In this document: positions 1 through 43,984 of the stretch, in pieces
Numbering within the stretch: position 1 is the stretch's first letter
Layout of the letters: each line of letters opens with the position of its first letter
Source of the DNA: Escherichia phage UAB_Phi78
Direction: 5' to 3' (one strand)
DNA length: 43,984 nt
Sequence record: GU595417
The notes under the pieces: model-generated
What the model was told of the DNA's origin: nothing
What the model saw: the letters and a program-made list of their open reading frames with translations, nothing else
The model's database searches: none
Program-made: the position numbers and the translations under genes

Positions 1-280
1 TAGGCGTGTGTCAGGTCTCTCGGCCTCGGCCTCGCCGGGATGTCCCCATAGGGTGCCTGTGGGCGCTAGGGCGGCCTGAGAAGGCCTGAGAGAGTCGCTT
101 AGTGTGGGCCAAAGGGAGACCGGAGGCCGACCGAGAGCGAGCGAGAGGGACACGCGGAGGACGCTTGACAGCGTGTGCGGGCGTGGGCTATCTGTTCCTT
201 TGCTCCTCACTTCGTTTGCTCCGCTTACGCTACGCTTCACTCACGGCCTTGTGTACCTTAGGGACTTCCTTATCGTGTAC
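1..280. repeat. GC-rich left genome terminus, candidate terminal-repeat region
   Basis: Sharp GC-rich block with internal short direct repeats (cggcctcggcctcgcc; ggcctgaga twice; gagcgagcgagag) and no RBS-supported ORF, unlike the AT-richer remainder. The right end of the window does not repeat this sequence, so the extent of any terminal repeat cannot be set from this window alone. Confidence 0.4.
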
Positions 281-288
281 CTTGGGAC

Positions 289-380
289 AGTCTTAGTAAA
301 TACCTTAGTCACTTCCTTAGTAGCTTCCTTAGTGAGTAGCTTAGTGGCTATCTATTGCTGTCTTAGTGTTACCTTAGTGA
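289..380. repeat. short periodic repeat array (CCTTAGT core, about 12-bp spacing)
   Basis: CTTAGT/CCTTAGT recurs at about 291, 303, 315, 327, 340, 362 and 373, mostly 12 bp apart, with further copies at about 551 and 564. T7-type genomes are known to carry short repeat arrays next to the terminal repeat. Confidence 0.6.
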
Positions 381-520
381 TTGCATAGCTACGCTATAAG
401 ATGCGAATAGGTCGCGGTCGGTAGACCGCTAAAGAAAGAGAAGAATAATAAGATGCAGTCGGAGGAACACCAGAACACAGGCCAACCTATCCTAGCCTTG
501 TATCTATTGCTTTTTCCTTG

Positions 521-536
521 GTCCAACACGTTAGAC
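521..536 (-). repeat. dispersed 16-bp near-palindromic element (GTCTAACGTGTTGGAC family), inverted copy
   Basis: gtccaacacgttagac is the exact reverse complement of the core found at 6253, 6424 and elsewhere. Confidence 0.7.
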
Positions 537-569
537 AACCTATCTTATTCTTAGTGAGGTAACTTAGTG

Positions 570-598
570 TTGACAAGGTAGGTTTAGTGTAATACTAT
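570..598 (+). promoter_or_regulatory. candidate host sigma70 early promoter
   Basis: TTGACA (570-575), 17-bp spacer, TACTAT (593-598), upstream of the first early ORF. Confidence 0.45.
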
Positions 599-726
599 GC
601 ATCACGTAGGCGGTGCTGAGGCACCTAGTAGCCAGCTAGTAAGGCATATGAAGTGACTAGTGTCTACATTGCTCTTTAATAATCTGGTTGTGTCTCGATA
701 GGTCAACTAACAAAAGGTGAACTGTC

Positions 727-1014
727 ATGGCTTTAATTAGTATGAAGAAGTTAAACACGGGAGAGGCTCTTAACCTATTTAACTCCGAGGAGTGGGATCT
801 ATCTAAAGGTGTATATACTTGCCCTTGCTTCAAACGAAATAAGGAAACAGGTGAAGTTTTGCGTTTGCCTGATAAGGTAAAAGTAGATTACTTTATACAT
901 ATGAAAGGTAATGCTTCTCTTAACAGATTGCACATACAAAAGAGCGCAGCTAAATCTATAGCATCTTTGTTGTGTAAACAATTAAAGGATATAAAAGAGA
1001 TACCAAACTATTAA
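727..1014 (+). CDS. hypothetical early protein (95 aa)
   Basis: ORF with RBS-like aaaggtga upstream; first gene after the candidate early promoter. Confidence 0.55.
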   Translation: MALISMKKLNTGEALNLFNSEEWDLSKGVYTCPCFKRNKETGEVLRLPDKVKVDYFIHMKGNASLNRLHIQKSAAKSIASLLCKQLKDIKEIPNY

Positions 1015-1126
1015 AGATATGGTCGGCGCAAGCTGGCCTATCAAGACACAACCTAGCTCTTTAACAATTTGCTTAGTGTAACCTATGTAAGCCGTGGTTA
1101 ATTACTTATTGAATGAGGAATTAACT

Positions 1127-1306
1127 ATGACAAGACTGTACAAAGATGATTCAAGCGGCGCTTATTACACACTTTGCGGGAGGACTTTAATACTTCTCAA
1201 TGGTGCAACAGGTAGACGTCTTATCTCTTATCTTGCTACACATAGAGCATGTATACATAGTGGTTTGCAGCTAGTTGGTAATAACTTTAAGAGGAAGCAA
1301 CTATGA
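1127..1306 (+). CDS. hypothetical early protein (59 aa)
   Basis: In-frame ATG at 1127 preceded by GAGGA RBS; the track ORF 1094..1306 probably starts here. Confidence 0.4.
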   Translation: MTRLYKDDSSGAYYTLCGRTLILLNGATGRRLISYLATHRACIHSGLQLVGNNFKRKQL

Positions 1307-1482
1307 TGACCTTGAACCGTAGAGAAGCTAGCGCAGTCTTTACTATGTTGTGTTGGATGATACGTAACAACGAAATGATGACTGATGATGAGCTAGCGCT
1401 TTACCATCGCTTTCGTAATGAAGGTTGGGATGATACTGTAAACAAGGAACGCAACATACTGAAGGAGCTAATCAATGTTTAA
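1303..1482 (+). CDS. hypothetical early protein (59 aa)
   Basis: ATG overlaps the upstream stop (ATGATG / TGA), with AAGAGGAAG RBS; just under the 60-aa cutoff so absent from the ORF track. Confidence 0.4.
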   Translation: MMTLNRREASAVFTMLCWMIRNNEMMTDDELALYHRFRNEGWDDTVNKERNILKELINV

Positions 1483-1684
1483 ACACACGATATACACGCA
1501 ATGCAGCATCTCCGCAGGTCTTATGAATTGGTGGGGCAAATCTGGGATTAAGTGCTACAATCTGAATGACTCTAGCACTATGTATGAGGTTACTCTCATG
1601 AGAAGATACAACCATGATACGCTGTTATGGGTACTATCTGAATGGGGTATAGACTATGAAGATGTGATTACAGAAGAAATCTAA
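1475..1684 (+). CDS. hypothetical early protein (69 aa)
   Basis: ORF with GAAGGAG RBS, start overlapping the preceding stop. Confidence 0.5.
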   Translation: MFKHTIYTQCSISAGLMNWWGKSGIKCYNLNDSSTMYEVTLMRRYNHDTLLWVLSEWGIDYEDVITEEI

Positions 1685-1692
1685 ATTAGTTG

Positions 1693-1721
1693 TTGACAAC
1701 CACGGCTTACAAGGTTACATT
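1693..1721 (+). promoter_or_regulatory. candidate host sigma70 early promoter
   Basis: TTGACA (1693-1698), 17-bp spacer, TACATT (1716-1721). Confidence 0.4.
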
Positions 1722-1837
1722 AAGCATCAAGAAGTAAAGTTCTTTAACAAATCAGGTGAACTAAGTCGGATAGGTTAACGCATAGGAGGCTTGCGAGTAT
1801 CCTAGAGGGTAACCTAACTAACTAAGAGGATTTAATT

Positions 1838-2194
1838 ATGTCTTACTCTAACATGACTTACGCTAACGTTTATAACCACGCTTACTCCTTGCTGGATGAG
1901 TACATTCGATATGAAGATGTACGCGATTATGACGAAGCAACTGATAAGATTCATGAGGCTGCGGATAATGCGGTTCCCGTCTATTACAAAGATATTTTCT
2001 CAGTAATGGCTAGCGGTGGAATCGATCATGAATTCGAAGATTCAGGCTTAATACCGGACACTAAGGATGTGACACGCATTCTACAAGCTCGCATTTATGA
2101 GCAACTGACTATCGATCTGTATGAAGTGGTAGCAGACTTGCTTAATGAATATCTTGAAGAAGTAGAAGCTGAAGAAGACGAGGAGGAGGAATAA
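1838..2194 (+). CDS. ocr: Ocr-like DNA-mimic anti-restriction protein (T7 gp0.3 homologue)
   Basis: 118-aa strongly acidic protein. The pattern SNMTY...IRY.D.RD...[48 protein letters not shown]...[10 protein letters not shown] plus an acidic tail matches T7 Ocr as I recall it. Good RBS; early-region position. Confidence 0.75.
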
Positions 2195-2314
2195 ATGTTT
2201 GCTGGTAAGCTTTATAACTTCATGTTCTCCGATGGTATCATGCTGAAATGCTCTCTTGCTTTCGCTAAAATGCGAGAGGAGACACTTGGAACTACATATA
2301 CACTAATTATGTGA
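2195..2314 (+). CDS. hypothetical small protein (39 aa)
   Basis: ATG directly after the ocr stop, with GAGGAGGAGGAA upstream; below the track cutoff. Confidence 0.3.
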   Translation: MFAGKLYNFMFSDGIMLKCSLAFAKMREETLGTTYTLIM

Positions 2315-2325
2315 CACTATAAGAG
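2305..2325 (+). promoter_or_regulatory. degenerate SP6-type promoter-like sequence
   Basis: aattatgtgacactataagag shares the GTGACACTATA core with the SP6 consensus but diverges at flanking positions. Confidence 0.3.
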
Positions 2326-2383
2326 GCTTAACAGGTCATCCTTGCGAGGGTGACCGATTAAACCAACTTAAAGAGGTGTAAAC

Positions 2384-2539
2384 ATGAAAACTTTGATTAA
2401 TGTGCTGGCTTGCTTCCTACTTGGTTCTATCATCTTGCTTGCTAGTGCTGGCGTTAAGATTGAATCTCATCATTATGACTTTGGAACTTGCAAACATTTG
2501 ATGGTAGGCGGCGCAATGTGGCATACATGGTATGAGTGA
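2384..2539 (+). CDS. small hydrophobic (membrane or secreted) protein (51 aa)
   Basis: AGAGGTG RBS; N-terminal hydrophobic stretch LACFLLGSIILLASAG. Confidence 0.4.
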   Translation: MKTLINVLACFLLGSIILLASAGVKIESHHYDFGTCKHLMVGGAMWHTWYE

Positions 2540-2601
2540 TTAGCCTATAGCTCATTTAGTGGGCTATGTGATATTCACTTAACTAACTAAGGTAAGCAAT
2601 T

Positions 2602-3477
2602 ATGACTACTGAAAACACTGTTGTATCCGTCCGTGAAGCTGCAACTGCTGAAATCAAGGTACACTTAGATACAATTGGCACCGCCTATCTGAAAGTTGGT
2701 TCCCTCTTGAATGAACTACGCGGTGACTTTGAGAATCAACGTGACTTTCTGTCTTATGTAGAAGCTGAATTCAGCATTAAGAAGGCACAATGCTATAACC
2801 TGATGAACGTAGCGCGTTGCTTTGACGGTGACGAGCGTTTCAAAGGCGTTGCCATGCGTGTCATGCTCGCCCTTATCCCGTTCGCTGATGATGGCGCAAT
2901 CATGGATAAGGCCGCCGGACTTGCCGCTAACGGCGAACTAGACACCAAGGCCGTGAATGCACTTGTATCGCCGTCTAAGCCTGTGAAGGCTGAAGCCAGC
3001 CAATCACAAGCCGAAGACACAAAAGCCGCTGAGAAGGCCGCTCCTGTAGAATCTGAGGCATTACAAAGCGTGCCGCATGAGGTAGCACCGGAAGGCGACG
3101 AATCCGCACCGTGGGAGGATGCGCCAGCGACTACCGAGGCCGCAGCGCCTAAGCTAGATAATGCTGAGAACACCGAGAACGCGGCTATGGCTAGCCTGCT
3201 GGCGCAAATCAAGACGCTGACCGAGCAACTGACCGCAGCAAACGACCGCATCGCAGAACTGACCAGCACACGCGAGACCAAGAAGGCAGCCGCGCCTATG
3301 TTGCCTCAATTCAAATCTAAGTGCTTCTATGCTCGCTTAGGTCTGAGCGCGGAGGAGGCGGAGAAGAAAACAGCAGTTAATAAGGCTAAACGTGAACTTG
3401 TTAAGCTTGGATACGGAGAAGGTCATGAAGCTTGGGATCTGATTCAAGAGGCTGTTACCACACTTACTGAGAAATAA
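2602..3477 (+). CDS. hypothetical early protein (291 aa) with low-complexity Ala/Glu/Lys-rich centre
   Basis: Long ORF with AGGTAAG RBS-like sequence. The antisense ORF 2793..3281 is explained by its biased composition. Confidence 0.65.
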   Translation: MTTENTVVSVREAATAEIKVHLDTIGTAYLKVGSLLNELRGDFENQRDFLSYVEAEFSIKKAQCYNLMNVARCFDGDERFKGVAMRVMLALIPFADDGAIMDKAAGLAANGELDTKAVNALVSPSKPVKAEASQSQAEDTKAAEKAAPVESEALQSVPHEVAPEGDESAPWEDAPATTEAAAPKLDNAENTENAAMASLLAQIKTLTEQLTAANDRIAELTSTRETKKAAAPMLPQFKSKCFYARLGLSAEEAEKKTAVNKAKRELVKLGYGEGHEAWDLIQEAVTTLTEK

Positions 3478-3480
3478 TAG

Positions 3481-3509
3481 TTGACTTATAGAGCGTCATT
3501 AAGTAAGAT
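3481..3509 (+). promoter_or_regulatory. candidate host sigma70 promoter upstream of the RNA polymerase gene
   Basis: TTGACT (3481-3486), 17-bp spacer, TAAGAT (3504-3509), about 40 bp before the RNAP start. Confidence 0.45.
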
Positions 3510-3551
3510 GGCGCTCAATTAAGTTATCTAGCACTTAACGGAGTAAACAAG

Positions 3552-6176
3552 ATGCAAGACTTACACGCTATCCAGCTTCAATTAGAAGAAGAGATGTTTA
3601 ATGGTGGCATTCGTCGGTTCGAAGCAGACCAACAACGCCAGATTGCAGCAGGTAGCGAGAGTGACACGGCATGGAACCGCCGCCTGTTGTCCGAACTTAT
3701 TGCACCTATGGCTGAAGGTATTCAGGCTTATAAAGAGGAGTACGAAGGCAAGAAAGGTCGTGCTCCTCGCGCATTGGCATTCTTACAGTGTGTAGAAAAT
3801 GAAGTTGCAGCATACATCACTATGAAGGTAGTTATGGATATGCTGAATACTGATGTTACTCTTCAGGCTATTGCAATGAGCGTAGCGGAGCGCATCGAAG
3901 ACCAAGTGCGTTTTAGCAAGTTAGAAGGTCACGCCGCTAAATACTTTGAGAAGGTTAAGAAATCACTCAAGGCTAGCCGTACTAAGTCCTATCGTCACGC
4001 GCACAACGTAGCTGTAGTGGCTGAAAAGTCAGTAGCAGAAAAAGACGCTGACTTTGACCGTTGGGAGGCATGGCCCAAAGAGGCTCAATTGCAAATTGGT
4101 ACTACCTTGCTTGAAATCTTAGAGGGCAGCGTATTCTATAACGGTGAACCTGTATTTATGCGTGCTATGCGCACTTATGGCGGCAAGACTATTTACTACT
4201 TACAGACTTCTGAAAGTGTAGGTCAGTGGATTAGCGCGTTCAAAGAGCACGTAGCGCAATTAAGCCCAGCTTATGCTCCTTGCGTAGTCCCTCCTCGTCC
4301 TTGGAAAACCCCATTCAACGGTGGATTCCATACTGAGAAGGTAGCTAGTCGTATTCGCCTTGTAAAAGGCAACCGCGAACATGTGCGCAAGTTAACTCAA
4401 AAGCAGATGCCAAAGGTTTATAAGGCTATCAATGCCCTACAGAATACGCAATGGCAAATCAACAAGGACGTATTAGCAGTTATTGAGGAAGTGATTCGCT
4501 TAGACCTCGGTTATGGTGTGCCGTCCTTCAAGCCCCTGATTGACAAGGAGAACAAGCCAGCTAACCCTGTGCCTGTTGAATTCCAGCACCTGCGCGGTCG
4601 TGAACTGAAAGAAATGCTCTCCCCTGAGCAGTGGCAACAATTTATCAACTGGAAAGGTGAGTGTGCCCGCCTGTATACCGCAGAAACTAAGCGCGGTTCA
4701 AAGTCCGCCGCCGTTGTTCGCATGGTAGGGCAGGCCCGTAAATATAGCACCTTTGAATCCATTTACTTCGTGTACGCAATGGACAGCCGTTCCCGTGTAT
4801 ACGCGCAGTCTAGCACGCTCTCTCCGCAGTCTAACGACTTAGGCAAGGCATTACTCCGCTTTACCGAAGGACGCCCTGTAGACAGCGTAGAGGCGCTTAA
4901 ATGGTTCTGCGTGAATGGCGCTAACCTTTGGGGGTGGGACAAGAAAATTTTTGATGTACGCGTGTCTAACGTGTTGGACGAAGAGTTCCAGGATATGTGC
5001 CGCGACATCGCCGCAGACCCTCTCACGTTCACTCAATGGGCCAAAGCGGACGCGCCTTATGAATTCCTCGCATGGTGCTTTGAGTACGCTCAATACCTTG
5101 ACTTAGTAGAGGAAGGAAGGGCCGACGAGTTCCGCACACACCTGCCAGTACATCAGGACGGTTCCTGCTCCGGTATTCAGCACTATAGCGCTATGCTTCG
5201 CGATGAAGTAGGGGCCAAGGCTGTTAACCTGAAACCGTCCGATACGCCGCAGGATATTTACGGGGCGGTAGCGCAGGTTGTTATCAAGAAGAATGCGCTA
5301 TACATGGATGCAGACGATGCAACTACGTTTACTTCTGGTAGCGTAACACTGTCCGGTGCAGAACTGCGAGCAATGGCTAGCGCATGGGATAGCATTGGTA
5401 TTACCCGCAGCTTAACCAAAAAGCCAGTGATGACCTTGCCTTATGGTTCTACTCGCTTAACTTGCCGTGAATCTGTGATTGACTACATCGTAGACTTAGA
5501 GGAGAAAGAGGCGCAGAAGGCAGTAGCAGAAGGGCGGACGGCAAACAAGGTTCATCCGTTTGAAGACGACCGTCAAGACTACCTGACTCCGGGCGCAGCA
5601 TATAACTACATGACGGCATTAATCTGGCCTTCTATTTCTGAGGTAGTTAAGGCACCAATTGTAGCGATGAAGATGATACGCCAGCTTGCACGCTTTGCAG
5701 CGAAACGCAATGAAGGGCTGATGTACACCCTGCCTACTGGCTTCATCTTAGAACAGAAGATTATGGCAACCGAGATGTTACGTGTGCGTACCTGCCTGAT
5801 GGGTGATATCAAGATGTCGCTTCAGGTTGAAACGGATATAGTAGATGAAGCTGCTATGATGGGCGCAGCAGCACCTAACTTCGTACACGGTCATGATGCA
5901 AGTCACCTTATCCTTACCGTATGTGAATTGGTAGACAAAGGGGTAACTAGTATCGCGGTAATCCACGACTCTTTCGGCACTCATGCCGACAACACTCTCA
6001 CTCTTAGAGTGGCACTTAAAGGGCAGATGGTTGCAATGTATAGTGAAGGCCATGCACTTCAGAAATTACTGGACGAGCACGAAGATCGTTGGATGGTTGA
6101 TACTGGCATCGAAGTGCCTGAGCAAGGGGAGTTTGACCTTAACGAAATCATGGAATCTGAATACGTGTTTGCCTAA
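3552..6176 (+). CDS. single-subunit DNA-directed RNA polymerase (T7/SP6 type)
   Basis: 874 aa; T7-RNAP-like motifs [19 protein letters not shown] and HDSFGTH and a C-terminal ...YVFA end; 874 aa matches the known length of SP6 RNAP. Confidence 0.97.
4964..4979 (+). repeat. 16-bp near-palindromic element embedded in the RNAP coding sequence
   Basis: gtctaacgtgttggac, translated in frame as SNVLD. Confidence 0.7.
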
Positions 6177-6194
6177 TAGATTAATAAACATACA

Positions 6195-6223
6195 GGTCAG
6201 CCTTCGGGCTGGCCTTTTCTTTC
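6195..6223 (+). terminator. intrinsic terminator after the RNAP gene
   Basis: 8-bp GC-rich stem (ggtcagcc / ggctggcc) with a UUCG tetraloop, followed by ttttctttc. Confidence 0.7.
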
Positions 6224-6252
6224 ACCTACTACTTGTAACATTTCATTAACAA

Positions 6253-6268
6253 GTCTAACGTGTTGGAC
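6253..6268 (+). repeat. 16-bp near-palindromic element
   Basis: gtctaacgtgttggac, 10 bp upstream of a promoter-like sequence. Confidence 0.7.
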
Positions 6269-6277
6269 ACGATGCGG

Positions 6278-6298
6278 ATTTAAGGGACACTCTAGGAC
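6278..6298 (+). promoter_or_regulatory. degenerate SP6-type promoter-like sequence
   Basis: atttaagggacactctaggac against the consensus atttaggtgacactatagaag. Confidence 0.35.
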
Positions 6299-6423
6299 TA
6301 ACCGTCGGAGACGGAAAGTAATAGGTAGTAATAGGAAGTAGTAGGTAAGTAAGGTAACTATAGGTTACTTAGGTTACTTCTTCCTATTACCTCCTTCTTA
6401 ATAGGGAGGGCAGACACTAGGTT

Positions 6424-6439
6424 GTCTAACGTGTTGGAC
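6424..6439 (+). repeat. 16-bp near-palindromic element
   Basis: gtctaacgtgttggac, 8 bp upstream of the promoter at 6447. Confidence 0.7.
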
Positions 6440-6446
6440 AGAACCT

Positions 6447-6467
6447 ATTTACGTGACACTATTGAAC
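6447..6467 (+). promoter_or_regulatory. SP6-type phage promoter (variant)
   Basis: atttacgtgacactattgaac; close to consensus, upstream of the HNH and primase genes. Confidence 0.55.
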
Positions 6468-6492
6468 AAGATTAAACTTTCAAGGAGGTAAC

Positions 6493-6903
6493 ATGCGTAA
6501 ATCATTAGCTCAAATGGTAGAGCAAGCAGGTTATACTATACATGCAGACGGTACTATCACAGGTAAGCGCGGAAATATCTTGAAGCCTTGGCTTCAGACT
6601 TCCGGCTATCAGGTTGTGAACATTGTGTTCAAGAAGGGAACAAGAACCACAACACTTGTGCATCGTATTATCGCAAGTAAATACTGCCCATGCTCAGATC
6701 AACTAGCTAATGATGTAAACCACAAGGACGGAGACAAGACCAATAACGTCTCCTCTAATCTGGAATGGATTACACGCAGACAGAACCGCAACCACTACCT
6801 TGGGTTTGAAGATTACATGACACTTACGGCAAACGATGCCCGTAGAAAGAACAATGAGCGTACTATCGCTCGTCGTAAATTACTTAAACAACTTAATAAG
6901 TGA
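6493..6903 (+). CDS. HNH homing endonuclease
   Basis: AAGGAGGT RBS; HNH-family motif VNHKDGDKTNN...NLEWIT; free-standing between the RNAP and primase genes. Confidence 0.8.
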   Translation: MRKSLAQMVEQAGYTIHADGTITGKRGNILKPWLQTSGYQVVNIVFKKGTRTTTLVHRIIASKYCPCSDQLANDVNHKDGDKTNNVSSNLEWITRRQNRNHYLGFEDYMTLTANDARRKNNERTIARRKLLKQLNK

Positions 6904-6913
6904 GGAATAAATC

Positions 6914-7039
6914 ATGCGTACCAACTTCGAGAAAATCCGTAAAGCTAACCGTGACTTTGACATGGAAGTTAAGGGGAAGAAGTTGAACAAAGTCAAGCGC
7001 GACCGTTCTGCTAAACGTGCGTGGATGGAGGCTGCATAA
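6914..7039 (+). CDS. hypothetical small basic protein (41 aa)
   Basis: ATG with GAGGAATAA RBS; Lys/Arg-rich; below the track cutoff. Confidence 0.35.
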   Translation: MRTNFEKIRKANRDFDMEVKGKKLNKVKRDRSAKRAWMEAA

Positions 7040-7040
7040 C

Positions 7041-9020
7041 ATGGCGATTGTGAACAACATTCCTTGCCCTGAGTGCCAACGCAACGGACATGATAAATCG
7101 GGCAATCACCTCATGATATTTGAGGATGGCGCTGGTTACTGTAACCGTGGTCACTTCCATAATAGTGGTCGGCCCTACTACCACAAACCCGAAGGTGGCA
7201 TAGAAATCACTGAGCTTCCTATTACTGGCAACATTAAGTATACACCTTCACAGTTCCGTGAACTTGAAAAGGAAGGGAAGATAAGCGACCCTAAGCTGCG
7301 CGCCATTGCACTTGGCGGTATGCGTATGAAAGATCGTTGGGAGGTGATGAATGACGAAGAAAGGGCGGAGCAAGAAGCAGAATGGCAGCTTGACGTTGAG
7401 TGGTTCCTTGAACTTAAAAGGAAGAACCTTGTATCACGACACATTCGCGGAGACATTTGCGCCCTCTATGATGTCCGAGTCGGTCATGATGGAGAAGGCA
7501 AGGTTAACAGGCATTACTACCCTCGCTTCGAAGGTGGCAAACTTGTAGGCGCTAAGTGCCGGACGCTACCTAAAGACTTTAAGTTTGGACACCTAGGTAA
7601 ATTGTTCGGCAACCAAGACATGTTCGGCATGAACACAATGTCTAACGTGTTGGACAAGGGACGCCGTAAAGATACCCTGCTCATAGTAGGTGGTGAACTG
7701 GATGCCTTGGCCGCACAACAGATGCTTCTGGATTCTGCCAAAGGCACGAAGTGGGAAGGGCAACCCTATCATGTGTGGTCTATCAACAAGGGCGAGGCTT
7801 GCCTTGAAGAGATCGTGCAGAACCGTGAGCACATCTCACAATTCAAGAAGATTATGTGGGGCTTCGACGGCGATGAGGTAGGGCAGAAGCTGAACCAACA
7901 AGCGGCCCGCCTATTCCACGGTAAGTCTTATATCCTTGAGTACCCTGCTGGCTGCAAGGACGCTAACAAGGCGCTTATGGCTGGCAAATCTAAGGAGTTC
8001 GTCGATGCATGGTTCAATGCCAAGTCGTCAGATGAGGTCTTCGGTAGCCAGATTAAATCCATCGCATCTCAAAGGGATAAGCTGAAGGCTGCACGACCGG
8101 AACCGGGATTGTCTTGGCCTTGGCCTAAGCTGAACAAGATAACCCTTGGCATCCGTAAGCATCAGCTAATCATCGTCGGCGCTGGTTCTGGTGTAGGTAA
8201 GACGGAGTTCCTCCGCGAAGTAGTGAAGCATCTCATTGAAGAACACGGTGAATCTGTCGGTATTATCTCTACGGAAGACCCGATGGTTAAGGTCTCCCGC
8301 GCATTCATTGGTAAGTGGATAGATAAGCGTATTGAACTACCTCCAACCAATGACCCAAGGGAAGATGGCTACCGTGAGGTATTCGACTACACGGAGGAAG
8401 AGGCCAACGCTGCTATCGACTACGTTGCTGACACTGGTAAGCTGTTCGTGGCTGACCTTGAAGGTGACTATTCAATGGAGAAGGTAGAGCAGACTTGCCT
8501 TGAGTTCGAGGCAATGGGTATTTCCAACATCATCATTGATAACTTAACAGGAATTAAATTAGATGAACGAAATTTTGGTGGTAAAGTTGGTGCGCTTGAT
8601 GAGTGCGTCAAAAGAATCGGCACTATCAAAGACCGACATCCGGTTACTATCTTCCTTGTCTCGCACCTTACACGTCCTTCGGGGCAACGTACCTCACACG
8701 AAGAAGGTGGCGAGGTTATCCTTTCTGACTTCCGAGGCTCAGGAGCTATCGGATTCTGGGCTTCTTACGCCTTGGGGATTGAGCGTAATACAAGGGCTGA
8801 AACGCTTGATGAAAGGACTACCACGTACATCTCATGTGTCAAAGACCGAGACCAAGGCATCTACACTGGCACTAAGGTGATGCTTAAAGGCGATGTTAGT
8901 ACAGGTAGATTGATGGAACCACAAGCACGTACTAGGTCATTTGATACAGGCGCTCCAAAAGAGCAAGCTGTACCTGATGAATTAGGTGACACTATAGAAG
9001 ATAACACACAGGAGTTTTAA
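7041..9020 (+). CDS. DNA primase/helicase (T7 gp4-like)
   Basis: N-terminal zinc ribbon CPECQ...CNRGHFH, Walker A GAGSGVGKT, and an acidic C-terminal tail ending ...DNTQEF. The track ORF begins at an upstream GTG (7017); ATG 7041 with GGAGG upstream is preferred. Confidence 0.93.
   Translation: MAIVNNIPCPECQRNGHDKSGNHLMIFEDGAGYCNRGHFHNSGRPYYHKPEGGIEITELPITGNIKYTPSQFRELEKEGKISDPKLRAIALGGMRMKDRWEVMNDEERAEQEAEWQLDVEWFLELKRKNLVSRHIRGDICALYDVRVGHDGEGKVNRHYYPRFEGGKLVGAKCRTLPKDFKFGHLGKLFGNQDMFGMNTMSNVLDKGRRKDTLLIVGGELDALAAQQMLLDSAKGTKWEGQPYHVWSINKGEACLEEIVQNREHISQFKKIMWGFDGDEVGQKLNQQAARLFHGKSYILEYPAGCKDANKALMAGKSKEFVDAWFNAKSSDEVFGSQIKSIASQRDKLKAARPEPGLSWPWPKLNKITLGIRKHQLIIVGAGSGVGKTEFLREVVKHLIEEHGESVGIISTEDPMVKVSRAFIGKWIDKRIELPPTNDPREDGYREVFDYTEEEANAAIDYVADTGKLFVADLEGDYSMEKVEQTCLEFEAMGISNIIIDNLTGIKLDERNFGGKVGALDECVKRIGTIKDRHPVTIFLVSHLTRPSGQRTSHEEGGEVILSDFRGSGAIGFWASYALGIERNTRAETLDERTTTYISCVKDRDQGIYTGTKVMLKGDVSTGRLMEPQARTRSFDTGAPKEQAVPDELGDTIEDNTQEF
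7640..7655 (+). repeat. 16-bp near-palindromic element embedded in the primase coding sequence
   Basis: gtctaacgtgttggac, again translated as SNVLD. Confidence 0.7.
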
Positions 9021-9121
9021 ATGGATGAACTAGGCTTTTGGTTGTTCATGGTTGTATGTATCGTTATGATTAACCTAGACAAACTTGCCATGCTAATTAA
9101 GTAGTGTCCTTATCAGGGCTT

Positions 9122-9137
9122 GTCCAACATGTTGGAC
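9122..9137. repeat. 16-bp element, perfect-palindrome variant
   Basis: gtccaacatgttggac is its own reverse complement. Confidence 0.7.
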
Positions 9138-9176
9138 AGGCTCTTATTAAGCACATTAACTAACTGGAGATTAACT

Positions 9177-9869
9177 ATGAAGCTTAACTTAAAAGTAGGT
9201 GAACGTGTACGTAATATTCGTGTTGGATCTGCACGCGCAGGGTGGCAAGGTGCCGTCATCGTTGTAACAGAGGAGGAGTACGAAGTTCGATGGGATTGCG
9301 GAGAGAAGCAGGCTTATCTTCGTCGCTTCTCACACAAGAACCTTGAGCGCACACATGTAGCAAGCAAATGCACCTGTGTACACGATGAACTGTGTGACCG
9401 CTGTGCTCGTCAAGTCAGTAAGGCACTGACATTCATGGAGCGGTATGGTGCAGGTCACAAGACACTTGCGGAAGCAGCGTGGAATGTGCTCACGATCGAA
9501 CGCTCTAATGGTCGCAAGGTACTGAAGCGTGAGCGTCGTAATGTGATCACAGGCCAGACACAAGCAGAAATGCAAGCACAGTACGGGCCAGCAAAGGGCG
9601 GTATCATATTCAACACCCGTACATTAGGGCGCAGTACAGGTCAAGCCTTTCGCATCTTAGGCGAGGCCATGTGTAATCCTGGTATTGCTATACGTTATGA
9701 AGATGTAGACCATGCAATATCTGAAGGTACGAGTAATAGAGTTGTATTGAACAGACACTTTGAACAGGTGTTACGTGACACTATAGGTGAGCGCAAGGGC
9801 TTTACCTTTGAGCGCGGCCATGTTACATTTAACCCTATCGTTACGGAGGAAACCTATGTCACGCAATGA
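9177..9869 (+). CDS. hypothetical protein (230 aa)
   Basis: ATG 9177 with GGAG RBS; the track ORF starts upstream at 9120 inside the palindromic element, which is unlikely to be the true start. Confidence 0.6.
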   Translation: MKLNLKVGERVRNIRVGSARAGWQGAVIVVTEEEYEVRWDCGEKQAYLRRFSHKNLERTHVASKCTCVHDELCDRCARQVSKALTFMERYGAGHKTLAEAAWNVLTIERSNGRKVLKRERRNVITGQTQAEMQAQYGPAKGGIIFNTRTLGRSTGQAFRILGEAMCNPGIAIRYEDVDHAISEGTSNRVVLNRHFEQVLRDTIGERKGFTFERGHVTFNPIVTEETYVTQ

Positions 9870-10062
9870 CAGCAAGCACAGCCTGAAGTTCCTTGAGCAG
9901 CATGAAGACCTTGCAGCAAAGGTAACTAACCAAGCATTCCTGTTTGCACAACTCACACTGGCTGAAGCTAAGAAGAACAGCCTTACTCGTGAACAGATTA
10001 TTAAGGAAGGTTGCCGTGGTGCAACTCGTCGTATTAAGAACCACAGAAGTGGTGCTCGCTAG
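9856..10062 (+). CDS. hypothetical protein (68 aa)
   Basis: ATG 9856 with GGAGGAA RBS; start overlaps the end of the upstream gene. Confidence 0.5.
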   Translation: MSRNDSKHSLKFLEQHEDLAAKVTNQAFLFAQLTLAEAKKNSLTREQIIKEGCRGATRRIKNHRSGAR

Positions 10063-10079
10063 TTAATAAGTCGTGGCTT

Positions 10080-10095
10080 GTCTAACATGTTGGAC
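10080..10095 (+). repeat. 16-bp near-palindromic element
   Basis: gtctaacatgttggac. Confidence 0.7.
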
Positions 10096-10220
10096 AGGTC
10101 ACTATCATATTAATTGGAGGAATTACTGTATGATTAATTACGATTCTGATTGGGATTACGAAGATTCATTACAGCCTGAACCGGAGACACCAGACTACAA
10201 GTTTGAAACGGAGGCAATGT

Positions 10221-10439
10221 ATGAAGACTATTAAACTAAGTAAAGTTTGCTCTTGCGGTAAAGGTTATCGCAGTCGTATAGATGGTAAGTGTGGGCATTG
10301 CAGATCTAAGAAAGAGGCTGCTTTGTTTGATAAGTACCACCATGAATTAGCCTATAACTATCCTCATCTCACACCTAATTCTTTATTAGGAATTGGCTAT
10401 AGGGTTAAATACTTTGGAGCAGTCTATGAAATCAATTGA
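10221..10439 (+). CDS. small zinc-ribbon-like protein (72 aa)
   Basis: ATG 10221 with GGAGG RBS; cysteine pairs CSCGKG...CGHC. Confidence 0.5.
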   Translation: MKTIKLSKVCSCGKGYRSRIDGKCGHCRSKKEAALFDKYHHELAYNYPHLTPNSLLGIGYRVKYFGAVYEIN

Positions 10440-12972
10440 TTGGAAGAGGGAGGCGGAAGGTCGTATCCTAGTGATGGATGCGGAAGCTAAAGGTCTGCTT
10501 GATGCTATCCGCTACGGGCATCGTGAAGATGTGCATATCATTTGCTGCATGGACTTGCTTACTACCGAGGAGTTCCTCTTCTTTGACCCATATGAGATGC
10601 GTGACCCTGAAGCAAGAGAACGCCTGAAAGAGTGGGAAGGCCATCAAGATGGTGACTTGGTTGATGGTGTTAACTTCCTGAAGTACTGTGAAGCTATCGT
10701 GTCACAGAACTTCTTAGGATATGACGGCCTGCTCTTTGAGAAAGCATTCCCTAATATCTGGAAAGGCTTTAACTACACAGAGAAGCGCGGCAAGGGCAGG
10801 CTCCGTGCCGACCTGTGTCCTGTGCGGGTCATGGACACACTGGTGATGAGCCGCCTGTTAAACCCCGATAGACGCCTCCCTCCGCAAGCATACGCCAAAG
10901 GTATGGGTAACGTCGCCCCTCACTCTATTGAGGCGCATGGTATCCGTATCGGTCGCTATAAGCCTGAGAACGAGGACTGGTCTAAGCTGACAGACCACAT
11001 GGTTCATCGTGTACGTGAGGACGTGGCGATCGGTCGTGACCTGTTCCTGTGGCTATATAATGGCGAGTGGATGGAGCACAAGCGGCGTGGTGTCAATCCA
11101 CGGACTGGCCTTGGCATTGAGACGGCCTTTCACATGGAGTCTATTGTAGCACTGGAGATGTCCCGTCAAGCGGAGCGTGGCTTCCGGTTGGATATAGACA
11201 AGGCACTGGCACGATGCCAGGAACTTGACCAGAAGATCGACGAGACGGTTGCAGCATTCCGACCTCACATGCCAATGCGTATCAAGTCTAAACCCTTCAA
11301 ACCTCAAGAGAAGCAGGAGCAGGTAGATGCAGCAAACTCATTTAGTTTACAGAATCAGATTGGTGTTACGCTTGGAGCCGATGCTTTCATTCATGCCGAG
11401 CGGCGCTCCGATAGGAAGACTGTATGGTCAGTCACTACTAAGTCAGGTGATTGGTCGGCTACTGTCAAGAAAGACTTCCCTCACATCCGAGGAAACATCA
11501 ATGATACTCCGAGCATTAAACACATCGGGCCATATACACCTGTCACCTTCGAAGATATCCCGCTTGGCAACCGAGATACCGTTAAGCAGGTTCTGTATGA
11601 CTTTGGGTGGCGGGGTGTTGAGTTCAACGACACTGAACAATCTTATCTGGACGAGCATGGAGTGTTGCCTAAACCTTGGAGTGGAAAGATAAATGAGAAG
11701 TCCCTTACTTTATGGCAGGAAAGGGCTGCACGTGAAGGTAAGTCAGTCCCTGATTGGTGCTTGGGTATCGCTGCATGGTACATACTCGTTTCCCGTCGTG
11801 GTCAGATCCTCAACCGTGGTGATGTTGAAACCTTCGATGCAACGGGGCGTTGGCCCTCGCAAGCTGGTGTACGAAAGTGTCGCGGCCTTATACCTGTAGC
11901 CTTTAATAAGGAGCTAGGTATCAATGCACAGACGTACTACGAAACGTATGGCTACTGGCCTACGTCCGATAAGGATGACGGAGAGTGGCGTGTTCCCGCT
12001 GTTGCTATTTCTATTGGCACTTCTACGTTCCGTATGCGTCACAGGAATGTGGTTAACATCCCCGCTCGTGGCCTTTACCCTCTTCGTGATTTATTCATAG
12101 CTGGTAAAGGTAAGATGATTCTTGGTTGTGACGGTGCAGGTCTGGAGTTGCGTGTACTCTCGCACTTCATGAACGACCCTGAGTACCAAGAGATCGTCCT
12201 GCATGGTGACATTCATACACATAACCAGCTCAAGGCTGGCCTGCCTAAGCGTGATATGGCGAAGACCTTTATCTACGCATTCCTGTATGGCTCAGGTATT
12301 GCCAACCTCGCTGCGGTATGTGGCGTAACTGAAGATGAGATGAAGGAAGTTGTTGCACGCTTTGAGATAGAGCTACCTTCATTGGCAAGACTTCGTGAGA
12401 ATGTTATTGCGGCAGGTAATCGATATGGATACCTCCAGGCACCTGACGGTCATTGGGGCCGCATCCGTATGAGCGGTGGTGTACTTAAAGAGCACACCAT
12501 GCTTAACGTATTACTCCAGATGACAGGCTCATTGTGCATGAAGTATGCATTGGTTAAGGCCTTTGCAGTCATGCGCCGTGAAGGTGTGGCACTAGATGAC
12601 ATGGGAAATCCGTGTGGCGTGGCTAACGTACACGATGAAATCCAGATGGAAGTACCAGAAGAGGAGGTGTTGTACCTTGACTATGAATTGCCTTTCACGC
12701 TGGAAGGTTTCGAAAATGAGAAGCAAGCCATCAAAGCTGTGTTCGACCCTGAAGAGAAACGTGTGCATGTGGACTCAGAGGGTCGTATGTGGTCTGCTGC
12801 TAACTTGGTTGAAGTTGATGCTGCTGCTGGTGTGCTGCGTTGTCAGCGTCGCTACCACAGGGCTGGTCATATTATCGCTGACGCCATGACTTGGGCTGGC
12901 AAGTATCTTAACATGCGCTGCCCTATGGCTGGCGAATATAAAATAGGTGCAAGTTGGAAGGAGACACACTAA
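10426..12972 (+). CDS. DNA polymerase (family A, T7 gp5-like)
   Basis: Pol I motif B KTFIYAFLYG, motif C VHDE, and an N-terminal exonuclease-like region. ATG 10426 with GGAG RBS is preferred over the track start at 10393. Confidence 0.93.
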   Translation: MKSIDWKREAEGRILVMDAEAKGLLDAIRYGHREDVHIICCMDLLTTEEFLFFDPYEMRDPEARERLKEWEGHQDGDLVDGVNFLKYCEAIVSQNFLGYDGLLFEKAFPNIWKGFNYTEKRGKGRLRADLCPVRVMDTLVMSRLLNPDRRLPPQAYAKGMGNVAPHSIEAHGIRIGRYKPENEDWSKLTDHMVHRVREDVAIGRDLFLWLYNGEWMEHKRRGVNPRTGLGIETAFHMESIVALEMSRQAERGFRLDIDKALARCQELDQKIDETVAAFRPHMPMRIKSKPFKPQEKQEQVDAANSFSLQNQIGVTLGADAFIHAERRSDRKTVWSVTTKSGDWSATVKKDFPHIRGNINDTPSIKHIGPYTPVTFEDIPLGNRDTVKQVLYDFGWRGVEFNDTEQSYLDEHGVLPKPWSGKINEKSLTLWQERAAREGKSVPDWCLGIAAWYILVSRRGQILNRGDVETFDATGRWPSQAGVRKCRGLIPVAFNKELGINAQTYYETYGYWPTSDKDDGEWRVPAVAISIGTSTFRMRHRNVVNIPARGLYPLRDLFIAGKGKMILGCDGAGLELRVLSHFMNDPEYQEIVLHGDIHTHNQLKAGLPKRDMAKTFIYAFLYGSGIANLAAVCGVTEDEMKEVVARFEIELPSLARLRENVIAAGNRYGYLQAPDGHWGRIRMSGGVLKEHTMLNVLLQMTGSLCMKYALVKAFAVMRREGVALDDMGNPCGVANVHDEIQMEVPEEEVLYLDYELPFTLEGFENEKQAIKAVFDPEEKRVHVDSEGRMWSAANLVEVDAAAGVLRCQRRYHRAGHIIADAMTWAGKYLNMRCPMAGEYKIGASWKETH

Positions 12973-13070
12973 TGCAAACAGTTATTATCATAGGAGTTGT
13001 ATTATTATTCGCGGTAGTATTTTGGGCCTTCTCAGGTACTGACCCAGATTGTGATGGTAATTACGATTAA
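12972..13070 (+). CDS. small hydrophobic peptide (32 aa)
   Basis: ATG overlaps the polymerase stop (TAATG); AAGGAGA 9 nt upstream; single predicted transmembrane segment; below the track cutoff. Confidence 0.3.
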   Translation: MQTVIIIGVVLLFAVVFWAFSGTDPDCDGNYD

Positions 13071-13099
13071 GTTAGATTCACCTAAATTCTTCTTACTTG

Positions 13100-13120
13100 A
13101 TTTAGGTGACACTATAGAAG
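13100..13120 (+). promoter_or_regulatory. SP6-type phage promoter (consensus)
   Basis: Exact atttaggtgacactatagaag. Confidence 0.9.
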
Positions 13121-13184
13121 GACAGCCAAGGTAATCTAGGTTATTAAGGCAGTATAGGTAATTAGGTAATATAGGAGAATAAAT

Positions 13185-13562
13185 ATGTCTATGGTAACTA
13201 TCCTTGTAGCAATGTCTCAGTACCTGCGTAGCCTGTCTGTTCGTATGAAGAACAAGGCTATCAAGGCAATTAAAGATCGCATCGCTGTAGTTGAGGCGGA
13301 GCAGGTAGAGTTAGAAGAGAGCCGAAGCAATCGCATGGTTGATTGCCACAAGCGATACTATGCATCTTATGAAGACCTTCGTGCTCGATACGTCAAAGAG
13401 GTGGCTGAGTTACTGGAGCGTCATGAGACGGAGCAGCGTAATCTGAAGGCAGACTTTGAAGAGAACAAGCGCACTATTGCACTTACCTCTCAGGCTGCAT
13501 CTAATGAACTGAAGCGTGAACTTGTAATGCTTAGTTCTGAACTGGATAACCTAACCAAGTAA
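13185..13562 (+). CDS. hypothetical protein (125 aa), coiled-coil-like
   Basis: TAGGAGAATAA RBS; charged heptad-like sequence. Confidence 0.6.
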   Translation: MSMVTILVAMSQYLRSLSVRMKNKAIKAIKDRIAVVEAEQVELEESRSNRMVDCHKRYYASYEDLRARYVKEVAELLERHETEQRNLKADFEENKRTIALTSQAASNELKRELVMLSSELDNLTK

Positions 13563-13581
13563 TTAGGTGACACTGTAGAAC
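13560..13581 (+). promoter_or_regulatory. SP6-type phage promoter (variant)
   Basis: taattaggtgacactgtagaac. Confidence 0.7.
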
Positions 13582-13641
13582 AATAGGTCGATTAAGTTCG
13601 GCCTATGATTGTATCGTGTAACCAAAAGGAGGAATTAATTA

Positions 13642-14451
13642 ATGGCTCGTAATGAATTTAACTTTGGTGCTGAAATTGCCACTTCAACTGGTGGGGTATT
13701 CAAGAACCCAGATGTTGGCGACCATGAAGCTGTTATCTCAGGCATCATTCATGTTGGTTCCTTTCAAGATATATTCAAGAAAGGTAACACTACTGAAGTG
13801 AAGAAGCCAGCTAACTTTGTACTGGTCAAGGTTGTGCTGATGGGCGATGAAGACAAGAACGATGATGACTCTCGCATGGAGCAGTGGATGGCTGTGCCGC
13901 TGAAGTCAGGCGACAAGGCTACGCTTACCAAGTTCCTGAATGCAGTTGACCCGCGTGAGCAGCTTGGAGGTTTCGATGACTTCATTGGAGAATGCATGAC
14001 CGTAAGCATGGTTGGCGATGACAAAGGTGGTAAGAATGAAGATGGCACCTTCAAGTATGTTAACTGGAAGGGATTCGGCGGTATGCCGGATAAGCTGAAG
14101 AAGCTGGTACTGGCTCAGGTTGAAGAGGAAGGTCTGACCATGACAGGTCACATCACCTTCGACAAGCTGACCAAAGACATCATCGACTCTATCCCTGCAC
14201 ACCTTGTCCGTCAGTACCTGCTAAATGAGACACCTCGTGGCAAGAACCTGTCAGTAGCTGGCTCTCACGTAGAGACTATCATTGCTGAAGCTCGTGCCGC
14301 TGACCCTGAGTGGAAGAAGGCCAAGAAGAAAGACAATGACGCTACACCGGAAGACCGTAAGCCGCTAGACACCGGCGCTGCTGTTCCGCAGGAAGTGCCG
14401 GAAGCGCAGAATGCCCCGGCACCTGCTATGGATGAAGATGCTGAGTATTAA
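13642..14451 (+). CDS. hypothetical protein with acidic C-terminal tail (candidate ssDNA-binding protein)
   Basis: AAGGAGG RBS; 269 aa; C-terminus ...PAMDEDAEY is acidic with an aromatic last residue, as in T7 gp2.5. The functional assignment is inference only. Confidence 0.55.
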   Translation: MARNEFNFGAEIATSTGGVFKNPDVGDHEAVISGIIHVGSFQDIFKKGNTTEVKKPANFVLVKVVLMGDEDKNDDDSRMEQWMAVPLKSGDKATLTKFLNAVDPREQLGGFDDFIGECMTVSMVGDDKGGKNEDGTFKYVNWKGFGGMPDKLKKLVLAQVEEEGLTMTGHITFDKLTKDIIDSIPAHLVRQYLLNETPRGKNLSVAGSHVETIIAEARAADPEWKKAKKKDNDATPEDRKPLDTGAAVPQEVPEAQNAPAPAMDEDAEY

Positions 14452-14468
14452 TTAATCAAGGAGGTTTA

Positions 14469-14687
14469 ATGAAAGTAGAAGCAGTAACCCTACACTTCAA
14501 GCCCGGCGTAACGTCGCTGGGCGGCACGCAGTTCATTTCTTTTAGCGAGGGCAAGGCATACCAAGACTTGCACTACATTACCCGTGAAGGGCAGCACGTC
14601 GTGAATTATAGCGACCCGGTGACTGGCAAACGTCACGGCATCGGATTCCCTATGACGGACATCCGTCAGACCAATACGATTCTGTAA
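14469..14687 (+). CDS. hypothetical protein (72 aa)
   Basis: AAGGAGGT RBS. Confidence 0.55.
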   Translation: MKVEAVTLHFKPGVTSLGGTQFISFSEGKAYQDLHYITREGQHVVNYSDPVTGKRHGIGFPMTDIRQTNTIL

Positions 14688-14703
14688 GTCTAACGCGTTG
14701 GAC
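14688..14703 (+). repeat. 16-bp near-palindromic element
   Basis: gtctaacgcgttggac, 16 bp upstream of the promoter at 14720. Confidence 0.7.
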
Positions 14704-14719
14704 AAAATGGTATCCTCTT

Positions 14720-14740
14720 ATTTAGGGGACACTATAGAAG
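14720..14740 (+). promoter_or_regulatory. SP6-type phage promoter (one mismatch)
   Basis: atttaggggacactatagaag. Confidence 0.85.
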
Positions 14741-14792
14741 AGAGAATTTTAATCGGCGATAATGCCACCATTAACAGAAGGAGAATTTAAAT

Positions 14793-15161
14793 ATGTTCAC
14801 TATCGAAACTATCGTAAACCGTGTTGTTAAAGGCGCTACCCTGGTATCCGTTGAGTCTTTCATTATCGTCGATGAAGCTGGCTCGCTGGTAGCTGGTACT
14901 AAGGCTTATGATACCCGTGAAGAAGCTCAGGCTAAGATTGACAGCATGGGTAACTTTGCTGCTGGTCTGGAGTTCGCACGTGCTTGCTTCCCGGAGCAGG
15001 CTGACAAAGCTCAGATTGGTAAGGCTAACATCGTAGCTGAATATCTGGACTGGATTGAAGCAGGTAAGCCTGTGAAAGAAGCTAAGTCTGCTGAAGTTGT
15101 TGAAGCTGCTGCCGAAGAAGCTCCGGTTGCTGCTCAGGTGAGCGAAGAAGAAGAGTTCTAA
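14793..15161 (+). CDS. hypothetical protein with acidic C-terminal tail (122 aa)
   Basis: GAAGGAGAA RBS; ends ...SEEEEF; followed directly by a strong terminator. Confidence 0.65.
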   Translation: MFTIETIVNRVVKGATLVSVESFIIVDEAGSLVAGTKAYDTREEAQAKIDSMGNFAAGLEFARACFPEQADKAQIGKANIVAEYLDWIEAGKPVKEAKSAEVVEAAAEEAPVAAQVSEEEEF

Positions 15162-15168
15162 TTAACAT

Positions 15169-15202
15169 GCCCTGTCTGCCTTAGTGTAGGCAGGGCTTTT
15201 GC
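15169..15202 (+). terminator. intrinsic terminator
   Basis: About 11-bp stem (gccctgtctgc / gtaggcagggc, with G-U pairs) followed by ttttg. Confidence 0.65.
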
Positions 15203-15226
15203 GTAATAGATATTGGAGAATAAATT

Positions 15227-15538
15227 ATGCCGTCTATTGAATCTCGTTTAAAAGCAGACTATGAAAGCTATTATGACCATCTAACCATGACATCTTATTT
15301 AAATGTGTATATTAAACTGGACGGGAGCTTGTTCCATCTCAAGAAATATACTCAGAAAGAGTTGTTTGAGTTAGGTTATTGGATTTGGTCTTATGAAGAG
15401 ATAGCTGAAAAGGTTCTGCTTGAAGTTCTCAAGGAGTGGCCTACATGTCAAGACCAAACTTCGAGTTCGGAGCTACAGTGTCGGAAGACAGTAGTATCAT
15501 CCTGTGGCCGACTGAAGGTAAGAGAATCGCTCTCATAG
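15227..15538 (+). CDS. hypothetical protein (103 aa)
   Basis: GGAGAATAA RBS; overlaps the exonuclease start by about 94 nt, so the true extent is uncertain. Confidence 0.4.
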   Translation: MPSIESRLKADYESYYDHLTMTSYLNVYIKLDGSLFHLKKYTQKELFELGYWIWSYEEIAEKVLLEVLKEWPTCQDQTSSSELQCRKTVVSSCGRLKVRESLS

Positions 15539-16476
15539 ATGGGGACATGATTCCCTACATCATTGGTTACACTATCAATGAGATGACACTTGTCCGAGCT
15601 ATGACTCGTGTTAAGTCAGGACAAGTAGAGCGCATTGAAGATACACCTGAGTGTAAGCAAGCTTGCGATCGCGTAAACTCCATGCTTAACTCTTGGGTGT
15701 ATGGCGCAGAATGTGATGCTGCACGCATCTTCCTCACAAAGTCAGATGCTAACTTCCGCTTACGCTTGGCCTTCACCAAGCCCTACAAGGGTACACGAAA
15801 GGCAGACAAACCTCCATTCTTCTATGAGATGCGACAACATTTGATAAGTGTGCATGGTGCAGAACTGGCAGATGGAGAGGAAGCAGATGACCTTATGAGC
15901 ATCGCACAATGGGACAGTCATCGCCGCTTCTTGCAAGAGGTAGGTAACGAGTTCTCAATAGGAAGCCCTGAGCATAAGGTGTTCTCCGATACTGTTATTG
16001 TATCTGCGGATAAAGACCTAATGATAGTACCGGGATGGCACTTGCAACCGGGAAGCGAGATGAAATGGGTTGAACCTATGGGCTGGCTTGACCTTCGCCG
16101 TAAGGCTAACGGGCAGGTCAAAGACCTTAAAGGTGCAGGCCTCAAGTTCTTCTATGCACAGATGATTATAGGTGACGACATAGATAACTATGCAGGCATC
16201 CCCGGACGTGGGGCCAAGTATGCTTATAACCTCCTTGATAGTTGCAAGACTGAGAAGGAACTCTATATGGCTGTGCTTGGTGCCTACAAGTCTAAGTTCG
16301 GAGAAAGTCAAGTCAAGCTAAAGAACCATAGAGGAACATACCGCATCGGCAAGGCTTTTGATCTTATGCTAGAATGTGGTCGCTTGGCCCATATGGCAAG
16401 GTTCAAAGGCGACATCTGGCGTGCGGATAAGAATCCAATTGTGTGGGGAGATGATGATTCATGGCAATCAGATTGA
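15445..16476 (+). CDS. 5'-3' exonuclease (FEN family, T7 gp6-like)
   Basis: AAGGAG RBS; N-terminal LIDGD and H3TH-type motif GDDIDNYAGIPGRG. Confidence 0.85.
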   Translation: MSRPNFEFGATVSEDSSIILWPTEGKRIALIDGDMIPYIIGYTINEMTLVRAMTRVKSGQVERIEDTPECKQACDRVNSMLNSWVYGAECDAARIFLTKSDANFRLRLAFTKPYKGTRKADKPPFFYEMRQHLISVHGAELADGEEADDLMSIAQWDSHRRFLQEVGNEFSIGSPEHKVFSDTVIVSADKDLMIVPGWHLQPGSEMKWVEPMGWLDLRRKANGQVKDLKGAGLKFFYAQMIIGDDIDNYAGIPGRGAKYAYNLLDSCKTEKELYMAVLGAYKSKFGESQVKLKNHRGTYRIGKAFDLMLECGRLAHMARFKGDIWRADKNPIVWGDDDSWQSD

Positions 16477-16871
16477 AGGCTTCGGAGGTAGCTGACTACA
16501 AGAAGGAGTTACTTGAGAAGCAGAAATGGAAATGCCCTTTATGCGGTGGTAGCCTCAAGGCTGTCACTGCAATTAACCGTGTACTTGATCATGACCATGA
16601 GACAGGCTTCTGCCGTGCAGTAGTTTGTCGAGGTTGCAATGGTGCGGAGGGTAAGATCTTAGGTGTTATTTCTGGTTATGGTAAGGCAGGTAACAATCGC
16701 TACTTCCAACTGAAGTGGCTGGAGAACTTGTATAATTACTGGAAGTTACATCAAACACCTCAGACTGATAAGCTGTATCATAAGCATAAGACTGAGGCGG
16801 AGAAGCGCGAGGCTCGCAATCGCAAGGCTCGCTTGGCATACGCAAGAAAGAAGGAGGGTAAAGTTGGGTAA
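16461..16871 (+). CDS. endonuclease VII-like Holliday-junction resolvase
   Basis: CPLCGG...DHDHETGFCRAVVCRGCNGAEG zinc-binding pattern of the T4 endonuclease VII family. Confidence 0.8.
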   Translation: MAIRLKASEVADYKKELLEKQKWKCPLCGGSLKAVTAINRVLDHDHETGFCRAVVCRGCNGAEGKILGVISGYGKAGNNRYFQLKWLENLYNYWKLHQTPQTDKLYHKHKTEAEKREARNRKARLAYARKKEGKVG

Positions 16872-17871
16872 GCTACGCTCACTGTATAAAGACTCCGAGG
16901 TACTTGATGCAATAGAGCAGGCTACCGACGAGAAAGGTAATGTTAATTATAACGAGATGGCTAAGGTATTGTCTGCTCATCCGGTCGGTAAGAAGATTAC
17001 ACGACAGCTTGCTCGTTACTGGCATGGTCAATTCATGCATACCAAGAAGAATGGTGACTACTACCAGACTCTTTCTCAGGAGGATAAGCGACTCAAAGAA
17101 GCACGTAAGCTCAGGACTCCTGACCGCTATGAGGATCTGGCTATTGTACCATTGCCTGACTCGCCTCATAGAAGTGTACTGGTAATCCCTGACACTCATG
17201 CACCTTATGAACACCCAGACACCTTGGAGTTCTTGGCAGCAGTGGCGGCACGCTTCCGTCCTGATACGGTGGTGCACTTAGGTGATGAGGCAGACAAACA
17301 TGCCCTGTCATTCCACGATAGTGACCCTAACCTTGACTCCGCTGGTATGGAGTTAGAGAAGGCCCGTGTCTTCATGCACAAGCTGCACCGGATGTTTCCG
17401 GTCATGCGCCTGTGCCACTCCAACCACGGCTCTATGCACTTCCGCAAGGCAAGCGCCAAGGGTATTCCTGTCCAATACCTGCGCACCTACCGTGAAGTCT
17501 TCTTCCCGCATGGAGGCGGAGATCAGTGGGATTGGCAGCATACCCATGTTCTGGAGTTACCTAATGGAGAGCAGGTTGCATTCAAGCACCAGCCAGCAGG
17601 TTCTGTGTTAGCAGATGCGGCACATGAGCGAATGAATCTGGTGTGTGGTCACTTGCATGGCAAGATGTCAGTAGAGTATGCGCGCAACACCCATGAGCAG
17701 TATTGGGCTGTGCAAGGTGGCTGTCTTATTGATGAGTCATCTCGCGCATTTGCTTATGGACGTGAGTCCAAGTACAAGCCAGCACTAGGTTGCGTGGTGA
17801 TTGTAGAAGGTGTACCTCAGATTGTCCCAATGCAGACCAATGCAGAAGGCCGTTGGGTTGGAAAGATTTAA
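16864..17871 (+). CDS. calcineurin-like metallophosphoesterase
   Basis: Motifs DTHAP, GDEAD and SNHG. Apparent TTG start 6 nt after AGGAGG; an internal ATG start cannot be excluded. Confidence 0.65.
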   Translation: MGKLRSLYKDSEVLDAIEQATDEKGNVNYNEMAKVLSAHPVGKKITRQLARYWHGQFMHTKKNGDYYQTLSQEDKRLKEARKLRTPDRYEDLAIVPLPDSPHRSVLVIPDTHAPYEHPDTLEFLAAVAARFRPDTVVHLGDEADKHALSFHDSDPNLDSAGMELEKARVFMHKLHRMFPVMRLCHSNHGSMHFRKASAKGIPVQYLRTYREVFFPHGGGDQWDWQHTHVLELPNGEQVAFKHQPAGSVLADAAHERMNLVCGHLHGKMSVEYARNTHEQYWAVQGGCLIDESSRAFAYGRESKYKPALGCVVIVEGVPQIVPMQTNAEGRWVGKI

Positions 17872-17886
17872 GTGACACTATAGAAC
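17866..17886 (+). promoter_or_regulatory. SP6-type phage promoter (one mismatch)
   Basis: atttaagtgacactatagaac, overlapping the stop of the upstream gene. Confidence 0.85.
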
Positions 17887-17971
17887 AAAGGGCTAGGTAA
17901 GACTTTACTTGCTGGCGTATCCAAACGGTATTTCACTAGACCTTGATTGTATAGTGAATGGAGGAATTAAT

Positions 17972-18421
17972 ATGGCTAAATTTAAAGTAGGTGATGAAGT
18001 TAAGCGTAAAGAAGATGACTATAGTGAAGCATGGCTTGATGGATGTAGAGAGGGTAGATTCAGTCCAAACGATGTCATGGTTGTGGAAAAGGTATCAGTA
18101 TCTGGTTCTTTGATTACACTCCGAGGTGTGACTGGGGCTTGGGTTGCTGAGAGTTTTGAACTGTTTCATAAGAAGGAAGACTCTTGTGACATGGTAATGA
18201 ACCCTAAACACTATGAATTCTTCGAAGGAGTAGAGGCAATCACAATCATTGCCCGTAGCATGACCGAGAAGCAATTCGCTGGTTACTGTATGGGTAACGC
18301 TTTGAAGTATCGTCTACGTGCAGGTAAGAAGCTCAATACTGAGGAAGATCTGAAGAAAGCAGACTACTACAAAGACCTGTTCCAGAAGCATCGCCATGAA
18401 TGTATCGATGAGGATCTCTAA
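17972..18421 (+). CDS. hypothetical protein (149 aa)
   Basis: ATG 17972 with GGAGGAA RBS; the track ORF starts further upstream at 17909. Confidence 0.55.
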   Translation: MAKFKVGDEVKRKEDDYSEAWLDGCREGRFSPNDVMVVEKVSVSGSLITLRGVTGAWVAESFELFHKKEDSCDMVMNPKHYEFFEGVEAITIIARSMTEKQFAGYCMGNALKYRLRAGKKLNTEEDLKKADYYKDLFQKHRHECIDEDL

Positions 18422-19368
18422 TGAACATATTCGAATTCCTAGGACTACCTGAAGATCATCGCCCCAAACCTGTTATGCTGGTTAAGCATAGGGATGAAGT
18501 GCCAGAAAGCAAACTTACACTCCCGGTTTACGCACAGGTGAAACGGGATGGAATCTTTAGTGCTACAGTTGTGCGTTCTGATGGGACTGTAGGTGTCTTT
18601 GGTCGTACTGGTAAAAAGCTGGCTAACGTCGAACAACTGGAAGCATCTTTTACAGGTTGGCCTGCTGGTGTCTACCTAGGCGAGTTGCAGTCTATGGCTG
18701 TTGATATCTACCTTGAGGCGCTTTCAGGTGTGGTGAATCCAAACAGGACTGAGCCTCTTGACTTCATAGGCCAGCAGATTAAAGATAACTTATACATTGA
18801 CTTCTTTGACATGCTGACTATTAAGGCATTCATTGAAGGGCAGACGGATGTTACATTCTTAAAGCGATACGAAGCTCTATGTCGTAGGTTGAAGAATTGC
18901 CTTCCACCTAAGAATGCAATCCTAACTATCACACCTTGTCACACCGAGCAAGAGGTGGAGGCGTTTGCACAGAAGCACATCGATGCAGGAAGAGAAGGTG
19001 CAGTCTTCAAGTTAGACTGTGACTATGAATCTGGTCACAAAGGATTCCGACAAACCAAGATTGTACGCATGGTGTCCTATGACTTAACATGCATTGGTTG
19101 GGAAGAAGGGAAAGGTAAATACAAAGGTAAGGTAGCTAATCTTATCTTTAAATGGAAGGGTGGCAAGACAATCAAGGCTATGCTTGGTCGTGGTTGGACA
19201 CATGAAGATGCTACCCGTATGTATCACGATATTAAACACGGTGGTGAACTGAACGTCATCGGTAAGATATTCGCTGTCAAGGCACTCCAAGAATCTAGCA
19301 AGGGAGTCCTGCGACTTCCCAAGGCTGGAGAGTTACGCCATGATAAGGAGGAGCCTGATGTCTTTTGA
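18421..19368 (+). CDS. ATP-dependent DNA ligase
   Basis: Adenylation motif KRDG (VYAQVKRDGIFS); start overlaps the upstream stop. Confidence 0.85.
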   Translation: MNIFEFLGLPEDHRPKPVMLVKHRDEVPESKLTLPVYAQVKRDGIFSATVVRSDGTVGVFGRTGKKLANVEQLEASFTGWPAGVYLGELQSMAVDIYLEALSGVVNPNRTEPLDFIGQQIKDNLYIDFFDMLTIKAFIEGQTDVTFLKRYEALCRRLKNCLPPKNAILTITPCHTEQEVEAFAQKHIDAGREGAVFKLDCDYESGHKGFRQTKIVRMVSYDLTCIGWEEGKGKYKGKVANLIFKWKGGKTIKAMLGRGWTHEDATRMYHDIKHGGELNVIGKIFAVKALQESSKGVLRLPKAGELRHDKEEPDVF

Positions 19369-19555
19369 TTCAATGAAAGCGACGAAGGCAGTTGAGGTAG
19401 CAGAAGCTATCTTTGATATGCTGTCTTGTGGGATTGAAGTCCCTTATACACTTCTGTCTGATGCAGAAGATTTAGGTCTGTCTGTGGAAGCTATCCGCGA
19501 GAAAGTGGAGGAACTGTATGGCGACGACCAAGAAGAAGCCGACTATCAATATTGA
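19358..19555 (+). CDS. hypothetical acidic protein (65 aa)
   Basis: In-frame ATG 19358 with AGGAGG RBS 7 nt upstream; the track ORF starts at 19340. Confidence 0.45.
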   Translation: MSFDSMKATKAVEVAEAIFDMLSCGIEVPYTLLSDAEDLGLSVEAIREKVEELYGDDQEEADYQY

Positions 19556-19694
19556 AGGTTGGGATATGCTGGAGAATATTATCCTAGCTCCATCAAGACC
19601 TAGACCAGATAAGTCACACGAAGAGTTAGTATGGGATGAAGCCAAGCGCTATATCCTGTCTTGTATCAAGCAGCAGTTTGTGGTGCAGCCATGA
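19518..19694 (+). CDS. hypothetical protein (58 aa)
   Basis: ATG with GGAGG RBS; overlaps the neighbouring ORFs in another frame and ends in an ATGA junction with the next gene; below the track cutoff. Confidence 0.3.
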   Translation: MATTKKKPTINIEGWDMLENIILAPSRPRPDKSHEELVWDEAKRYILSCIKQQFVVQP

Positions 19695-20152
19695 TAAGAC
19701 AGGCTTGCTTCCTAGATATCCCTGAGATAATTAACTTAGGGAACAGATATGTAGAAGAGGAAGTCAAGGTAGTTAAGCACCATTCAGCTACATGGGATGC
19801 AGATCAAAGCGCACATCACCTTTGTGCATCCCTTACCAGTAAGGATTTATTCTTATGGGTGGCTGTAGAAGATGGTGTTATCATAGGGTTCCTGTGGGCG
19901 GCTGCACACATCATGGCACCTTGGTCTCCGGCACTTGTGGCTTCTGACCTACTCTTCTACATCATACCAGAAAAGCGAGGGTCTCTTGCTGGTGTGCGCT
20001 TGCTCAAAGCTTACAAGTCTTGGGCTAAGGAACGCGGCTGCATAGAGGCAAGACTGTCTATCGCATCTGGTATTAATGAGGAACGTGTTGGGCGGATGTA
20101 TAATCGATTAGGGTTTACTCCGTTCGGTACAGTGTATAACTTGAAGTTTTAA
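19691..20152 (+). CDS. GNAT-family N-acetyltransferase
   Basis: Acetyl-CoA-site-like EKRGSLAGVRLL and C-terminal MYNRLGF motif; ATG 19691 overlaps the upstream stop (the track starts at TTG 19661). Confidence 0.55.
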   Translation: MIRQACFLDIPEIINLGNRYVEEEVKVVKHHSATWDADQSAHHLCASLTSKDLFLWVAVEDGVIIGFLWAAAHIMAPWSPALVASDLLFYIIPEKRGSLAGVRLLKAYKSWAKERGCIEARLSIASGINEERVGRMYNRLGFTPFGTVYNLKF

Positions 20153-20161
20153 GGAGATAAC

Positions 20162-20371
20162 ATGGGTGTAGTTAAGAAGGCATTTCAAGCGGTAGGTCTG
20201 GCACAAAAGGCGCCTCGCATTGAGGCAGCTAAGGTTCCAGCACAGCAACTTGAGCGGCAGACTGAGGTTAAATCTGAAGACATCCAGATTGGACAAGATG
20301 ATGATGCTGCGGCATCTGCTAAAGGTAAGCGTGGACTCGTTCGTCCTGTAGCCTCTAGCTTAGGAGTTTAA
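20162..20371 (+). CDS. hypothetical protein (69 aa)
   Basis: AAGGAGATAA RBS; sits immediately upstream of the portal gene. Confidence 0.55.
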   Translation: MGVVKKAFQAVGLAQKAPRIEAAKVPAQQLERQTEVKSEDIQIGQDDDAAASAKGKRGLVRPVASSLGV

Positions 20372-20372
20372 T

Positions 20373-21920
20373 ATGCAAGACACTATACTTGAGTATGGTG
20401 GTCAGCGATCGAAGATACCTAAACTGTGGGAGAAGTTTTCTAAGAAACGCAGCCCTTACCTTGATAGGGCAAAGCATTTCGCTAAGTTAACACTCCCATA
20501 CCTGATGAACAACAAAGGAGACAATGAGACTTCGCAGAATGGCTGGCAGGGTGTAGGTGCACAAGCCACCAATCATCTAGCTAATAAGCTAGCACAAGTG
20601 TTATTCCCTGCGCAACGATCATTCTTCCGTGTTGATTTAACAGCAAAAGGTGAGAAGGTATTAGATGACCGAGGACTGAAGAAGACTCAGTTAGCAACCA
20701 TCTTCGCTCGCGTAGAAACCACTGCAATGAAGGCACTGGAGCAAAGACAGTTCCGCCCAGCCATAGTTGAAGTGTTCAAGCACTTAATCGTAGCAGGTAA
20801 TTGCCTGTTGTACAAACCAAGCAAAGGTGCGATGAGTGCAGTACCCATGCACCATTATGTAGTTAACCGTGACACTAACGGTGACTTAATGGATGTAATC
20901 CTTCTGCAAGAGAAAGCGCTACGTACATTCGACCCAGCAACACGCATGGCGATAGAAGTTGGCATGAAGGGTAAGAAATGTAAAGAGGATGATAACGTCA
21001 AGCTATACACCCATGCTCAATACGCAGGTGAAGGTTTCTGGAAGATTAACCAATCTGCTGACGACATCCCTGTAGGCAAGGAGAACCGCATCAAGGCCGA
21101 GAAGCTACCGTTCATTCCACTGACATGGAAGCGCAGTTATGGTGAGGATTGGGGCCGACCTTTAGTTGAGGATTATTCTGGTGACTTGTTTGTTATCCAG
21201 TTCTTATCCGAGGCAGTGGCCCGTGGGGCTGCGCTGATGGCTGACATCAAATACCTGATTCGCCCCGGCTCCCAAACTGATGTTGATCACTTTGTTAACT
21301 CAGGGACAGGCGAGGTAATCACAGGTGTAGAGGAAGACATTCATATTGTTCAGTTAGGCAAGTATGCAGACCTGACACCTATCAGTGCTGTGCTGGAGGT
21401 ATACACTCGACGCATCGGTGTTATCTTCATGATGGAGACCATGACACGCCGCGATGCTGAACGTGTTACTGCCGTAGAGATCCAACGCGACGCGCTTGAG
21501 ATTGAGCAGAACATGGGTGGCGTATACTCCCTGTTTGCCATGACCATGCAGACACCTATTGCTATGTGGGGCTTGCAAGAGGCTGGTGATTCCTTCACTA
21601 GTGAACTGGTAGATCCTGTGATTGTAACAGGTATTGAAGCATTAGGTCGCATGGCAGAATTGGATAAGCTGGCTAACTTTGCACAGTATATGTCCTTGCC
21701 TCAAACATGGCCTGAACCTGCACAACGTGCAATCCGGTGGGGCGACTACATGGATTGGGTACGTGGTCAGATATCTGCTGAACTCCCATTCCTCAAATCT
21801 GAGGAGGAGATGCAACAAGAGATGGCGCAGCAAGCACAGGCCCAGCAAGAGGCTATGCTTAACGAAGGTGTGGCTAAGGCTGTACCGGGTGTTATTCAAC
21901 AAGAAATGAAGGAGGGTTAA
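20373..21920 (+). CDS. head-to-tail connector (portal) protein
   Basis: 515 aa; position and size match T7 gp8; TAGGAG RBS. Confidence 0.9.
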   Translation: MQDTILEYGGQRSKIPKLWEKFSKKRSPYLDRAKHFAKLTLPYLMNNKGDNETSQNGWQGVGAQATNHLANKLAQVLFPAQRSFFRVDLTAKGEKVLDDRGLKKTQLATIFARVETTAMKALEQRQFRPAIVEVFKHLIVAGNCLLYKPSKGAMSAVPMHHYVVNRDTNGDLMDVILLQEKALRTFDPATRMAIEVGMKGKKCKEDDNVKLYTHAQYAGEGFWKINQSADDIPVGKENRIKAEKLPFIPLTWKRSYGEDWGRPLVEDYSGDLFVIQFLSEAVARGAALMADIKYLIRPGSQTDVDHFVNSGTGEVITGVEEDIHIVQLGKYADLTPISAVLEVYTRRIGVIFMMETMTRRDAERVTAVEIQRDALEIEQNMGGVYSLFAMTMQTPIAMWGLQEAGDSFTSELVDPVIVTGIEALGRMAELDKLANFAQYMSLPQTWPEPAQRAIRWGDYMDWVRGQISAELPFLKSEEEMQQEMAQQAQAQQEAMLNEGVAKAVPGVIQQEMKEG

Positions 21921-21923
21921 TTA

Positions 21924-22826
21924 GTGGCCTTTGAATTTGTAGAACCGACCAATGAAACTACAGCTGCTCCGGCTGCTGAAGAGAACAAGGAGGTGACGAA
22001 TGATGTTGCTGGTGCTGACGCTGGTACTACTGGCACTGACGTACAGAATGGTGCAGACGATAAAGGCAATGAGGACACCGGAGGAGAAGCTGTTGGACAG
22101 CCTTCAGGAGAAGGAGATGGTGAACAGAATGGTGAATCTAAGCCAGATGGTGCCACGGATGAGGAAGCGCGATACTTCTTCGGTGAACACGAAGTAACCA
22201 TTGAAGTACCTGATGATGTGACCGAAGCCCTCAAAGAGAAGGGCATCGATGCTATGCAGGTTGCTCGTGAGTTGTATGGTGAAGGCGGTAAGTTTGAACT
22301 GTCAGAAGAAACCAAGCAGAAACTGTATGATGCATTTGGTAAGTTCGCAGTAGATGCATACCTGTCAGGACTAAAGGCACAGAACGAAACCTTCTTCCTC
22401 CGTGAAGAGGCTGCCGCCAAGGAAGCTGAAGCGGCAAACGCACAGCGCTACACGGATATTGCCAAGGAAGTTGGTGGTGACGAAGGTTGGAGCCGTCTGG
22501 AGGAGTGGGCGCTTGATACTCTTTCTGATGAAGAACTGGAAGCATTTAATGCAGTGATGCAGTCAGGCAACCAGTACCTCCAGCAGTACGCTGTGCGAGA
22601 GTTAGAAGGTCGCCGTAAGGCTGCACAGGGTGACGACAAGCCCAACCTGATTGAACCAACGGCTACCGCTGCTGCATCGGAAGACAATGCTCCCCTAAGC
22701 CGGGAGCAGTACATCCGAGAGATTGCACAGTTAGGCCAGAAGTATGGACGTGACCGCAAAGGGATGGCTGAAGCACAGGCACGTCTGGATGCACGTCGCC
22801 GCGCAGGTATGGCTCGCGGTCTTTAA
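21924..22826 (+). CDS. capsid assembly scaffolding protein
   Basis: 300 aa, highly acidic; GTG start after GAAGGAGGG; lies between portal and capsid as in T7 gp9. Confidence 0.8.
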   Translation: MAFEFVEPTNETTAAPAAEENKEVTNDVAGADAGTTGTDVQNGADDKGNEDTGGEAVGQPSGEGDGEQNGESKPDGATDEEARYFFGEHEVTIEVPDDVTEALKEKGIDAMQVARELYGEGGKFELSEETKQKLYDAFGKFAVDAYLSGLKAQNETFFLREEAAAKEAEAANAQRYTDIAKEVGGDEGWSRLEEWALDTLSDEELEAFNAVMQSGNQYLQQYAVRELEGRRKAAQGDDKPNLIEPTATAAASEDNAPLSREQYIREIAQLGQKYGRDRKGMAEAQARLDARRRAGMARGL

Positions 22827-22832
22827 TTGCCT

Positions 22833-22853
22833 ATTTAGGTGACACTATAGAAG
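22833..22853 (+). promoter_or_regulatory. SP6-type phage promoter (consensus)
   Basis: Exact atttaggtgacactatagaag. Confidence 0.9.
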
Positions 22854-22901
22854 GGAGGTACGCCTCCCTAACATATCAACTTGATTTATAAGGAGATTCT
22901 G

Positions 22902-23198
22902 TTGGAACTGTGGCTTCCAGTTAAAGGGTATGAAGGCCGCTATTCTGTGAGTAACAGAGGTGTTGTCGTCAGCCATTTGACAGGCAAGCCACTGACACAG
23001 AGTTGTAATACCTTCGGATATAAACAAGTCAGCCTACACAAAGATGGTAAGCAAGTGAGCAAGACTGTTCATAGACTTGTAGCCGAGGTTTTCATTCCTA
23101 ACCATAATAGCTTGCCTTTCGTCAATCACAAAGATGAAGACAAGACAAACAACGACGTTAGCAACCTAGAATGGTGTACTTGTCAGTACAATACCTAG
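22902..23198 (+). CDS. HNH homing endonuclease (second copy)
   Basis: WLPVKGYEGRYSVSNRG N-terminal motif and VNHKDEDKTNNDVSNLEW HNH motif. Probable TTG start 7 nt after AAGGAG; the track starts at 22881. Confidence 0.7.
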   Translation: MELWLPVKGYEGRYSVSNRGVVVSHLTGKPLTQSCNTFGYKQVSLHKDGKQVSKTVHRLVAEVFIPNHNSLPFVNHKDEDKTNNDVSNLEWCTCQYNT

Positions 23199-23375
23199 TA
23201 TAGTTGCGCCAAAGAGTTCACATTCATATCGCCAGAAGGTAAGGTGGTTGATGTGTTTAATTTGTCTTCCTTCTGTAAAGCAAACAAACTAGATAAAGCT
23301 GCAATGCAGAAGGTGAGCGCTGGCCTACGTAAATCACACAAAGGCTGGAAGTCTACTACATAAGGAGGTTTATAC

Positions 23376-24578
23376 ATGAGTACCCCAAATAACCTGACCA
23401 ACGTTGCAGTTTCCGCTTCCGGGGAAGTAGATAGTCTTCTCATTGAGAAGTTCAACGGTAAGGTCAACGAGCAGTACCTGAAGGGCGAAAACATCATGTC
23501 CTACTTCGACGTACAGACCGTCACTGGCACCAACACTGTGAGCAACAAATACTTGGGTGAAACCGAGTTGCAGGTACTGGCACCGGGTCAGTCTCCGGCT
23601 GCTACCTCTACTCAGGCCGATAAAAACCAGTTGGTAATTGATGCCACTGTTATTGCCCGTAATACCGTTGCTCACCTGCACGATGTACAGGGTGACATTG
23701 ACAGCCTGAAGCCGAAGCTGGCAACCAACCAAGCCAAGCAACTGAAGCGTATGGAAGATGAGATGCTGATTCAGCAGATGATGTTGGGTGGTATTGCCAA
23801 CACTCAAGCTAAACGTACCAACCCGCGTGTTAAGGGTCATGGCTTCTCTATCAACGTAGAGGTTGCAGAAGGTGAAGCACTGGTGAACCCGCAGTACGTA
23901 ATGGCTGCTGTTGAGTTCGCGCTGGAACAGCAGTTAGAGCAGGAAGTGGATATCTCCGATGTGGCTATCCTGATGCCGTGGCGCTACTTCAACGTACTGC
24001 GTGATGCAGACCGTATCGTTGACAAGACCTACACCATCAGCCAGTCGGGTGCAACCATTCAGGGCTTCACCTTGTCCAGCTACAACTGCCCGGTGATTCC
24101 GTCCAACCGTTTCCCGAAATACTCTCAGGGCCAGTCTCACCACCTGCTGTCCAATGAGGATAACGGCTATCGTTATGACCCGCTCCCGGCAATGAATGGT
24201 GCTATCGCTGTATTGTTTACGGCTGATGCGCTGCTGGTTGGTCGCTCTATTGATGTGACTGGTGACATCTTCTATGAGAAGAAAGAGAAGACCTACTACA
24301 TTGACACTTTCATGGCGGAGGGTGCAATCCCGGATCGTTGGGAGGCTGTGTCTGTTGTTACAACTAAGCGCAATACGACCACGGGTGCAGTAGAAGGCAA
24401 CGATGGTGCGCAGCATACTATCGTCAAGAACCGAGCACAGCGCAAGGCTGTATATGTCAAGAGCGCTAACCCGGCAGGTGCTGCTGCTGCTAACCTGTCT
24501 GCTGAAGATCTGGTTGCTGCTGTTCGTGCTGTGATGGCTAACGACATCAAGCCGACTGCAATGAATCCGACCAAGTAA
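23376..24578 (+). CDS. major capsid protein
   Basis: 400 aa; very strong RBS TAAGGAGGT; follows the scaffold gene and is followed by the strongest terminator in the window. Confidence 0.9.
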   Translation: MSTPNNLTNVAVSASGEVDSLLIEKFNGKVNEQYLKGENIMSYFDVQTVTGTNTVSNKYLGETELQVLAPGQSPAATSTQADKNQLVIDATVIARNTVAHLHDVQGDIDSLKPKLATNQAKQLKRMEDEMLIQQMMLGGIANTQAKRTNPRVKGHGFSINVEVAEGEALVNPQYVMAAVEFALEQQLEQEVDISDVAILMPWRYFNVLRDADRIVDKTYTISQSGATIQGFTLSSYNCPVIPSNRFPKYSQGQSHHLLSNEDNGYRYDPLPAMNGAIAVLFTADALLVGRSIDVTGDIFYEKKEKTYYIDTFMAEGAIPDRWEAVSVVTTKRNTTTGAVEGNDGAQHTIVKNRAQRKAVYVKSANPAGAAAANLSAEDLVAAVRAVMANDIKPTAMNPTK

Positions 24579-24587
24579 TAACCTATG

Positions 24588-24623
24588 CCCTATCTACCTT
24601 GCGTAGGTAGGGTTCTTTTGTTT
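24588..24623 (+). terminator. intrinsic terminator after the major capsid gene
   Basis: 10-bp stem (ccctatctac / gtaggtaggg), 5-nt loop, then ttcttttgttt. Confidence 0.8.
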
Positions 24624-24633
24624 AGGAGGATTC

Positions 24634-25374
24634 ATGCCTGTAATTCAACAATCAAGTGATGTAGGTTACATCATGTCCGATGCAAGCTTTAGCATCATTG
24701 ATAGCAAGCTAGAGGCCGTCAACCTTTGTATGCGGGCCATTGGTCGTGAGGGTGTGGATTCCCTTGACTCAGGCGACCTTGATGCTGAAGATGCGAGTAA
24801 GATGTTAGACATTGTATCCCAGCGCTTCCAGTACAATAAAGGCGGTGGTTGGTGGTTTAACCGTGAACCCAACTGGCGCATCGTGCCGGACACTAATGGT
24901 GAAGTTAATCTACCTAATAACTGCCTAGCTGTGTTGCAGTGTTATGCATTAGGTGAGCGTAAGGTTCCTATGACAATGCGTGCAGGTAAGCTGTATTCCA
25001 CATGGAACCACACGTTTGATATGAGAAGTCATGTCAACAAAGACGGTGCCATCCGTCTGACACTCCTGACTTACCTTCCTTTCGAACATCTGCCTACTAG
25101 CGTAATGCAAGCAATTGCATATCAGGCTGCGGTAGAGTTCATTGTGTCCAAGGATGCAGATAAGACCAAGTTAGCTACTCATCAGCAGATTGCAGCACAG
25201 TTATTCATTGATGTTCAATCGGAACAGATGTCTCAGAAGAGACTTAATATGTTAGTGCACAATCCGACACAGCGCCAGTTTGGTATTATGGCAGGCGGTT
25301 CGCAGAACGTACCAGCATACTCACATTCGCCTTACGATGGTTATCCACTTAAACTTTGGGAGAGTTATCGCTAA
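24634..25374 (+). CDS. tail tubular protein A
   Basis: 246 aa; TAGGAGGA RBS; position equivalent to T7 gp11. Confidence 0.8.
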   Translation: MPVIQQSSDVGYIMSDASFSIIDSKLEAVNLCMRAIGREGVDSLDSGDLDAEDASKMLDIVSQRFQYNKGGGWWFNREPNWRIVPDTNGEVNLPNNCLAVLQCYALGERKVPMTMRAGKLYSTWNHTFDMRSHVNKDGAIRLTLLTYLPFEHLPTSVMQAIAYQAAVEFIVSKDADKTKLATHQQIAAQLFIDVQSEQMSQKRLNMLVHNPTQRQFGIMAGGSQNVPAYSHSPYDGYPLKLWESYR

Positions 25375-27785
25375 TGGAAGTTCAAGGTTCTTTAGGTCGC
25401 CAGATTCAAGGCATAAGCCAGCAACCTCCAGCAGTGAGGCTAGATGGACAGTGTTCAGAAATGGTTAACATGGTGCCTGATGTAGTGGAGGGAACTAAGT
25501 CCCGCATGGGTACAACTCATATTGCCAAGCTCTTAGAGTATGGCGAAGATGACATGGCAGTGCATCATTACCGTAGAGGTGGTGAAGGTGAAGAGGAATA
25601 CTTCTTCATAATGAAGAAGGGGCAAGTACCTGAAATCTTTGACAAACAAGGCCGTAAGTGCATGGTTCAATCCCAAGACGCACCCATGATCTACCTTAGT
25701 GAGGTGACTAACCCTAGAGAGGACGTGCAGTTTATGACAATTGCAGATGTCACTTTTATGCTTAATCGCAAGAAGGTGGTTAAAGCAAGACCAGAACGTT
25801 CCCCTAAAGTAGGAAATACTGCCATTGTCTTCATGGCCTATGGTCAATATGGTACTCATTACAAAATCATTATTGACGGTGTGGTGGCCGCAGGCTACAA
25901 GACCGCTGATGGTGCCGAAGCTCACCATATTGAGACTATTAGGACGGAGAGTATAGCGTACAACCTACATCAGTCACTTCAAAGCTGGGATAAAATTGGG
26001 GATTATGAGACGCAATTGGATGGTACATCAATCTACATTACAAGGAAAGACGGCTCTACTGACTTCGATATTACCACGGAAGATGGTGCCAAAGGTAAAG
26101 ATTTGGTAGCAATCAAATATAAGGTGGCATCAACCGACCTGCTGCCTTCACGTGCGCCAGAAGGGTACAAGGTACAAGTCTGGCCTACTGGCAGTAAACC
26201 GGAATCTAGGTATTGGTTGCAAGCGGAAAAGCAGAATGGGAACATTGTCTCTTGGAAGGAGACACTAGCCGCCGATGTGTTGATAGGGTTTGATAAATCA
26301 ACTATGCCTTACATCATAGAGCGTACAGGGTTTGTCAACGGAGTCGCACAGTTTAAGATACGGCAAGGAGACTGGGAAGACCGTAAGGTAGGTGATGACC
26401 TGACTAACCCTATGCCTTCCTTCATTGATGAGGAAGTACCTCAGACATTAGGTGGTATGTTCATGGTGCAGAATCGTCTATGTGTTACTGCTGGCGAGGC
26501 TGTAATTGCAACTCGCACATCCTACTTCTTTGACTTCTTCCGGTACACTGCTGTATCTGCTGTAGCAACTGACCCTTTTGATGTATTCTCAGATGCTAGT
26601 GAGGTTTATCAGCTCAAACATGCAGTTACCTTGGATGGGTCTACTGTCTTGTTTGCAGATAAATCTCAGTTCATCCTTCCTGGTGATAAGCCTCTTGAGA
26701 AGTCAAACGTATTGCTCAAACCTGTAACCACATTTGAAGTTAACAATAATGTCAAACCTGTAGCCACAGGTGAGTCTGTAATGTTTGCTACAAGTGAAGG
26801 TGCTTATTCAGGCATAAGGGAGTTCTACACAGACTCTTATAGTGATACCAAAAAGGCGCAAGCAATAACTAGTCATGCCAATAAGCTGCTGGAAGGTAAT
26901 GTTATCATGATGTCAGCCAGTACTAATGTGAACAGATTGCTTGTCTTGACCGACAAGTACCGAAACATTATCTACTGCTATGACTGGTTGTGGCAAGGAA
27001 CCGAACGGGTACAAGCTGCATGGCATAAATGGGAGTGGCCATTAGGTACATTCATTCGTGGTATGTTCTATTCAGGGGAACACTTGTATCTGCTCATCGA
27101 ACGTGGTAGTACAGGTGTGTACCTTGAACGTATGGATATGGGTGATGCGCTTGTATATAACCTGAATGACCGCATACGTATGGACAGGCAGGCTGAACTT
27201 ATCTTTAGACATGTCAAAGCGGAAGATGTCTGGGTATCTGAGCCGTTGCCTTGGCAACCAACCGATGTGGCCTTGCTTGATTGCGTGCTGATAGACGGCT
27301 GGGATTCTTACATAGGCGGGTCTTTCTTGTTTAGCTATAATTCAAGAGATAACACCTTAACTACAACCTTTGATATGCACGATGATAACCACGTGAAAGC
27401 TAAGGTAGTAGTAGGTCAGTTATATCCTCAAGAGTTTGAACCCACACAGGTAGTCATACGTGATAACCAAGAGAGGGTGTCTTACATAGATGTACCAACA
27501 GTTGGCTTGGTTCACCTTAATCTAGACAAGTACCCTGACTTCAAGGTTGAGGTCAAGAATTTGAAGAGTGGCAAAGTGCGAAATGTATTGGCCTCTAATA
27601 GAATAGGTGGTGCCAGAAATAATATTGTTGGTTATGTAGAGCCGAGAGAAGGTGTATTCAAATTCCCACTAAGGTCTCTTAGCACCGACACAGTTTATCG
27701 TGTGATGGTAGAATCACCTCACACCTTCCAGCTTAGAGATATCGAGTGGGAAGGTTCGTACAACCCTACTAAGAGGAGAGTGTAA
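25374..27785 (+). CDS. tail tubular protein B
   Basis: About 803 aa; ATG overlaps the upstream stop (TAATG); size and position equivalent to T7 gp12. Confidence 0.85.
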   Translation: MEVQGSLGRQIQGISQQPPAVRLDGQCSEMVNMVPDVVEGTKSRMGTTHIAKLLEYGEDDMAVHHYRRGGEGEEEYFFIMKKGQVPEIFDKQGRKCMVQSQDAPMIYLSEVTNPREDVQFMTIADVTFMLNRKKVVKARPERSPKVGNTAIVFMAYGQYGTHYKIIIDGVVAAGYKTADGAEAHHIETIRTESIAYNLHQSLQSWDKIGDYETQLDGTSIYITRKDGSTDFDITTEDGAKGKDLVAIKYKVASTDLLPSRAPEGYKVQVWPTGSKPESRYWLQAEKQNGNIVSWKETLAADVLIGFDKSTMPYIIERTGFVNGVAQFKIRQGDWEDRKVGDDLTNPMPSFIDEEVPQTLGGMFMVQNRLCVTAGEAVIATRTSYFFDFFRYTAVSAVATDPFDVFSDASEVYQLKHAVTLDGSTVLFADKSQFILPGDKPLEKSNVLLKPVTTFEVNNNVKPVATGESVMFATSEGAYSGIREFYTDSYSDTKKAQAITSHANKLLEGNVIMMSASTNVNRLLVLTDKYRNIIYCYDWLWQGTERVQAAWHKWEWPLGTFIRGMFYSGEHLYLLIERGSTGVYLERMDMGDALVYNLNDRIRMDRQAELIFRHVKAEDVWVSEPLPWQPTDVALLDCVLIDGWDSYIGGSFLFSYNSRDNTLTTTFDMHDDNHVKAKVVVGQLYPQEFEPTQVVIRDNQERVSYIDVPTVGLVHLNLDKYPDFKVEVKNLKSGKVRNVLASNRIGGARNNIVGYVEPREGVFKFPLRSLSTDTVYRVMVESPHTFQLRDIEWEGSYNPTKRRV

Positions 27786-28505
27786 ATGGCAATAGGTACT
27801 GCCCTTACAGCAGGCTTGTCCAGTGTAGCAGGTAGTGCTGCATCGGGTGGCTTCCTGTCTTCGTTGGGTGGTGCTATTGGTGCAGAAGGGATAATGGGTT
27901 CTGCCATGAGTTTCTTAGGTGGAACCACTGGAGGGTTCTCTAATGCTGGTCTCCTGTCGGCAGGTATGCAAATGCTTAACCCGATAGGGGACTACTTCAC
28001 GCAGAAAGAAACAGCGAAGGCGATGAAGAAGGCACAAGAGGAGCAATGGCGTCAGCAGTTGATAGCCACAAGAGAGGCTTATGCTTCCGTGGCTAATGCT
28101 GAAAGGTCGGCCTCTAAACAATATCATTCTGAACTAATAGACAATCAGGTATCCTTATTACAGCAAAGAGCACAAGTTGCCTTACTTGCAGGTGCGAGCG
28201 GCACAGGTGGTAACTCTATCACTTCTATGCTGAATGACCTGACAGGTGAAGCTGGTAGGAACCAAGCCACCATTATTGACAACTATGAAACACAGCAGAT
28301 TAACTTTGCTAACCAACTCAAGTCTATCCAGAAGGGTGGTCAGATGATGATGCGTTCATTTGAGAAGCCGTCTGCATTCAGCGCACTAGCCAAAGGCATG
28401 TCTGGTGTAGGCGAGGCTTACCTGTCTGGTCATCAGAAAGGTACAGCACTTAGCAAGGCTTGGTCTGATTCTAGGACATATTCATCAGGAACAAGAGGAG
28501 TTTAA
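27786..28505 (+). CDS. internal virion protein
   Basis: 239 aa, Gly/Ala/Ser-rich N-terminus; AAGAGGAGAG RBS. Confidence 0.7.
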   Translation: MAIGTALTAGLSSVAGSAASGGFLSSLGGAIGAEGIMGSAMSFLGGTTGGFSNAGLLSAGMQMLNPIGDYFTQKETAKAMKKAQEEQWRQQLIATREAYASVANAERSASKQYHSELIDNQVSLLQQRAQVALLAGASGTGGNSITSMLNDLTGEAGRNQATIIDNYETQQINFANQLKSIQKGGQMMMRSFEKPSAFSALAKGMSGVGEAYLSGHQKGTALSKAWSDSRTYSSGTRGV

Positions 28506-31442
28506 ATGGCAATTGAACGTCAAGCTGTACAGGGCTTACGCCGAGTGCAGTCTACTGGTGGGCCAAGTGCTGCTAGTTTTGCGACTCGTCAGGTTGGGGT
28601 GCAAGAGACTAGTGCATCTGGTAGCCGCTTTCTTGAAGACCTTGTAAATGCTGCTGGCAGTTTGGCGACTGTCACTACTTCTATCCTGAACCAAAGGGTG
28701 GAAGATGATAAGGTACGACAATACAACCGGGCGTTAACTGGCCTGATGCCAACTGAAGATGCAACGGTTGGTGGCGCTCGCGCACACATGCTTGTCAGCT
28801 TACAAAATGACATCATCGCGCAAACCATGCAACTGTCCGATGATGCACAGCGTTTTGATGGTGATGACAGCCAATGGGAAGATCACGTTATCAACGCACG
28901 CATGGCTGTTCAAGACCGCCTGTGGGATACCTACCCTGAACTGCGTGGAGATAAGGAGTCCATGCGGGTAGTAACTAACGCCTTCATGGAGCAGCAACCT
29001 AAGATCTTTGCAGCAAGAGAGACTGCCAAGTTGAAGCAGGAAGCTGAATCTCGTATCAAGTCTATGGAATCTCGCATTCTGTTGGCTACACGTGATGTTC
29101 CTGGAGAAGCTATGGGTGATGCCTTGAATCAGTTGCAGAAAGAAGCTATGGCTATGCAAATCACCAAGCAGGAGTTTGATGCGCTGGTTTCTCAGTTGGC
29201 ATCTAATCGTGCAGCTATTGGTGATGATTCTATGATTCAAGGAACCAAGGCTCTCAAGGATGAGAATGGAGTGTCACTTTATGACCGAGTAGGTCAGTTG
29301 CAGACAGGTGAGATTCAGGCCAACCGAACATGGGCGGCGCAGAACCAAGTGGCGCTCTTTGAGAAGAAGGATGCTGCAATCAAAGCCTTTGAGGCTGGAC
29401 AGCTTAACCGTGAGCAGCTACTTCAGGTTATGCAGAACCATAATGAAATCTCAGGGGGCACTGCTTGGTCTGATAGCGAGATCAAATCTTTATTTGATAG
29501 GCAAGCTAAGGTTCGTGCTGAGTCTGCCAAACTAGAAGACTTGGTGGCCCGTGGTGAACATGGCTCTCCTTTAGGCTTGCAAGACATCAGCAAGGAAGAC
29601 CGCAAGGCGTATGCTGGTGCATTGGTTGATGCCTACACCAAGTTGGCCAATGACGAGATAACTCGTACCGGAGCTACTGGTGAAGAAGCTGAGGCCATCC
29701 GTGGACGCTATGAGCAGATGCGATACGCCAAGCTGGGGCAGCAGTTGATTGAAGACCCCATCATCAAAGAACGATATGGCTCGCTAATGCAACTATCTTC
29801 TGCCAACCTGAAAGATATGAAGGTTGAACCTGAAGCATTACAGACTATTATGCGAGCACGTGATTCTATCCCGGAAGATGCACGCCGGGCGGTGATGGGT
29901 GACAAGGAGTATGCCTTTGCGGAGAACTATGACTTGGCTACACGCATGGGTTATACGCCGGGGCAGGCCATAGAGTTTGCACAGAATGCATCGCGTGGCG
30001 ATAAGCTTCCCGGTTCTGTTATGAAAGAATTGAATGATGAAGTCGATGGTGTAGTTAGCGATGTGGCTAGTGGTAGCTGGCTTACGCGTGGCGACAACAT
30101 GAGCGACATGGGACGTGATCTTATGTTAGAAGAGGCAAACCAGATTGCCCGCTCTATGAAGGTTGCAGGTCATAACAATGACACCATTAAGCGACATCTT
30201 AAATCTTTCCTACAGAATCAGTACACTCAACTATCTGAAGGTTTCTTCACTCAAGGTGTTCTGGTCAAAGGTGATGTGAGAACGCTAGGTGACACTATAG
30301 GCACCAACCAAGGAGACGTACCTACGGTATTACGTCAGTACCTTGACAACCATAAGCAAGCCTTGCTGGATGCATCTGGCGGTATGGAAGAAGGAGACTT
30401 GTACTTTGATGTAGACTCTAAGCGCGGTATGTTTACAATACGTGCTGGTTCTGGTCGTGTACCAGTTACTCCAGCTATGCCTTTGTCTGAAATCAAAGGA
30501 CAGGACTTACTGAAGGAGCACTACGAGAAGGCAGTGAAAGAGCGCGATGAGGCTAAGAAGAACTTTGAAGCTAATCAGATGCGTATGTGGGGTGCTGGCG
30601 GGTATCAAGCTCCTGCACCAGAAAAGACTACAGCTAAGACTGTAGGTTCCCGTGGTATCGCTGACTTCCTCATGTCACCAGCCTTTGCATCAGGTGAGAA
30701 TCTACCTTCCAACTTTGAATTCAACTACAAGAGGAATAACATGGACTTCTACAATTATGTAGCTAAGACCGAGAACGGGGCCAACGTAGGGTTCGACCGA
30801 GTAGCTGGTGTATACACTCCGTACAAAGATGCACACGGTCAATCTGTGGGCTACGGTCACTTCCTCACGGAGGAGGAGAAGAAGAATGGATACATCACTA
30901 TTGGCGAAGATAAAGTACCATTTGCACCGGGACAATCTCAGTTAACACCTGAGCGTGCAATGCGCCTGCTTGAGCAGGACATGAAGAGTCACGTACCTAG
31001 CACAAAGGATTGGGCTGTACCTTTTGATGCAATGCATCCGGGAGTGCAACGTGGCCTCATGGACTTGTCTTATAACTTAGGCAAGGCTGGCATCAAGAAT
31101 GCGCCAAAGGCTTATGCAGCATTCAAGGCTGGCAAGTTCACTGATGGGTTTATCGAGATGCTGTCTACTGCATCTACTGAAGGTAAGCGCAGTTCAGGTC
31201 TGCTAGTTCGCAGGGCAGAAGCCTATAACCTTGCACAAAGCGGAGGTGCTGTTCCTAAGATTAGCGAAGTGGAGACGAGGGAAGATGGCTCCATGTACGT
31301 TAGGTTCTCAGGTAACATGTCAGAAGCATTTGTGAGCAAGTCTATCCTTGGCAAGATAGGCAAAGATGGGTGGATGGAAGTCTACCAGCCTAAAGCAGGA
31401 GCACTTGCAAGCGGCACCAAAGTGGGTCGCATTAAACTGTAG
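28506..31442 (+). CDS. internal virion protein with C-terminal lysozyme-like domain
   Basis: 978 aa; YKDAHGQSVGYGHFLT matches the T4-lysozyme-family pattern YKD..G....G.GH.LT. Confidence 0.8.
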   Translation: MAIERQAVQGLRRVQSTGGPSAASFATRQVGVQETSASGSRFLEDLVNAAGSLATVTTSILNQRVEDDKVRQYNRALTGLMPTEDATVGGARAHMLVSLQNDIIAQTMQLSDDAQRFDGDDSQWEDHVINARMAVQDRLWDTYPELRGDKESMRVVTNAFMEQQPKIFAARETAKLKQEAESRIKSMESRILLATRDVPGEAMGDALNQLQKEAMAMQITKQEFDALVSQLASNRAAIGDDSMIQGTKALKDENGVSLYDRVGQLQTGEIQANRTWAAQNQVALFEKKDAAIKAFEAGQLNREQLLQVMQNHNEISGGTAWSDSEIKSLFDRQAKVRAESAKLEDLVARGEHGSPLGLQDISKEDRKAYAGALVDAYTKLANDEITRTGATGEEAEAIRGRYEQMRYAKLGQQLIEDPIIKERYGSLMQLSSANLKDMKVEPEALQTIMRARDSIPEDARRAVMGDKEYAFAENYDLATRMGYTPGQAIEFAQNASRGDKLPGSVMKELNDEVDGVVSDVASGSWLTRGDNMSDMGRDLMLEEANQIARSMKVAGHNNDTIKRHLKSFLQNQYTQLSEGFFTQGVLVKGDVRTLGDTIGTNQGDVPTVLRQYLDNHKQALLDASGGMEEGDLYFDVDSKRGMFTIRAGSGRVPVTPAMPLSEIKGQDLLKEHYEKAVKERDEAKKNFEANQMRMWGAGGYQAPAPEKTTAKTVGSRGIADFLMSPAFASGENLPSNFEFNYKRNNMDFYNYVAKTENGANVGFDRVAGVYTPYKDAHGQSVGYGHFLTEEEKKNGYITIGEDKVPFAPGQSQLTPERAMRLLEQDMKSHVPSTKDWAVPFDAMHPGVQRGLMDLSYNLGKAGIKNAPKAYAAFKAGKFTDGFIEMLSTASTEGKRSSGLLVRRAEAYNLAQSGGAVPKISEVETREDGSMYVRFSGNMSEAFVSKSILGKIGKDGWMEVYQPKAGALASGTKVGRIKL
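30282..30303 (+). promoter_or_regulatory. internal SP6-type promoter-like sequence inside the internal virion protein gene
   Basis: acgctaggtgacactataggc matches the consensus core TAGGTGACACTATAG exactly, with a divergent upstream end. Confidence 0.5.
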
Positions 31443-31458
31443 TGTCATACTCAAGGTT

Positions 31459-31474
31459 GTCTAACACGTTGGAC
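31459..31474 (+). repeat. 16-bp near-palindromic element
   Basis: gtctaacacgttggac in the 66-bp gap between the two large internal virion protein genes. Confidence 0.7.
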
Positions 31475-31508
31475 AGCCTTTATGAATGACATTAACTAAG
31501 GAGGTAAC

Positions 31509-34500
31509 ATGGCTGACGATATTAGCCAAAGCTGGGTGACGGTATCTCAACGCAGGTTGCCGCCTACCTTTGCACAAGTGGCAGAAGCCGAGCGTAAGCT
31601 TGAAGAACAAAGAGCTAACGATAAGGTCATGCAGACTGCACTGGAAAGCGAATGGGCGCTATACGGTGGTCAGCGTGCTATTGAACGGCATACAACGGAG
31701 TTTGCCGAACAAGAAGGCTACACAGTTCCTGAGTCAACAAAAGATGAACTGTCAAAGATTCATGGTTTTGAAATTGCACAGGATATTGTGAAGGATGTTA
31801 AGTCACCAGAAGAATTGCAGTTCCGTATGTCCAATGCGATGGCAGACAAGGAGCGGTCGGAGATACTTGCACGTAATGGATTTACAGGGTTTAGCGCACA
31901 GTTAGCTGCTGGTATTCTTGACCCAGTTGGTTGGGCTGCTTCTATGGTTGCCGCCCCTGTAGCTGGTGCAGTCAAGGTCGCCCGTGTCGGTCGTATCATA
32001 AAGACGGCAGCAGTGGCTGGTGCCGAGAACGCAGCATTGGAAGCCATCCTAGCCAGTGGTGATTACCAGAAGGGCGCAGATGATGTGCTGGCTGCTGCTG
32101 GCTTTGGTATGATAATGGGTGGCACTATCGGGGCAGCCACACGTGAACGCATCGCCAGAAAGCCGGGAGTACAAGGCGTGAATGATGGTGCTGAAGCAGT
32201 GGTAGATGACTTGGATACTGTCGTGAAAGGTGCTGATGAGTTTGATGCATCTGCGGCCAAGGCTGTGCGTGAGGCTATGGAGTATGACGCTTACATGGCT
32301 GTGCGTTCCTATGAACCGCTGAAGGCTAAGGAAGTGGATATGGATGTCGCAATCCTCTCCCACTTAGATGACCTGAAGGCGAACTCTAGCGTGCGTATGA
32401 GTGCCTCCGAGAAGGGTAAACTGAAGGAGCAGATACGTCAGCTTGAAGCAGAAGCCGCCACTATGAAAGGTAAGAAGGTAGATGCCGTGGCAGAAGCTGC
32501 TGCTGCTAAGGGTGCGCCTAAGTCTGCTGCTGACAGGCTGGACTTGGATGTTAAGAAGAAGGCACTGGCACGTCGCTTTGATGAGCCGCTTGCCGACATC
32601 CAAACAAGACTCGACGAGCTTAATGCTAAACTGGCCCGCGTGGAGAACGTAGGTAAGTCCAAGGAGGAGCTGAAGAGATTCTCTAGCTTAACTAGAGAGC
32701 AGCAAATCAAGGAGCTAGGGTTAGATGCTCCGGCTCGTAAAGTGGAGATGACAAGTGCGGTACGGGAAGCTCTTGCGGCTATACGTGCTGAGAAGAAGAA
32801 GACACCAACGCAGGCCCATGCCGAAGCTAAAGCACAGGCTGAAGAGGAAGTACGGCAGAAGCGAGATGATTCTATCGGCGCTAAACGTGTAGAGGATTCG
32901 GAAATTGCAGGCGAGCAGTTTGACCTGTCTGATAGCATGGAAGACCTTATGGACGACCTTGCACGCGAAGCCTATCAGTCTGAAGTTAGACCTGTGAATC
33001 TCAAGGGTCTTGGTTCTGTGTCTTCCGTGATTCTGAACTCAAAGAACCCTGTGTTTCGTGGCCTTGGCTTGCGACTGCTGGAAAACGCACAAGGTGGTGC
33101 CTACCAAGGCAAGACTGCCTCTATCTTATCTAACGTATATGGTAACTTGATTCGCTTTGCGGAGAAGAACCGATACAATGATGGCTTCTCTCAGTTCATC
33201 AAGGATAACAACCTACGTGCTGTTGATTACCTGAACCCTGCTGTTACGAGAGACTTTAATAACCAGATTTACACTGCTATTGTCAAAGGTATACCTGATG
33301 ATACACCACGTGGTGTTAAGCTTGCTGCTGAAGGTATCGCAGATAAACTGGCTAAGTCCCTTGAAATTAGAAAGGCTGCTGGTGAGAAAGGCTTCGAAGA
33401 TGTCAAGTCAGCACGTGACTACATCCCTGTAATCTATGATGGTATCAAGGTAACTGAAGCAGTCAATAGGCTGGGTAGCAGCGAGGCGGTTATTGCCCTG
33501 TTGTCCAAAGGTTATCAGACTGGTAAGTATAAGATGGGCAAGAAGGCAGCAGATGCACTAGCTAAGGTTCAGTATATCCGCGCCTCCGACTCAACCTTAT
33601 CAAGTCGTGTGGCCTTTGACAGGGTAGTATCGCAGCAACAACAAGCACAGCTTATTGAAGACCTGAAGAAGGCAGGTGTGCCTGATAACATCATCGATAA
33701 CTTCATTGAAGGCACTGAGTTGCAAGAGATGGCGGAGTCCGTATCTAACCGAGCTAAGGCAAGCATGGGTATCAATACTCAGGCTGAATATGGCGGGATG
33801 AAGGTTCAGGACTTGCTCAACACTAACGTAGGTGAGTTGGCGGAGAACTACGGCAAAGAGGCAGCAGGCGGTGCAGCTTTGGCGGCGATGGGCTTCCCTA
33901 CCCGTCAGTCTGTATTGAATGCGATTGACGCAGCAGAACGCGCAGGACGTAATATGGCGGGTGCTGACGCCAAGGCAATCAAACAGCTTAGGGCGGAATC
34001 AGAAATGCTCAGGGACTCCGTGAAGCTCATATACGGCAACACTATCGACGCAGACCCAAATGCTGGTATTGTCCGAGGGACTCGCCGTGTACGTGAAATC
34101 ACTGGCCTGTTGCGTTTGGGTCAGATGGGCTTTGCACAGGTGCCGGAGTTGGCCCGCGCCATTACCAAGATGGGAGTGGGTACAGTGCTGAAGTCGATAC
34201 CTGCCACGAAGTTCTTACGCTCCCGCGCTGGACGTAAGGGTGGAACAGCACAAGGTGAATTACTTGAGCCTGAACTGAGGGAGATGGAAGAACTCATAGG
34301 CTACATCGGAGAAGACAACTGGCTATCAGGTTGGAACGTAAGGCACGATGAGTTCGGCGAGACCGCTGACAACATGGGGCGTCTGTCCGCCATCATCGAT
34401 AATGGGCTAGCTATGGGTAGCCGTATTAACACATGGCTGTCTGGTTTCAAGGCAATACAGGGTGGTTCTGAGAAGATTGTAGCACGCTCTATCAATAAGC

Positions 34501-35321
34501 GACTCAAGCAACATTTGATGGGTGAGCGGGAGCTACCTAAGCGTGACCTTGAAGAAGTCGGTTTGGATGAGGCTACCATGAAGCGACTCAAGCGCCACTT
34601 TGATGAGAACCCGATGTATGCCGACTATAATGGTGAGAAGATTCGAATGATGAATTTTGACGCTATGGAGCCAGACTTACGAGAAACCGTAGGTGTGGCA
34701 GTACGCCGTATGTCAGGTCGTCTTATTCAGCGTAACTTCATTGGCGATGAAGGTATCTGGATGAATAAGTGGTGGGGTAAGGCTCTTACTCAGTTTAAAT
34801 CATTCTCTATTGTGTCTATTGAGAAACAGCTTATTCACGACTTGCGTGGTGATAAGATTCAGGCAGCACAGATTATGGCATGGTCTTCCTTGCTGGGCTT
34901 TGCATCATACGCTACACAGATGCAGATGCAGGCAATTGGACGAGAAGACCGAGACAAGTTCTTACGGGAGAAGTTTGATACACAGAACATCGCTATGGGT
35001 GTATTCAATAAACTTCCACAAGTAGCTGGCTTTGGCCTAGCTGGAGATGCCTTGGCAACATTCGGCCTTATGCCTGACTCCATGATGCAGGCACCGGGTC
35101 GTATGGGCTTCCGCCAGCAAGGATTTGGCGACTTGGTGGCTGGTGCTGGTGTCATAAGTGATGCTGTGAACTTGTCACAGGCTTTAGTGAAGTACGCCAA
35201 TGGGGACGACGATGTTTCCACTAGGCAGTTAGTAGATAAGGTACGACGTCTTGTGCCTTTGGCAAATACGATTGGTGTAGGTCAGATGACCAAGGCCAGC
35301 GTAGACTTATTGGAGGACTGA
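31509..35321 (+). CDS. internal virion protein (large, T7 gp16-class)
   Basis: 1270 aa; TAAGGAGGT RBS; position equivalent to T7 gp16. Confidence 0.8.
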   Translation: MADDISQSWVTVSQRRLPPTFAQVAEAERKLEEQRANDKVMQTALESEWALYGGQRAIERHTTEFAEQEGYTVPESTKDELSKIHGFEIAQDIVKDVKSPEELQFRMSNAMADKERSEILARNGFTGFSAQLAAGILDPVGWAASMVAAPVAGAVKVARVGRIIKTAAVAGAENAALEAILASGDYQKGADDVLAAAGFGMIMGGTIGAATRERIARKPGVQGVNDGAEAVVDDLDTVVKGADEFDASAAKAVREAMEYDAYMAVRSYEPLKAKEVDMDVAILSHLDDLKANSSVRMSASEKGKLKEQIRQLEAEAATMKGKKVDAVAEAAAAKGAPKSAADRLDLDVKKKALARRFDEPLADIQTRLDELNAKLARVENVGKSKEELKRFSSLTREQQIKELGLDAPARKVEMTSAVREALAAIRAEKKKTPTQAHAEAKAQAEEEVRQKRDDSIGAKRVEDSEIAGEQFDLSDSMEDLMDDLAREAYQSEVRPVNLKGLGSVSSVILNSKNPVFRGLGLRLLENAQGGAYQGKTASILSNVYGNLIRFAEKNRYNDGFSQFIKDNNLRAVDYLNPAVTRDFNNQIYTAIVKGIPDDTPRGVKLAAEGIADKLAKSLEIRKAAGEKGFEDVKSARDYIPVIYDGIKVTEAVNRLGSSEAVIALLSKGYQTGKYKMGKKAADALAKVQYIRASDSTLSSRVAFDRVVSQQQQAQLIEDLKKAGVPDNIIDNFIEGTELQEMAESVSNRAKASMGINTQAEYGGMKVQDLLNTNVGELAENYGKEAAGGAALAAMGFPTRQSVLNAIDAAERAGRNMAGADAKAIKQLRAESEMLRDSVKLIYGNTIDADPNAGIVRGTRRVREITGLLRLGQMGFAQVPELARAITKMGVGTVLKSIPATKFLRSRAGRKGGTAQGELLEPELREMEELIGYIGEDNWLSGWNVRHDEFGETADNMGRLSAIIDNGLAMGSRINTWLSGFKAIQGGSEKIVARSINKRLKQHLMGERELPKRDLEEVGLDEATMKRLKRHFDENPMYADYNGEKIRMMNFDAMEPDLRETVGVAVRRMSGRLIQRNFIGDEGIWMNKWWGKALTQFKSFSIVSIEKQLIHDLRGDKIQAAQIMAWSSLLGFASYATQMQMQAIGREDRDKFLREKFDTQNIAMGVFNKLPQVAGFGLAGDALATFGLMPDSMMQAPGRMGFRQQGFGDLVAGAGVISDAVNLSQALVKYANGDDDVSTRQLVDKVRRLVPLANTIGVGQMTKASVDLLED

Positions 35322-36280
35322 TGAGTTATACTTTCACAGAACACACAGCGGTAGGTTCTCAGACGACTTATCCGTTTAGCTTTGCTGGTCGCGACAAGGG
35401 TTACATTCGCGCATCAGATATTATTGTGGAAGTGTTTCATGAAGGAGAGTGGAGTATTACACATGGTTGGGTGCTATCTGGCACCCACCAGATTACCTTC
35501 AATGTAGCACTACCAGAAGGGACTAAGTTCCGCATACGTCGAGATGTAGCCAAAGAGTACCCTTACGCGGAGTTTGATAGAGGTGTGGCTCTTGATATGA
35601 AATCATTGAACAACTCCTTCATTCATATCTTGCAGATCACACAGGAGATTCTTGATGGCTTCTATCCAGAAGGTTACTTCGTCAAACAGAATGTATCTTG
35701 GGGCGGGTACAAGATTACCGACCTAGCTGATGGCACAGACCCTCACGATGCAGTGAACAAAGGTCAGCTTGACGCAATAGACAGGAAGCACACTGAGTGG
35801 AATGAACAGCAAGATATTGCAATTGCTGGACTCAAGGCAGGTATGACATCAGGCATCTCTCACCGAACAGTGCCTTGGGTTACGGTAGCGGCTGGTGGAG
35901 AGCAAGTCATTAGACCACCTTACATCTTTGAATCGGCCTTGGTTTTCCTTGATGGAGTGTTGCAGCATGAACTGTCAGGTGCAGTTACTATAGCTAACAG
36001 CACTCTCACTTTCTCCGAGCCACTACGTCGTGGCACAGAAGTGTATGTATTGATAGGTAGTCGTATTGCAACATCTTCACCGGGTCTGCATATGGAGTTC
36101 AACAAGGACTTAGATGCAGGAACTACGGAGGTTAGGATTGGTATGGCGTTCTCCCATATTGATATCTACCTTGATGGCCTGTTCCAACCTAAGTCAACTT
36201 ATCAAATAAACGGCGATCTTGTTACATTCTCCGAGGGTGTACCAGCTTGCCATATGTCAGCGGATGTAGTCACTTTATAG
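35321..36280 (+). CDS. tail fibre/tailspike adaptor protein (T7 gp17 N-terminal-domain-like)
   Basis: 319 aa; start overlaps the upstream stop; sits where the tail-fibre gene lies in T7, but is too short to be a fibre itself. Confidence 0.7.
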   Translation: MSYTFTEHTAVGSQTTYPFSFAGRDKGYIRASDIIVEVFHEGEWSITHGWVLSGTHQITFNVALPEGTKFRIRRDVAKEYPYAEFDRGVALDMKSLNNSFIHILQITQEILDGFYPEGYFVKQNVSWGGYKITDLADGTDPHDAVNKGQLDAIDRKHTEWNEQQDIAIAGLKAGMTSGISHRTVPWVTVAAGGEQVIRPPYIFESALVFLDGVLQHELSGAVTIANSTLTFSEPLRRGTEVYVLIGSRIATSSPGLHMEFNKDLDAGTTEVRIGMAFSHIDIYLDGLFQPKSTYQINGDLVTFSEGVPACHMSADVVTL

Positions 36281-36288
36281 GAGGTAAG

Positions 36289-36483
36289 ATGGTTGATTCC
36301 GAACTGGTTAGCGGCGGGATGAAGTTAGCGCCATCTGCCTTAGTCTCAGGTGGGTACTTCCTCGGCATCAGTTGGGACAATTGGGTACTGATTGCGACAT
36401 TCATTTATACTGTGTTGCAAATCGGCGATTGGTTCTACAGCAAATACTCGTTATGTAAGGAGAAGAAACGTGGCAAGTCATAA
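36289..36483 (+). CDS. putative holin (single transmembrane segment, 64 aa)
   Basis: ATG 36289 with TAGGAGGTAAG RBS; one transmembrane segment ISWDNWVLIATFIYTVLQIGDWFY and a basic C-terminus; same position as T7 gp17.5. Confidence 0.55.
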   Translation: MVDSELVSGGMKLAPSALVSGGYFLGISWDNWVLIATFIYTVLQIGDWFYSKYSLCKEKKRGKS

Positions 36484-36769
36484 CAAACACGCCGCTACGG
36501 AAGATGAGGTAGGTAAGCTACATAGTGCTATCACCAATCTTTTCAACAAGAAAGCTGCTGCAATCCTCGCTGCGGTAGAGGAAGACCCTGATGCAGCAAT
36601 TGCGCTGGTGTCAGGTAAGGACATGGGTGCCATGTGTAAGTGGGTGCTAGATAATGGCATTACGGCTACACCTGCTGCACAGCAGGAAGAGTCTGCACTG
36701 TCTAAGCGCCTTGCTAAGATCAAAGCAGCATCTCAAGGTAAAGTAATCCAATTTGCTAAGGAGGCTTAA
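36470..36769 (+). CDS. terminase small subunit (candidate)
   Basis: GTG 36470, 7 nt after AAGGAG; about 100 aa; lies immediately upstream of and coupled to the large terminase, as for T7 gp18. The track ORF begins upstream at 36392. Confidence 0.5.
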   Translation: MASHNKHAATEDEVGKLHSAITNLFNKKAAAILAAVEEDPDAAIALVSGKDMGAMCKWVLDNGITATPAAQQEESALSKRLAKIKAASQGKVIQFAKEA

Positions 36770-38667
36770 TGGCTAGAGCAAGGGAGTCACAAGCTGAAGC
36801 CCTTGCCCGTTGGGAAGCCCTGCATGAGTTACAGCAAACTTTTCCGTACACTGTAGCAGGGTTACTCTCATTTGCTCAGGTTGTAATTAATACTTTAATC
36901 ACTGGCAACCCAGACCTGAACCGGGTACAAGCGGATATTCTGAAATTCCTCTTTGGAGGGAACAAATACCGGATGGTAGAGGCACAGCGTGGTCAGGCTA
37001 AGACAACCATTGCAGCTATCTACGCTGCGTTCCGTATCATCCACGAGCCACATAAACGTATCATGATTGTGTCTCAGACAGCGAAGCGAGCAGAAGAAAT
37101 CGCCGGGTGGGTTATCAAAATATTCCGTGGTCTGGACTTCTTGGAGTTCATGTTGCCTGATATCTACGCAGGTGACAAGGCTAGTATAAAAGGCTTTGAA
37201 ATCCACTACACATTGCGTGGTAGCGACAAGTCTCCATCCGTTGCTTGCTACTCTATTGAAGCAGGTATGCAGGGTGCGCGTGCAGATATCATCTTGGCGG
37301 ATGACGTAGAGTCGTTGCAGAACTCTCGTACTGCCGCAGGTCGTGCTCTCTTAGAAGACCTTACCAAGGAATTTGAATCAATCAACCAGTTCGGTGATAT
37401 CATCTACTTGGGGACACCTCAAAGCGTAAACTCCATATACAACAACCTCCCGGCACGTGGTTATCAGATTCGCATCTGGCCCGGTCGCTATCCTACACTA
37501 GAGCAGGAGGCTTGCTATGGAGACTTCCTAGCGCCGATGATTCGTCAGGATATGATTGATGACCCAAGCCTACGCTCCGGCTACGGCATCGACGGTACAC
37601 AAGGCGCACCGACCTGTCCTGAAATGTACGATGACGAGAAGCTCATTGAGAAGGAAATCTCTCAGGGTACAGCTAAGTTCCAGTTGCAGTTCATGCTGAA
37701 CACACGTTTGATGGATGCCGACCGCTATCCTCTTCGTCTTAATCAGCTTATCTTGATGAGCTTTGGTACTGACGTAGTGCCGGAGATGCCGACTTGGAGT
37801 AACGACTCGGTAAACCTTATCAGCGACGCGCCGCGCTTCGGGAACAAGCCCACAGACTACCTGTATCGGCCTGTGCCGCGTCCGTATGAGTGGCGGCCTA
37901 TTCAGCGTCGGCTGATGTATATCGACCCGGCAGGTGGCGGTAAGAACGGCGACGAGACGGGCGTAGCCATTGTGTTCCTGCTGGGAACCTTTATCTACGT
38001 CTACAAAGTCTTCGGCGTACCGGGCGGATACTCCGAATCGGCCCTCAGTCGCATTGTGAGAGAGGCAAAGCAGGCGGAGGTAAAAGAGGTCTTCATAGAG
38101 AAGAACTTCGGTCATGGTGCGTTTGAGGCGGTAATTAAGCCATACTTCGAACGTGAGTGGCCTGCCGAGTTGAAAGAAGATTACGCCACTGGTCAGAAAG
38201 AGGCCCGCATCATTGAGACGCTGGAGCCGCTTATGTCCGCACACCGCATCATCTTCAATGCCGAGATGATCAAGCAGGATGTCGATAGCGTCCAGCACTA
38301 CCCTCTTGAGATTCGCATGAGCTACAGCCTGTTTGCTCAGATGTCGAACATAACCCTTGAGAAAGGATGCCTGCGGCACGATGACCGCTTAGACGCGCTG
38401 TATGGCGCTATACGGCAATTAACCTCTCAGATAGACTATGACGAGGCTAACCGGATAAATCGTCTCAGGGCGAAGGAGATGCGCGAATATCTGGAGATGA
38501 TGACCGACCCTCTACGTCGCCGGGAGTTCTTCACAGGACAAGACCACGGTTATCGAAAACAAGTGAACACGTCAGTGGCAATGCAGCGCCGAGTCTACGG
38601 AAATGCGCCGACGATGAGAATCAAGTCTCGAAATACTCTTTCTTCAAGAATATCAAGGACTTGGTAA
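36769..38667 (+). CDS. terminase large subunit
   Basis: 632 aa; AAGGAGG RBS; size and position equivalent to T7 gp19. The 269-aa antisense ORF inside it is discounted. Confidence 0.9.
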   Translation: MARARESQAEALARWEALHELQQTFPYTVAGLLSFAQVVINTLITGNPDLNRVQADILKFLFGGNKYRMVEAQRGQAKTTIAAIYAAFRIIHEPHKRIMIVSQTAKRAEEIAGWVIKIFRGLDFLEFMLPDIYAGDKASIKGFEIHYTLRGSDKSPSVACYSIEAGMQGARADIILADDVESLQNSRTAAGRALLEDLTKEFESINQFGDIIYLGTPQSVNSIYNNLPARGYQIRIWPGRYPTLEQEACYGDFLAPMIRQDMIDDPSLRSGYGIDGTQGAPTCPEMYDDEKLIEKEISQGTAKFQLQFMLNTRLMDADRYPLRLNQLILMSFGTDVVPEMPTWSNDSVNLISDAPRFGNKPTDYLYRPVPRPYEWRPIQRRLMYIDPAGGGKNGDETGVAIVFLLGTFIYVYKVFGVPGGYSESALSRIVREAKQAEVKEVFIEKNFGHGAFEAVIKPYFEREWPAELKEDYATGQKEARIIETLEPLMSAHRIIFNAEMIKQDVDSVQHYPLEIRMSYSLFAQMSNITLEKGCLRHDDRLDALYGAIRQLTSQIDYDEANRINRLRAKEMREYLEMMTDPLRRREFFTGQDHGYRKQVNTSVAMQRRVYGNAPTMRIKSRNTLSSRISRTW

Positions 38668-38686
38668 TTAGGGGACACTATAGGAG
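38666..38686 (+). promoter_or_regulatory. SP6-type phage promoter (variant)
   Basis: aattaggggacactataggag, directly after the terminase stop. Confidence 0.75.
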
Positions 38687-38757
38687 GAGGCCCAGAGAAT
38701 AAGAGAAATAACAAGGATAATATAGGTTAACCTAGGTTATATAGGTTACTATAGTAT

Positions 38758-38777
38758 GGGTGTACTCCTGTACACCC
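38758..38777 (+). other. perfect leader hairpin
   Basis: gggtgtac-tcct-gtacaccc: 8-bp perfect stem in the 5' leader downstream of the promoter at 38666. Confidence 0.6.
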
Positions 38778-38819
38778 TATTCCTTACTTCCTTACTATAC
38801 TTACATAATAGGAGAGAGA

Positions 38820-39095
38820 ATGTCTAATAGCTATAGTACACAACCTCTTACAGGTAAGTCTGCTCGTAAGCAGGTACAACCTGTGAGTGAAGCACTAATG
38901 CTTCCTGTAATCTCAAAAGAGGAGGCTAGTAAGAAAAGCAATGTTATTAATGATGCCACCAAATCAGGCAAACAGAAAGGAGCCATGGTGTGTCTTGACT
39001 CATCTGGTGCATTAAGTATTGCTATTGCAGTTGATGACAAAGAAGATTCTAATTGGCTGTCCGTTACAGCGGGCACTTCTATTACCCCAGCTTAA
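38820..39095 (+). CDS. hypothetical small protein, paralogue A (about 92 aa)
   Basis: ATG 38820 with AGGAGAGAGAA RBS; shares SGKQKGAM......G....IAIA with the next gene. Confidence 0.6.
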   Translation: MSNSYSTQPLTGKSARKQVQPVSEALMLPVISKEEASKKSNVINDATKSGKQKGAMVCLDSSGALSIAIAVDDKEDSNWLSVTAGTSITPA

Positions 39096-39110
39096 GAAGA
39101 GGAGGATTAC

Positions 39111-39398
39111 ATGGCTAAATATGGTGAAGGTTCTGTTACTGGTCAGGCTTTTCGAGTAAAGGCAGTACAAACTATTGCAACGGCAATCCCCATGCCTGTT
39201 GTTGCTGAAGCAGACCTTAAGAAGAAAGATCACCCTATCAACATTAAACACCTATCTGGTAAGCAGAAGGGTGCGATGATTGCTGTTGAGAAAGAAGGCC
39301 CAACCCTGTATATTGCTATTGCACGTGGTAGTGAACCTACTGACCCTTGGGATACAACCACTATGGAGGGAGACCCTGTCACTCCAACAGGGGACTAA
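39111..39398 (+). CDS. hypothetical small protein, paralogue B (95 aa)
   Basis: AGAGGAGGA RBS; paralogous to the upstream gene. Confidence 0.65.
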   Translation: MAKYGEGSVTGQAFRVKAVQTIATAIPMPVVAEADLKKKDHPINIKHLSGKQKGAMIAVEKEGPTLYIAIARGSEPTDPWDTTTMEGDPVTPTGD

Positions 39399-39400
39399 TA

Positions 39401-39745
39401 ATGCTTAACAAGTACTTCAAGCGTAAAGAGTTCGCTTGCCGTTGTGGATGCGGCACATCCACTGTTGATGCTGAATTACTACAGGTAGTCACAGATGTGC
39501 GTGAGCACTTTGGTGCTCCTGTGGTTATCACTTCTGGGCATCGCTGTGCTAAGCACAACTTAAATGTTGGTGGCGCTCGTGGCTCCAAGCATCTGCTTGG
39601 CATTGCTGCTGACATTAACGTGAAGGGTGTATCTCCTATACGGGTGCGAGAGTACCTATGCAATAAGTATCCTGACAAGTACGGCATTGGTGCTTACACG
39701 AACTTCACACACATCGATGTGCGCTCTAACAAGGCTAGGTGGTAA
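39401..39745 (+). CDS. endolysin, zinc peptidase M15 family
   Basis: SGHRCAKHN...GSKH...AADI...THIDVR zinc-binding His/Asp pattern of M15 peptidases; ATG 39401 (the track starts at 39347). Confidence 0.8.
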   Translation: MLNKYFKRKEFACRCGCGTSTVDAELLQVVTDVREHFGAPVVITSGHRCAKHNLNVGGARGSKHLLGIAADINVKGVSPIRVREYLCNKYPDKYGIGAYTNFTHIDVRSNKARW

Positions 39746-39882
39746 TGAAGGGTTGCATTGCATACTGTGAGCGTAAGGTAAAGGAGGCCAGTGAAGCTGG
39801 AAACTACACTGACTTCCAGAACTATACGCACCTTCTGAACGAATGGAAAGTGAGGGCTGGTTGTGAAACTGTTAAAGAGTAA
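39745..39882 (+). CDS. hypothetical small protein (45 aa)
   Basis: ATG overlaps the endolysin stop (TAATG); below the track cutoff. Confidence 0.3.
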   Translation: MKGCIAYCERKVKEASEAGNYTDFQNYTHLLNEWKVRAGCETVKE

Positions 39883-40009
39883 GAAGGTAGTAGCAGCACT
39901 GGTAGGTTTGGTGGTAGCGTTGGTTTCTGTCGGCATGGGTGTTGAGTTTGGCGCTCAGACTGCCGATGCAGTTACCAGTGTTGTCTGCCAAGCCGTAGGC
40001 TGTGAATAA
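39863..40009 (+). CDS. small membrane peptide (48 aa)
   Basis: GTG start 6 nt after GAGGG; a basic N-terminus followed by a hydrophobic segment (VVAALVGLVVALVSVGMGV). Confidence 0.3.
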   Translation: MKLLKSKKVVAALVGLVVALVSVGMGVEFGAQTADAVTSVVCQAVGCE

Positions 40010-40211
40010 ACTTCTTAAGGTGCTGGCAGGTCTACTTGGCCTGCTGGTTGCCTACAAGCGAGAACAAGAGCAGAAGGAGGCTCAACGTGAAGCGAATCAT
40101 GCTAGCGACAATCCTGCTGATTGGTTCGCTGATCACTTCCGGGTGCGGGACGGCGTTACCAGAACGCCCAACCAAGCCGACGCTGACGGCAGTGTACGAG
40201 GTGGACGATAA
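40002..40211 (+). CDS. putative i-spanin (Rz-like)
   Basis: N-terminal transmembrane segment LLKVLAGLLGLLVAY followed by a charged region; GTG start overlaps the upstream stop. Confidence 0.5.
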   Translation: MNKLLKVLAGLLGLLVAYKREQEQKEAQREANHASDNPADWFADHFRVRDGVTRTPNQADADGSVRGGR

Positions 40212-40284
40212 GGTCTGCTTCAGCAAGCCTGATGCTACACAACTTGGACTGTACATTTTATCGCTAGAACGCGGCTACAATTAA
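40086..40284 (+). CDS. putative o-spanin (Rz1-like lipoprotein) overlapping the i-spanin in the +1 frame
   Basis: GTG 40086, 7 nt after AAGGAGG; KRIMLATILLIGSLITSGC signal peptide with lipobox-like SGC, then a Pro-rich mature part. Confidence 0.5.
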
Positions 40285-40313
40285 TACATAGTCTTATGTA
40301 TCATACACCTACG

Positions 40314-40334
40314 ATTTAGGTGACACTATAGAAG
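40314..40334 (+). promoter_or_regulatory. SP6-type phage promoter (consensus)
   Basis: Exact atttaggtgacactatagaag upstream of the tailspike genes. Confidence 0.9.
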
Positions 40335-40414
40335 AGAAGTATAGTGCCGTTCTTTTGAGCGGCCTATTACTCACCAGTCTTCATGGGGATGGCTGGATAT
40401 TAATAGGAGGTTTA

Positions 40415-42067
40415 ATGTCATTAACTAAACCACGTTGCTTCAGGAAGGCAAGCTATCTAAGTCAGTTAGGCACTTTGCAGAATCTAGCTAACACTGGAGA
40501 TGACGTACTTGTTATCGATGTTGACTACGAGTTCACTAACGGAGAGACTGTAGACTTCAAAGGTCAACTGGTTCGTATAGAGTGCGAAGCTAAGTTCATT
40601 GGTGATGGTGCTTTGATCTTCACTAATATGGCTAGTGGTTCTGTGGTAGAAAAGCCTTTCATGGAAAGCAAGTCCACACCTTGGGTTATTTACCCTTGGA
40701 CAGAAGATGGAAAGTGGATTACAGATGCACAAGCTGTTGCTGCTACATTGAAACAATCTAAGACCGAAGGATATCAACCGGGAGTCAACGATTGGGTTAA
40801 GTTTCCCGGACTTGAAGCATTGATGCCTCAAGAGGTGAAAGATCAGTATGTAGTATCCACACTGGACATCCGTGACTGCGTAGGTGTTGAGGTAAGACGC
40901 GCTGGCGGCCTTATGGCAGCTTATTTGTTTCGCAACTGTCATCACTGTAAGGTGATTGATTCTGACACCATCATTGGTGGTAAAGACGGAATCATAACCT
41001 TTGAAAACTTAGGTGGTGAATGGGGAATCGGTAACTATGCCATAGGTGGTCGTGTACATTATGGCTCAGGAAGTGGTGTGCAGTTCCTTCGAAATAATGG
41101 AGGTGCATCTCACAACGGTGGAGTTATTGGTGTAACCTCATGGCGTGCAGGTGAGTCTGGGTTCAAGACATGGCAAGGTTCTGTAGGTGCAGGTACATCT
41201 CGTAACTATAACCTTCAGTTCCGTGACTCAGTTGCACTGTCTCCCGTGTGGGATGGCTTTGACTTAGGCTCAGATCCAGGAATGGCACCAGAAGAGGACA
41301 GACCGGGAGACTTGCCTGTGTCTCAATACCCTATGCATCAGCTACCTAACAACCACATGGTTGATAACATCCTTGTTATGAATTCATTAGGTGTGGGTTT
41401 AGGTATGGATGGTCGCGGTGGATATGTATCTAATGTTACCGTACAAGATTGTGCAGGTGCAGGTATCCTTGCTTATGCATTCAACCGTACCTTCTCTAAC
41501 ATTACGGTGATTGACTGCAACTACATGAACTTCGATTCAGACCAGATAATCATCATTGGTGACTGCATCGTGAATGGCATCCGCGCCGCTGGTATTAAAC
41601 CTCAGCCATCTAAGGGTATGGTCATCAGTGCACCTAACTCGACCCTTAGTGGGATTGTAGGTAACGTGCCACCAGACCGTATCCTTGCAGGTAACATCCT
41701 TGACCCTGTGTTGGGTCATACAAGGATTAATGGGTTTAATAGTGACTCGGCAGAACTGAGCTTCAGAATCCACAAGCTTACCAAGACCTTGGATAGTGGT
41801 GCTATTCGCTCTACGCTGAATGGTGGGCCGGGTACAGGTTCTGCATGGACGGAGATGACTGCAATTTCAGGGTCAGCTCCAAATGCTGTCTCGTTGAAGA
41901 TTAACCGTGGAGACTTCAAGGCAACTGAGATCCCCGTGGCACCTACTGTGCTTCCAGATGAAGCGGTAAGAGACCACAACTCTATTGCGCTCTATTTCGA
42001 TCAGGAGGCTCTTTGGGCTTTAGTTAAGAAACCAAACGGAAGTCTTACACGAATGAAGCTTGCTTAA
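40415..42067 (+). CDS. tailspike, P22-like endorhamnosidase lacking the head-binding domain
   Basis: 550 aa from ATG 40415 (TAGGAGGT RBS). The C-terminal half matches the P22 tailspike as I recall it (DPGMAPE.DRPGDLPVSQYPMH...RIHKL.KTLDSGA...ALVKKPNG). Confidence 0.9.
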   Translation: MSLTKPRCFRKASYLSQLGTLQNLANTGDDVLVIDVDYEFTNGETVDFKGQLVRIECEAKFIGDGALIFTNMASGSVVEKPFMESKSTPWVIYPWTEDGKWITDAQAVAATLKQSKTEGYQPGVNDWVKFPGLEALMPQEVKDQYVVSTLDIRDCVGVEVRRAGGLMAAYLFRNCHHCKVIDSDTIIGGKDGIITFENLGGEWGIGNYAIGGRVHYGSGSGVQFLRNNGGASHNGGVIGVTSWRAGESGFKTWQGSVGAGTSRNYNLQFRDSVALSPVWDGFDLGSDPGMAPEEDRPGDLPVSQYPMHQLPNNHMVDNILVMNSLGVGLGMDGRGGYVSNVTVQDCAGAGILAYAFNRTFSNITVIDCNYMNFDSDQIIIIGDCIVNGIRAAGIKPQPSKGMVISAPNSTLSGIVGNVPPDRILAGNILDPVLGHTRINGFNSDSAELSFRIHKLTKTLDSGAIRSTLNGGPGTGSAWTEMTAISGSAPNAVSLKINRGDFKATEIPVAPTVLPDEAVRDHNSIALYFDQEALWALVKKPNGSLTRMKLA

Positions 42068-42072
42068 TATAG

Positions 42073-42095
42073 GCAGCGCGTTAGCGCTGCTTTCA
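42073..42095 (+). terminator. hairpin, possible weak terminator between the two tailspike genes
   Basis: Perfect 7-bp stem gcagcgc-gtta-gcgctgc, followed by tttcacgcg, a poor T-tract. Confidence 0.4.
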
Positions 42096-42150
42096 CGCGA
42101 ACTTTTCTTAAAGGTTATCATAGTGGTAGCCTTTCAGAAAAGGAGGTGAC

Positions 42151-43665
42151 ATGATACAAAGATTAGGTTCTTCCTTAGTGAAGATGCCAAATGGTCTTAC
42201 ATTGACACAGTGGTTGCAGCCTGCAAACATCATCAAGGTAGATGATGCACCGTACAATGGAGACCTTATTGCTGCATATAATGCTGTTCCAGTTACAGGT
42301 AATTATGCTTTGGTTCTTACCAACCACACTTACAATGCAGTTGGCTTGTTCGATGCAGGTCGTAACACGAAGCCTAACATCACCATCATTGGTGCTGGTA
42401 TGCCTCAACTTGCAGGAGACAGATCGTCATTTGTTGCAGGTTCGGGTACTATCATTAAGGGTGCAGTAAAGAACTCCGCCAAGGGTTTCCAGATTGCTAA
42501 CCTAGGTATTGATTGTGGTAACACAGTTAGTCGTACAGATTACCAACCTGCACGCTTCGAAGACCCACTACAGATATATGGGTGTGGCGCTAATGCTAAC
42601 ATCTTCATCGATAACGTGAAATGCCTTAGTGCAGTTTCTGTAGATGAACGACCGGGAACACACAGCATTCTGCTTGAGCAGACTGAAGGTGTCACCATCG
42701 GCTATGTAGAGTGCATTGGTGGCTTTCACGGCCTAACCATCAAGTGCCGTAACCTACGTGGTGGGATTGCACATTGCTATGGTCAGTATGGTGATGGCTT
42801 CATCATCAAGTCCGATGCTGGTGGTGCAGCGAGTCACATCTACATGGAGCGAATTCAGGTAGGACACCCAGATCAGTCTATGTGGCCTGATGTGCACTTG
42901 GGTGGTATCTACGATGCGCACGATGGTGTAACCATTGATAGTGTTAGCATTGGTGAGTTGCATGTTGTACGAGGAACTTGGGGTCTGATACCTGCTGATA
43001 ACGCCACTGGCAATATCACCAACTTCCATATTGGACATTATGAGTGCCACCTTACTTACGGCAACCACTACTCCCTTGTTATCAACAACAAGGTTGTAGG
43101 TTGGACTATGGGTACTCACAACATCACGACCTGCTCAGGTGGTATCAAGGTAGACCCTGCATCAGTGTATGTGAACATAGGTACTGGTCGCTCTACAAAC
43201 AACACTGAAAGTGGGTACTCTCTTGGTGGCAACACCTTGATTCATGGTGAACTGATTGCAGATGCGAATGGTAAGTATGGTGTAGAGTATTCTGGTGGTC
43301 TAGGTCTTGATGTAAGTAAGATTCATGGATTCCAGAATCCACTTGGTACTTACTCAGGGTACTCTTCTGCTATCCAATCCCTACTGTGGCCTGACGCTGG
43401 GTTTGAAGCTATGGTAACAGGTAGAACTGTGACTTTACGTGGTTCACTCACTAAAGGCTCTACTGCATGGTGCGGTCAGGTGCTTGATGCTGTTAAGCCT
43501 ACACGAGACATTCGTATCTACGCATGGGCTGTTGGCATTGGTGGTTCAATGGTTCCTGTGGAAGCATGGGTTCGTTCTGCTACTGGTGCTATAGATGTCG
43601 TAGGCAAGGATTCGGTTGGCGAAGGGCAGATTGTTAGCTTCACTGGCAGCTACATCTTCAAGTGA
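42151..43665 (+). CDS. second tailspike / receptor-binding protein
   Basis: 504 aa; AAAGGAGGTGA RBS; Gly/Asn/Thr-rich repeats suggesting a beta-helix; terminal position. Confidence 0.7.
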   Translation: MIQRLGSSLVKMPNGLTLTQWLQPANIIKVDDAPYNGDLIAAYNAVPVTGNYALVLTNHTYNAVGLFDAGRNTKPNITIIGAGMPQLAGDRSSFVAGSGTIIKGAVKNSAKGFQIANLGIDCGNTVSRTDYQPARFEDPLQIYGCGANANIFIDNVKCLSAVSVDERPGTHSILLEQTEGVTIGYVECIGGFHGLTIKCRNLRGGIAHCYGQYGDGFIIKSDAGGAASHIYMERIQVGHPDQSMWPDVHLGGIYDAHDGVTIDSVSIGELHVVRGTWGLIPADNATGNITNFHIGHYECHLTYGNHYSLVINNKVVGWTMGTHNITTCSGGIKVDPASVYVNIGTGRSTNNTESGYSLGGNTLIHGELIADANGKYGVEYSGGLGLDVSKIHGFQNPLGTYSGYSSAIQSLLWPDAGFEAMVTGRTVTLRGSLTKGSTAWCGQVLDAVKPTRDIRIYAWAVGIGGSMVPVEAWVRSATGAIDVVGKDSVGEGQIVSFTGSYIFK

Positions 43666-43672
43666 GGTATGT

Positions 43673-43816
43673 ATGCCCTTAGTGAAGTCTATCAAGGAGA
43701 AGGCTGTACTCCAGAACACAGAAGAGCTAATCAAGTCCGGTCGTGACCCTAAGCAGGCTTATGCCATTGCTAAGGATGTACAGCGACGTGCCTTGAAGAA
43801 GCCTTCTGCATCTTAG
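43673..43816 (+). CDS. hypothetical small basic protein (47 aa)
   Basis: In-frame ATG 43673 after GAGG; the track ORF starts upstream inside the tailspike gene. Confidence 0.4.
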   Translation: MPLVKSIKEKAVLQNTEELIKSGRDPKQAYAIAKDVQRRALKKPSAS

Positions 43817-43869
43817 TGTAACCAAAGGGCTGGCCTAGGTTGGCCCTTAGTGTAATCAAAGGAGATAAC

Positions 43870-43947
43870 ATGTATATTCCAATGGAAGCAGTAGTAGGTA
43901 TCGCTTGTTTGCTAGTAGGGTTTGTCATAGGTTTGATAGCACAATAA
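43870..43947 (+). CDS. small hydrophobic peptide (25 aa)
   Basis: AAAGGAGATAACATG; MYIPMEAVVGIACLLVGFVIGLIAQ; below the track cutoff. Confidence 0.3.
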   Translation: MYIPMEAVVGIACLLVGFVIGLIAQ

Positions 43948-43984
43948 TGGTGGTCACAAAGTAGCCAAAGTCAAAATTTTGATA

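Follow-up and report, generated by a model that had tools for sequence, protein, structure and literature searches.

The start of the Escherichia phage UAB_Phi78 genome as a probable concatemer-junction region on the T7/T3 plan

The T7 and T3 junction and the phage compared with it

Arrays of short repeats beside the terminal repeat of phage T7 have long been known, and work on T7 from 1983-1990 gave them the names SRL and SRR. We know of no demonstrated function for them. In both T7 and T3 the heptamer CCTAAAG is repeated in a single orientation, with a 12-13-nt period, just right of the terminal repeat. The T7 array occupies positions 174-340 at a period of ~13 nt; the adjacent terminal repeat, 160 bp long, holds three more copies, and others lie left of the right-hand repeat (39671 and 39700). 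T3 has a 231-bp terminal repeat with three CCTAAAG copies inside it and an array at 244-295. In other systems, namely the lambda cosB R sites, the SPP1 pac boxes, and the 11-bp repeats of plasmid R1 parC, multi-repeat recognition sites nucleate a protein-DNA complex. Nothing relevant to the T7 short-repeat arrays, or to CTTAGTG in SP6, was found in the literature searched. Nor was the SP6-group array described explicitly in the literature searched, which did not extend to the primary SP6 papers. The paper on UAB_Phi78 does not mention an array (PMC4837284).

The concatemer junction of T7 carries a class II signal for the phage RNA polymerase. The core of these signals, ATCTGTT preceded by A, C or T (H+ATCTGTT), is strictly conserved, and any base change in it abolishes function (PMC11617373, 10.1101/2021.01.11.426313, 10.64898/2026.02.12.705533). 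Polymerase pausing at the junction and its requirement for maturation are described for T7 only (PMC3276506, citing Zhang and Studier 2004). The heptamer CCTAAAG is common to T3 and T7. The gp18 proteins of these two phages have 93% identity and can replace one another (PMC3276506). For UAB_Phi78 itself the terminal repeat has already been published, printed in Fig. S1 of PMC4837284 on the basis of Bal31 mapping and run-off sequencing, so little is new in the repeat as such.

We analyzed a window of 43,984 nt, the whole stretch of UAB_Phi78 DNA considered here (GU595417). Coordinates are those of the window, and features lie on its plus strand unless stated otherwise. The sequence belongs to a Zindervirus (SP6-like) phage, with 98% identity to pSL2 (best match over 25 kb) and 91% to SP6. 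Over the first 700 bases identity is 96.6% to pSL2 and 90.5% to SP6, the SP6 alignment pairing window 16-555 with SP6 1-527. The window opens with an ordinary genome end, that of an SP6-like Salmonella phage. Genes of the T7 type for packaging and transcription are present, comprising a PF11123 small terminase and a single-subunit RNA polymerase with its own promoters. The small terminase subunit gene (36470-36769) encodes a member of the T7 gp18 family (Pfam PF11123 DNA_Packaging_2, E = 2e-15) and is homologous to the small terminases of T7 and T3, although its similarity to T7 gp18 is marginal (30% identity over 53 aa). The annotation of pSL2 (98% identity) includes the RNA polymerase, and nine SP6-consensus promoters were found in the window.

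The terminal repeat and its boundaries

The direct terminal repeat is present as a single copy within window 1-190, where two published ways of placing its ends can be compared. The repeat mapped for UAB_Phi78 (Fig. S1, PMC4837284) aligns with window 1-180, from which it differs by two single-G indels; pSL2 and SP6 are more distant from it, at 17 and 18 differences, respectively. By the convention used for SP6, K1-5, and T7, in which the repeat starts at TCTC and its final base is the A of ATCTGTT, it spans 16-190. SP6 has an exact 174-bp repeat whose homologue is window 16-190, and its left end (TCTCTCGG...) corresponds to window position 16. The 15 nt ahead of the SP6 right-hand repeat (SP6 43581-43595, TAGGCGTGTGTCAGC) correspond to window 1-15. 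Among related genomes, those of PP1 and SP6 start at TCTCTCGG, that of K1-5 starts 4 nt further in, and those of T7 and T3 start with TCTC. The two end mappings therefore differ, with the UAB_Phi78 ends 15 nt (left) and 10 nt (right) leftward of the SP6 ends, and the published UAB_Phi78 repeat stops 9 nt short of ATCTGTT. This 10-15-nt mismatch with the SP6/K1-5/T7/T3 convention is worth checking. The window may be offset from the physical end by up to 15 nt, but it is otherwise not permuted.

With either placement the repeat is 174-180 bp long, compared with 160 bp in T7 and 231 bp in T3. Comparison of the window end with its start revealed no terminal duplication within the 43,984 nt, and the permuted relatives GRNsp51 and GRNsp03 join window 43984 straight to window 1. 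These results bear out the initial annotation, which had proposed from the letters alone that the window opens with a T7-type terminal repeat and adjacent array, and that only one copy of the repeat is included because the end does not resemble the start. The likeness to T7-type genomes is supported by the matches to the UAB_Phi78 and SP6 repeats and by the layout of T7 and T3. The comparison with the ends of relatives that the annotation had suggested places the terminus correctly to within 15 nt (SP6 and UAB_Phi78 mapping).

The repeat is much GC-richer than the rest of the genome, unlike the repeats of T7 and T3. GC content is 0.66-0.68 over 1-200, 0.60 over 151-250, 0.50 over 201-300, and ~0.40 beyond 300. 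The start had been described as GC-rich for 280 bp; the composition holds, but the zone ends near 250. Short direct repeats had also been noted there, and we find them as tandem repeats at 19-34 (CTCGGC x2.7), 73-91 (GGCCTGAGAA x1.9), and 128-151 (a 10-nt unit x2.4); self-matching within 1-190 gave 10 nt as the best lag. They fall in the variable interior of the repeat (19-151), which also holds one CTTAGTG (98-104), where the K1-5 repeat holds three. In an alignment of ten phages, column identity in the interior (~60-160) is 50-77%.

Conservation across the junction, profiled as column identity in the same ten-phage alignment, is concentrated at the edges of the repeat. From window position -30 to +58, across the left boundary, column identity is 85-97%. 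The left half of this island is the last 30 nt of the window (43955-43984, CACAAAGTAGCCAAAGTCAAAATTTTGATA), which lie directly left of the repeat in a concatemer and show 93-97% column identity across 10 relatives; their counterpart is contiguous with the repeat at the right ends of SP6 and K1-5. The half within the repeat (1-58) includes the TCTCTCGGCC start at position 16 and an inverted repeat, CCCC-ATA-GGG, at 44-53. T7 has a similar CCCCC-ATA-GGGGG at 26-38, and both elements lie ~26-29 nt from the left end. At the right boundary a second island (160-199, GACGCTTGACAGCGTGTGCGGGCGTGGGCTATCTGTTCCT) shows 86-98% identity, and 13 retrieved loci from relatives carry an exact copy of GGGCTATCTGTT, the sequence found at the repeat's right edge. 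The two repeat boundaries are the most conserved non-coding DNA of the region. A conserved TTGACA at 165-170 was considered as part of a sigma-70 promoter and rejected, with no acceptable -10 after it and no report from the promoter scan.

At its right edge the repeat bears a predicted class II signal, of the kind at which T7-type RNA polymerases pause. The putative pause/termination core ATCTGTT, preceded by T, occupies 190-196. The plus strand of the window has no other copy, and the minus strand has six. SP6 (174), K1-5 (234), and T7 (161) likewise have a single plus-strand ATCTGTT each, at the right repeat boundary, so that UAB_Phi78 resembles T7 in having its sole sense-strand copy exactly at this edge. 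In the 800 nt of T3 that were read, ATCTGTT occurs at 232, at the same boundary, where gh-1 has ATCTGTC and ATCTGTA. Copies of ATCTATT at 350 and 502 were rejected as class II signals; their cores are inexact, and any base change abolishes function according to the papers cited above.

The heptamer array, its surroundings, and the first promoter

Right of the pause site is a pyrimidine-rich linker of 50 nt (197-246), variable in length among relatives and only 28-59% identical; in T7 the corresponding distance to the array is ~13 nt. A 16-nt duplication in the linker zone (TTCCTTTGCTCC / TTCGTTTGCTCC, 195-222, repeat family D16) is absent from SP6, from which the window also differs by substitutions inside the repeat.

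Beyond the linker lies an array of ~12 units of C(C)TTAGT, all in one orientation and with a period of 12 nt, which we delimit at 247-383 from Tandem Repeats Finder, self-matching, and inspection by eye. Tandem Repeats Finder reported period 12 with 4.5 copies at 292-345. By eye, units start at 247, 256, 268, 280, 291, 303, 315, 327, 339, (351), 361, and 372. The four at 247, 256, 268, and 280 are degenerate CCTT units, those from 291 to 339 and at 361 and 372 read CTTAGT(G), and the unit at 351 is replaced by TCTATTGCTGTC. Self-matching peaks at lags of 12 (z = 5.3) and 24 nt (z = 5.4), and 247-380 holds seven CTTAGT, where the frequency in the rest of the genome would predict 0.04 (P ~2e-14). 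The initial annotation had recognized a CCTTAGT array of about 12-bp spacing at 289-380; the period was right, and the array begins ~40 nt further left than it was drawn.

The array is periodic and under constraint. Across 10 phages from several genera (Zindervirus, Vectrevirus, Ulipvirus, Axomammavirus), the columns of the CTTAG[TG] core are 94% identical and the spacer columns 69% (Mann-Whitney p = 1e-11), a contrast partly favored by the aligner, which tends to align repeated words. Overall column identity at 250-380 in the ten aligned phages is 64-96%. These four genera have 4-11 units, with spacings that are mostly 11-13 nt in 12 relatives, and in SP6 the units and spacings match the window exactly. 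With unit number ranging from 4 to 12, the exact size of the array is not critical. The array and its flanks, from GGGCTATCTGTT to the ATTGCATAGC...GGTCGCGGTCGG block, are orthologous to the left-end region of SP6-like (Zindervirus/Vectrevirus) phages.

A conserved non-coding block follows the array (381-480, 74-95% identity), a feature not shared with T7 and T3. It contains two small inverted repeats that can form hairpins, ATAGC-N3-GCTAT at 385-397 and GCGGTC-GGTA-GACCGC at 414-429, with compensatory changes in K1-5 and PP1. The DNA fold z-score of the block is -2.2, and it is present in 99 phage records. An Rfam search of 1-1300 gave no match, only two sub-threshold chance hits.

Across the whole genome CTTAGTG is strongly biased in strand and position. 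The plus strand has 16 copies and the minus strand 3, and all but two of the plus-strand copies (14 of 16) fall in the 3.5 kb around the junction (P = 4e-14). Three are on the left flank, in the last 310 nt of the window (43678-43852, with copies at 43678, 43812, and 43846; P ~1e-6 versus background), where they are irregularly spaced, as are the CCTAAAG copies at the T7 right end. Compared with the right flank, the interior of the repeat (98-104) and the left flank have fewer copies in a less regular arrangement, again as in T7. The right end of K1-5 carries CTTAGT, CTTAGG, and CTTAGTG at 43926-43959. Copies in the tailspike gene (41645, 42174, and 42625) were rejected as selected sites: two of these were inherited in common with SP6, and no such copy occurs in K1-5, where an unrelated endosialidase gene takes that place.

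Two further copies accompany the first sigma-70-type promoter (550-598). As the initial annotation had indicated, CTTAGTG occurs near this first host promoter, at 550-556 and 563-569, and the second copy directly abuts the -35 element. The promoter is TTGACA-17-TACTAT (570-575 and 593-598; 10/12 matches), and its spacer holds the near-copy TTTAGTG (584-590). Two CTTAGTG in 60 nt by the first promoter have a probability of ~1e-5, and the same abutment, CTTAGTG|TTGACA, is seen in SP6, K1-5, Kenya-K30, SE29, and mutPK1A2. The copies abutting the early promoter suggest a transcription- or entry-related alternative for the heptamers.

Compared with the known systems, the one-way array at a 12-13-nt period just right of the terminal repeat reproduces the layout of T7 and T3, as do the strong host promoters a few hundred bp beyond it. 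The region shows the T7-supergroup junction architecture in every sequence feature tested except nearby phage promoters. The last SP6-type promoter upstream of the junction, an exact match to the SP6 consensus, is at 40314-40334. The scan found no other between it and the junction and none within 2.3 kb to the right, where the nearest candidate is a weak core-only match at 2310; a search of the left end for a phage promoter like phiOL was negative. Lacking phiOL/phiOR-type promoters near the junction, the window differs from T7, but this difference does not disqualify the architecture. The heptamers also differ, C(C)TTAGT(G) here and CCTAAAG in T7 and T3, and for this reason the array falls outside the T7/T3 repeat sequence family. 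Minor variants of the two are one base apart (CCTTAGG in the window, CCTAAGG in T7).

Possible roles of the junction region

We consider it likely that 43955-43984 and 1-600 together form a concatemer-junction (genome maturation) region on the T7/T3 plan, with pause and terminase steps like those of T7; the array may serve as a binding platform. Homology and position identify the repeat, together with its boundaries and the predicted pause site, as the maturation site on concatemers. The initial annotation had ascribed concatemer processing to repeat and arrays alike. This agrees with what is documented for the T7 repeat and pause site (PMC3276506); a role for the arrays is undocumented.

By analogy with T7, the phage RNA polymerase would read rightward across the repeat shared by adjacent genomes in a concatemer, probably from the promoter at 40314. 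It would pause a few bases past ATCTGTT, at ~202-204, and the paused complex could then recruit the small and large terminase subunits together with the prohead. A cut at the right repeat edge would produce the mature right end, with the repeat duplicated so that both daughter ends carry a copy. The least certain step concerns the array, whose many sites, all in one orientation, may together bind a protein specific to the phage group, with the small terminase as leading candidate. Such a binding platform might help to assemble or position the maturation complex at the junction, or might give notice of the terminal cut to come, the left end being packaged last. Specific recognition by a group-specific protein is suggested by the conservation of the cores, their uniform orientation, the clustering of copies on both flanks, and the dependence of the heptamer on phage group. 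As a working analogy, lambda cosB, SPP1 pac, and R1 parC also have similarly oriented short repeats about one helical turn apart beside a processing site. The UAB_Phi78 array differs from them in its period (12 nt versus 10.5-11) and has no sequence relationship to them.

The heptamers might instead serve the infecting end, through a factor that acts as regulator of the first early host promoter or on the first few hundred bp of DNA at entry, a role that we regard as unlikely. An ejected internal virion protein and an early shut-off protein are examples of such factors. The array does lie on the end homologous to the one that T7 injects first, and in several genera CTTAGTG abuts the first -35, with a near-copy in the spacer. 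In T7, similarly, CTTAAAG overlaps the A1 -35 and spacer, and copies occur near phiOL. However, the repeat itself and the opposite flank of the junction also hold copies, a symmetry that better fits a role at the level of the concatemer, and Koku and K44PH129C1 keep the array without the promoter-abutting copies. No candidate protein is known for the infecting-end role. Still less probable is a replication origin at the left end, with the array as its iterons or as some other structural DNA element. A secondary origin lies near the left end of T7, and one-way repeats beside a block of hairpins (381-430) and a stretch rich in purines and in A and T (430-452) are loosely origin-like; but T7-type origins need a phage promoter, of which there is none within 2.3 kb, there is no adjacent initiator gene, and the copies on both flanks would go unexplained.

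Replication slippage in a non-coding leader could in principle have left a functionless satellite, and slippage evidently occurs here, given the adjacent 16-nt duplication and the variation in unit number and spacer sequence. We rate this marginally below the origin reading: the CTTAGT core is near-invariant while spacers drift, orientation is uniform, position is kept across genera, and T7 and T3 have an analogous array made of another heptamer. A coding explanation, in which the repeats encode a tetrapeptide-repeat protein (...LVTSLVASLVSSLVA...), is very improbable. The 12-nt period is a multiple of three, an open GTG-start frame (104-388, 94 aa) covers the array, and some pipelines annotate hypothetical proteins at this place in relatives. 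The frame starts inside the terminal repeat, upstream of every scanned promoter-like site, and no ribosome-binding site was seen. Spacings of 10, 11, and 13 nt (K1-5, K1E, CrRp3) and the upstream 16-nt indel destroy it, and we rejected the coding reading on the ground that the frame is not conserved in relatives. All ORFs overlapping 1-600 have GTG or TTG starts only and are broken in relatives by the same indel and spacings, in keeping with the lack of coding potential first ascribed to the genome start. ORFs called across this region in related records are almost certainly spurious.

The small terminase may be what reads the junction signals. T3 and T7 share a heptamer and have gp18 proteins that are 93% identical; the window combines a different heptamer with a small terminase only marginally similar to gp18, a correlation that spans two groups only. 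We tentatively suggest, as a possibility that we hold with less than even confidence, that the arrays, built of CTTAGT in the SP6-like group and of CCTAAAG in T7 and T3, are oriented recognition sites for a co-evolving phage junction protein, most plausibly the small terminase.

The main value of the analysis lies in correct annotation: the window contains one collapsed copy of the repeat, and virion DNA is ~175-180 bp longer. The comparative result is a modest addition, in that a sense-strand-unique pause signal, conserved cores with drifting spacers, and a group-specific heptamer offer a testable handle on the arrays. If a co-evolving junction protein does recognize them, the arrays that flank the terminal repeat of T7 would acquire a function as well, and the promoter-abutting copy would link binding of a packaging protein to occlusion of the early promoter late in infection.

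Signals at the right edge of the repeat and beyond

ATCTGTT, the core of the class II pause/termination signal of T7-type RNA polymerases, lies at the right edge of the terminal repeat (190-196), at the concatemer junction. In the whole window it occurs only there on the transcribed strand and six times on the other strand, a skew that is not significant for this genome taken alone (one-sided p = 0.06). The same lean is seen in T7 (one versus four) and K1-5 (one versus two), and SP6 has one copy on each strand. Such a skew would be consistent with stray pause signals being avoided inside genes. The boundary sequence TATCTGTTCCT has two near-copies (TATCTATTGCT), each one base away from the class II core, at 349-359 and 501-511; the former takes the place of a unit midway along the heptamer array.

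The linker between the repeat and the array includes a 16-nt tandem duplication (TTCCTTTGCTCC TCAC TTCGTTTGCTCC; 195-222) that is also present in pSL2, partial in K1-5, and lacking in SP6, BP12B, and Kenya-K30. After the array is a conserved non-coding block (381-480) found in 99 phage records. Inside it are two small inverted repeats, one at 385-397 and one at 414-429, whose pairing is retained via compensatory changes (in K1-5 and PP1). The block has no match in Rfam. In the GenBank records of the related phages Koku, SE29, PST_H2, and CrRp3, automatically predicted "hypothetical protein" genes extend over the terminal repeat and heptamer array, and such predictions are very likely artefacts.

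Inverted repeats near the first and last genes

The first ORF (727-1014, 95 aa) is enclosed by the arms of a 23-nt inverted repeat (686-708 and 1031-1053; 87% complementary), with the direct repeat GCTCTTTAAYAAT next to each arm (around 671 and 1056). SP6 has other genes at this location. In RNA, the arms could pair with each other over a long range, as in an RNase III processing site; alternatively, they could represent the ends of an inserted cassette. Toward the right end, between the last small genes, we identified a hairpin (AAGGGCTGGCC TAGG TTGGCCCTT; within 43800-43860) with CTTAGTG copies on either side. K1-5 has a comparable hairpin, the loop of which contains TTAGG. This hairpin might act in RNA processing or in termination.

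Ends of the terminal repeat

The published UAB_Phi78 repeat (1-180) is shifted relative to the convention used for SP6, K1-5, T7, and T3, by 15 nt on the left side and 10 nt on the right. Applied to the window, that convention places the TCTC start at 16 and the end at the A of ATCTGTT (190), and the two assignments differ over 1-15 and 181-190. Either the cut positions in UAB_Phi78 are different from those in the other phages, or one mapping is in error. The SP6-type left end is followed, after about 29 nt, by an inverted repeat, CCCC-ATA-GGG (44-53). Its counterpart in T7 is CCCCC-ATA-GGGGG at 26-38, and a similar motif occurs in PP1. An element of this type near the left cut site is common to different subfamilies.

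Follow-up and report, generated by a model that had tools for sequence, protein, structure and literature searches.

The stretch of DNA analyzed here (43,984 nucleotides, referred to below as the window) is a Zindervirus (SP6-like) genome, and a 16-bp palindrome, GTCYAACRYGTTRGAC, occurs in it in nine copies. What reads these boxes, and is it their DNA or their RNA that is read? The preliminary description of the element had offered both readings, a DNA site bound by a dimeric protein and a 6-bp RNA stem with a tetraloop.

All nine copies were found where they had been described, and the claim that their number is beyond chance was borne out: dinucleotide-preserving shuffles gave an expectation of 0.24 matches when 3 mismatches were allowed and of 0.03 with a degenerate pattern and 1 mismatch, and the observed count was reached in no shuffle. 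The consensus consists of two inverted 8-bp half-sites, GTCYAACR. The central pair varies, as had been noted, and is always purine-pyrimidine, but because position 4 and its mirror, position 13 (Y/R), are both degenerate, two mirrored arm positions vary and not one, as had been stated. Seven of the nine boxes have T...A flanks (TGTC...GACA is frequent). Like the preliminary description, which did not recognize the site as a named one, we found no name for it in the searchable literature, which does not extend to the two primary SP6 genome papers.

Boxes, promoters, and genes in the window

Six boxes lie outside long hairpins: one before the first early host-type promoter, three before phage promoters, and two within coding sequence. 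Box 1 (GTCCAACACGTTAGAC, positions 521 to 536, consensus on the minus strand) is 34 bp 5' of the -35 hexamer of a sigma-70-like early promoter (570 to 598, plus strand; TTGACA, 17-nt spacer, TACTAT). Box 3 (6253 to 6268) lies between a terminator 3' of the RNA polymerase gene (6194 to 6215) and a weak match to the phage RNA polymerase promoter (6278 to 6300), box 4 (6424 to 6439) precedes a second such promoter (6447 to 6469), and box 8 (14688 to 14703), which begins right after a stop codon, precedes a strong one with a single mismatch to the SP6 consensus (14720 to 14742), the three promoters all being on the plus strand. The three pairings with SP6-type promoters had thus been correctly described, the gaps being 9, 7, and 16 bp, respectively. 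The wider statement that the element often directly precedes phage promoters is true of these three of the nine copies, where the arrangement is conserved clade-wide, but not for the others, and a box is present at just 3 of the ~12 phage promoters in the window. Boxes 2 (4964 to 4979) and 5 (7640 to 7655) are in frame within the RNA polymerase and primase/helicase genes, where they encode S-N-V-L-D and M-S-N-V-L-D, respectively.

We rejected the possibility that the box is an intrinsic terminator, since no box is among the terminator-like sites of the window (a GC-rich hairpin plus a U run, as in intrinsic or phage class I terminators) and the sequence 3' of the boxes is A-rich or mixed.

Conservation of the boxes in related phages

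Each SP6-supergroup genome examined carries 4 to 11 copies of its own uniform version of the box at equivalent places, as 16- or 17-mers with arms that read GTCYAAC, GTCTCAC, GTCTAAC, GTCTAGT, GTCTACA, or GTTCGAG. The palindrome family is absent from the three control genomes, T7, K30, and RSB2. The preliminary description had proposed that the element be sought in related phages, and it came through that comparison: the motif itself or a lineage-specific version was present at the same kinds of places in SP6, pSL2, and Klebsiella, Proteus, Pectobacterium, Erwinia, Vibrio, Pseudomonas, Aeromonas, and Marinomonas phages.

An orthologue of box 1 is found at the left end of SP6, K1E, K1-5, VR702, PP1, PmP19, Kp7, Ea1H, the Acadevirus phages, and Njord. 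Box 2 is evolutionarily labile, having decayed in SP6 (3 mismatches) and being at the same place in pSL2, PP1, and Ea1H. The terminator-box-promoter order at box 3 is conserved clade-wide, as are the box-to-promoter gaps of 0 to 16 bp, and the arrangement at box 8 is kept in SP6, VR702, K1E, K1-5, PP1, the Acadevirus phages, and BD1. Among the Molineuxvirinae examined, box 5 is missing only from the Acadevirus phages and Erwinia phage phiEa1H, and it is also present in Vibrio phage BD1; it is conserved at the nucleotide level, while adjoining synonymous sites diverge. Between close relatives, all copies have changed in concert (GTCYAAC in SP6, GTCTCAC in K1E and K1-5). The primase copy of K1E and K1-5 has changed a codon to follow suit (AAC [Asn] to CAC [His]), and the primase copy retains TTA where a perfect arm would create an in-frame TGA.

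The degeneracy is two-fold symmetric, with Y4/R13 and R8/Y9 mirrored, and the lone base at the dyad of the 17-mers varies freely; together with the T...A flanks, this symmetry is consistent with a dimer on duplex DNA. In seven boxes, from K1E, K1-5, phiEa1H, and Njord, a GTCTCAC arm is joined to a GTCTAAC arm. Such arms are unable to pair at positions 5 and 12, yet each is a legal half-site, which argues that the half-sites are read independently.

A candidate reader protein whose helix co-varies with the box

Directly 5' of the RNA polymerase gene, at positions 2602 to 3477 on the plus strand, lies the homologue of SP6 gene 6, which we consider the candidate reader of the boxes. Its 291-amino-acid product is an early protein annotated as hypothetical. 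Every one of the 19 GenBank genomes with boxes that we examined has the gene-6 homologue, as do 212 phage records, a set that nearly coincides with that of the SP6-type primase; the homologue was missing from T7, K30, and RSB2, the boxless controls. The predicted layout is a helix-turn-helix N-domain, a disordered linker, a long helix, and a J-like C-domain. The predicted helix-turn-helix (helices 46 to 57 and 61 to 74; pLDDT above 85) is in a predicted N-domain that appears to resemble the DNA-binding domains of ParB and KorB, and the structural matches are the DNA-binding domains of Spo0J, ParB, SopB, and Noc bound to palindromes.

We did not classify the gene-6 homologue as a ParB-family member, because a single long helix (residues 10 to 40) precedes the helix-turn-helix in place of the N-terminal ParB/Srx CTP-binding domain and there was no ParB-type Pfam match even at E values of up to 10. 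Nor did we classify it as a J-domain co-chaperone, the HPD motif between helices II and III being absent from its C-domain. Several viral members of the DUF3102 proteins of phages and plasmids match its predicted structure (Foldseek BFVD, E = 7e-4 to 0.02), and one member of the reader family gave a faint Pfam match to DUF3102 (E = 0.13, below Pfam thresholds). No function or DNA site has been established for DUF3102, which is therefore a lead to the family but not to a mechanism.

A specificity scan of 22 conserved proteins picked out a single site in the gene-6 product, residue 66, which falls in the second helix of the predicted helix-turn-helix, the predicted recognition helix. In a sample of ~50 genomes and loci, some of them duplicated between GenBank and IMG/VR, residue 66 tracked box position 5 without exception, Asn or His going with A and Lys with C; it is Arg in the GTCTAGT and GTCTACA genomes. 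The helix AQCY[N/H]LM is found with GTCYAAC or GTCTAAC, AQxYKLM with GTCTCAC, AWAYRLM with GTCTAGT, AYVYRLM with GTCTACA, and a diverged helix with GTTCGAGATCTCGAAC. The RNA polymerase tree requires at least two to three independent Asn/Lys switches at residue 66, and the K1E gene-6 protein is an ordinary orthologue, so that a point change, and not the exchange of the whole gene, accounts for the switch. The earlier proposal of a DNA site for a dimeric protein has gained comparative support from the symmetric conservation, the tolerance of nonpairing half-sites, the concerted change between genera, and the co-varying helix residue; it holds in part, for one subset of copies, as the RNA reading does for another.

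Comparison with ParB-type systems and a possible role in replication

ParB/KorB-type systems have several dispersed palindromes of 13 to 16 bp per replicon, as do these phages, with nine in 44 kb here and 4 to 11 in relatives. The operators of KorB, the ParB-family global repressor of the IncP plasmid RK2, lie 4 to 10 bp or far upstream of promoters (PMC11790492). This placement of the KorB operators (OB) resembles that of the boxes, with their gaps of 0 to 16 bp to promoters. Unlike KorB, the gene-6 homologue has a J-like C-domain, lacks a ParB/Srx CTPase domain, a KorA or IncC partner, and detectable sequence similarity, and belongs to a virulent phage in which the box-adjoining promoters serve a single-subunit phage RNA polymerase. 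ParB-parS and Noc-NBS likewise use a 16-bp palindrome in several copies, and, as in ParB/Noc specificity switching, a few helix residues of the gene-6 homologue appear to set the palindrome that is read. The parS half-site, TGTTTCAC, resembles the extended K-type half-site of the boxes, TGTCTCAC; when they are so aligned, the half-sites are separated by 0 bp in parS and by 2 to 3 bp in the boxes. Unlike ParB and Noc, the gene-6 homologue has neither a spreading domain nor a CTPase, and a role in segregation or division would be unexpected in a lytic phage.

An alternative is that the same protein binds the boxes for DNA replication or genome organization instead of transcription control, for example, to mark origins, to load the helicase, or to bridge the incoming genome in a ParB/Noc-like manner. 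Its fold relatives do include partition and nucleoid occlusion proteins, and, immediately past the RNA polymerase gene, boxes 3 and 4 flank an origin-like region of repeats with a 10-bp period, at the position equivalent to that of the primary origin of T7. The boxes that are within genes and distant from promoters would also fit a structural role. We nevertheless consider this alternative unlikely, since, besides the missing CTPase and spreading domains, there is no ParA partner, a virulent phage has no need of partition, and tight, conserved spacing to the phage promoters and the early promoter is more typical of operators.

Long RNA hairpins at three boxes

At boxes 6, 7, and 9, folding of the transcribed strand gave a hairpin of ~55 to 60 nt with T7 architecture, whereas no extended hairpin was found at the boxes at 521, 4964, 6253, 7640, and 14688, and the one at 6424 was partly extended. 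Box 6 (9122 to 9137), a perfect palindrome, caps an imperfect hairpin of ~60 nt (9100 to 9161, plus strand) between the primase/helicase stop codon and the next ribosome-binding site. Its upper and lower stems are separated by an asymmetric internal loop (fold z = -5.0; E = 1.4 with a T7-derived model, which is not significant), and most Molineuxvirinae relatives are predicted to share this architecture, here and at boxes 7 and 9. Box 7 (10080 to 10095) caps another imperfect hairpin of ~60 nt (10058 to 10119, plus strand), whose 3' arm runs up to the Shine-Dalgarno sequence of the following gene (fold z = -4.0; E = 2, again not significant); compensatory double changes occur at 9 of its 24 pairs among nine phages. 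The hairpin capped by box 9 (31459 to 31474) is a putative T7-type RNase III processing hairpin (31438 to 31497, plus strand) and was the top match in the window (45.5 bits, E = 2e-8) to a covariance model, R1, made from seven T7 RNase III sites and nothing else. Its fold z is -3.4, 6 of its 22 pairs show compensatory changes, and its flanks (ACUCAAGG...CCUUUAUGA), a consensus common to T7 RNase III sites, are identical to those of R0.3, R0.5, R1.1, and R18.5. By homology, a putative RNase III cut would fall after position 31483, on the 3' side of the internal loop.

The three hairpins share their architecture with the T7 RNase III sites (R0.3, R0.5, R1.1, R4.7, R18.5, and others) and, like them, lie between genes on the coding strand, shortly before a ribosome-binding site. 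The T7 sites, however, have varied tips and no common palindrome, and here six of the nine boxes are outside such hairpins. The RNA stem with a tetraloop proposed earlier holds at three copies only, and the box there is the tip of a much longer T7-type RNase III hairpin and not a free 6-bp stem. A T7-type site without a box is also present in the window, at 2532 to 2583.

Could the box work in RNA alone, forming the apical stem-loop of hairpins that serve processing or stability and are recognized either by RNase III of the host or by an RNA-binding protein of the phage, perhaps the gene-6 homologue itself, with the nonhairpin copies decayed or incidental? The strong covariation and T7-like flanks at the three long hairpins speak for this explanation, and G·U pairs make the hairpins coding-strand specific. 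The asymmetric Zindervirus boxes have the U·G-compatible orientation on the coding strand in seven of eight cases, but this bias is weak (binomial P of ~0.07) and is 4 to 3 outside Zindervirus. We regard the explanation as improbable, because an extended stem is lacking at six of nine copies, one of which is upstream of the early promoters, and because at the sites compared in Vibrio phage BD1, Erwinia phage phiEa1H, and Pseudomonas phage Njord the boxes are outside long hairpins. Moreover, T7-type sites can do without a box, both in T7 and in the window, the loop positions keep two-fold symmetry, nonpairing arms are tolerated, and a host enzyme cannot account for the genus-specific concerted change between phages of Escherichia coli and Salmonella.

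That the reader is a host protein (a transcription factor or nucleoid protein, for example) is very improbable, even though a palindromic 16-mer is a format typical of bacterial transcription factors. Equally far-fetched is an origin of the boxes as selfish or recombinogenic palindromes (REP/MITE-like elements, homing endonuclease targets, or joints for module shuffling) that lack a regulatory reader; the boxes do lie at module boundaries of mosaic genomes, and an HNH endonuclease gene that is missing from SP6 follows box 4 in the window, but they hold orthologous positions across genera whose RNA polymerases are ~41% identical, the two in-frame copies in essential genes co-evolve with the coding sequence, within-genome uniformity follows the helix residue, and no transposase gene or target site duplications were seen, so that we rejected REP/MITE-like mobile palindromes.

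A model for the boxes as operators

With modest confidence, we favor the explanation that the 16-mers act as operators in double-stranded DNA, where a dimer of the gene-6 homologue reads them, and that they modulate or insulate transcription. The analysis shows the boxes and their conservation, the covarying hairpins, the joint occurrence of boxes and protein, and the tracking of the box by the helix residue; we infer the binding, the dimeric state, and the regulatory outcome as follows. The gene-6 homologue would be made from the early, host-transcribed operon, its long helix would be suited to dimerization, and the dimer would occupy boxes at module junctions: before the first early promoter, before three phage promoters, within the genes for RNA polymerase and primase, and at three joints between genes. 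Its likeliest role would be to modulate or insulate transcription at the early-to-middle switch, as KorB does with its dispersed operators. At the three intergenic joints, the palindrome would also be built into the tips of T7-type RNase III hairpins, giving the same DNA an RNA-level function there. More tentatively, we suggest that the SP6 supergroup (Molineuxvirinae, Colwellvirinae, and Gajwadongvirus) has an unrecognized global circuit at the DNA level in which an early ParB/KorB-like protein reads ~10 boxes through a simple, naturally reprogrammed code at one or two helix residues and gates the promoters of the phage's own polymerase; at the hairpin boxes, occupancy of the template may be linked to RNA processing.

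The usual account of gene control in T7-type phages invokes promoter strength, timing coupled to entry by RNA polymerase, lysozyme feedback, and RNase III processing, and to our knowledge this picture includes no dispersed operator system. If the boxes are operators of the gene-6 homologue, they would add a regulatory layer in a large, therapeutically used group that includes SP6, K1E, K1-5, and many Klebsiella, Proteus, Erwinia, and Vibrio phages, and a conserved "hypothetical" early gene would gain a function. The putative recognition code is small and testable (Asn or His with A, Lys with C, and Arg in the GTCTAGT and GTCTACA genomes), and it could supply synthetic biology with orthogonal repressor-operator pairs beside SP6-type promoters.

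The orthologous hairpin after the primase gene is called a terminator in the Pm5460 record, a label for which our terminator test gave no support; the annotation of such hairpins as terminators thus needs correcting in at least one public record.

A conserved box family in the SP6 supergroup

The nine copies of the 16-bp near-palindromic box were located exactly where the preliminary description had placed them, starting at 521, 4964, 6253, 6424, 7640, 9122, 10080, 14688 and 31459 (boxes 1 to 9). The degenerate pattern GTCYAACNNGTTRGAC matched nine times in the 43,984-bp window, whereas dinucleotide-preserving shuffles gave 0.03 matches to it, or 0.24 to the consensus when three mismatches were allowed, which bears out the claim that the number of boxes is far beyond chance. 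The box is a real, conserved and non-random feature of the window. Variation had been described as limited to the central dinucleotide and one arm position; the central pair does vary, always as purine-pyrimidine, but in the arms it is the mirrored positions 4 and 13 that vary, and T...A flanks surround seven of the nine copies. The boxes had also been said to lie often just upstream of phage promoters, which is true of the SP6-type promoters starting at 6278, 6447 and 14720 (9, 7 and 16 bp past a box) but not of about nine other phage promoters in the window, which have no box.

The window is a Zindervirus. In the 8 kb that were compared, it matches Salmonella phage pSL2 at 98.7% identity; its identity to SP6 is about 91%, and IMG/VR contig 2595698432_000001 equals it. 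Its gene order, taken from open reading frames and annotated relatives, puts the RNA polymerase gene at 3552-6176, the primase/helicase gene at 7041-9020, the end of the DNA polymerase gene at 12972 and the meeting point of the two large internal virion protein genes at 31442/31509. An HNH endonuclease gene at 6493-6903 (Pfam HNH_3, E = 4.5e-8) separates the 6447 promoter from the primase region; because it is shared with pSL2 but missing from SP6, it probably represents the insertion of a homing endonuclease.

All nine box positions are kept in SP6 and pSL2. These two phages have a tenth box, absent from the window, inside the nucleotide kinase gene (SP6 17752, pSL2 18354); the window allele (17909-18421) is divergent, being 59-62% identical to its SP6 and pSL2 counterparts and about 60% to T7 gp1.7, and its box-less state looks like a sign of mosaic exchange. 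When complete genomes were searched de novo for palindromes, every relative proved to have its own lineage-specific box, in 4-11 copies. The kinds of position recur: boxes stand at the left end, they follow the RNA polymerase terminator, the primase gene or a small conserved gene, and they lie within the primase gene, ahead of the DNA polymerase block or between the genes for the internal virion proteins. The 16-mer is GTCYAAC-RY-GTTGGAC in Salmonella phages, Klebsiella phages VR702 and Kp7, Proteus phage PmP19 and Pectobacterium phage PP1; GTCTCAC-RY-GTGAGAC in K1E, K1-5 and Erwinia phage phiEa1H; GTCTAAC-RY-GTTAGAC in Vibrio phage BD1; GTCTACA-NN-TGTAGAC in three IMG/VR contigs; and GTTCGAGATCTCGAAC in Marinomonas phage CPG1g. 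The box is a 17-mer in Proteus Acadevirus (GTCCAACA-N-TGTTGGAC) and in Pseudomonas phage Njord, Vibrio phage VEN and Aeromonas phage MJG (GTCTCACA-N-TGTGAGAC).

Genome palindrome searches of T7, K30 and Ralstonia phage RSB2 found no such family. When IMG/VR was scanned for the perfect palindrome GTCCAACNNGTTGGAC, all multi-copy contigs were SP6-like and 44-45 kb long, with the sole exception of L069, an unrelated locus of collagen-like repeat coding sequence; single matches occurred at roughly the rate of our chance estimate. In the searchable literature, ten box variants used as exact strings gave no relevant match and keyword searches turned up no account of palindromes or RNase III sites in the SP6 group, although the primary SP6 genome papers, Dobbins et al. 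2004 (J Bacteriol 186:1933) and Scholl et al. 2004 (J Mol Biol 335:1151), may already mention them.

Three boxes cap predicted RNase III-type hairpins

Flank folding placed boxes 9122, 10080 and 31459 at the tips of ~60-nt hairpins (z of -5.0, -4.0 and -3.4, respectively). In each, an asymmetric internal loop separates an upper stem of 12-13 bp from a lower stem of 9-10 bp, and each has a stop codon before it and the next ribosome-binding site after it. The other six boxes had no extended stem, that at 6424 having a partial one. The same architecture is predicted at orthologous sites in most of the Molineuxvirinae relatives examined, and pairs were kept via double changes at 9 of 24 positions in the 10080 hairpin and 6 of 22 in the 31459 hairpin, with almost none broken. 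G.U pairs make the hairpins specific to the coding strand, and they are therefore RNA structures.

Folding of ten T7 RNase III sites showed that they have the flanks ACUCAAGG...CCUUUAUGA in common, which are exactly the flanks of the 31459 hairpin. A covariance model built from seven T7 RNase III sites alone, run unfiltered over the whole window, had its top match at 31438-31497 (E = 2e-8, 45.5 bits), capped by box 9; box-less matches followed at 2532-2583 (+ strand, E = 0.0015), a short way upstream of the candidate-reader gene discussed below, and at 42100-42147 (+ strand, E = 0.04), and those capped by box 6 (9100-9161, E = 1.4) and box 7 (10058-10119, E = 2) were not significant. By sequence and predicted structure, the 31438-31497 hairpin is a T7-type RNase III site, in which cleavage would, by homology, fall after 31483. 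The 9122 and 10080 hairpins are too diverged for the T7 model; they belong to T7-type RNase III sites by architecture, together with a conserved fold (9122) or covariation (10080). RNase III-type sites also occur in the window without a box. Another box-less site of this type is shared by SP6, K1E and VR702 (SP6 12233), and a regular-expression search for it in the window gave no match.

Box conservation calls for a sequence-specific reader

The preliminary description had left the choice between a site for a dimeric DNA-binding protein and an RNA stem; the RNA reading holds for the 9122, 10080 and 31459 copies only, and the DNA site is favored by the symmetry, unpaired arms and concerted change of the boxes. 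Conservation is two-fold symmetric, degenerate positions and center included, and in the 17-mer lineages only the dyad base varies; there is no reason for a loop to keep such symmetry, which implies that the box does more than cap a hairpin. In seven boxes, from K1E, K1-5, phiEa1H and Njord, a GTCTCAC arm faces a GTCTAAC arm, so that positions 5 and 12 are unable to pair, yet both arms are legal half-sites. From SP6 to its close relatives K1E and K1-5, both arms of all copies have altered, with C replacing A at position 5 and G replacing T at position 12, a concerted change that independent drift of structures would not produce. The box inside the primase gene is nearly invariant, whereas flanking synonymous sites have diverged; in K1E and K1-5 a codon follows the box from Asn to His, and in the other arm TTA is retained where a perfect arm would put an in-frame TGA. 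Box type does not track the host. Together, these observations call for a phage-encoded, sequence-specific reader. The T/G asymmetry favors one strand by 7 to 1 in Zindervirus (p ~0.07 by our own calculation) and by 4 to 3 in the other phages; this bias was set aside as not decisive, as a non-template-strand C-to-T bias could explain it.

The gene 6 homologue is a candidate reader

We compared all window open reading frames by BLAST with 15 relatives, seeking proteins present in every box-bearing genome and absent from T7. Three proteins of unknown function passed this filter: one of 291 amino acids (2602-3477), the homologue of SP6 gene 6, encoded immediately upstream of the RNA polymerase gene, and two of 269 and 122 amino acids (13642-14451 and 14793-15161). 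The latter two have acidic C-termini with a terminal aromatic residue (..DEDAEY and ..EEEEF), the same kind of tail as in T7 gp2.5 and gp4, which makes them likelier replisome proteins; the pair may comprise, for this phage group, the SSB-like protein and one further protein that interacts with the DNA polymerase.

Across 22 conserved proteins, we then scanned for columns with one residue in K1E, K1-5, phiEa1H and Njord and another in all CAAC-type phages. The gene 6 homologue had a single such column, residue 66, and the scan found no such site in the 269- or 122-residue protein. The remaining matches were mostly in the two internal virion proteins, rejected as readers: the K1E/K1-5 alleles of these share just ~40% identity and have 318 and 483 positions specific to the lineage, and matches by chance are therefore expected. 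This region (28506-35321 in the window; orthologous to 29620-35941 in K1E and 28049-34247 in K1-5) encodes large proteins with 38-43% identity between the K1 phages and SP6 or the window, against 80-90% for most other proteins, which points to a swap of the K1E/K1-5 ejectosome module.

An AlphaFold2 model of the 291-residue candidate reader, made from an 11-sequence alignment, predicts a confident helical N-domain (residues 5-125, pLDDT 85-96), a disordered stretch (126-188), a long helix (188-230) and a compact C-domain (235-290). Helices 46-57 and 61-74 form a predicted helix-turn-helix motif, with residue 66 in the second helix. Foldseek matched the DNA-binding proteins SopB, Noc, VirB and Spo0J in the PDB, only at E above 1, and DUF3102 phage proteins in BFVD at E 7e-4 to 0.02; the fold scores are modest throughout. 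Sequence searches of Pfam, PDB sequences and 5.8 billion proteins gave no annotation, PHROGs gave only a family of unknown function, and databases call the protein "hypothetical" or give it a plainly mistaken name ("endolysin," "TonB"). It is found in 212 phage records, which are essentially those with the SP6-type primase, and is absent from the three box-less controls, T7, K30 and RSB2.

The predicted recognition helix switches with the box

We took 36 IMG/VR loci encoding the candidate reader, with 10-kb flanks, plus four additional GenBank genomes, and scored the helix motif at the positions aligning with residues 62-68 against the dominant palindrome of the same DNA; three loci with too little flanking DNA were left unscored. 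Helices AQCYNLM, AQCYHLM and ASVYNYL went with arm GTCCAAC or GTCTAAC, AQ[C/T/A]YKLM and SQAYKLI with GTCTCAC, AWAYRLM with GTCTAGT, AYVYRLM with GTCTACA and SSVSEWC with GTTCGAG, without exception in ~50 genomes and loci, some of them duplicates. In a neighbor-joining RNA polymerase tree, Vectrevirus (Lys/GTCTCAC) is nested in the Asn/GTCYAAC clade as sister to Klebsiella VR702, and phiEa1H (Lys), BD1 (Asn) and Colwellvirinae (Lys) lie outside that clade. The branching therefore requires at least two or three independent Asn/Lys switches, each accompanied by a switch between A and C at position 5 of the box. In K1E the protein is a normal orthologue, with 72% identity to that of the window and 47% to that of phiEa1H, and its helix switch is thus a point change. 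Protein-DNA complexes commonly have Asn contacting adenine, and Lys or Arg contacting guanine within a C:G pair.

Likely action and alternative roles

Most likely, the boxes form an operator system for which we propose a new candidate reader, and at three sites this system is superimposed on RNase III-type hairpins; the binding, oligomeric state and function of the reader are what we infer. Two box-then-promoter arrangements, after the RNA polymerase terminator and after the small conserved gene, are kept across the clade with gaps of 0-16 bp, and at the left end a box precedes the first sigma-70-like early promoter by 12-50 bp; this promoter presumably drives the operon of the candidate reader. 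The 16-bp operators of KorB lie 4-10 bp or 45 to more than 1,000 bp upstream of promoters (PMC11790492). Because box placement resembles this, we favor a KorB-like regulator: the candidate reader would act as a global regulator or insulator at the early-to-middle transition. Its mode of working would be like that of KorB-OB and ParB-parS, but it lacks the CTPase domain that defines their family and any sequence-level similarity and is therefore not a member.

A simple operator model leaves unexplained the two boxes inside genes and the origin-like stretch that boxes 3 and 4 bracket, so some small probability stays with a role in replication or genome organization, which we consider unlikely. 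In that stretch (6278-6423), a weak phage promoter is followed by a small hairpin, CCGTCGGAGACGG (6302-6314), and three to four 10-bp periodic repeats, AGTAATAGGT (6317-6346), with an inverted copy at 6375-6395. It looks like a replication origin, and we take it to correspond in position to the T7 primary origin; the same promoter-hairpin-repeat order is found in SP6, VR702, K1E, PP1, PmP19 and MidiMira.

Recognition by primase was dropped, since GCA, which we take SP6 primase to use, is missing from the box, and the boxes were rejected as terminators, having no U-run 3' of them, and as mobile palindromes. In the record of Proteus phage Pm5460, the orthologue of the post-primase box-capped hairpin (9147-9189) is annotated as a rho-independent terminator, a label that is probably wrong because no U-run follows the hairpin.

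The left end of Marinomonas CPG1g (234-352) carries a different palindrome, TGTTATGTTATAACA, in three tandem copies ~50 bp apart, and these adjoin that phage's own box at 361.

Follow-up and report, generated by a model that had tools for sequence, protein, structure and literature searches.

The early region of an SP6-like phage encodes a conserved protein with a predicted ParB/KorB-type fold that may act on parS-like palindromes in the phage's own genome

Results

The left-end early block

The window, a DNA of 43,984 nucleotides recorded as Escherichia phage UAB_Phi78 (GU595417), is a complete SP6-like phage genome (Zindervirus) with 98% identity to Salmonella phage vB_SenAt-pSL2. Positions 727-3477 are the left-end early (class I) block of this SP6-like phage of the T7 supergroup, upstream of the RNA polymerase (RNAP) gene (Table 1). 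This agrees with a previous sequence-only reading, which had placed an early region here: the block is the left end of a T7-supergroup genome, beside ocr and with the RNAP gene downstream. The seven ORFs of 39-291 aa which that reading had counted besides ocr are all present on the + strand, each with a Shine-Dalgarno sequence, and the UAB_Phi78 publication (PMC4837284) lists the same ORFs with the label 'unknown'. Membership of ocr in the Ocr family is clear from its score of 173.2 bits against PF08684 (curated cut-off 25). Homology to known housekeeping functions, the outcome named beforehand as counting against the sequence-only reading, was found for none of the ORFs. PADLOC profiles matched no anti-phage defence component among A-G, and an Rfam scan of the entire window matched no family. 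The gene overlaps had been described as ATGA and TAATG; the former is present at B/C only and the latter at no junction, with C and D sharing 8 nt (ATGTTTAA) and ocr and E abutting.

Table 1 Positions of genes, predicted domains, promoter-like sequences, hairpins and palindromic sites in the window.
Feature	Position	Strand	Description
Site 1, GTCCAACACGTTAGAC	521..536		34 bp upstream of -35 hexamer of early promoter candidate
Sigma70-like candidate TTGACA-17-TACTAT	570..598	+	consensus match only; best early candidate
ORF A	727..1014	+	95 aa; basic, pI 9.35; rare; first early gene wherever present
ORF B	1127..1306	+	59 aa; basic, pI 10.1; RBS GAGGAA before ATG 1127
ORF C	1303..1482	+	59 aa; SP6 gp3 family, phrog_9275; ATGA start overlap with B stop
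ORF D	1475..1684	+	69 aa; SP6 gp4 family, phrog_6403; 8-nt overlap with C
Sigma70-like candidate TTGACA-17-TACATT	1693..1721	+	consensus match only; upstream of ocr
ocr	1838..2194	+	DNA-mimic anti-restriction protein; Pfam PF08684, E 1.8e-51; phrog_2568
ORF E	2195..2314	+	39 aa; SP6 gene 53 family, phrog_11746; abuts ocr stop, TAA-ATG
SP6-type promoter-like AATTATGTGACACTATAAGAG	2305..2325	+	core GACACTATA at 2313-2321
Stable hairpin	2333-2356	+	z -3.39; after promoter-like 2305-2325
ORF F	2384..2539	+	51 aa; phrog_36247; N-terminal hydrophobic helix / signal-like segment
ORF G	2602..3477	+	291 aa; SP6 gp7 / K1-5 gp6 family, phrog_4571
G, HTH domain	residues 10-122		ParB/KorB-type (predicted)
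G, linker	residues 125-190		acidic, predicted disordered
G, helix	residues 191-228		heptad pattern
G, J-like domain	residues 235-290		without HPD
Strong RNA hairpin	3478..3530	+	RNase III-site-like; between G and RNAP gene
Site 2	4964..4979		within RNAP gene (encodes VSNVLD)
Site 3	6253..6268		past RNAP terminator (6194-6215); 10 bp before promoter-like ATTTAAGGGACACTCTAGGA
Site 4	6424..6439		7 bp before phage promoter 6447-6467
Site 5	7640..7655		within primase/helicase gene; syntenic in SP6, K1-5, PP1
Site 6, TGTCCAACATGTTGGACA	9122..9137		perfect; tip of long hairpin (z -6.18)
Site 7	10080..10095		tip of long hairpin (z -5.77)
Site 8	14688..14703		begins right after stop codon; 16 bp before phage promoter 14720-14740
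Site 9	31459..31474		intergenic; 35 nt before large internal-virion-protein gene; long-hairpin tip (z -5.07)

Transcription of the block by the host RNA polymerase would enter from the left end, and the phage polymerase may add transcription from about 2305 onward. The earlier description as host-transcribed therefore stands for the host part and not as an exclusive statement, because a phage-promoter-like sequence lies at 2305-2325. Lying ahead of F, G and the RNAP gene, it departs from the 21-nt consensus at four positions and is conserved at the equivalent location in SP6, pSL2 and Kenya-K30; its core occurs 11 times in the genome against 0.34 expected. The gene 6 promoter may already figure in Dobbins 2004 or Scholl et al. 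2004. For the sigma70 promoters that had been predicted, matches are no commoner than shuffling of the sequence would give (10 against an expected 11.0). The best candidates are the two TTGACA-17-N6 sites listed in Table 1, and the sequence around the first is conserved in pSL2 and PST_H2. A further match at 3481-3509 was rejected as a promoter, being more likely part of the RNA hairpin that follows G (z -5.55; 0 of 200 shuffles).

Small ORFs A-F

Searches with A-F against Pfam, PHROGs, NCBIfam and PADLOC assigned no functional family. The absence of recognisable motifs reported previously does not hold for G, for which ParB/KorB-type and J-like folds are predicted. A-F are real genes under selection. 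Compared with diverged relatives, A, C, D, E and G show purifying selection (dN/dS 0.04-0.34), with values of 0.14-0.15 for A, 0.12-0.28 for C, 0.24-0.34 for D and 0.04-0.12 for E, while the comparators for B and F are near-identical sequences or a few distant ones. Positive selection on D, considered in view of 7 nonsynonymous against 0 synonymous changes relative to pSL2, was dismissed as not significant (about 0.15).

Three of the six (A, B and F) are accessory genes of sporadic occurrence; the other three (C, D and E) show conservation within the SP6/K1-5 lineage. ORF A was found in 4 phage records and in 6 of 5.8 billion clusters; the T7-like phage PHB19, PST_H2 and an Edwardsiella phage all have it as their first gene, and in PHB19 it directly precedes ocr. 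ORF B occurs in 13 phage records, and its ATG at 1127 is also the start annotated in pSL2 and UAB_Phi78; the alternative GTG at 1094 (70 aa) has no RBS. For C and D, 100 and 42 phage records were found, respectively. ORF F (6 phage records) is a weak homologue (E 0.004) and positional analogue of SP6 gp6. It would also be the small membrane protein that had been noticed in the region, having a single strongly hydrophobic segment at residues 4-22 (predicted; Kyte-Doolittle 2.41) followed by ASA-G.

Predicted architecture and distribution of G

The idea that these early genes differ between phages applies to the sporadic A, B and F, whereas C and D are lineage-wide and the G family comprises 212 phage records, each near an RNA polymerase gene (Molineuxvirinae, Colwellvirinae and Gajwadongvirus). 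We found no G homologues in plasmids. The full-length model of G reached a pLDDT of 82.9, with residues 126-195 being of low complexity and predicted disordered (pLDDT about 50). This centre had been called Ala/Glu/Lys-rich; low complexity and enrichment in Ala (26%) and Glu (17%) were confirmed, but it is acidic with 10% Pro and is not Lys-rich (7%).

A PDB search with the single sequence of G gave no match and a profile search only weak J-domain matches. In fold searches with the whole protein, the coiled coil and the J domain dominated the matches; the N-domain was modelled alone, and a fold search with this model identified a ParB-type helix-turn-helix (HTH) fold. The HTH domain starts at residue 10, an N-terminal ParB/Srx-like CTPase is absent, and no ParBc match appeared in G or in the Pfam families listed for its 102 homologues. 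The acidity of both the N-domain and the entire protein (pI 4.8) was counted against a DNA-binding reading. The C-terminal domain of G has a predicted J-domain fold, but the canonical HPD occurs in 0 of 102 aligned homologues, the closest being YNPD, and the loop of G itself reads LGYGEGHEA, so that the domain cannot be a canonical DnaK activator. Among the same 102 homologues, Pfam recognised DUF3102 in 31 (best E 1.5e-7) and DnaJ in 11, while G itself gave no match to DUF3102 (PF11300) at E<=1. In the literature, we found DUF3102 in protein lists only.

A family of parS-like palindromes

A 16-bp parS-like palindrome, GTCYAAC-RY-GTTRGAC, occurs at nine sites in the genome versus 0.28 expected, eight of them within the left 15 kb. 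The layout is 7-2-7, and a 3-bp spacer is found in some lineages (16/17 bp). Layout and sequence are both similar to bacterial parS (TGTTTCACGTGAAACA), from which TGTCTCACGTGAGACA differs by one base per half-site. Palindromes were present in all ten G-carrying genomes with 4-10 copies each, compared to at most 2-4 in shuffles, and in 0 of 3 genomes without G (T7, PHB19 and phiKMV, all three Autographiviridae from other subfamilies). As is typical for the ParB/KorB superfamily, the putative cognate sites thus lie on the same replicon as the gene.

Several sites keep their position between phages. Site 1, which is inverted relative to the remaining sites, is matched by an exact copy in the corresponding position of pSL2, SP6 and PST_H2; the RNAP-internal palindrome recurs in phiEa100, PP1, phiA318 and Nerthus, and site 9 is syntenic in SP6, K1-5, PP1 and PM85. 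Palindromes closely upstream of phage promoters were seen in six phages with differing promoter sequences. CTTAGT repeats at the left end (256-380) had also been considered as G sites; when the palindrome family came to light, they were instead classed as post-terminal-repeat arrays of the T7 type and dropped. We found no paper on the 16/17-mers, which Dobbins 2004 (SP6 genome) or Scholl et al. 2004 may note, and our literature search returned none tying ParB/parS to Autographiviridae.

Covariation of residue 66 with the half-site

Residue 66 of G, located in the predicted recognition helix, is N or H in 17 of 17 phages with GTCYAAC half-sites and K in 23 of 23 phages with GTCTCAC. Across these 40 phages, only 2 of 291 columns separate the two half-site classes, residue 66 among them. 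The pairing was also seen in all 36 informative IMG/VR loci, and for PP1 an N at residue 66 was predicted beforehand and then confirmed on checking. The Vectrevirus clade, about 70% identical to Zindervirus, lies nested among the phages with N, and its residue 66 is a reversion to K; its sites have switched accordingly, with a few old-type sites kept. ECBP5 and CPG1g have different recognition helices together with different half-sites. At least two of the switches at residue 66 are reciprocal, and about four independent evolutionary events underlie the covariation. Judged from this covariation, a single residue, N/H or K at position 66, appears to determine operator specificity. KorB owes its base specificity to residues outside the HTH, and for this reason a base contact by residue 66 is something we infer.

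Discussion

Based on co-occurrence and covariation, we infer that the palindromes are the targets of G in the phage's own genome. The predicted fold of G, its conservation and the palindromes in the phage genome together point to self-regulation rather than an attack on the host, and the suggestion that G is a host-takeover or anti-defence factor is not supported. We therefore favor, with a probability of roughly 0.6, a reading in which G is a multi-site ParB/KorB-type regulator of its own phage's genome and A-F are genes without known function. In this proposal, G would dimerise via its heptad helix and bind the palindrome through its ParB/KorB-type HTH. Three sites lie 7-16 bp upstream of phage promoters or promoter-like sequences: two directly past the RNAP gene, the third at 14.7 kb. 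One further site lies just upstream of the candidate early promoter of host type. Since sites are found just upstream of promoters, G would act like KorB of plasmid RK2 by regulating transcription of its own phage from multiple sites, and it might also regulate the start of replication at the pair of promoters that follows the RNAP gene. The J-like domain could be where a partner docks, and the Hsp70/DnaK system is the most obvious choice.

A different view is that all seven ORFs, including G, are host-takeover or anti-defence effectors directed against host proteins. The early position with ocr adjoining, the sporadic occurrence of A, B and F and their horizontal sharing across subfamilies fit such a view, as do the location of G in the slot of the T7 gp0.7 kinase and the anti-restriction genes (a SAM lyase) near G homologues in other loci. 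However, A-F match no characterised family, no kinase family was found in G (Pfam, NCBIfam), and Vibrio phage phi-A318 carries a separate kinase beside its G homologue. Moreover, G is conserved instead of variable and covaries with sites in the phage genome, and we regard the effector reading of the whole block as unlikely. For A-F, a host-takeover or anti-defence role is possible, and they are proper candidates for anti-defence screens. A is exchanged horizontally and, wherever present, enters the cell first. SP6-like phages are not mentioned in the accessory-gene preprint of Silas et al.

The palindromes might alternatively be RNA elements unrelated to G, i.e., tips of RNase III hairpins or polymerase pause/termination hairpins, with the covariation reflecting shared ancestry. 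Two to three sites per genome do sit in long hairpins (z -4 to -7 with the flanks alone shuffled), those capping hairpins are 35-130 nt upstream of start codons, and eight of nine sites in the window and in SP6 are oriented so that the single asymmetry becomes a G.U pair in RNA. On the other hand, most palindromes are bare with unpaired flanks, one site is located upstream of the early promoters and two are inside conserved coding sequence. The copies conserve sequence and not pairing alone, structure by itself needs no 2- versus 3-bp spacer with fixed half-sites, and in the Vectrevirus reversal the half-sites change together with one helix residue. An explanation by RNA structure instead of G binding is in our view improbable, yet the hairpin capping and the shared G.U-wobble orientation hint at an additional or alternative RNA-level role of the palindromes. 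Just as improbable is that G hijacks chaperones, its J-like domain engaging DnaK/DnaJ and its helical N-domain binding a protein client (Raf1-like) and not DNA: the J-domain fold and the acidic pI would suit this, but HPD is missing from every homologue inspected, and it leaves palindrome co-occurrence and covariation unexplained.

Returning to G as a regulator of its own genome, the distribution of the family allows a broader suggestion, which we put forward tentatively and at somewhat less than even odds. The lytic phages of Molineuxvirinae, Colwellvirinae and Gajwadongvirus may have in common an undescribed genome-wide control system consisting of an early protein with ParB/KorB fold and degenerate J domain and about nine co-evolving parS-like palindromes, some of them upstream of phage-RNAP promoters or at the locus equivalent to the T7 origin. 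Such a system would time class II transcription and/or replication initiation, replacing T7 gp0.7, gp2 and lysozyme. SP6, K1-5, K1E and related phages serve as workhorses: the RNAP of SP6 is a standard reagent, and phages specific for K1 as well as Klebsiella/Salmonella phages are of therapeutic use. Nevertheless, the early-to-middle switch and the start of replication are not understood in SP6-type phages because T7 gp0.7, gp2 and lysozyme are lacking. A conserved early protein with a predicted DNA-binding fold and a defined putative operator offers a handle on both, and also a lead to the structure and function of Pfam DUF3102, a family widespread in prophages.

Compared with the T7 genes 0.3-0.7, the block occupies the same slot and has the same order, with ocr first or second, then small genes, a larger gene and the RNAP gene, as well as RNase III-like hairpins between genes. 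Only ocr is homologous, however, and T7 has the kinase where G sits here; both T7 and the T7-like PHB19 are without G and without the palindrome family. The C-terminal domain of G resembles HPD-less J proteins (Tim16/Pam16) in its three-helix J fold and in a basic helix II with A-x-R-x-L, but has GYGEGH for HPD and is fused to a predicted DNA-binding domain. A phage J-domain protein is known in Rki of RB43.

Among known systems, G comes closest to KorB of the IncP plasmid RK2, a ParB-family repressor that controls transcription globally through 12 palindromic OB operators. In contrast to KorB, G lacks the N-terminal ParB/CTPase domain, and where KorB has its C-terminal dimerisation domain, G carries the acidic linker, the heptad helix and the J-like domain. 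G is encoded by a lytic phage and not by a plasmid, its promoters serve a single-subunit phage RNAP, and no partner is annotated for it, neither a ParA/IncC-type ATPase nor a KorA-type co-repressor (records of SP6, K1-5, PP1 and phiEa100). The ParB-parS systems of chromosomes and plasmids (Spo0J, SopB-sopC, P1 ParB) differ in having ParA, a CTP-binding domain and a need for partition, and some G-phage lineages have the 3-bp spacer in their sites. If our reading is true, the ParB/parS recognition module has been reused in a strictly lytic virus.

Early open reading frames of UAB_Phi78

The window (43,984 bp, the same as IMG/VR contig UViG_2595698432_000001) spans the complete genome of a T7-supergroup phage, with all large ORFs on the + strand. 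Over positions 600-3600 it shares 98.3% identity with Salmonella phage vB_SenAt-pSL2 (Zindervirus UAB78); other SP6-like phages show 80-93% identity over part of their length. Except for ocr, these ORFs are labelled hypothetical in the records of pSL2, SP6, Kenya-K30 and UAB_Phi78, so the uncharacterised early-gene set was already on record and the finding as first stated is ordinary.

Coordinates of features in the UAB_Phi78 genome
Feature	Position	Remarks
CTTAGT-containing array	256-380	12-bp periodicity
Motif (G)CTCTTTAAYAAT	~668-682, ~1057-1071, ~1741-1752	
ORF A	727-1014	95 aa
ORF B	1127-1306	59 aa; GTG start at 1094 without RBS
ORF C	1303-1482	59 aa
ORF D	1475-1684	69 aa
ORF E	2195-2314	39 aa
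Phage-promoter-like sequence	2305-2325	
ORF F	2384-2539	51 aa
ORF G	2602-3477	291 aa
Stable hairpin	3478-3530	-23.5 kcal/mol, z -5.55
Single-subunit RNA polymerase (RNAP) gene	3552-6176	+ strand
RNAP-gene terminator	6194-6215	
Promoter-like sequence	6279-6299	
Purine-rich imperfect inverted repeat	about 6310-6410	
Phage promoter	6447-6467	
HNH-like ORF	6493-6903	136 aa
Palindrome sites	521, 4964, 6253, 6424, 7640, 9122, 10080, 14688, 31459	6253, 6424 and 14688 precede promoter(-like) starts 6279, 6447 and 14720
Palindrome-tipped long interrupted hairpins	9100-9159, 10058-10117, 31437-31496	z -5 to -6

The sequence-only reading had described at least seven ORFs besides ocr; its coordinates largely held, though some details were wrong, and seven such ORFs are present. 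Each has a Shine-Dalgarno sequence, and dN/dS of 0.04-0.34 against diverged relatives identifies A, C, D, E and G as genuine genes. Of the proposed ATGA and TAATG couplings, ATGA was found at B/C only and TAATG at no early-ORF junction (727-3477), C and D overlapping by 8 nt and ocr and E abutting as TAA-ATG. ORF D differs from pSL2 by seven nonsynonymous and no synonymous changes between identical flanking genes, which is suggestive of diversifying change but not significant (about 0.15).

Regarding the presumed host transcription of this region, sigma70-like matches were not enriched over shuffled sequence; plausible promoters among them are the two of the form TTGACA-17-N6, at 570 and 1693, and given the phage-promoter-like sequence at 2305-2325, kept in SP6, pSL2 and K30, the phage enzyme may also transcribe F, G and the RNAP gene. 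The hairpin that separates ORF G from the RNAP gene overlaps a sigma70-like match (3481-3509); a role in RNA processing or stability is more likely for it than one as a promoter. Motif (G)CTCTTTAAYAAT lies in the long intergenic regions before ORF A, ORF B and ocr; SP6, Kenya-K30 and PST_H2 carry it without change ahead of their first gene. The CTTAGT-containing array, just inside the left terminal repeat, is probably a T7-type post-terminal-repeat array; CTTAGTG occurs 19 times genome-wide (7.4 expected) and clusters at both genome ends.

ORFs A-F matched no model in Pfam, NCBIfam or PADLOC and, in PHROG, only families of unknown function, which agrees with the original observation of no recognisable motifs. 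Their spread is sharply unequal, with 4 phage records for A (6 clusters among 5.8 billion proteins), 13 for B, 100 for C, 42 for D and 6 for F. Wherever ORF A occurs it is the first early gene, in one T7-like Studiervirinae phage directly 5' of ocr. ORF F, to which SP6 gp6 is a positional analogue and weak homologue, has a single strongly hydrophobic segment near its N-terminus, with ASA-G behind it; the segment may be a membrane anchor, in keeping with the membrane protein first proposed, or a signal peptide. Host takeover or anti-defence is a reasonable idea for these six, plausible if without positive support, and is probably wrong for ORF G.

ORF G combines ParB-type and J-like modules

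ORF G belongs to the SP6 gp7/K1-5 gp6 family (phrog_4571), present in 212 phage records, all 42-48 kb Autographiviridae, and is conserved. The hosts comprise enterobacteria, Erwinia, Pectobacterium, Proteus, Vibrio, Pseudomonas syringae, Marinomonas and Aeromonas. In every case G sits in the early block, ahead of the RNAP gene by no more than about 1.3 kb, and no homologue was found in plasmids. An exhaustive representative search gave 128 clusters at 50% identity, and among 102 aligned homologues Pfam detected DUF3102 in 31 and DnaJ in 11, so that here motifs are recognisable.

The AlphaFold model (pLDDT 82.9) resolves four parts: a helical, acidic N-domain (residues 10-122), a disordered linker (125-190), a single long helix (191-228) with a 3-4 hydrophobic repeat (M195, L198, I202, L205, L209, A212, I216, L219), and a small three-helix C-domain (235-290). 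The centre is Ala- and Glu-rich, as noted before, with Pro rather than Lys, and is acidic and predicted to be disordered. Because G has neither an HPD motif nor a ParB CTPase domain, it is classed neither as a ParB nor as a J-protein but as a new combination of ParB-type and J-like modules. The chaperone Raf1 is a comparable structural match. Many distant homologues (340-510 aa), among them one from a Logan SRR20217201 contig, carry an additional 70-150-aa N-terminal extension without Pfam match, and one homologue lies downstream of a SAM-lyase anti-restriction gene.

A palindrome family accompanies ORF G

In a repeat search for possible operators, GTCCAACACGTTAGAC was the most repeated sequence of the genome after the phage promoter; allowing three mismatches, the window holds nine sites GTCYAAC-RY-GTTRGAC, compared with 0.28 expected. 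Since a 2-nt loop cannot form, the palindrome core is not a simple hairpin. De novo scanning of whole genomes revealed a 16- or 17-bp palindrome family in all ten genomes with G (nine copies each in the window, SP6, phiEa100, PP1 and phi-A318, ten in Nerthus, eight in K1-5, seven in ECBP5, five in PM85, four in CPG1g; shuffled maximum 2-4), whereas three genomes without G (T7, PHB19, phiKMV) yielded nothing beyond the quasi-palindromic T7 promoter. Synteny of the sites extends across genera, with positions ahead of the early promoters, within the RNAP gene, behind the RNAP terminator (two sites), within the primase gene, near 9-10 kb and 14-17 kb, and between the two large internal-virion-protein genes. 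The copy at 4964-4979 is retained within RNAP coding sequence, encoding VSNVLD, and phiEa100, PP1, phi-A318 and Nerthus also have an RNAP-internal palindrome, though half-sites and spacers differ.

The half-site varies among phages in step with a single position in the predicted recognition helix (SIKKAQCY-N66-LMNVAR in the query): GTCYAAC goes with N or H (window, SP6, PM85, PP1), GTCTCAC with K (K1-5, phiEa100, phi-A318, Nerthus), GTCTAGT with helix KKAWAYRLMKV (ECBP5) and GTTCGAG with an unrelated helix (CPG1g). The PP1 residue class, predicted before inspection, was borne out, and among 38 added IMG/VR loci with a G homologue (up to 10 kb flank) the rule held in 36 of 36 informative cases. 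In 40 phages, just two of the 291 columns, 66 and 123, tell the two classes apart, and column 66 alone is fixed on both sides. In the tree of G proteins K is the ancestral state, with N appearing at the root of the enteric Molineuxvirinae; nested within the N clade, the Vectrevirus (K1-5) lineage returned to K with sites switched to match, still holding a few GTCYAAC sites. At least four coupled changes are thus indicated, which shared ancestry alone would not readily explain.

The literature searched, which did not extend to the first genome reports on SP6 and K1-5, mentions neither palindrome sites nor a ParB-like protein in these phages. This conserved, putative protein-operator pair is apparently undescribed and directly testable.

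Possible function and comparison with known systems

Three window sites end 7-16 bp ahead of phage-RNAP promoters or promoter-like sequences, an arrangement also seen in SP6, K1-5, PP1, PM85 and phiEa100 with differing promoter sequences, and site 521 precedes the -35 hexamer of the best candidate for an early promoter by 34 bp. The palindrome pair behind the RNAP terminator flanks the purine-rich inverted repeat. The T7 primary origin follows gene 1 and has two promoters plus an AT-rich stretch; 6194-6470 matches it in position and layout. Directly after this region, an ORF with an HNH-like motif (NHKDGDKTNN), missing from the corresponding place in SP6, likely encodes a homing endonuclease. 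From the promoter-adjacent, origin-like and site-521 positions we therefore favour a role for G in regulating phage transcription and/or the initiation of replication from multiple sites, similar to KorB of plasmid RK2, the J-like domain possibly serving as a docking module.

In each genome, two or three sites form the tips of long hairpins (z -4 to -7, flanks only shuffled) 35-130 nt before start codons, resembling T7 RNase III processing sites; in SP6-type phages every transcribed site has the same orientation, which would give a G.U pair in RNA. Such hairpins recur at the syntenic positions of SP6, K1-5, PM85 and PP1, and phi-A318 and Nerthus have them at some sites. In their 7-2-7 layout the sites match parS and sopC. 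A single base in each half-site separates the K-type site TGTCTCACGTGAGACA from canonical parS (TGTTTCACGTGAAACA), and one Vibrio-phage relative uses GTTTCAC itself as half-site.

Follow-up and report, generated by a model that had tools for sequence, protein, structure and literature searches.

An Ocr-like DNA-mimic anti-restriction gene in the early region of Salmonella phage UAB_Phi78

The gene at 1838-2194 of phage UAB_Phi78 encodes a 118-aa protein of the Ocr family, which we assign, with a probability of about 0.93, as the orthologue of T7 gp0.3 and SP6 gp5, that is, as an early acidic DNA mimic that would block type I restriction-modification (R-M) systems and BREX. Homology, charge, predicted fold, contact-residue conservation and early genomic position all speak for this assignment. 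The analysis covered the whole deposited stretch of 43,984 nucleotides, referred to below as the window. UAB_Phi78 is a Salmonella phage and an SP6-like Zindervirus; its early region is 97.3% identical to that of Salmonella phage vB_SenAt-pSL2 (hereafter pSL2; species Zindervirus UAB78) and 87.5% identical to that of SP6, and its late half is 98.5% identical to that of pSL2.

The finding is correct but already known, since RefSeq already gives this gene a name and the genome paper of the same phage discusses its product. An exact-sequence match identifies the product as YP_007500981.1 / ADW95210.1, with the RefSeq name 'ocr-like anti-restriction'. Bardina et al. 2016 (PMC4837284) reported 75% identity of this protein to SP6 Gp5, a putative anti-restriction protein, and the same paper refers to the suggestion of Scholl et al. 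2004 that Gp5 permits growth in Salmonella with or without type I systems. As a discovery, the gene adds little; the architecture of its leader and of the inverted repeats around it is the sole item that may repay further work.

The ocr gene and its product

The gene and its translation signal are as follows:

1838..2194, + strand: ocr gene (118-aa Ocr-family protein), ATG start, TAA stop, uninterrupted
1824-1830, + strand: ribosome-binding site AAGAGGA, 7 nt 5' of the ocr ATG, read from the sequence

Both the coordinates and the 118-aa length given in the first-pass annotation are exact. Units of the form GAGGA-N-ATG (family D1) repeat ahead of the neighbouring early genes.

When the protein was searched against all PDB sequences with phmmer, the sole match was T7 Ocr (1s7z_A, E=8.1e-49), aligned without gaps from residue 1 to 117 in both proteins, and the global identity to T7 Ocr (gp0.3) is 73.7% (87/118). 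The near full-length match to T7 Ocr claimed at first pass is thereby confirmed, and the pairwise similarity is significant, which removes the objection that the two proteins might not be alike. A single Pfam family was matched at E<=0.01, PF08684 'DNA mimic ocr', with 173.2 bits (gathering cut-off, 25) and coverage of profile positions 2-101 of 101. In PHROGs the protein matched phrog_2568, 'ocr-like anti-restriction' (E=2.8e-51). The purely mechanical nature of ORF lists is the sole point in favour of a chance open frame or a decayed pseudogene, and we give that reading no credence: the frame is full length and uninterrupted, has a ribosome-binding site and is intact in 570 phage records, and these records together with the PDB match and the Pfam score rule it out.

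The AlphaFold2 model, built from a 14-member alignment, has a pLDDT of 86.6 and a pTM of 0.79. It is all-alpha, with four predicted helices (8-25, 31-45, 50-58 and 78-117), of which the C-terminal one is long. A Foldseek search of this model against the PDB gave eight significant matches, all of them T7 Ocr chains (TM 0.80-0.93, rmsd 1.4-2.0 A, E 1e-9 to 1e-10), and nothing beyond Ocr chains below E=1.9, the value of the next match. Structure prediction thus agrees with the first-pass assignment, as the predicted fold resembles Ocr chains alone in the PDB. The matched chains are either free or bound to E. coli BrxX, Salmonella PglX, AriA of PARIS, RNA polymerase or a type I methyltransferase.

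The protein contains 32 Asp+Glu against seven Lys+Arg, which gives a net charge of -25 and a computed pI of ~3.7. For comparison, T7 Ocr has 34 acidic residues against six Lys/Arg (net -28), and the net charge among the 14 aligned homologues ranges from -22 to -34. The acidic and aromatic residues, whose conservation had also been noted at first pass, are indeed largely kept, at 28/34 acidic and 11/12 aromatic positions of T7 Ocr.

Conservation of functionally mapped residues

Residues of Ocr that form salt bridges with Salmonella PglX were mapped by Went et al. 2024 (PMC11341690) as D35, D42, D62, D76, R79 and E109. All six are identical in the UAB_Phi78 protein, including D42 and R79, two PglX-contacting residues of T7 Ocr that SP6 Gp5 lacks. 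With respect to EcoKI, Roberts et al. 2012 (PMC3439906) found that the charge block of aa59-91, and D73 especially, is needed, and that mutating or deleting the acidic residues of aa12-35, of aa92-99 and of the C-terminal tail costs little or no anti-restriction activity. The block aa59-91 of UAB_Phi78 is identical to that of T7 at 29 of its 33 positions and keeps D73; seven of its eight acidic residues are retained (D62, E64, E66, D67, D73, D76 and E87), with E59 replaced by Gly. This E59G change, at the edge of the crucial block, is private to UAB_Phi78; in the alignment an acidic residue (D or E) occupies this position in 12 of the 13 other homologues.

Counted over the whole protein, six acidic positions of T7 are lost (D12, E16, E59, D96, E98 and E110), four acidic positions are gained, and W94 is replaced by Tyr. 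Five of the losses (D12, E16, D96, E98 and E110) fall in segments that are dispensable in T7 Ocr according to PMC3439906. In the 14-sequence alignment F53, V55 and A57 are invariant, and M56 is nearly so.

We take F53, A57 and their neighbours to be part of the hydrophobic dimer interface of T7 Ocr. Judged by alignment, the UAB_Phi78 allele retains all residues whose functional importance has been mapped to date; this supports carrying the results obtained with T7 and SP6 over to this allele.

The same evidence bears on another possible main role, in which the protein would bind RNA polymerase as a DNA mimic and shut off host transcription, with anti-restriction as a secondary activity. A structure of T7 Ocr with bacterial RNA polymerase is available (PDB 6r9b), and the UAB_Phi78 protein has the same fold and charge. 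However, the Ocr family is best documented for relieving type I restriction and BREX, the residues conserved here are those of the PglX contacts and the EcoKI charge block, and binding of RNA polymerase and anti-restriction are not mutually exclusive. We therefore consider it very unlikely that transcription shut-off is the main job, and retain anti-restriction as the primary function.

Early-region context, candidate promoters and hairpins

The ocr gene lies within the first 5% of the 43,984-bp genome and precedes the phage RNA polymerase gene (3552-6176), in keeping with the early-region placement proposed at first pass. The gene order is the same as in SP6, BP12B and pSL2, whose equivalents carry an Ocr annotation. 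In T7-type phages the leading end of the genome enters the cell first. The features of this region that surround ocr are:

570..598, + strand: candidate leftmost sigma-70-like early promoter TTGACA-17-TACTAT, 10/12 consensus match
1693..1721, + strand: candidate sigma-70-like promoter TTGACA-17-TACATT, 10/12 consensus match, 117 nt upstream of the ocr ATG
1764..1823, + strand: irregular ~60-nt hairpin in the ocr 5' leader, between promoter and ribosome-binding site, z=-2.1
2195..2314, + strand: 39-aa ORF (orf2195), ATG abutting the ocr stop (TAA-ATG), phrog_11746, a family of unknown function
2317..2373, + strand: hairpin closing the ocr-orf2195 unit, MFE -20.4 kcal/mol, z=-4.44, equalled by 0/200 shuffles
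2529-2584: irregular hairpin ahead of orf2602, z=-2.2
3478-3530: irregular hairpin ahead of the RNA polymerase gene, z=-5.1

Both promoters are candidates identified by consensus match. For the one at 1693-1721, comparison of ten diverged SP6-like phages showed an invariant -10 element and the -35 element TTGACA in nine of the ten, SP6 having TTGACT. A terminator scan detected no intrinsic terminator in 1-3600 and thus none between the 570-598 promoter and ocr.

The leader hairpin at 1764-1823 has an architecture of lower stem, internal loop and upper stem that folds in all eight SP6-like phages compared (8/8). Its z-score lies between -4.9 and -6.6 in six of them, and is -3.3 in Kenya-K30 and -2.1 in UAB_Phi78. 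The sequence of the upper stem varies between clades with its pairing kept. The informative form of this analysis is the trimmed hairpin compared across phages, with each leader folded singly; the whole ocr leader folds no better than shuffled sequences (1722-1845, z=-1.2; 1690-1845, z=-0.15), and a plain MAFFT alignment misaligned the variable upper stem of the leaders, so that RNAalifold yielded only a weak consensus (-2.7 kcal/mol).

By analogy with T7, the early-region hairpins are putative RNase III processing sites of the T7 type, and the one at 2317-2373 may instead mark an mRNA 3' end. On the T7 map of Dunn and Studier, early RNase III sites reportedly bound the 0.3 to 0.4 message. The leader hairpin of UAB_Phi78 would then be the analogue of R0.3 of T7, and putative processing would yield a discrete mRNA carrying ocr and the 39-aa ORF. 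An Rfam scan of the whole window at gathering thresholds returned no families, and nothing relevant emerged when the literature was searched for RNase III sites of SP6 and K1-5.

At the position of orf2195, an ORF is also annotated in SP6 (gene 53), BP12B, K30, Koku, K1E (gp4) and VEc3, following ocr in each. As a homologue of gp0.4, which holds the equivalent position in T7, orf2195 was rejected at the sensitivity of BLASTP, which produced no alignment even at E<=100.

Annotation of the same region probably needs correction in some relatives. The gene at the ocr position of Salmonella phage PST_H2 (2262-2612) is labelled 'protein kinase', and the ocr start of Klebsiella phage K44PH129C1 (1513) is seemingly placed at an upstream ATG within the region of the ribosome-binding site. 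The Kenya-K30 homologue of orf2602 (2527-3408) is labelled 'prolipoprotein diacylglyceryl transferase'; orf2602 of UAB_Phi78 has no Pfam match, and its PHROG has no assigned function. All three are likely annotation slips.

Long-range inverted repeats and possible early-gene cassettes

Two families of inverted repeats were identified upstream of ocr:

1070..1099, + strand: 5' arm of a 30-bp long-range inverted repeat, pairing with 1698-1726
1698..1726, + strand: 3' arm of the same repeat, overlapping the spacer and -10 element of the 1693-1721 promoter
686-708 / 1031-1053: second inverted-repeat family, bracketing orf727 (727-1014)

The arms of the first repeat enclose three small early ORFs (1127-1684). 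The pair occurs in every one of the 12 SP6-like phages compared, including Klebsiella phages that are only ~75% identical overall. Over ten distinct sequences, 99.3% of 292 cells are paired, compared with 26-37% in slid controls. Two pairs have changed on both sides, one from A:U to U:A in three E. coli phages and the other from U:A to A:U in SP6, and all five one-sided changes (5/5) stay G.U-compatible in the + sense. The observed pairing or covariation score was attained by 2/500 shuffles, a control that is lenient with closely related sequences.

The second family encloses different genes in different phages. The orf727 that it brackets here is found only in UAB_Phi78 and pSL2 and is absent from SP6, where the arms enclose another gene; in K1E and VEc3 they lie directly upstream of ocr. 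Each 3' arm is followed by a AGCTCTTTAACAA motif, copies of which occur at 670, 1055 and 1738. Together, the second repeat family and the AGCTCTTTAACAA motif suggest exchangeable early-gene cassettes.

The inverted repeats could be long-range RNase III stems, cassette-exchange boundaries or the outcome of concerted evolution of a duplicated promoter fragment. More specifically, the helix formed by 1070-1099 and 1698-1726 might act as an rRNA-style RNase III stem, whose cleavage would release the upstream cassette and define where the ocr mRNA begins, or might serve as a cassette-exchange boundary; we hold this proposal as tentative and, on balance, doubtful. In the literature searched we found no description of a long-range inverted-repeat architecture for SP6-like phages.

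Allelic variation of ocr and mosaicism in the genome

The ocr gene is a local hotspot of divergence, with 93-94% nucleotide identity to four close relatives. Against pSL2 the identity is 93.4%, compared with 99.4-100% for the flanking genes, and the difference amounts to ~23 nucleotide changes and six amino-acid changes, mostly synonymous at the nucleotide level. The central segment follows the pattern of Kenya-K30 and not that of pSL2. In addition, UAB_Phi78 has a private insertion of 6 nt (TCTTAC), or two codons, right after the ocr ATG.

This divergence, with E59G, the six lost acidic positions and a mosaic centre that switches between pSL2-like and Kenya-K30-like patterns, could be taken as the mark of an allele that is shifted in specificity or weakened, either evading an Ocr-sensing system such as PARIS, whose AriA binds Ocr directly (PDB 8v45), or having lost part of its inhibitory range. 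We regard such an allele as extremely unlikely, since changes that are mostly synonymous are better explained by a diverged allele that was imported and is under purifying selection than by adaptation, since the residues with a mapped function are retained, and since T7 Ocr tolerates far heavier removal of charge (PMC3439906). The predominance of synonymous changes and the Kenya-K30-like centre point instead to recombinational mosaicism among ocr alleles.

Mosaic patches relative to pSL2 occur elsewhere as well. They include a nucleotide kinase (gp1.7-like) with 62% protein identity and two more proteins, of unknown or 'moron' function, that are 87% and 92% identical. These patches lie at 17981-18418, 14793-15158 and 13185-13559, and the remaining genome is 97-100% identical to pSL2.

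With regard to the genome ends, no direct terminal repeat was detected in the window (ends 1-180 and 43865-43984). The genome was reported as 44,110 bp including terminal repeats of 179 bp (PMC4837284), and the deposited record therefore holds only one copy of the repeat. The last 120 nt do not align with pSL2, which has ~260 nt of other sequence there; the final 30 nt are nearly the same in both records.

Target sites and the scan for other anti-defence genes

In order to evaluate the genome as a target of the systems that Ocr would inhibit, the recognition sites were counted over the whole genome. GATCAG, the Salmonella BREX motif (PMC11341690), occurs at five sites compared with 23 expected. 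This shortage is fully explained by a general depletion of GATC, which is ~2.7-fold (52 sites versus 141.6 +/- 11.5 expected). For type I systems we used REBASE recognition sequences, and counted five EcoKI sites versus 6.1 expected, nine StySPI-type AACN6GTRC sites versus 11.0 expected and two GAGN6RTAYG sites versus 5.2 expected. Type I sites are thus at roughly chance frequency, with no avoidance. As sites are present and those of type I systems are not avoided, the genome is a potential target, which fits reliance on an inhibitor.

The scan for other anti-defence genes combined two sources: the gene set of pSL2 was mapped onto the window, and 29 other proteins, namely the unannotated ones and the phosphoesterase, were compared with PHROGs. 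Among these 29 proteins no family annotated as anti-defence was matched in PHROGs, and specifically no RecBCD inhibitor, dGTPase inhibitor, SAM lyase or gp0.7-type kinase. The named matches were an HNH endonuclease, an acetyltransferase, a metallo-phosphoesterase, an endolysin or peptidase and two 'moron' families, and most matches were to families without known function. The first-pass description of ocr as the only recognisable anti-defence gene therefore stands on the PHROGs scan and the pSL2 annotation, and it holds solely in the sense of 'recognisable' and not as absence, because many of the scanned proteins have no known function.

The HNH endonuclease match concerns a 136-aa protein at 6493-6900 that is 'hypothetical' in pSL2 (phrog_959, E=1e-32). 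Its gene sits between those of the RNA polymerase and the primase/helicase, and it is probably a homing endonuclease.

Proposed mode of action

From the host-type promoters and the position ahead of the phage RNA polymerase gene, immediate transcription by the host enzyme is expected, and ocr would be promptly transcribed by host RNA polymerase after infection. By homology, the small, highly acidic, all-helical product would dimerise, and the carboxylate pattern and bent shape of the dimer would mimic ~24 bp of B-form DNA. Once the leading end has been transcribed, the mimic would sit where type I R-M enzymes and the BREX protein PglX bind DNA, and the blocked enzymes would not act on the unmodified phage genome. 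Expression timing, dimerisation, mimicry and targets are all predicted from homologues in this scheme.

Type I R-M and BREX are likewise proposed as targets by analogy, from work on homologues rather than on the UAB_Phi78 protein. Among the PDB matches are structures of T7 Ocr bound to EcoKI-type methyltransferases and to BrxX/PglX. SP6 Gp5, which is 76.5% identical to the UAB_Phi78 protein, gave full inhibition of Salmonella BREX when supplied from a plasmid (PMC11341690). According to Went et al. (PMC11341690), Salmonella PARIS is triggered by neither T7 Ocr nor SP6 Gp5.

The practical value of the finding derives from the use of UAB_Phi78 as a Salmonella biocontrol and therapy phage. With an intact Ocr, the type I R-M and BREX systems of target strains are predicted not to limit its host range; a system that senses Ocr, e.g. 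PARIS, could still do so.

Comparison with known systems

ArdA-type proteins of plasmids and transposons are likewise acidic dimeric DNA mimics that act against type I R-M. Two papers, PMC2731889 and PMC3969726, reportedly deal with how ArdA compares with Ocr. ArdA-type proteins form a different family, and the UAB_Phi78 protein matches solely Ocr in Pfam and in the PDB sequence and fold searches. In a related phage, the same early slot is occupied by T3 gp0.3, a SAM lyase that reportedly also counters type I R-M and BREX. T3 gp0.3 destroys S-adenosylmethionine enzymatically and is unrelated in sequence to Ocr. Unlike T3 gp0.3, the UAB_Phi78 protein has family matches to Ocr alone (Pfam and PHROGs).

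Its nearest known counterparts include T7 gp0.3 Ocr. The T7 and UAB_Phi78 proteins agree in length to within one residue, in the predicted four-helix fold and in extreme negative charge, and their genes are both early, behind host promoters and ahead of the RNA polymerase gene, with a small ORF directly after. The arrangements also differ. In T7, 0.3 is the first gene after promoters A1-A3, whereas four small ORFs precede ocr in UAB_Phi78; and, unlike T7 0.3, the UAB_Phi78 gene has a promoter-like site of its own 117 nt upstream. SP6 Gp5 (NP_853565 / AAP48744), annotated as 'ocr-like anti-restriction protein' in the type phage of the genus, is the positional orthologue, with the same neighbours on both sides. 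At 76.5% amino-acid and 72% nucleotide identity it is no closer to the UAB_Phi78 protein than T7 Ocr is, whereas the RNA polymerase genes of UAB_Phi78 and SP6 are 92% identical.

Follow-up and report, generated by a model that had tools for sequence, protein, structure and literature searches.

The temporal programme of the T7-group phages, which are textbook systems, is attributed to promoters, terminators, RNase III sites and polymerase inhibitors. Short palindromes that are dispersed over a replicon are familiar from other elements, such as phage N15, where palindromic SopB centromere sites are scattered through the genome, or plasmid RK2, which carries 12 KorB operators. KorB is a helix-turn-helix protein of the ParB family that acts as global regulator of this plasmid via a short repeated palindrome (OB), some copies of which adjoin promoters while others are distant or located inside genes (PMC11790492). 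A comparable arrangement is found in Escherichia phage UAB_Phi78 (GU595417), whose sequence of 43,984 nucleotides is the window of this study. Here too, a short palindrome is repeated on one replicon in promoter-adjacent, distant and intragenic copies, and its binding by the protein encoded at 2602-3477 is predicted. With its N-terminal DNA-binding domain and long coiled coil, this protein also resembles KfrA of RK2. In contrast to KorB, it does not contain a ParB/Srx CTPase domain and clamp-like sliding would thus not be expected. Moreover, the system belongs to a virulent T7-like phage, a replicon that does not require partition, its palindrome has arms that differ from those of the KorB operator and enclose 2-3 central bases, and there is no KorA-like partner.

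The likeness to ParB-parS concerns both the DNA and the protein. The arm of parS reads TGTTTCAC (PMC5961200), from which the phage arm TGTCTCAC differs by one base; both elements are palindromes of 16-18 bp with arms of 7-8 bases, and the same DNA-binding fold is predicted for the phage protein. However, the arms of parS abut (8+8) whereas those of the phage are 2-3 bp further apart, and the phage system is devoid of ParA, a CTPase domain and a plasmid lifestyle. A different comparison relates to the RNase III sites of T7 (R0.3, R0.5, R1.1, R4.7, R6.5 and R18.5), with which three of the phage sites, termed A, B and V below, share a two-tier hairpin shape, the intergenic placement and the flanking consensus ACUCAAGG...CCUUUAUGA. 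In T7 R6.5 and R13, the apical part harbours a promoter, a DNA signal, which provides a precedent for a nested DNA site. Yet the apical stems of T7 vary from site to site, whereas the tip of the phage hairpins has one fixed sequence that is also found alone and inside genes, with the copies in the RNA polymerase (RNAP) and primase genes residing outside such hairpins. In the literature that we covered, which did not extend to the SP6 genome papers, no earlier description of this palindrome system was found.

The palindromic sites and their distribution

The original prediction had drawn attention to the 16-mer GTCTAACGTGTTGGAC, present in identical form at 4964-4979 in the RNA polymerase gene and at 7640-7655 in the primase/helicase gene and read in both as Ser-Asn-Val-Leu-Asp. 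We find these copies exactly as described, with an identity that even runs to 17 bases (TGTCTAACGTGTTGGAC), but the two had been treated in isolation although they are part of a family-wide system of nine sites. There are five exact copies of the 16-mer in the window and nine sites with up to two mismatches, compared to 0.24 expected at up to three mismatches. A degenerate consensus, GTCYAACRYGTTRGAC, has nine exact matches versus 0.17 expected by chance, and no site in the window deviates from it by one or two mismatches. Isolated half-sites are at chance level, with three outside of full sites compared to 3.0 expected in all. The full site is an 18-bp palindrome, (T/A)GTCYAAC-RY-GTTRGAC-A, with the 16-mer as its core. 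Its centre reads ACRYGT in every case and the site is therefore composed of two identical 8-base half-sites (GTCYAACR), a symmetry that implies a mode of binding as would be expected for a symmetric dimer.

Site L (521-536, minus strand) is located at the left end, where 33 bp separate it from the downstream -35 hexamer of a consensus sigma-70 promoter (570-598). It was found in every genus examined, in several of which it lies upstream of the first early promoter, and together with its flanks it forms one half of a perfect 22-bp inverted repeat (521-542 with 6418-6439). All other sites are on the plus strand. Site R (4964-4979), which matches 17 of the 18 bases of the extended palindrome, covers codons 472-476 (SNVLD) of the RNA polymerase gene. 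It is followed by site T1 (6253-6268), located 3' of the same gene and of a terminator-like hairpin (6194-6215) and separated by 9 bp from a promoter-like sequence further downstream (6278-6300), and by site T2 (6424-6439), 7 bp upstream of a phage promoter (6447-6469). Site P (7640-7655; full 18-mer at 7639-7656) encodes residues 201-205 of the primase/helicase. Site A (9122-9137), a perfect palindrome, occupies the tip of a hairpin (9100-9163) 3' of the primase gene, and equivalent positions are found for site B (10080-10095), in a hairpin (10058-10121) that precedes the DNA polymerase region, and site V (31459-31474), in a hairpin (31438-31499) between two genes for internal virion proteins. 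Finally, site C (14688-14703) precedes a phage promoter (14720-14742) by 16 bp, a spacing that is kept at 14-17 bp across genera. With respect to placement, phage promoters follow three sites at distances of 0-17 bp, and the first host-type early promoter follows one; three further sites form the tips of RNA-processing hairpins, and between two and four reside inside long essential genes. In light of the range of the distances to promoters, no single regulatory geometry is evident.

Sites at orthologous positions are present in SP6, pSL2, BP12B, POP72, phD2B, K1-5 and other SP6-like phages (Molineuxvirinae), and in the outgroup T7 we found neither a counterpart of the 2602-3477 protein, a homologue of SP6 gp7, nor any repeated palindrome. 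Between clades, arms and spacers vary (GTCYAAC-N2, GTCTCAC-N2, GTCCAAC-N3, GTCTCAC-N3, GTCTACA-N2 and GTCTAGT-N2), with one variant per genome at nearly all its sites and GTC...GAC ends that are retained in all variants.

Sites within the RNA polymerase and primase genes

Both genes are assigned by the 97-98% identity of their products to the RNA polymerase and DNA primase/helicase of SP6. Their sites share the same codon phase (G TCT AAC GTG TTG GAC), with the TCT codon starting at 4965 in the RNAP reading frame (3552-6176) and at 7641 in that of the primase (frame of 7017/7041-9020). The primase site is perfect in all 15 phages of this site type, where the probability of a perfect site for the given peptide and own codon usage amounts to 0.004-0.014, and the RNAP site is perfect in six of the nine relatives encoding xSNVLD, for which the same expectation is 0.002-0.007. 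The original prediction had looked to synonymous conservation in orthologues, and it is pronounced: the primase codons AAC GTG TTG GAC display no synonymous difference in 15 phages, compared to a background of 0.42 per column, and synonymous conservation at the site ranks in the top 1% of 485 windows. In phages without the site, the primases read TAFLD, RDVMA or PYVIE at that place and the peptide is thus unconserved. The RNAPs of the K1-5 group contain ANVLD with CTG and GAT codons and the site is absent, while the RNAP copy has decayed in SP6, with two mismatches to the degenerate consensus, and shows one mismatch in BP12B.

As far as the genetic code allows, the coding copies follow the site variant of their clade. 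In Erwinia phages the RNAP copy is GTCTCAC-GT-GTTAGAC and in the K1-5 group the primase copy is TCT CAC GTG TTA GAC, both of which replace Asn by His; in these copies the right arm stays TTA because GTG TGA GAC would introduce an in-frame stop (TGA). In L067/L068, the RNAP peptide is SRCET instead of SNVLD and carries a perfect full 17-bp variant site. Judged from these patterns, selection in the RNAP and primase genes acts on the DNA string and not on the peptide, and the codons, sometimes even the amino acids, of essential genes change to retain the site. The coding sites are accommodated in tolerant peptide segments, in the one reading frame that gives harmless residues (Ser-Asn-Val-Leu-Asp). 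Strong support for the originally proposed constraint at the level of nucleic acid, for instance a protein-binding site, comes from the frozen synonymous positions, from amino acids that track the variant and from the co-variation of a candidate protein described below.

An in-frame ATG in front of the primase copy, which had suggested an internal start, is real in the window and resembles the in-frame ATG inside the primase/helicase gene of T7 (gene 4A/4B). However, the start codon is unconserved (ATG, TTG or CTG in relatives, with CTG or TTG in many), there is no Shine-Dalgarno sequence or purine-rich tract before 7638 that could serve in ribosome binding, and residue 200 of 659 is located within the primase catalytic region and not at a domain boundary, all of which speaks against such a start. 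The TG of this ATG belongs to the flanking bases of the 18-bp palindrome (TGTC...GACA), which explains its presence.

A candidate site-binding protein

The gene at 2602-3477 (plus strand) encodes a protein of 291 amino acids (phrog_4571), for which we predict a DUF3102 / ParB-KorB-like helix-turn-helix domain at the N-terminus (residues 10-122), followed by an acidic linker that is disordered, a long helix (188-230) and a C-domain that is conserved. KorB provides the best PDB matches to a structure model of the N-domain, which shows a fold of the ParB/KorB helix-turn-helix type, and the top structural matches in BFVD are DUF3102 proteins with a probability of 1.0. On the sequence level, 11 of 19 N-domains match DUF3102 (PF11300) below the gathering threshold, with a best E-value of 7.6e-5. 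The homologue P0220, which was found with a profile of our own (E 3.9e-17), passes this threshold with a score of 25.0 versus 24.4 bits, and two family members show weak matches to KfrA_N. A ParB/Srx CTP-binding domain (ParBc) was detected neither by Pfam nor by NCBIfam, with the helix-turn-helix starting already from residue 10, and the protein is therefore not a canonical ParB.

Its assignment to the sites is suggested by co-variation. In the predicted recognition helix KAQCYNLMNVARCF (residues 61-74; 2782-2823, plus strand), residue 66 (Asn66, 2797-2799), which is part of the second helix of the helix-turn-helix, distinguishes the types of half-site with no exception among 72 loci, being Asn or His with GTCYAAC arms, Lys in all three GTCTCAC clades and Arg with GTCTACA or GTCTAGT. 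An interaction of Asn with A:T and of Lys with C:G at half-site position 5 would be chemically sensible. Residues that are shared by all three GTCTCAC clades and absent from every GTCYAAC phage are found in two of 280 columns of the gp7-like protein but in none of 872 in RNAP and 653 in primase, a test of modest significance (estimated p ~0.02), with perhaps four or five independent evolutionary switches underlying the co-variation. Since the specificity of KorB is reportedly conferred by residues outside its helix-turn-helix, in work attributed to Khare et al. in 2004, the term recognition helix for residues 61-74 is an assumption.

In our preferred explanation, which we hold with a probability of about 70%, the approximately nine fixed 18-bp palindromes of SP6-like phages are operators bound by a dimer of the early 2602-3477 protein. 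Via its DUF3102-type helix-turn-helix domain, this putative dimer would bind the sites on double-stranded DNA and, by analogy with the KorB and KfrA regulators of RK2, control transcription around the early-to-middle switch. Alternatively or additionally, binding might organise the region 3' of the polymerase gene, where the primary replication origin of T7 is located. Arguments against an operator function are that SP6 and the phages of the K1-5 group manage without an RNAP copy and that the protein lacks the N-terminal CTPase domain of ParB. More tentatively, and with considerable doubt, we envisage an unrecognised genome-wide operator system, where a CTPase-less ParB/KorB-like protein would bridge the bound palindromes through its coiled coil. 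The perfect 22-bp inverted repeat, which surrounds the whole host-transcribed early operon, would be a candidate for such a bridged pair, and bridging might switch off early transcription or build up the origin region 3' of the polymerase gene. In this case, the requirement for sites at defined places would be strong enough to rewrite the protein sequences of polymerase and primase.

If correct, the SP6 branch would possess an extra layer of regulation or organisation, made up of dispersed operators and a dedicated DNA-binding protein. For the large DUF3102 family, which comprises about a thousand 50%-identity clusters and for which we know of no role, this would be a first and testable function, and it would provide a readable recognition code, with Asn, Lys or Arg at one helix position matched to the arm sequence. 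Essential enzymes that alter amino acids to keep a DNA site offer a clear natural case of overlapping constraints, and such sites would be lost unnoticed upon codon-optimisation or engineering of SP6 polymerase, or when the phages are recoded for therapeutic use.

Alternative readings and the hairpins

A DNA site for a factor other than the 2602-3477 protein, such as a host protein, the phage primase, RNA polymerase or a small phage protein, appears unlikely to us. The GTC...GAC ends kept in all variants would suit the primase, whose T7 homologue recognises 5'-GTC-3', the sites cluster 3' of the polymerase gene where the T7 origin lies, and the gp7-like protein is assigned by correlation only. 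Yet no column of RNAP or primase partitions with the variant, no DNA-binding domain was found in the other early or middle ORFs tested, and the switch of variants between phages of closely related hosts (Salmonella, E. coli) argues against a host factor. Much less probable is the proposal that the copies are targets of a phage nuclease or recombination hotspots at mosaic boundaries. It would be in line with the mosaic SP6-group genomes and with the HNH protein gene (6493-6903) adjoining site T2, but such free-standing genes are sporadic, with neither this one nor a counterpart present in SP6 and K1-5, and the sites are retained in these two phages and in every genome. A genome bearing nine targets of its own nuclease would also be self-destructive, and the flanks are collinear across relatives at every site, which are therefore not exchange boundaries. 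Hardly credible is the view that the coding copies are functionless, being chance or inherited matches from a conserved SNVLD peptide. Although the RNAP copy is lost in SP6, BP12B and the K1-5 group, an expectation from codon usage below 1.5% is confronted with perfect sites in 15/15 and 6/9 cases, amino-acid replacements track the site variant and phages without the site do not conserve the peptide.

The element could also act as RNA, where a short plus-strand hairpin would be a processing or stability signal for RNase III or another nuclease, or the target of an RNA-binding protein, and where the coding copies would be points of cleavage or pausing in the mRNAs of polymerase and primase. This possibility, which we regard as improbable, draws on the strongly structured hairpins topped by sites A, B and V (fold z-scores of -6.1, -6.4 and -5.6). 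For these three sites only, the two-tier features of T7-type RNase III processing sites are found, with a lower stem, an internal loop and a 13-bp upper stem in case of A and flanks matching the T7 site consensus (ACUCAAGG...CCUUUAUGAAUGAC) in case of V, and they are candidates for cleavage by host RNase III. Their alignment is 96% paired with heavy co-variation (score 0.525 versus 0.189 shuffled), and the six best T7 matches of a derived covariance model are upstream of genes 0.3, 18.5, 0.5, 4.7, 1.1 and 6.5 (E 1e-5 to 0.03), hairpins that are RNase III sites according to the T7 coordinates attributed to Dunn and Studier 1983. However, site and hairpin are separable elements: RNase III-type hairpins at 3476-3535 and 2532-2585 do not contain the 16-mer, and six of the nine 16-mers have no hairpin context. 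The coding copies do not show features of RNase III sites, as their match to the model is limited to the apical 16-18 bases (14.8 and 18.6 bits), and with z-scores of -0.97 and -0.93 they fold no better than shuffled sequence, as do sites T1, C and L. A structural constraint would permit free co-variation, as in the lower stem and at the bottom of the upper stem, whereas the apical eight pairs are fixed in each genome and change concertedly between clades, the hosts of which carry nearly identical RNase III. Plus-strand mispairs are found in site L and the RNAP copy of pSL2, POP72 and phD2B (C-A) and in hybrid coding copies (C-U). The RY centre reflects a dimer-type symmetry and no loop rule, and in several genera site L precedes the first early promoter, which further disfavours a role as RNA. 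On the other side, right of the polymerase gene position 4 is T or C while its partner is always G, and the only asymmetric form, T4 with G13, makes a G-U pair in plus-strand RNA. This asymmetry would fit plus-strand pairing, but C-to-T mutation bias could give the same.

The repeated site and its distribution in related phages

The sequence constitutes the complete genome of an SP6-like phage, identical to the IMG/VR contig 2595698432_000001, with all genes located on the plus strand. Its 5.6-kb segment from RNA polymerase to primase (3552-9200), used as query, shares ~98% identity with Salmonella phage vB_SenAt-pSL2 (Zindervirus UAB78) and 91% with SP6. The phage RNA polymerase ORF (3552-6176, +) and the primase/helicase gene (7041-9020, +, in an ORF frame opening at 7017) each contain a copy of GTCTAACGTGTTGGAC, at 4964-4979 and 7640-7655, respectively, which in both cases, as originally noted, is read G TCT AAC GTG TTG GAC and thus encodes SNVLD. 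Further exact copies are found at 521-536 (minus strand), at 6253-6268 (T1) and at 6424-6439 (T2), and copies deviating by one to two changes at 9122, 10080, 14688 and 31459, for which 0.24 matches would be expected by chance. All nine sites fit GTCYAACRYGTTRGAC with no mismatch (0.17 expected) in a scan of the window that detected no additional site with one or two mismatches, and half-sites standing alone are not more frequent in the window than expected by chance. Together with its flanks, the site forms an 18-bp near-palindrome, (T/A)GTCYAAC-RY-GTTRGAC-A, and since its centre is invariably ACRYGT, it comprises two identical half-sites GTCYAACR, a pairing that, judged by its sequence, is the signature expected for a symmetric dimer bound to duplex DNA.

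The placement of the site was compared in SP6, pSL2, BP12B, Pectobacterium phage POP72, Lelliottia phage phD2B, K1-5 and its relatives, Erwinia phages, Proteus phages and uncultivated relatives. Its positions are common to these phages and constitute a family feature, with sites near the left end of the genome, directly 3' of the polymerase gene (one to two copies, three in the most distant clade), 3' of the primase gene, 5' of the DNA polymerase gene, 5' of the gene-20 promoter and in the gap separating two internal virion protein genes. Additional copies are intragenic and reside in polymerase, primase, nucleotide kinase or ligase genes. Those in the kinase gene of relatives (at 17752, 18354, 19666 and 18133 of L001, L002, L005 and L008) encode SN[M/T]LD in the same frame as other coding copies, and the kinase region of the window (ORF 17909-18421) contains no site.

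The sequence of the arms and their spacing differ between clades. GTCYAAC-N2 is found in Zindervirus, POP72, phD2B and several uncultivated clades, GTCTCAC-N2 in the K1-5 group and Erwinia phages, GTCCAAC-N3 in Proteus phages, GTCTCAC-N3 in the loci L067/L068, GTCTACA-N2 in L037 and its relatives and GTCTAGT-N2 in L071/L075, with one variant accounting for nearly all copies inside any single genome. Single GTCCAAC-type sites in a few GTCTCAC-type phages (L003 at 9570, L014 at 3222 and L025 at 17412) were probably imported by recombination, and their presence implies that some mismatched sites are tolerated per genome.

Constraint on the coding copies and on RNA hairpins

The proposal that the coding copies are constrained at the level of nucleotides rather than of the peptide is strongly supported in both genes by codon and variant data. 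When synonymous conservation was investigated in 15 phages carrying the GTCYAAC variant, the primase codons AAC GTG TTG GAC showed no synonymous difference, compared to a background of 0.42 per comparable column in the same gene, and variation is confined to TCT/TCC, a change permitted by the site consensus. The respective six-codon window ranks 5th of 485 for synonymous conservation. Given the peptide and the codon usage of each phage, the probability of a perfect site is 0.004-0.014 in the primase and 0.002-0.007 in the polymerase, and such a site is observed in 15/15 and 6/9 sequences encoding xSNVLD, respectively. The peptide itself is dispensable: the same primase segment reads TAFLD in Proteus phages, RDVMA in Erwinia phages and PYVIE in L037, all of which lack the site at this position, and the polymerases of the K1-5 group contain ANVLD, with the codons CTG and GAT being used.

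In their sequence, the coding copies track the site variant of their clade. In the primase of the K1-5 group the segment is TCT CAC GTG TTA GAC, where the left arm is converted with a change of Asn to His and the right arm halts at TTA, because GTG TGA GAC would create a stop codon. The Erwinia phages carry an identical hybrid site in their polymerase and ligase genes, and in the L067/L068 polymerase the corresponding position is occupied by a 17-bp site without mismatch, with the peptide SRCET replacing SNVLD. The polymerase copy is not indispensable, as judged from its absence in the K1-5 group, Proteus phages and L030-32 and its decay in SP6, where three synonymous changes have introduced two mismatches to the degenerate consensus.

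At 9122, 10080 and 31459, the site is the tip of a ~60-nt two-tier hairpin (fold z -5.6 to -6.4). In the alignment of these hairpins, 96% of the cells are paired with abundant compensatory change, and the co-variation score of 0.525 compares to 0.189 in shuffled and ~0.1 in slid alignments. The flanking sequences, ACUCAAGG ... CCUUUAUGAAUGAC, agree with those of T7 hairpins. The best T7 hits of a covariance model of the site hairpins are six hairpins (E 1e-5 to 0.03) directly upstream of genes 0.3, 18.5, 0.5, 4.7, 1.1 and 6.5, which we take to be the RNase III sites R0.3, R18.5, R0.5, R4.7, R1.1 and R6.5 of Dunn and Studier (1983); RNase III sites are not annotated at these hairpins in the T7 sequence records. 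In the window, the model also detects a full-length hairpin at 3476-3535 (20.1 bits, fold z -4.6), placed just 5' of the RNA polymerase gene as is R1 in T7, and a weaker one at 2532-2585 (13.9 bits, z -3.0), both of which share the two-tier shape of T7 RNase III sites and contain no 16-mer. At the other six 16-mers it matches the tip portion only, and folding shows no gain over shuffled sequence at either coding copy or at 6253, 14688 and 521. The hairpins hosting three of the sites are ordinary T7-type RNase III-like sites. Their lower stem and the base of their upper stem accommodate compensatory change freely, whereas the eight pairs at the apex keep a fixed sequence, and the 16-mer is therefore under a sequence constraint that is not explained by RNA structure. 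The hairpin is a separate module and only part of the picture, reminiscent of T7, where the tips of both R6.5 and R13 host DNA signals (promoters). A search of the full window against Rfam matched no family. A terminator-like hairpin with a T-run (6194-6215) is located directly 3' of the polymerase stop codon, and a long imperfect hairpin with 21-nt arms (6323-6395) between T1 and T2.

About nine independent coding copies in the family, including four to five in L037, use the phase G TCN...GAC, the 17-bp copy of L067/L068 being the exception. Of the alternative frames, one contains TAA inside the common variant and the other encodes Leu-Thr-Cys-Trp (Val-Tyr-x-Cys-Arg in L037), while the used frame encodes Ser-Asn/Thr-x-Leu/Val-Asp and places the degenerate positions of the site on third codon positions, from which we infer coding tolerance rather than a translational signal. 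An internal primase start at the ATG preceding the copy, as originally suggested, is not supported, in view of the presence of CTG or TTG at this codon in many relatives, of its location inside the catalytic part of the primase and of the lack of a ribosome-binding sequence ahead of it; the TG of this ATG belongs to the flank of the palindrome. The suggested roles as target of an HNH nuclease or as recombination hotspot were rejected in view of the distribution of HNH genes, which are absent from the 6493-6903 spot in SP6 and K1-5, and of collinearity with relatives at the sites. The HNH endonuclease gene at 6493-6903 (PF13392, phrog_959) itself lies downstream of the T2 promoter and upstream of the primase gene, and since its spot is empty in SP6 and K1-5 and occupied by different HNH genes in other relatives, it is a mobile insertion. 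Recognition of GTC by the primase as cause of the GTC ends is speculation that finds no support in a scan of its alignment columns. The orientation of asymmetric sites (T,C vs C,T), considered as a possible indicator of lagging-strand or RNA polarity, is consistent to the right of the polymerase gene and mixed to its left, a pattern confounded by a C-to-T bias.

A candidate protein reading the site

Since the site variants switch in concert between phages of closely related hosts, their distribution points to a reader that would be encoded by the phage. The candidate gene at 2602-3477 (+), directly upstream of the polymerase gene, codes for a 291-residue homologue of SP6 gp7 (phrog_4571) and is found in every site-bearing clade; T7 contains neither the gene nor the sites. 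Its predicted structure comprises a confident all-helical N-domain (residues 10-122) with a helix-turn-helix (46-57, turn, 61-74), followed by a disordered acidic linker, a 43-residue helix and a small conserved C-domain. In the second helix (…KKAQCY-N-LMNVA…), residue 66 matches the half-site type in 72/72 loci, with Asn (His in SP6) wherever the arms are GTCYAAC, Proteus phages included, Lys in each of the three GTCTCAC clades (K1-5 group, Erwinia phages and L067/L068) and Arg where the arms are GTCTACA or GTCTAGT. Residue 62 is a Ser in both clades with a 3-base spacer. Scanning for residues common to the three GTCTCAC clades and absent from all GTCYAAC phages identified 2/280 columns of this protein (66 and 102), 0/872 in the polymerase and 0/653 in the primase, a result that, given an estimated p of ~0.02 and the few evolutionary switches behind it, lends support but is not conclusive.

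Searches for other factors were negative, with no DNA-binding domain identified among ten early and middle ORFs in a Pfam/PHROG scan and no candidate emerging from unusual Erwinia-to-K1-5 protein identity as sign of horizontal transfer. The sequence of the 2602-3477 protein matches neither PDB chains nor NCBIfam, and a Foldseek search of the PDB with its full-length model was not significant. Its C-terminal 60 residues (3292-3477) contain the strongly conserved pattern APMLPQFKS.C.YARLGLS...KA.RELVKLGYG.GH; the J-domain-like appearance of this segment finds no support, as it contains no HPD and no DnaJ match is found by Pfam. We consider it probable (about 0.7) that the palindrome TGTCTAACGTGTTGGACA is the site of the 2602-3477 protein, which, expressed early and as dimer, would occupy the nine sites.

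The literature consulted contains no description of the palindrome, which is unmentioned in the UAB_Phi78 genome paper, although the SP6 genome papers (Dobbins 2004, Scholl 2004) may include an earlier mention, and it offers neither a function for the 2602-3477 protein or for the DUF3102 family, to which its N-domain would belong, nor a connection between SP6-like phages and ParB/KorB or RNase III sites.

Promoters, early region and possible downstream roles

For the two sites behind the polymerase gene and the site at gene 20, the distance to the -17 edge of the phage promoter downstream is 0-17 bp in most genomes, with site centres at -25.5 to -42.5 (-34.5, -32.5 and -41.5 in the window). 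The left-end site precedes a consensus sigma-70 promoter by 11-68 bp or, in Proteus and Erwinia phages, is placed directly upstream of a phage promoter (L006 205-240, L036 741-775), an arrangement analogous to T7 phiOL; the matching stretch of the window resembles a decayed promoter. A degenerate SP6-type promoter, ATTTAAGGGACACTCTAGGAC, at 6278-6300, lies 9 bp downstream of T1 and forms with the promoter at 6447 a tandem pair of site and promoter comparable to T7 phi1.1A/phi1.1B. The sites are densest at 4964, 6253, 6424 and 7640, and this cluster encloses the region harbouring the primary replication origin in T7. Finally, 521-542 and 6418-6439 form a perfect 22-bp inverted repeat of the site plus TAGGTT/AACCTA flanks, the latter also present in SP6 and K1-5. 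The repeat encloses the whole host-transcribed early region and could act as looping pair.

If it worked like KorB and KfrA of RK2, the 2602-3477 protein might control transcription as a global regulator around the early-to-middle switch, a role of the sites that we propose tentatively. Its alternative function as organiser of the origin region, with the sites serving origin or genome organisation, appears somewhat less likely still, and the remaining probability falls to other roles. The protein and its sites would behave like a protein-operator set of the KorB/ParB type, KorB of plasmid RK2 being a global regulator (PMC11790492). However, the 2602-3477 protein is not a ParB, since it lacks the CTPase domain and the likeness to parS is limited to the arms, which in the phages are 2-3 bp further apart (2 bp in the K1-5 type).

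Two conserved proteins encoded at 13642-14451 and 14793-15161 have acidic tails whose last residue is aromatic (...MDEDAEY and ...VSEEEEF), similar to those at the C-termini of gp2.5 and gp4 in T7. In T7, these tails contact the DNA polymerase, and by analogy both products may be single-strand-binding or replisome proteins.

Follow-up and report, generated by a model that had tools for sequence, protein, structure and literature searches.

The non-coding interval that follows the RNA polymerase (RNAP) gene of phage UAB_Phi78 raises the question of whether the SP6-like phages begin DNA replication where T7 does. In T7 the promoters phi1.1A and phi1.1B are the primary replication origins, and phi6.5 and phiOR are secondary origins (PMC8373140). 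The original prediction had nominated the UAB_Phi78 interval as a candidate primary origin, by analogy with the position and composition of the T7 region. An RNA polymerase in wide use comes from SP6, and engineering is now under way on the SP6-like phages (K1-5, K1E and the Klebsiella and Salmonella therapy candidates). In the accessible papers we found no mapped replication origin for the SP6-like phages (two SP6 genome papers lay outside the scope of the search), nor did we find an open-access paper containing the motifs described below; parts of the region may already be described in those two genome papers. On an SP6 or K1-5 origin the searched literature contained only a second-hand remark in PMC4837284, where Dobbins et al. 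(2004) are credited with suggesting that SP6 has its origin within the DNA polymerase gene or close to it.

Our analysis covered the whole 43,984-nucleotide stretch of record GU595417 (hereafter the window), which is the complete genome of an SP6-like Salmonella phage and shows 99.7% identity over the query to vB_SenAt-pSL2 (Zindervirus UAB78). The interval, placed by the original prediction at about 6180-6480, extends from 6177 to 6492 and contains no ORF of at least 20 aa, only run-ons of the RNAP gene. The further elements that had been proposed for it, namely an intrinsic terminator, two SP6-type promoters, two copies of a 16-bp near-palindrome and direct repeats arranged as a long imperfect inverted repeat, were all recovered on re-examination, each where it had been placed or only a few bases away (Table 1).

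Table 1. Positions of the features in and around the interval, and of two further promoter-plus-array loci.
Feature	Coordinates	Strand	Description
RNAP gene	3552-6176	+	ORF, 874 aa; next ORF begins 6493
Terminator	6194..6224	+	Intrinsic; 9-bp stem 6194-6215 (6 G-C pairs), TTCG loop, followed by TTTTCTTTC
Conserved block, CCTAYTACYTGTAACATTTCATTAACA	6224..6252		Between terminator and palindrome 1; single occurrence in window
Palindrome 1, GTCTAACGTGTTGGAC	6253..6268	+	9 bp upstream of phi1
Promoter phi1, ATTTAAGGGACACTCTAGGACTA	6278..6300	+	Phage-RNAP type; predicted start G6295
Hairpin 1, CCGTC-GGA-GACGG	6302..6314	+	+8 to +20 of phi1 transcript; 5-bp stem
Phased array, six (T/A)AGG(T/A)A units	6315..6379	+	9-10 bp spacing
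G-free pyrimidine arm	6375..6399	+	Complementary to array; from inverted-repeat pairing and fold
Small hairpin CCTCCTTCTTAATAGGGAGG and conserved GGGCAGAC	6390..6415	+	From fold and conservation
Palindrome 2, same as palindrome 1	6424..6439	+	7 bp upstream of phi2
Promoter phi2, ATTTACGTGACACTATTGAACAA	6447..6469	+	Phage-RNAP type; predicted start G6464
HNH endonuclease gene	6493..6903	+	Pfam HNH_3, E 4.5e-8; between phi2 and gene 1.1 homologue
T7 gene 1.1 homologue	6914..7039	+	Pfam Phage_1_1, E 2.5e-12, exceeds curated cut-off; 41 aa
Second locus	13100..13184	+	Consensus promoter, then TAGGT(A/T)A array; directly past DNA polymerase gene
Third locus	38666..38840	+	Promoter, TAGGTTA x3 (10-bp spacing), hairpin, G-free run; directly past terminase large-subunit gene

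The genes identified near the interval encode a primase/helicase, an HNH endonuclease and a homologue of T7 gp1.1, the last being a 41-aa protein that aligns with gp1.1 through MR(T)NFEK...KLNK.KRDRS.KR.W. The HNH gene is missing in SP6, whose homology to the window stops shortly past phi2, and it is an insertion lying outside the conserved module. In T7, phi1.1A (5848) and phi1.1B (5923) stand between gene 1 and gene 1.1. Thus the order of RNAP gene, two promoters, gene 1.1 homologue and primase/helicase makes the UAB_Phi78 interval equivalent in position to the primary origin region of T7, and shows that a tandem-promoter layout past the RNAP gene predates the split of the T7 and SP6 groups.

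The terminator, judging from its sequence, stops the early transcription of the RNAP gene by host RNA polymerase; a hairpin followed by a T-run is present in all of the relatives compared, with stems that are lineage-specific. Directly behind it, the block at 6224..6252 is near-invariant across Zindervirus, Vectrevirus and Ulipvirus, has no counterpart in the Proteus phages or in the locus L020, and begins with 11 nt complementary to the repeat unit at 6336-6346. There are no sigma-70 promoters within 5500-7200, and an Rfam search returned nothing above threshold, only sub-threshold look-alikes of microRNA precursors.

The two promoters depart from the SP6 consensus at five (phi1) and three (phi2) positions. 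A weight matrix built from eight further promoters of the same genome placed phi2 9th and phi1 10th among 87,924 positions scored; below them came promoter-like sites at 2305 (20.7 bits) and 9769 (16.6 bits), after which the scores dropped to 9.6 bits. Promoter types differ between the lineages, being GGTGACACTATAG in SP6, CCGGACA(C/G)TATAG in K1-5, AGACCA(C/G)TATAG in the Proteus phages and GTGTTGC(A/C)CTATAG in one IMG/VR contig, and at both sites K1-5, the Proteus phages, IMG/VR contig 861, the Klebsiella phage K13PH07C1L and L020 carry the promoter type of their own lineage. As both promoters track the type of each lineage, phi1, which had been described as degenerate, is therefore a genuine promoter. 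The whole of phi2, including an unusual T at -1, is kept in Zindervirus and Ulipvirus. The C at -3 of phi1 is confined to UAB_Phi78 and pSL2 (which is identical across the interval) and its absence from the other relatives is a point against reading the interval as an origin. Judging from these sequences and their comparison, the tandem promoters drive transcription of the gene 1.1 homologue and of the primase/helicase, and the interval can securely be read as a terminator followed by a dual middle-promoter region with a structured phi1 leader.

We compared the interval in about 25 relatives from GenBank and IMG/VR, comprising Zindervirus, Vectrevirus (K1-5, K1E), Ulipvirus (Klebsiella), Acadevirus (Proteus) and unclassified contigs. 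The shared order runs from the terminator through the conserved block (with the Proteus phages and L020 as exceptions), a palindrome, phi1 and hairpin 1 to a purine-rich array, a pyrimidine arm, in most cases a second palindrome, phi2 and the gene 1.1 homologue. When the window is set against K1-5, identity is 76% over the interval but 47% over the third codon positions of the neighbouring RNAP gene; for SP6 the values are 94% and 81%. The layout is maintained in at least four genera and is under selection. It is most improbable that these motifs came together by chance in an ordinary spacer whose function is one promoter at most: the sole reason that we considered for this was the five departures of phi1 from consensus, against which stand motif counts far exceeding the shuffled expectation, conservation of the interval far above that of synonymous sites, and an architecture kept across genera, so that the conservation data already contradict it.

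Hairpin 1, at the start of the phi1 transcript, is 100% paired across 13 distinct sequences, and its third pair is variously G-C (8 sequences), A-U (3), C-G (1) and U-A (1). The covariation score is 0.241 compared with 0.054 in shuffles, none of 500 shuffles reaching the observed value, and the hairpin is thus under selection. Scanning IMG/VR with the hairpin-1 sequence gave 100 matches, of which 14 belonged to the module, with its palindrome-promoter context (13 with TATAG upstream, and the window's own contig 2595698432_000001); the remaining 86, lacking this context and having few AGG units downstream, were taken as chance matches.

Behind hairpin 1 lies the phased array, with its AGG trinucleotides at 6323, 6333, 6343, 6352, 6362 and 6371. 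It includes the direct repeats AGTAATAGGT (three copies at 10-bp spacing, 6317-6346) and TAGGTTACT (two copies, 6361-6378), and 6313-6357 is the longest C-free run of the genome. We rejected the idea that the repeat units are promoter half-sites: K1-5 and the Proteus phages keep TAGG units despite having different promoters. The original prediction had also described an AT-rich block at about 6300-6400. At 67% A+T over 6315-6400, compared with 52.6% for the genome, the enrichment is real but moderate, and this segment falls among the least stable duplex windows (approximately 4th to 9th, depending on window size) without being the minimum.

The AGG spacing of 9-10 bp holds in most lineages, with 6-10 units and variable bases between the AGGs; the array of L020 is the shortest, with three units, and Klebsiella phage K13PH07C1L has ten AGGTA units. 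In Vibrio phage BD1, related at 49% identity over the RNAP C-terminus, a palindrome and a promoter are followed by seven (A/T)AGGTAT units that reach the next start codon, and a distant Edwardsiella phage carries in the same place an array of a different unit, AGTAAGCT.

The array also pairs with the pyrimidine arm behind it. The resulting inverted repeat, with 21-nt arms at 6323-6343 and 6375-6395 that are 86% complementary, is the longest local one in the 43,984 bases, and a long RNA hairpin is predicted at 6328-6390 (-41.7 kcal/mol for the 131-nt segment, z -2.4). An RNase III site in a T7-group transcript would be expected to be an imperfect hairpin of about two helical turns, and the predicted structure fits that description. 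This inverted repeat occupies the place of the hairpin between the T7 promoters and so may be an element that acts at the RNA level. Taken to its limit, such a view would make the interval a transcription and RNA-processing region only, in which expression is controlled by the terminator and the two middle promoters, hairpin 1 lends stability to the phi1 transcript at its 5' end and the long hairpin is a site of processing or stability control, by RNase III or otherwise, like T7 R1.1, while replication starts elsewhere, for example at the promoter-plus-array locus at 13.1 kb. We regard this as possible but doubtful. A strong hairpin is folded in nearly every lineage (z -2.8 to -5.4 for 115-nt segments), T7 RNA folds one between phi1.1A and phi1.1B as well, and the compensatory changes in hairpin 1, whose closeness to the start site puts it at the 5' end of the RNA, would all suit such a role. 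Against it, RNAalifold returned no consensus pairs for the long hairpin when the lineages were aligned, since each pairs in a different register; in Vibrio phage BD1 the long hairpin is weak although the array is kept; and the rest of the genome has no family of long hairpins like that of T7. In T7, moreover, one region serves for processing and as the primary origin, and the two roles are thus not mutually exclusive.

What can be asked of the sequence on the side of replication is whether the interval resembles sites that are known origins, and one measure separated these in T7. For each promoter we took the least stable 60-bp duplex, by nearest-neighbour energies, that starts no more than 60 nt from the start site. 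With the 17 promoters of T7 as a control, the top four were phiOL, phi1.1B (z 4.2), phi6.5 and phiOR, the first of which we take to be a secondary origin also. In the window, with 12 promoters, the leading sites were 38666 (z 3.69), 13100 (3.55) and then phi1 (3.06); the equivalent three lead the eight promoters of K1-5 (z 4.10, 3.99 and 3.51), with phi1 again third at 3.51. By the sole criterion that passes the T7 control, the phi1 region is therefore an origin-type site, one of three. As the T7 primary origin itself ranks second, this ranking cannot tell which of the sites is primary. The place of phi1 among the top three supports in part the original claim that the interval is a candidate primary origin, but the 13.1-kb and 38.7-kb promoters outscore it, which weighs against the origin reading and, in the case of the 13.1-kb locus, lends something to the alternative that the interval serves RNA functions only.

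These two higher-scoring promoters share more with phi1 than unstable DNA. The motif TAGGT(A/T)A is over-represented in the window (29 occurrences, with 10.4 expected) and clusters behind three promoters, phi1 and those at 13100 and 38666. Both of the other loci are conserved in K1-5, and the 38666 locus holds the position that phiOR has in T7. At the 13.1-kb locus, and likewise in Vibrio phage BD1, such arrays run right up to a start codon; this arrangement would also fit a role in the mRNA leader, and is another observation that sits against an origin reading.

Two other measures failed on T7. The cumulative GC-skew curve rises monotonically, a single direction of transcription being dominant, and after detrending its minimum lies at 12.3 kb in the window (inside the polymerase gene), 6.6 kb in K1-5 and 9.5 kb in T7, with two-level fits explaining 2-6% of the variance. 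The T7 minimum is 3.6 kb off the true origin (5.9 kb), so GC skew is uninformative. The minimum at 12.3 kb matches the suggestion credited to Dobbins et al. in PMC4837284, and was probably the basis of it; this agreement would favour replication starting away from the interval, were it not that GC skew fails the T7 control and that the K1-5 minimum at 6.6 kb adjoins the interval. R-loop favourability was calculated as the RNA:DNA minus the DNA:DNA nearest-neighbour energy, and on this score the phi1 array falls in the top 1.5% of windows in UAB_Phi78 and, for K1-5, in the top 0.2%. With the primary origin of T7 at an unremarkable 36th-67th percentile, the R-loop score is not diagnostic.

The palindromes and the regular phasing of the array raise a further alternative. 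An identical 17-mer, GTCTAACGTGTTGGACA, occurs at 6253 and at 6424, and the degenerate pattern GTCYAACRYGTTRGAC has nine matches in the window, compared with 0.00 expected; further copies lie within the RNAP gene, within the primase gene and ahead of the 14720 promoter. As a dispersed family of nine copies, the palindromes are without origin specificity. K1-5 has its own version, GTCTCACATGTGAGAC, at seven sites including the position of palindrome 1, and its copies mostly share the gene context of those in the window (two before phi1 and phi2, one within the primase gene, one after it and one before the 14.6-kb promoter).

The array, with or without the palindromes, might accordingly comprise sites for a sequence-specific phage or host protein, in the manner of iterons, that either organises initiation or regulates the middle promoters. 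An iteron-type region would be expected to have at least three direct repeats near helical spacing, and six units are present here; the 9-10 bp phasing stays constant while the arrays range from 3 to 10 units and differ in the bases that separate one AGG from the next, and the Edwardsiella phage has its different unit in the same place. From the window to K1-5, furthermore, the palindromes at orthologous positions have all changed together, which suggests a co-evolving binding partner. We nevertheless consider this explanation unlikely. T7 origins are not known to need any sequence-specific initiator; no DnaA boxes (TTATCCACA, with up to two mismatches) occur within 6177-6492; and palindromes are found also inside the RNAP and primase genes, far from any array, and at a distance from the promoters that varies from 2 to 16 bp. 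In seven of the eight asymmetric copies the plus strand has T or C at position 4 opposite a constant G at position 13, an asymmetry that would suit an RNA hairpin equally. It is with the same low expectation that we mention the wider form of this idea, in which the arrays behind three promoters and the concerted palindromes would together be an undescribed, protein-recognised system of cis-elements marking and controlling the candidate origins; that such a system would span the SP6-like phages and distant relatives (phages of Vibrio, Edwardsiella and Pseudomonas) is likewise improbable.

In our preferred reading the phi1.1A/phi1.1B control region of T7 has its SP6-group counterpart in the interval, which would in addition serve as a transcription-activated replication origin, a proposal to which we would give an even chance. 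Three features of a T7-type origin are present: the position between RNAP gene and gene 1.1 homologue, promoters for the phage's own RNAP that point into the interval, and a meltable segment past a promoter. That this would be the primary origin is, from the analogy, about as probable as that it is not, and origin activity of any kind is somewhat more probable than that. Under this proposal the readily melted array would be opened by the phage RNA polymerase as it transcribes from phi1 (and phi2), and the phage DNA polymerase would take over the nascent RNA as a primer for rightward synthesis. On the displaced, purine-rich strand the primase/helicase would then be loaded, and this enzyme would prime synthesis to the left, perhaps from the GCA at 6410. 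Arrays of the same kind stand behind the 13.1-kb and 38.7-kb promoters, which would act as alternative or secondary origins.

The suggested priming site deserves comment. Tseng and co-workers are said to have identified 5'-GCA-3' in 2000 as the template site of SP6 primase. Between the two start sites the top strand has a single GCA (6410-6412, within GGGCAGAC) and the other strand has none, about 3.5 being expected on each (3.7 on the top strand). The GGGCAGAC GCA motif is missing from the Klebsiella and Proteus versions of the interval, and the single GCA as a primase site on the displaced strand is suggestive only.

Our studies thus give three precisely bounded origin candidates, at 6.3, 13.1 and 38.7 kb, and a simple criterion by which phi1.1B and the secondary origins reported for T7 come out at the top of its promoters. 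An origin confirmed in the interval would extend the T7 model as expected, and novelty could lie in the phased arrays and the co-varying palindromes; if the system of protein-recognised elements considered above were true, T7-type origins in the SP6 group would be more than a promoter and meltable DNA.

Considering the primary origin region of T7 more closely, the two phages have in common an RNAP gene, two tandem rightward phage promoters and a gene 1.1 homologue, a hairpin between the two promoters, and an unstable duplex behind a promoter (phi1.1B in T7, phi1 in UAB_Phi78). The analogy originally drawn with T7 therefore holds for position, the Phage_1_1 homologue and the two promoters being in place, but not for the arrangement of the AT-rich block. 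In UAB_Phi78 the unstable segment, with its 67% A+T, lies between the promoters, whereas that of T7, at 71%, lies past both, a difference that also counts against the origin reading. The UAB_Phi78 segment is, moreover, built of phased AGG units that form an inverted repeat, and is bracketed by a palindrome pair unseen in the equivalent interval of T7 (the only T7 interval scanned). The terminator directly precedes the region in UAB_Phi78, in contrast to T7, where TE is found past gene 1.3.

The hairpin between phi1.1A and phi1.1B is presumably the R1.1 RNase III site of T7. Both it and the structure predicted here are imperfect RNA hairpins between tandem promoters past the RNAP gene; the SP6-type hairpin is longer, shares no sequence similarity with R1.1, and is repeat-built, with one purine-rich and one pyrimidine-rich arm. 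Like the secondary origins of T7, finally, the UAB_Phi78 loci each have a phage promoter with readily melted DNA behind it. The 38.7-kb locus stands directly past the terminase large-subunit gene, as phiOR does, and the instability criterion groups such sites in T7, UAB_Phi78 and K1-5 alike. What sets the SP6-type candidate loci apart is the TAGGT(A/T)A unit that they share with one another and that the T7 secondary origins are without.

The short block lying directly behind the RNAP-gene terminator is nearly invariant across SP6, K1-5 and Klebsiella phages, is unique in the genome, and matches no promoter. Because it lies outside the transcript from phi1, the first predicted phage-RNAP promoter of the candidate origin, this suggests that the block acts at the DNA level.

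Further downstream, the HNH endonuclease gene is missing from SP6, while Proteus phage PM93 carries an HNH gene at the identical spot and phage BP12B has one directly 3′ of its gene 1.1 homologue; the site looks like an insertion hot spot. In SP6 (AY288927), the gene 1.1 homologue is gene 9 (3632-3829 of the SP6 locus L001), and its start differs between two annotations, one placing it at 6271, upstream of promoter phi2, and the other at 6340. The version starting at 6340 shares with T7 gp1.1 both the MRNFEK start and the 42-aa length, and the start of the longer version was probably mis-called.

Coordinates of features in UAB_Phi78
Feature	Position	Details
Tandem repeats near left end	251-345	CTTAGTAACTAC x4.5 and 23-bp unit x1.9
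Promoter-like sequence AATTATGTGACACTATAAGAGGC	2305-2327	20.7 bits, ranked 11th
27-bp block	6224-6252	between terminator and palindrome 1
HNH endonuclease gene	6493-6903	own ribosome-binding site; inserted between phi2 and gene 1.1 homologue
Palindrome GTCYAACRYGTTRGAC	521-536, 4964-4979, 6253-6268, 6424-6439, 7640-7655, 9122-9137, 10080-10095, 14688-14703, 31459-31474	
Promoter, then TAGGT(A/T)A repeats	13100-13184	8-10 bp spacing
Promoter, then TAGGT(A/T)A repeats	38666-38840	8-10 bp spacing

The 16-bp palindrome GTCYAACRYGTTRGAC belongs to a family dispersed through the window (nine copies, against none expected), and all but one of its asymmetric copies have the same orientation on the + strand; at 9122, 10080 and 31459 the stems are extended to about 14 bp if G-U pairs are included. 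Its K1-5 counterpart, GTCTCACATGTGAGAC, occurs at seven sites, the majority of which share their gene context with a copy in the window, and even Vibrio phage BD1 and the Pseudomonas phage uligo carry related palindromes after the RNAP terminator.

Near the left end, a 59-nt run without T (106-164) is the longest in the genome to lack any single base. The tandem repeats there are comparable to K1-5 arrays at 284-411, and both resemble the repeat arrays adjoining the T7 terminal repeat. The promoter-like sequence AATTATGTGACACTATAAGAGGC, upstream of both the gene at 2602 and the RNAP gene, may be a weak phage promoter of the early region.

The two loci in which a promoter precedes TAGGT(A/T)A repeats contain the two least stable promoter-downstream stretches of the genome, and K1-5 keeps both. 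At the first, the upstream half of the promoter recurs as an inverted copy (TCACCTAAAT, 13073-13087) 12 bp ahead of the consensus promoter at 13100, and this half-copy is absent from K1-5. We regard both loci as candidate secondary origins or, alternatively, leader elements; the terminase gene precedes the second of them, just as it precedes phiOR, the promoter at one of the secondary origins of T7.
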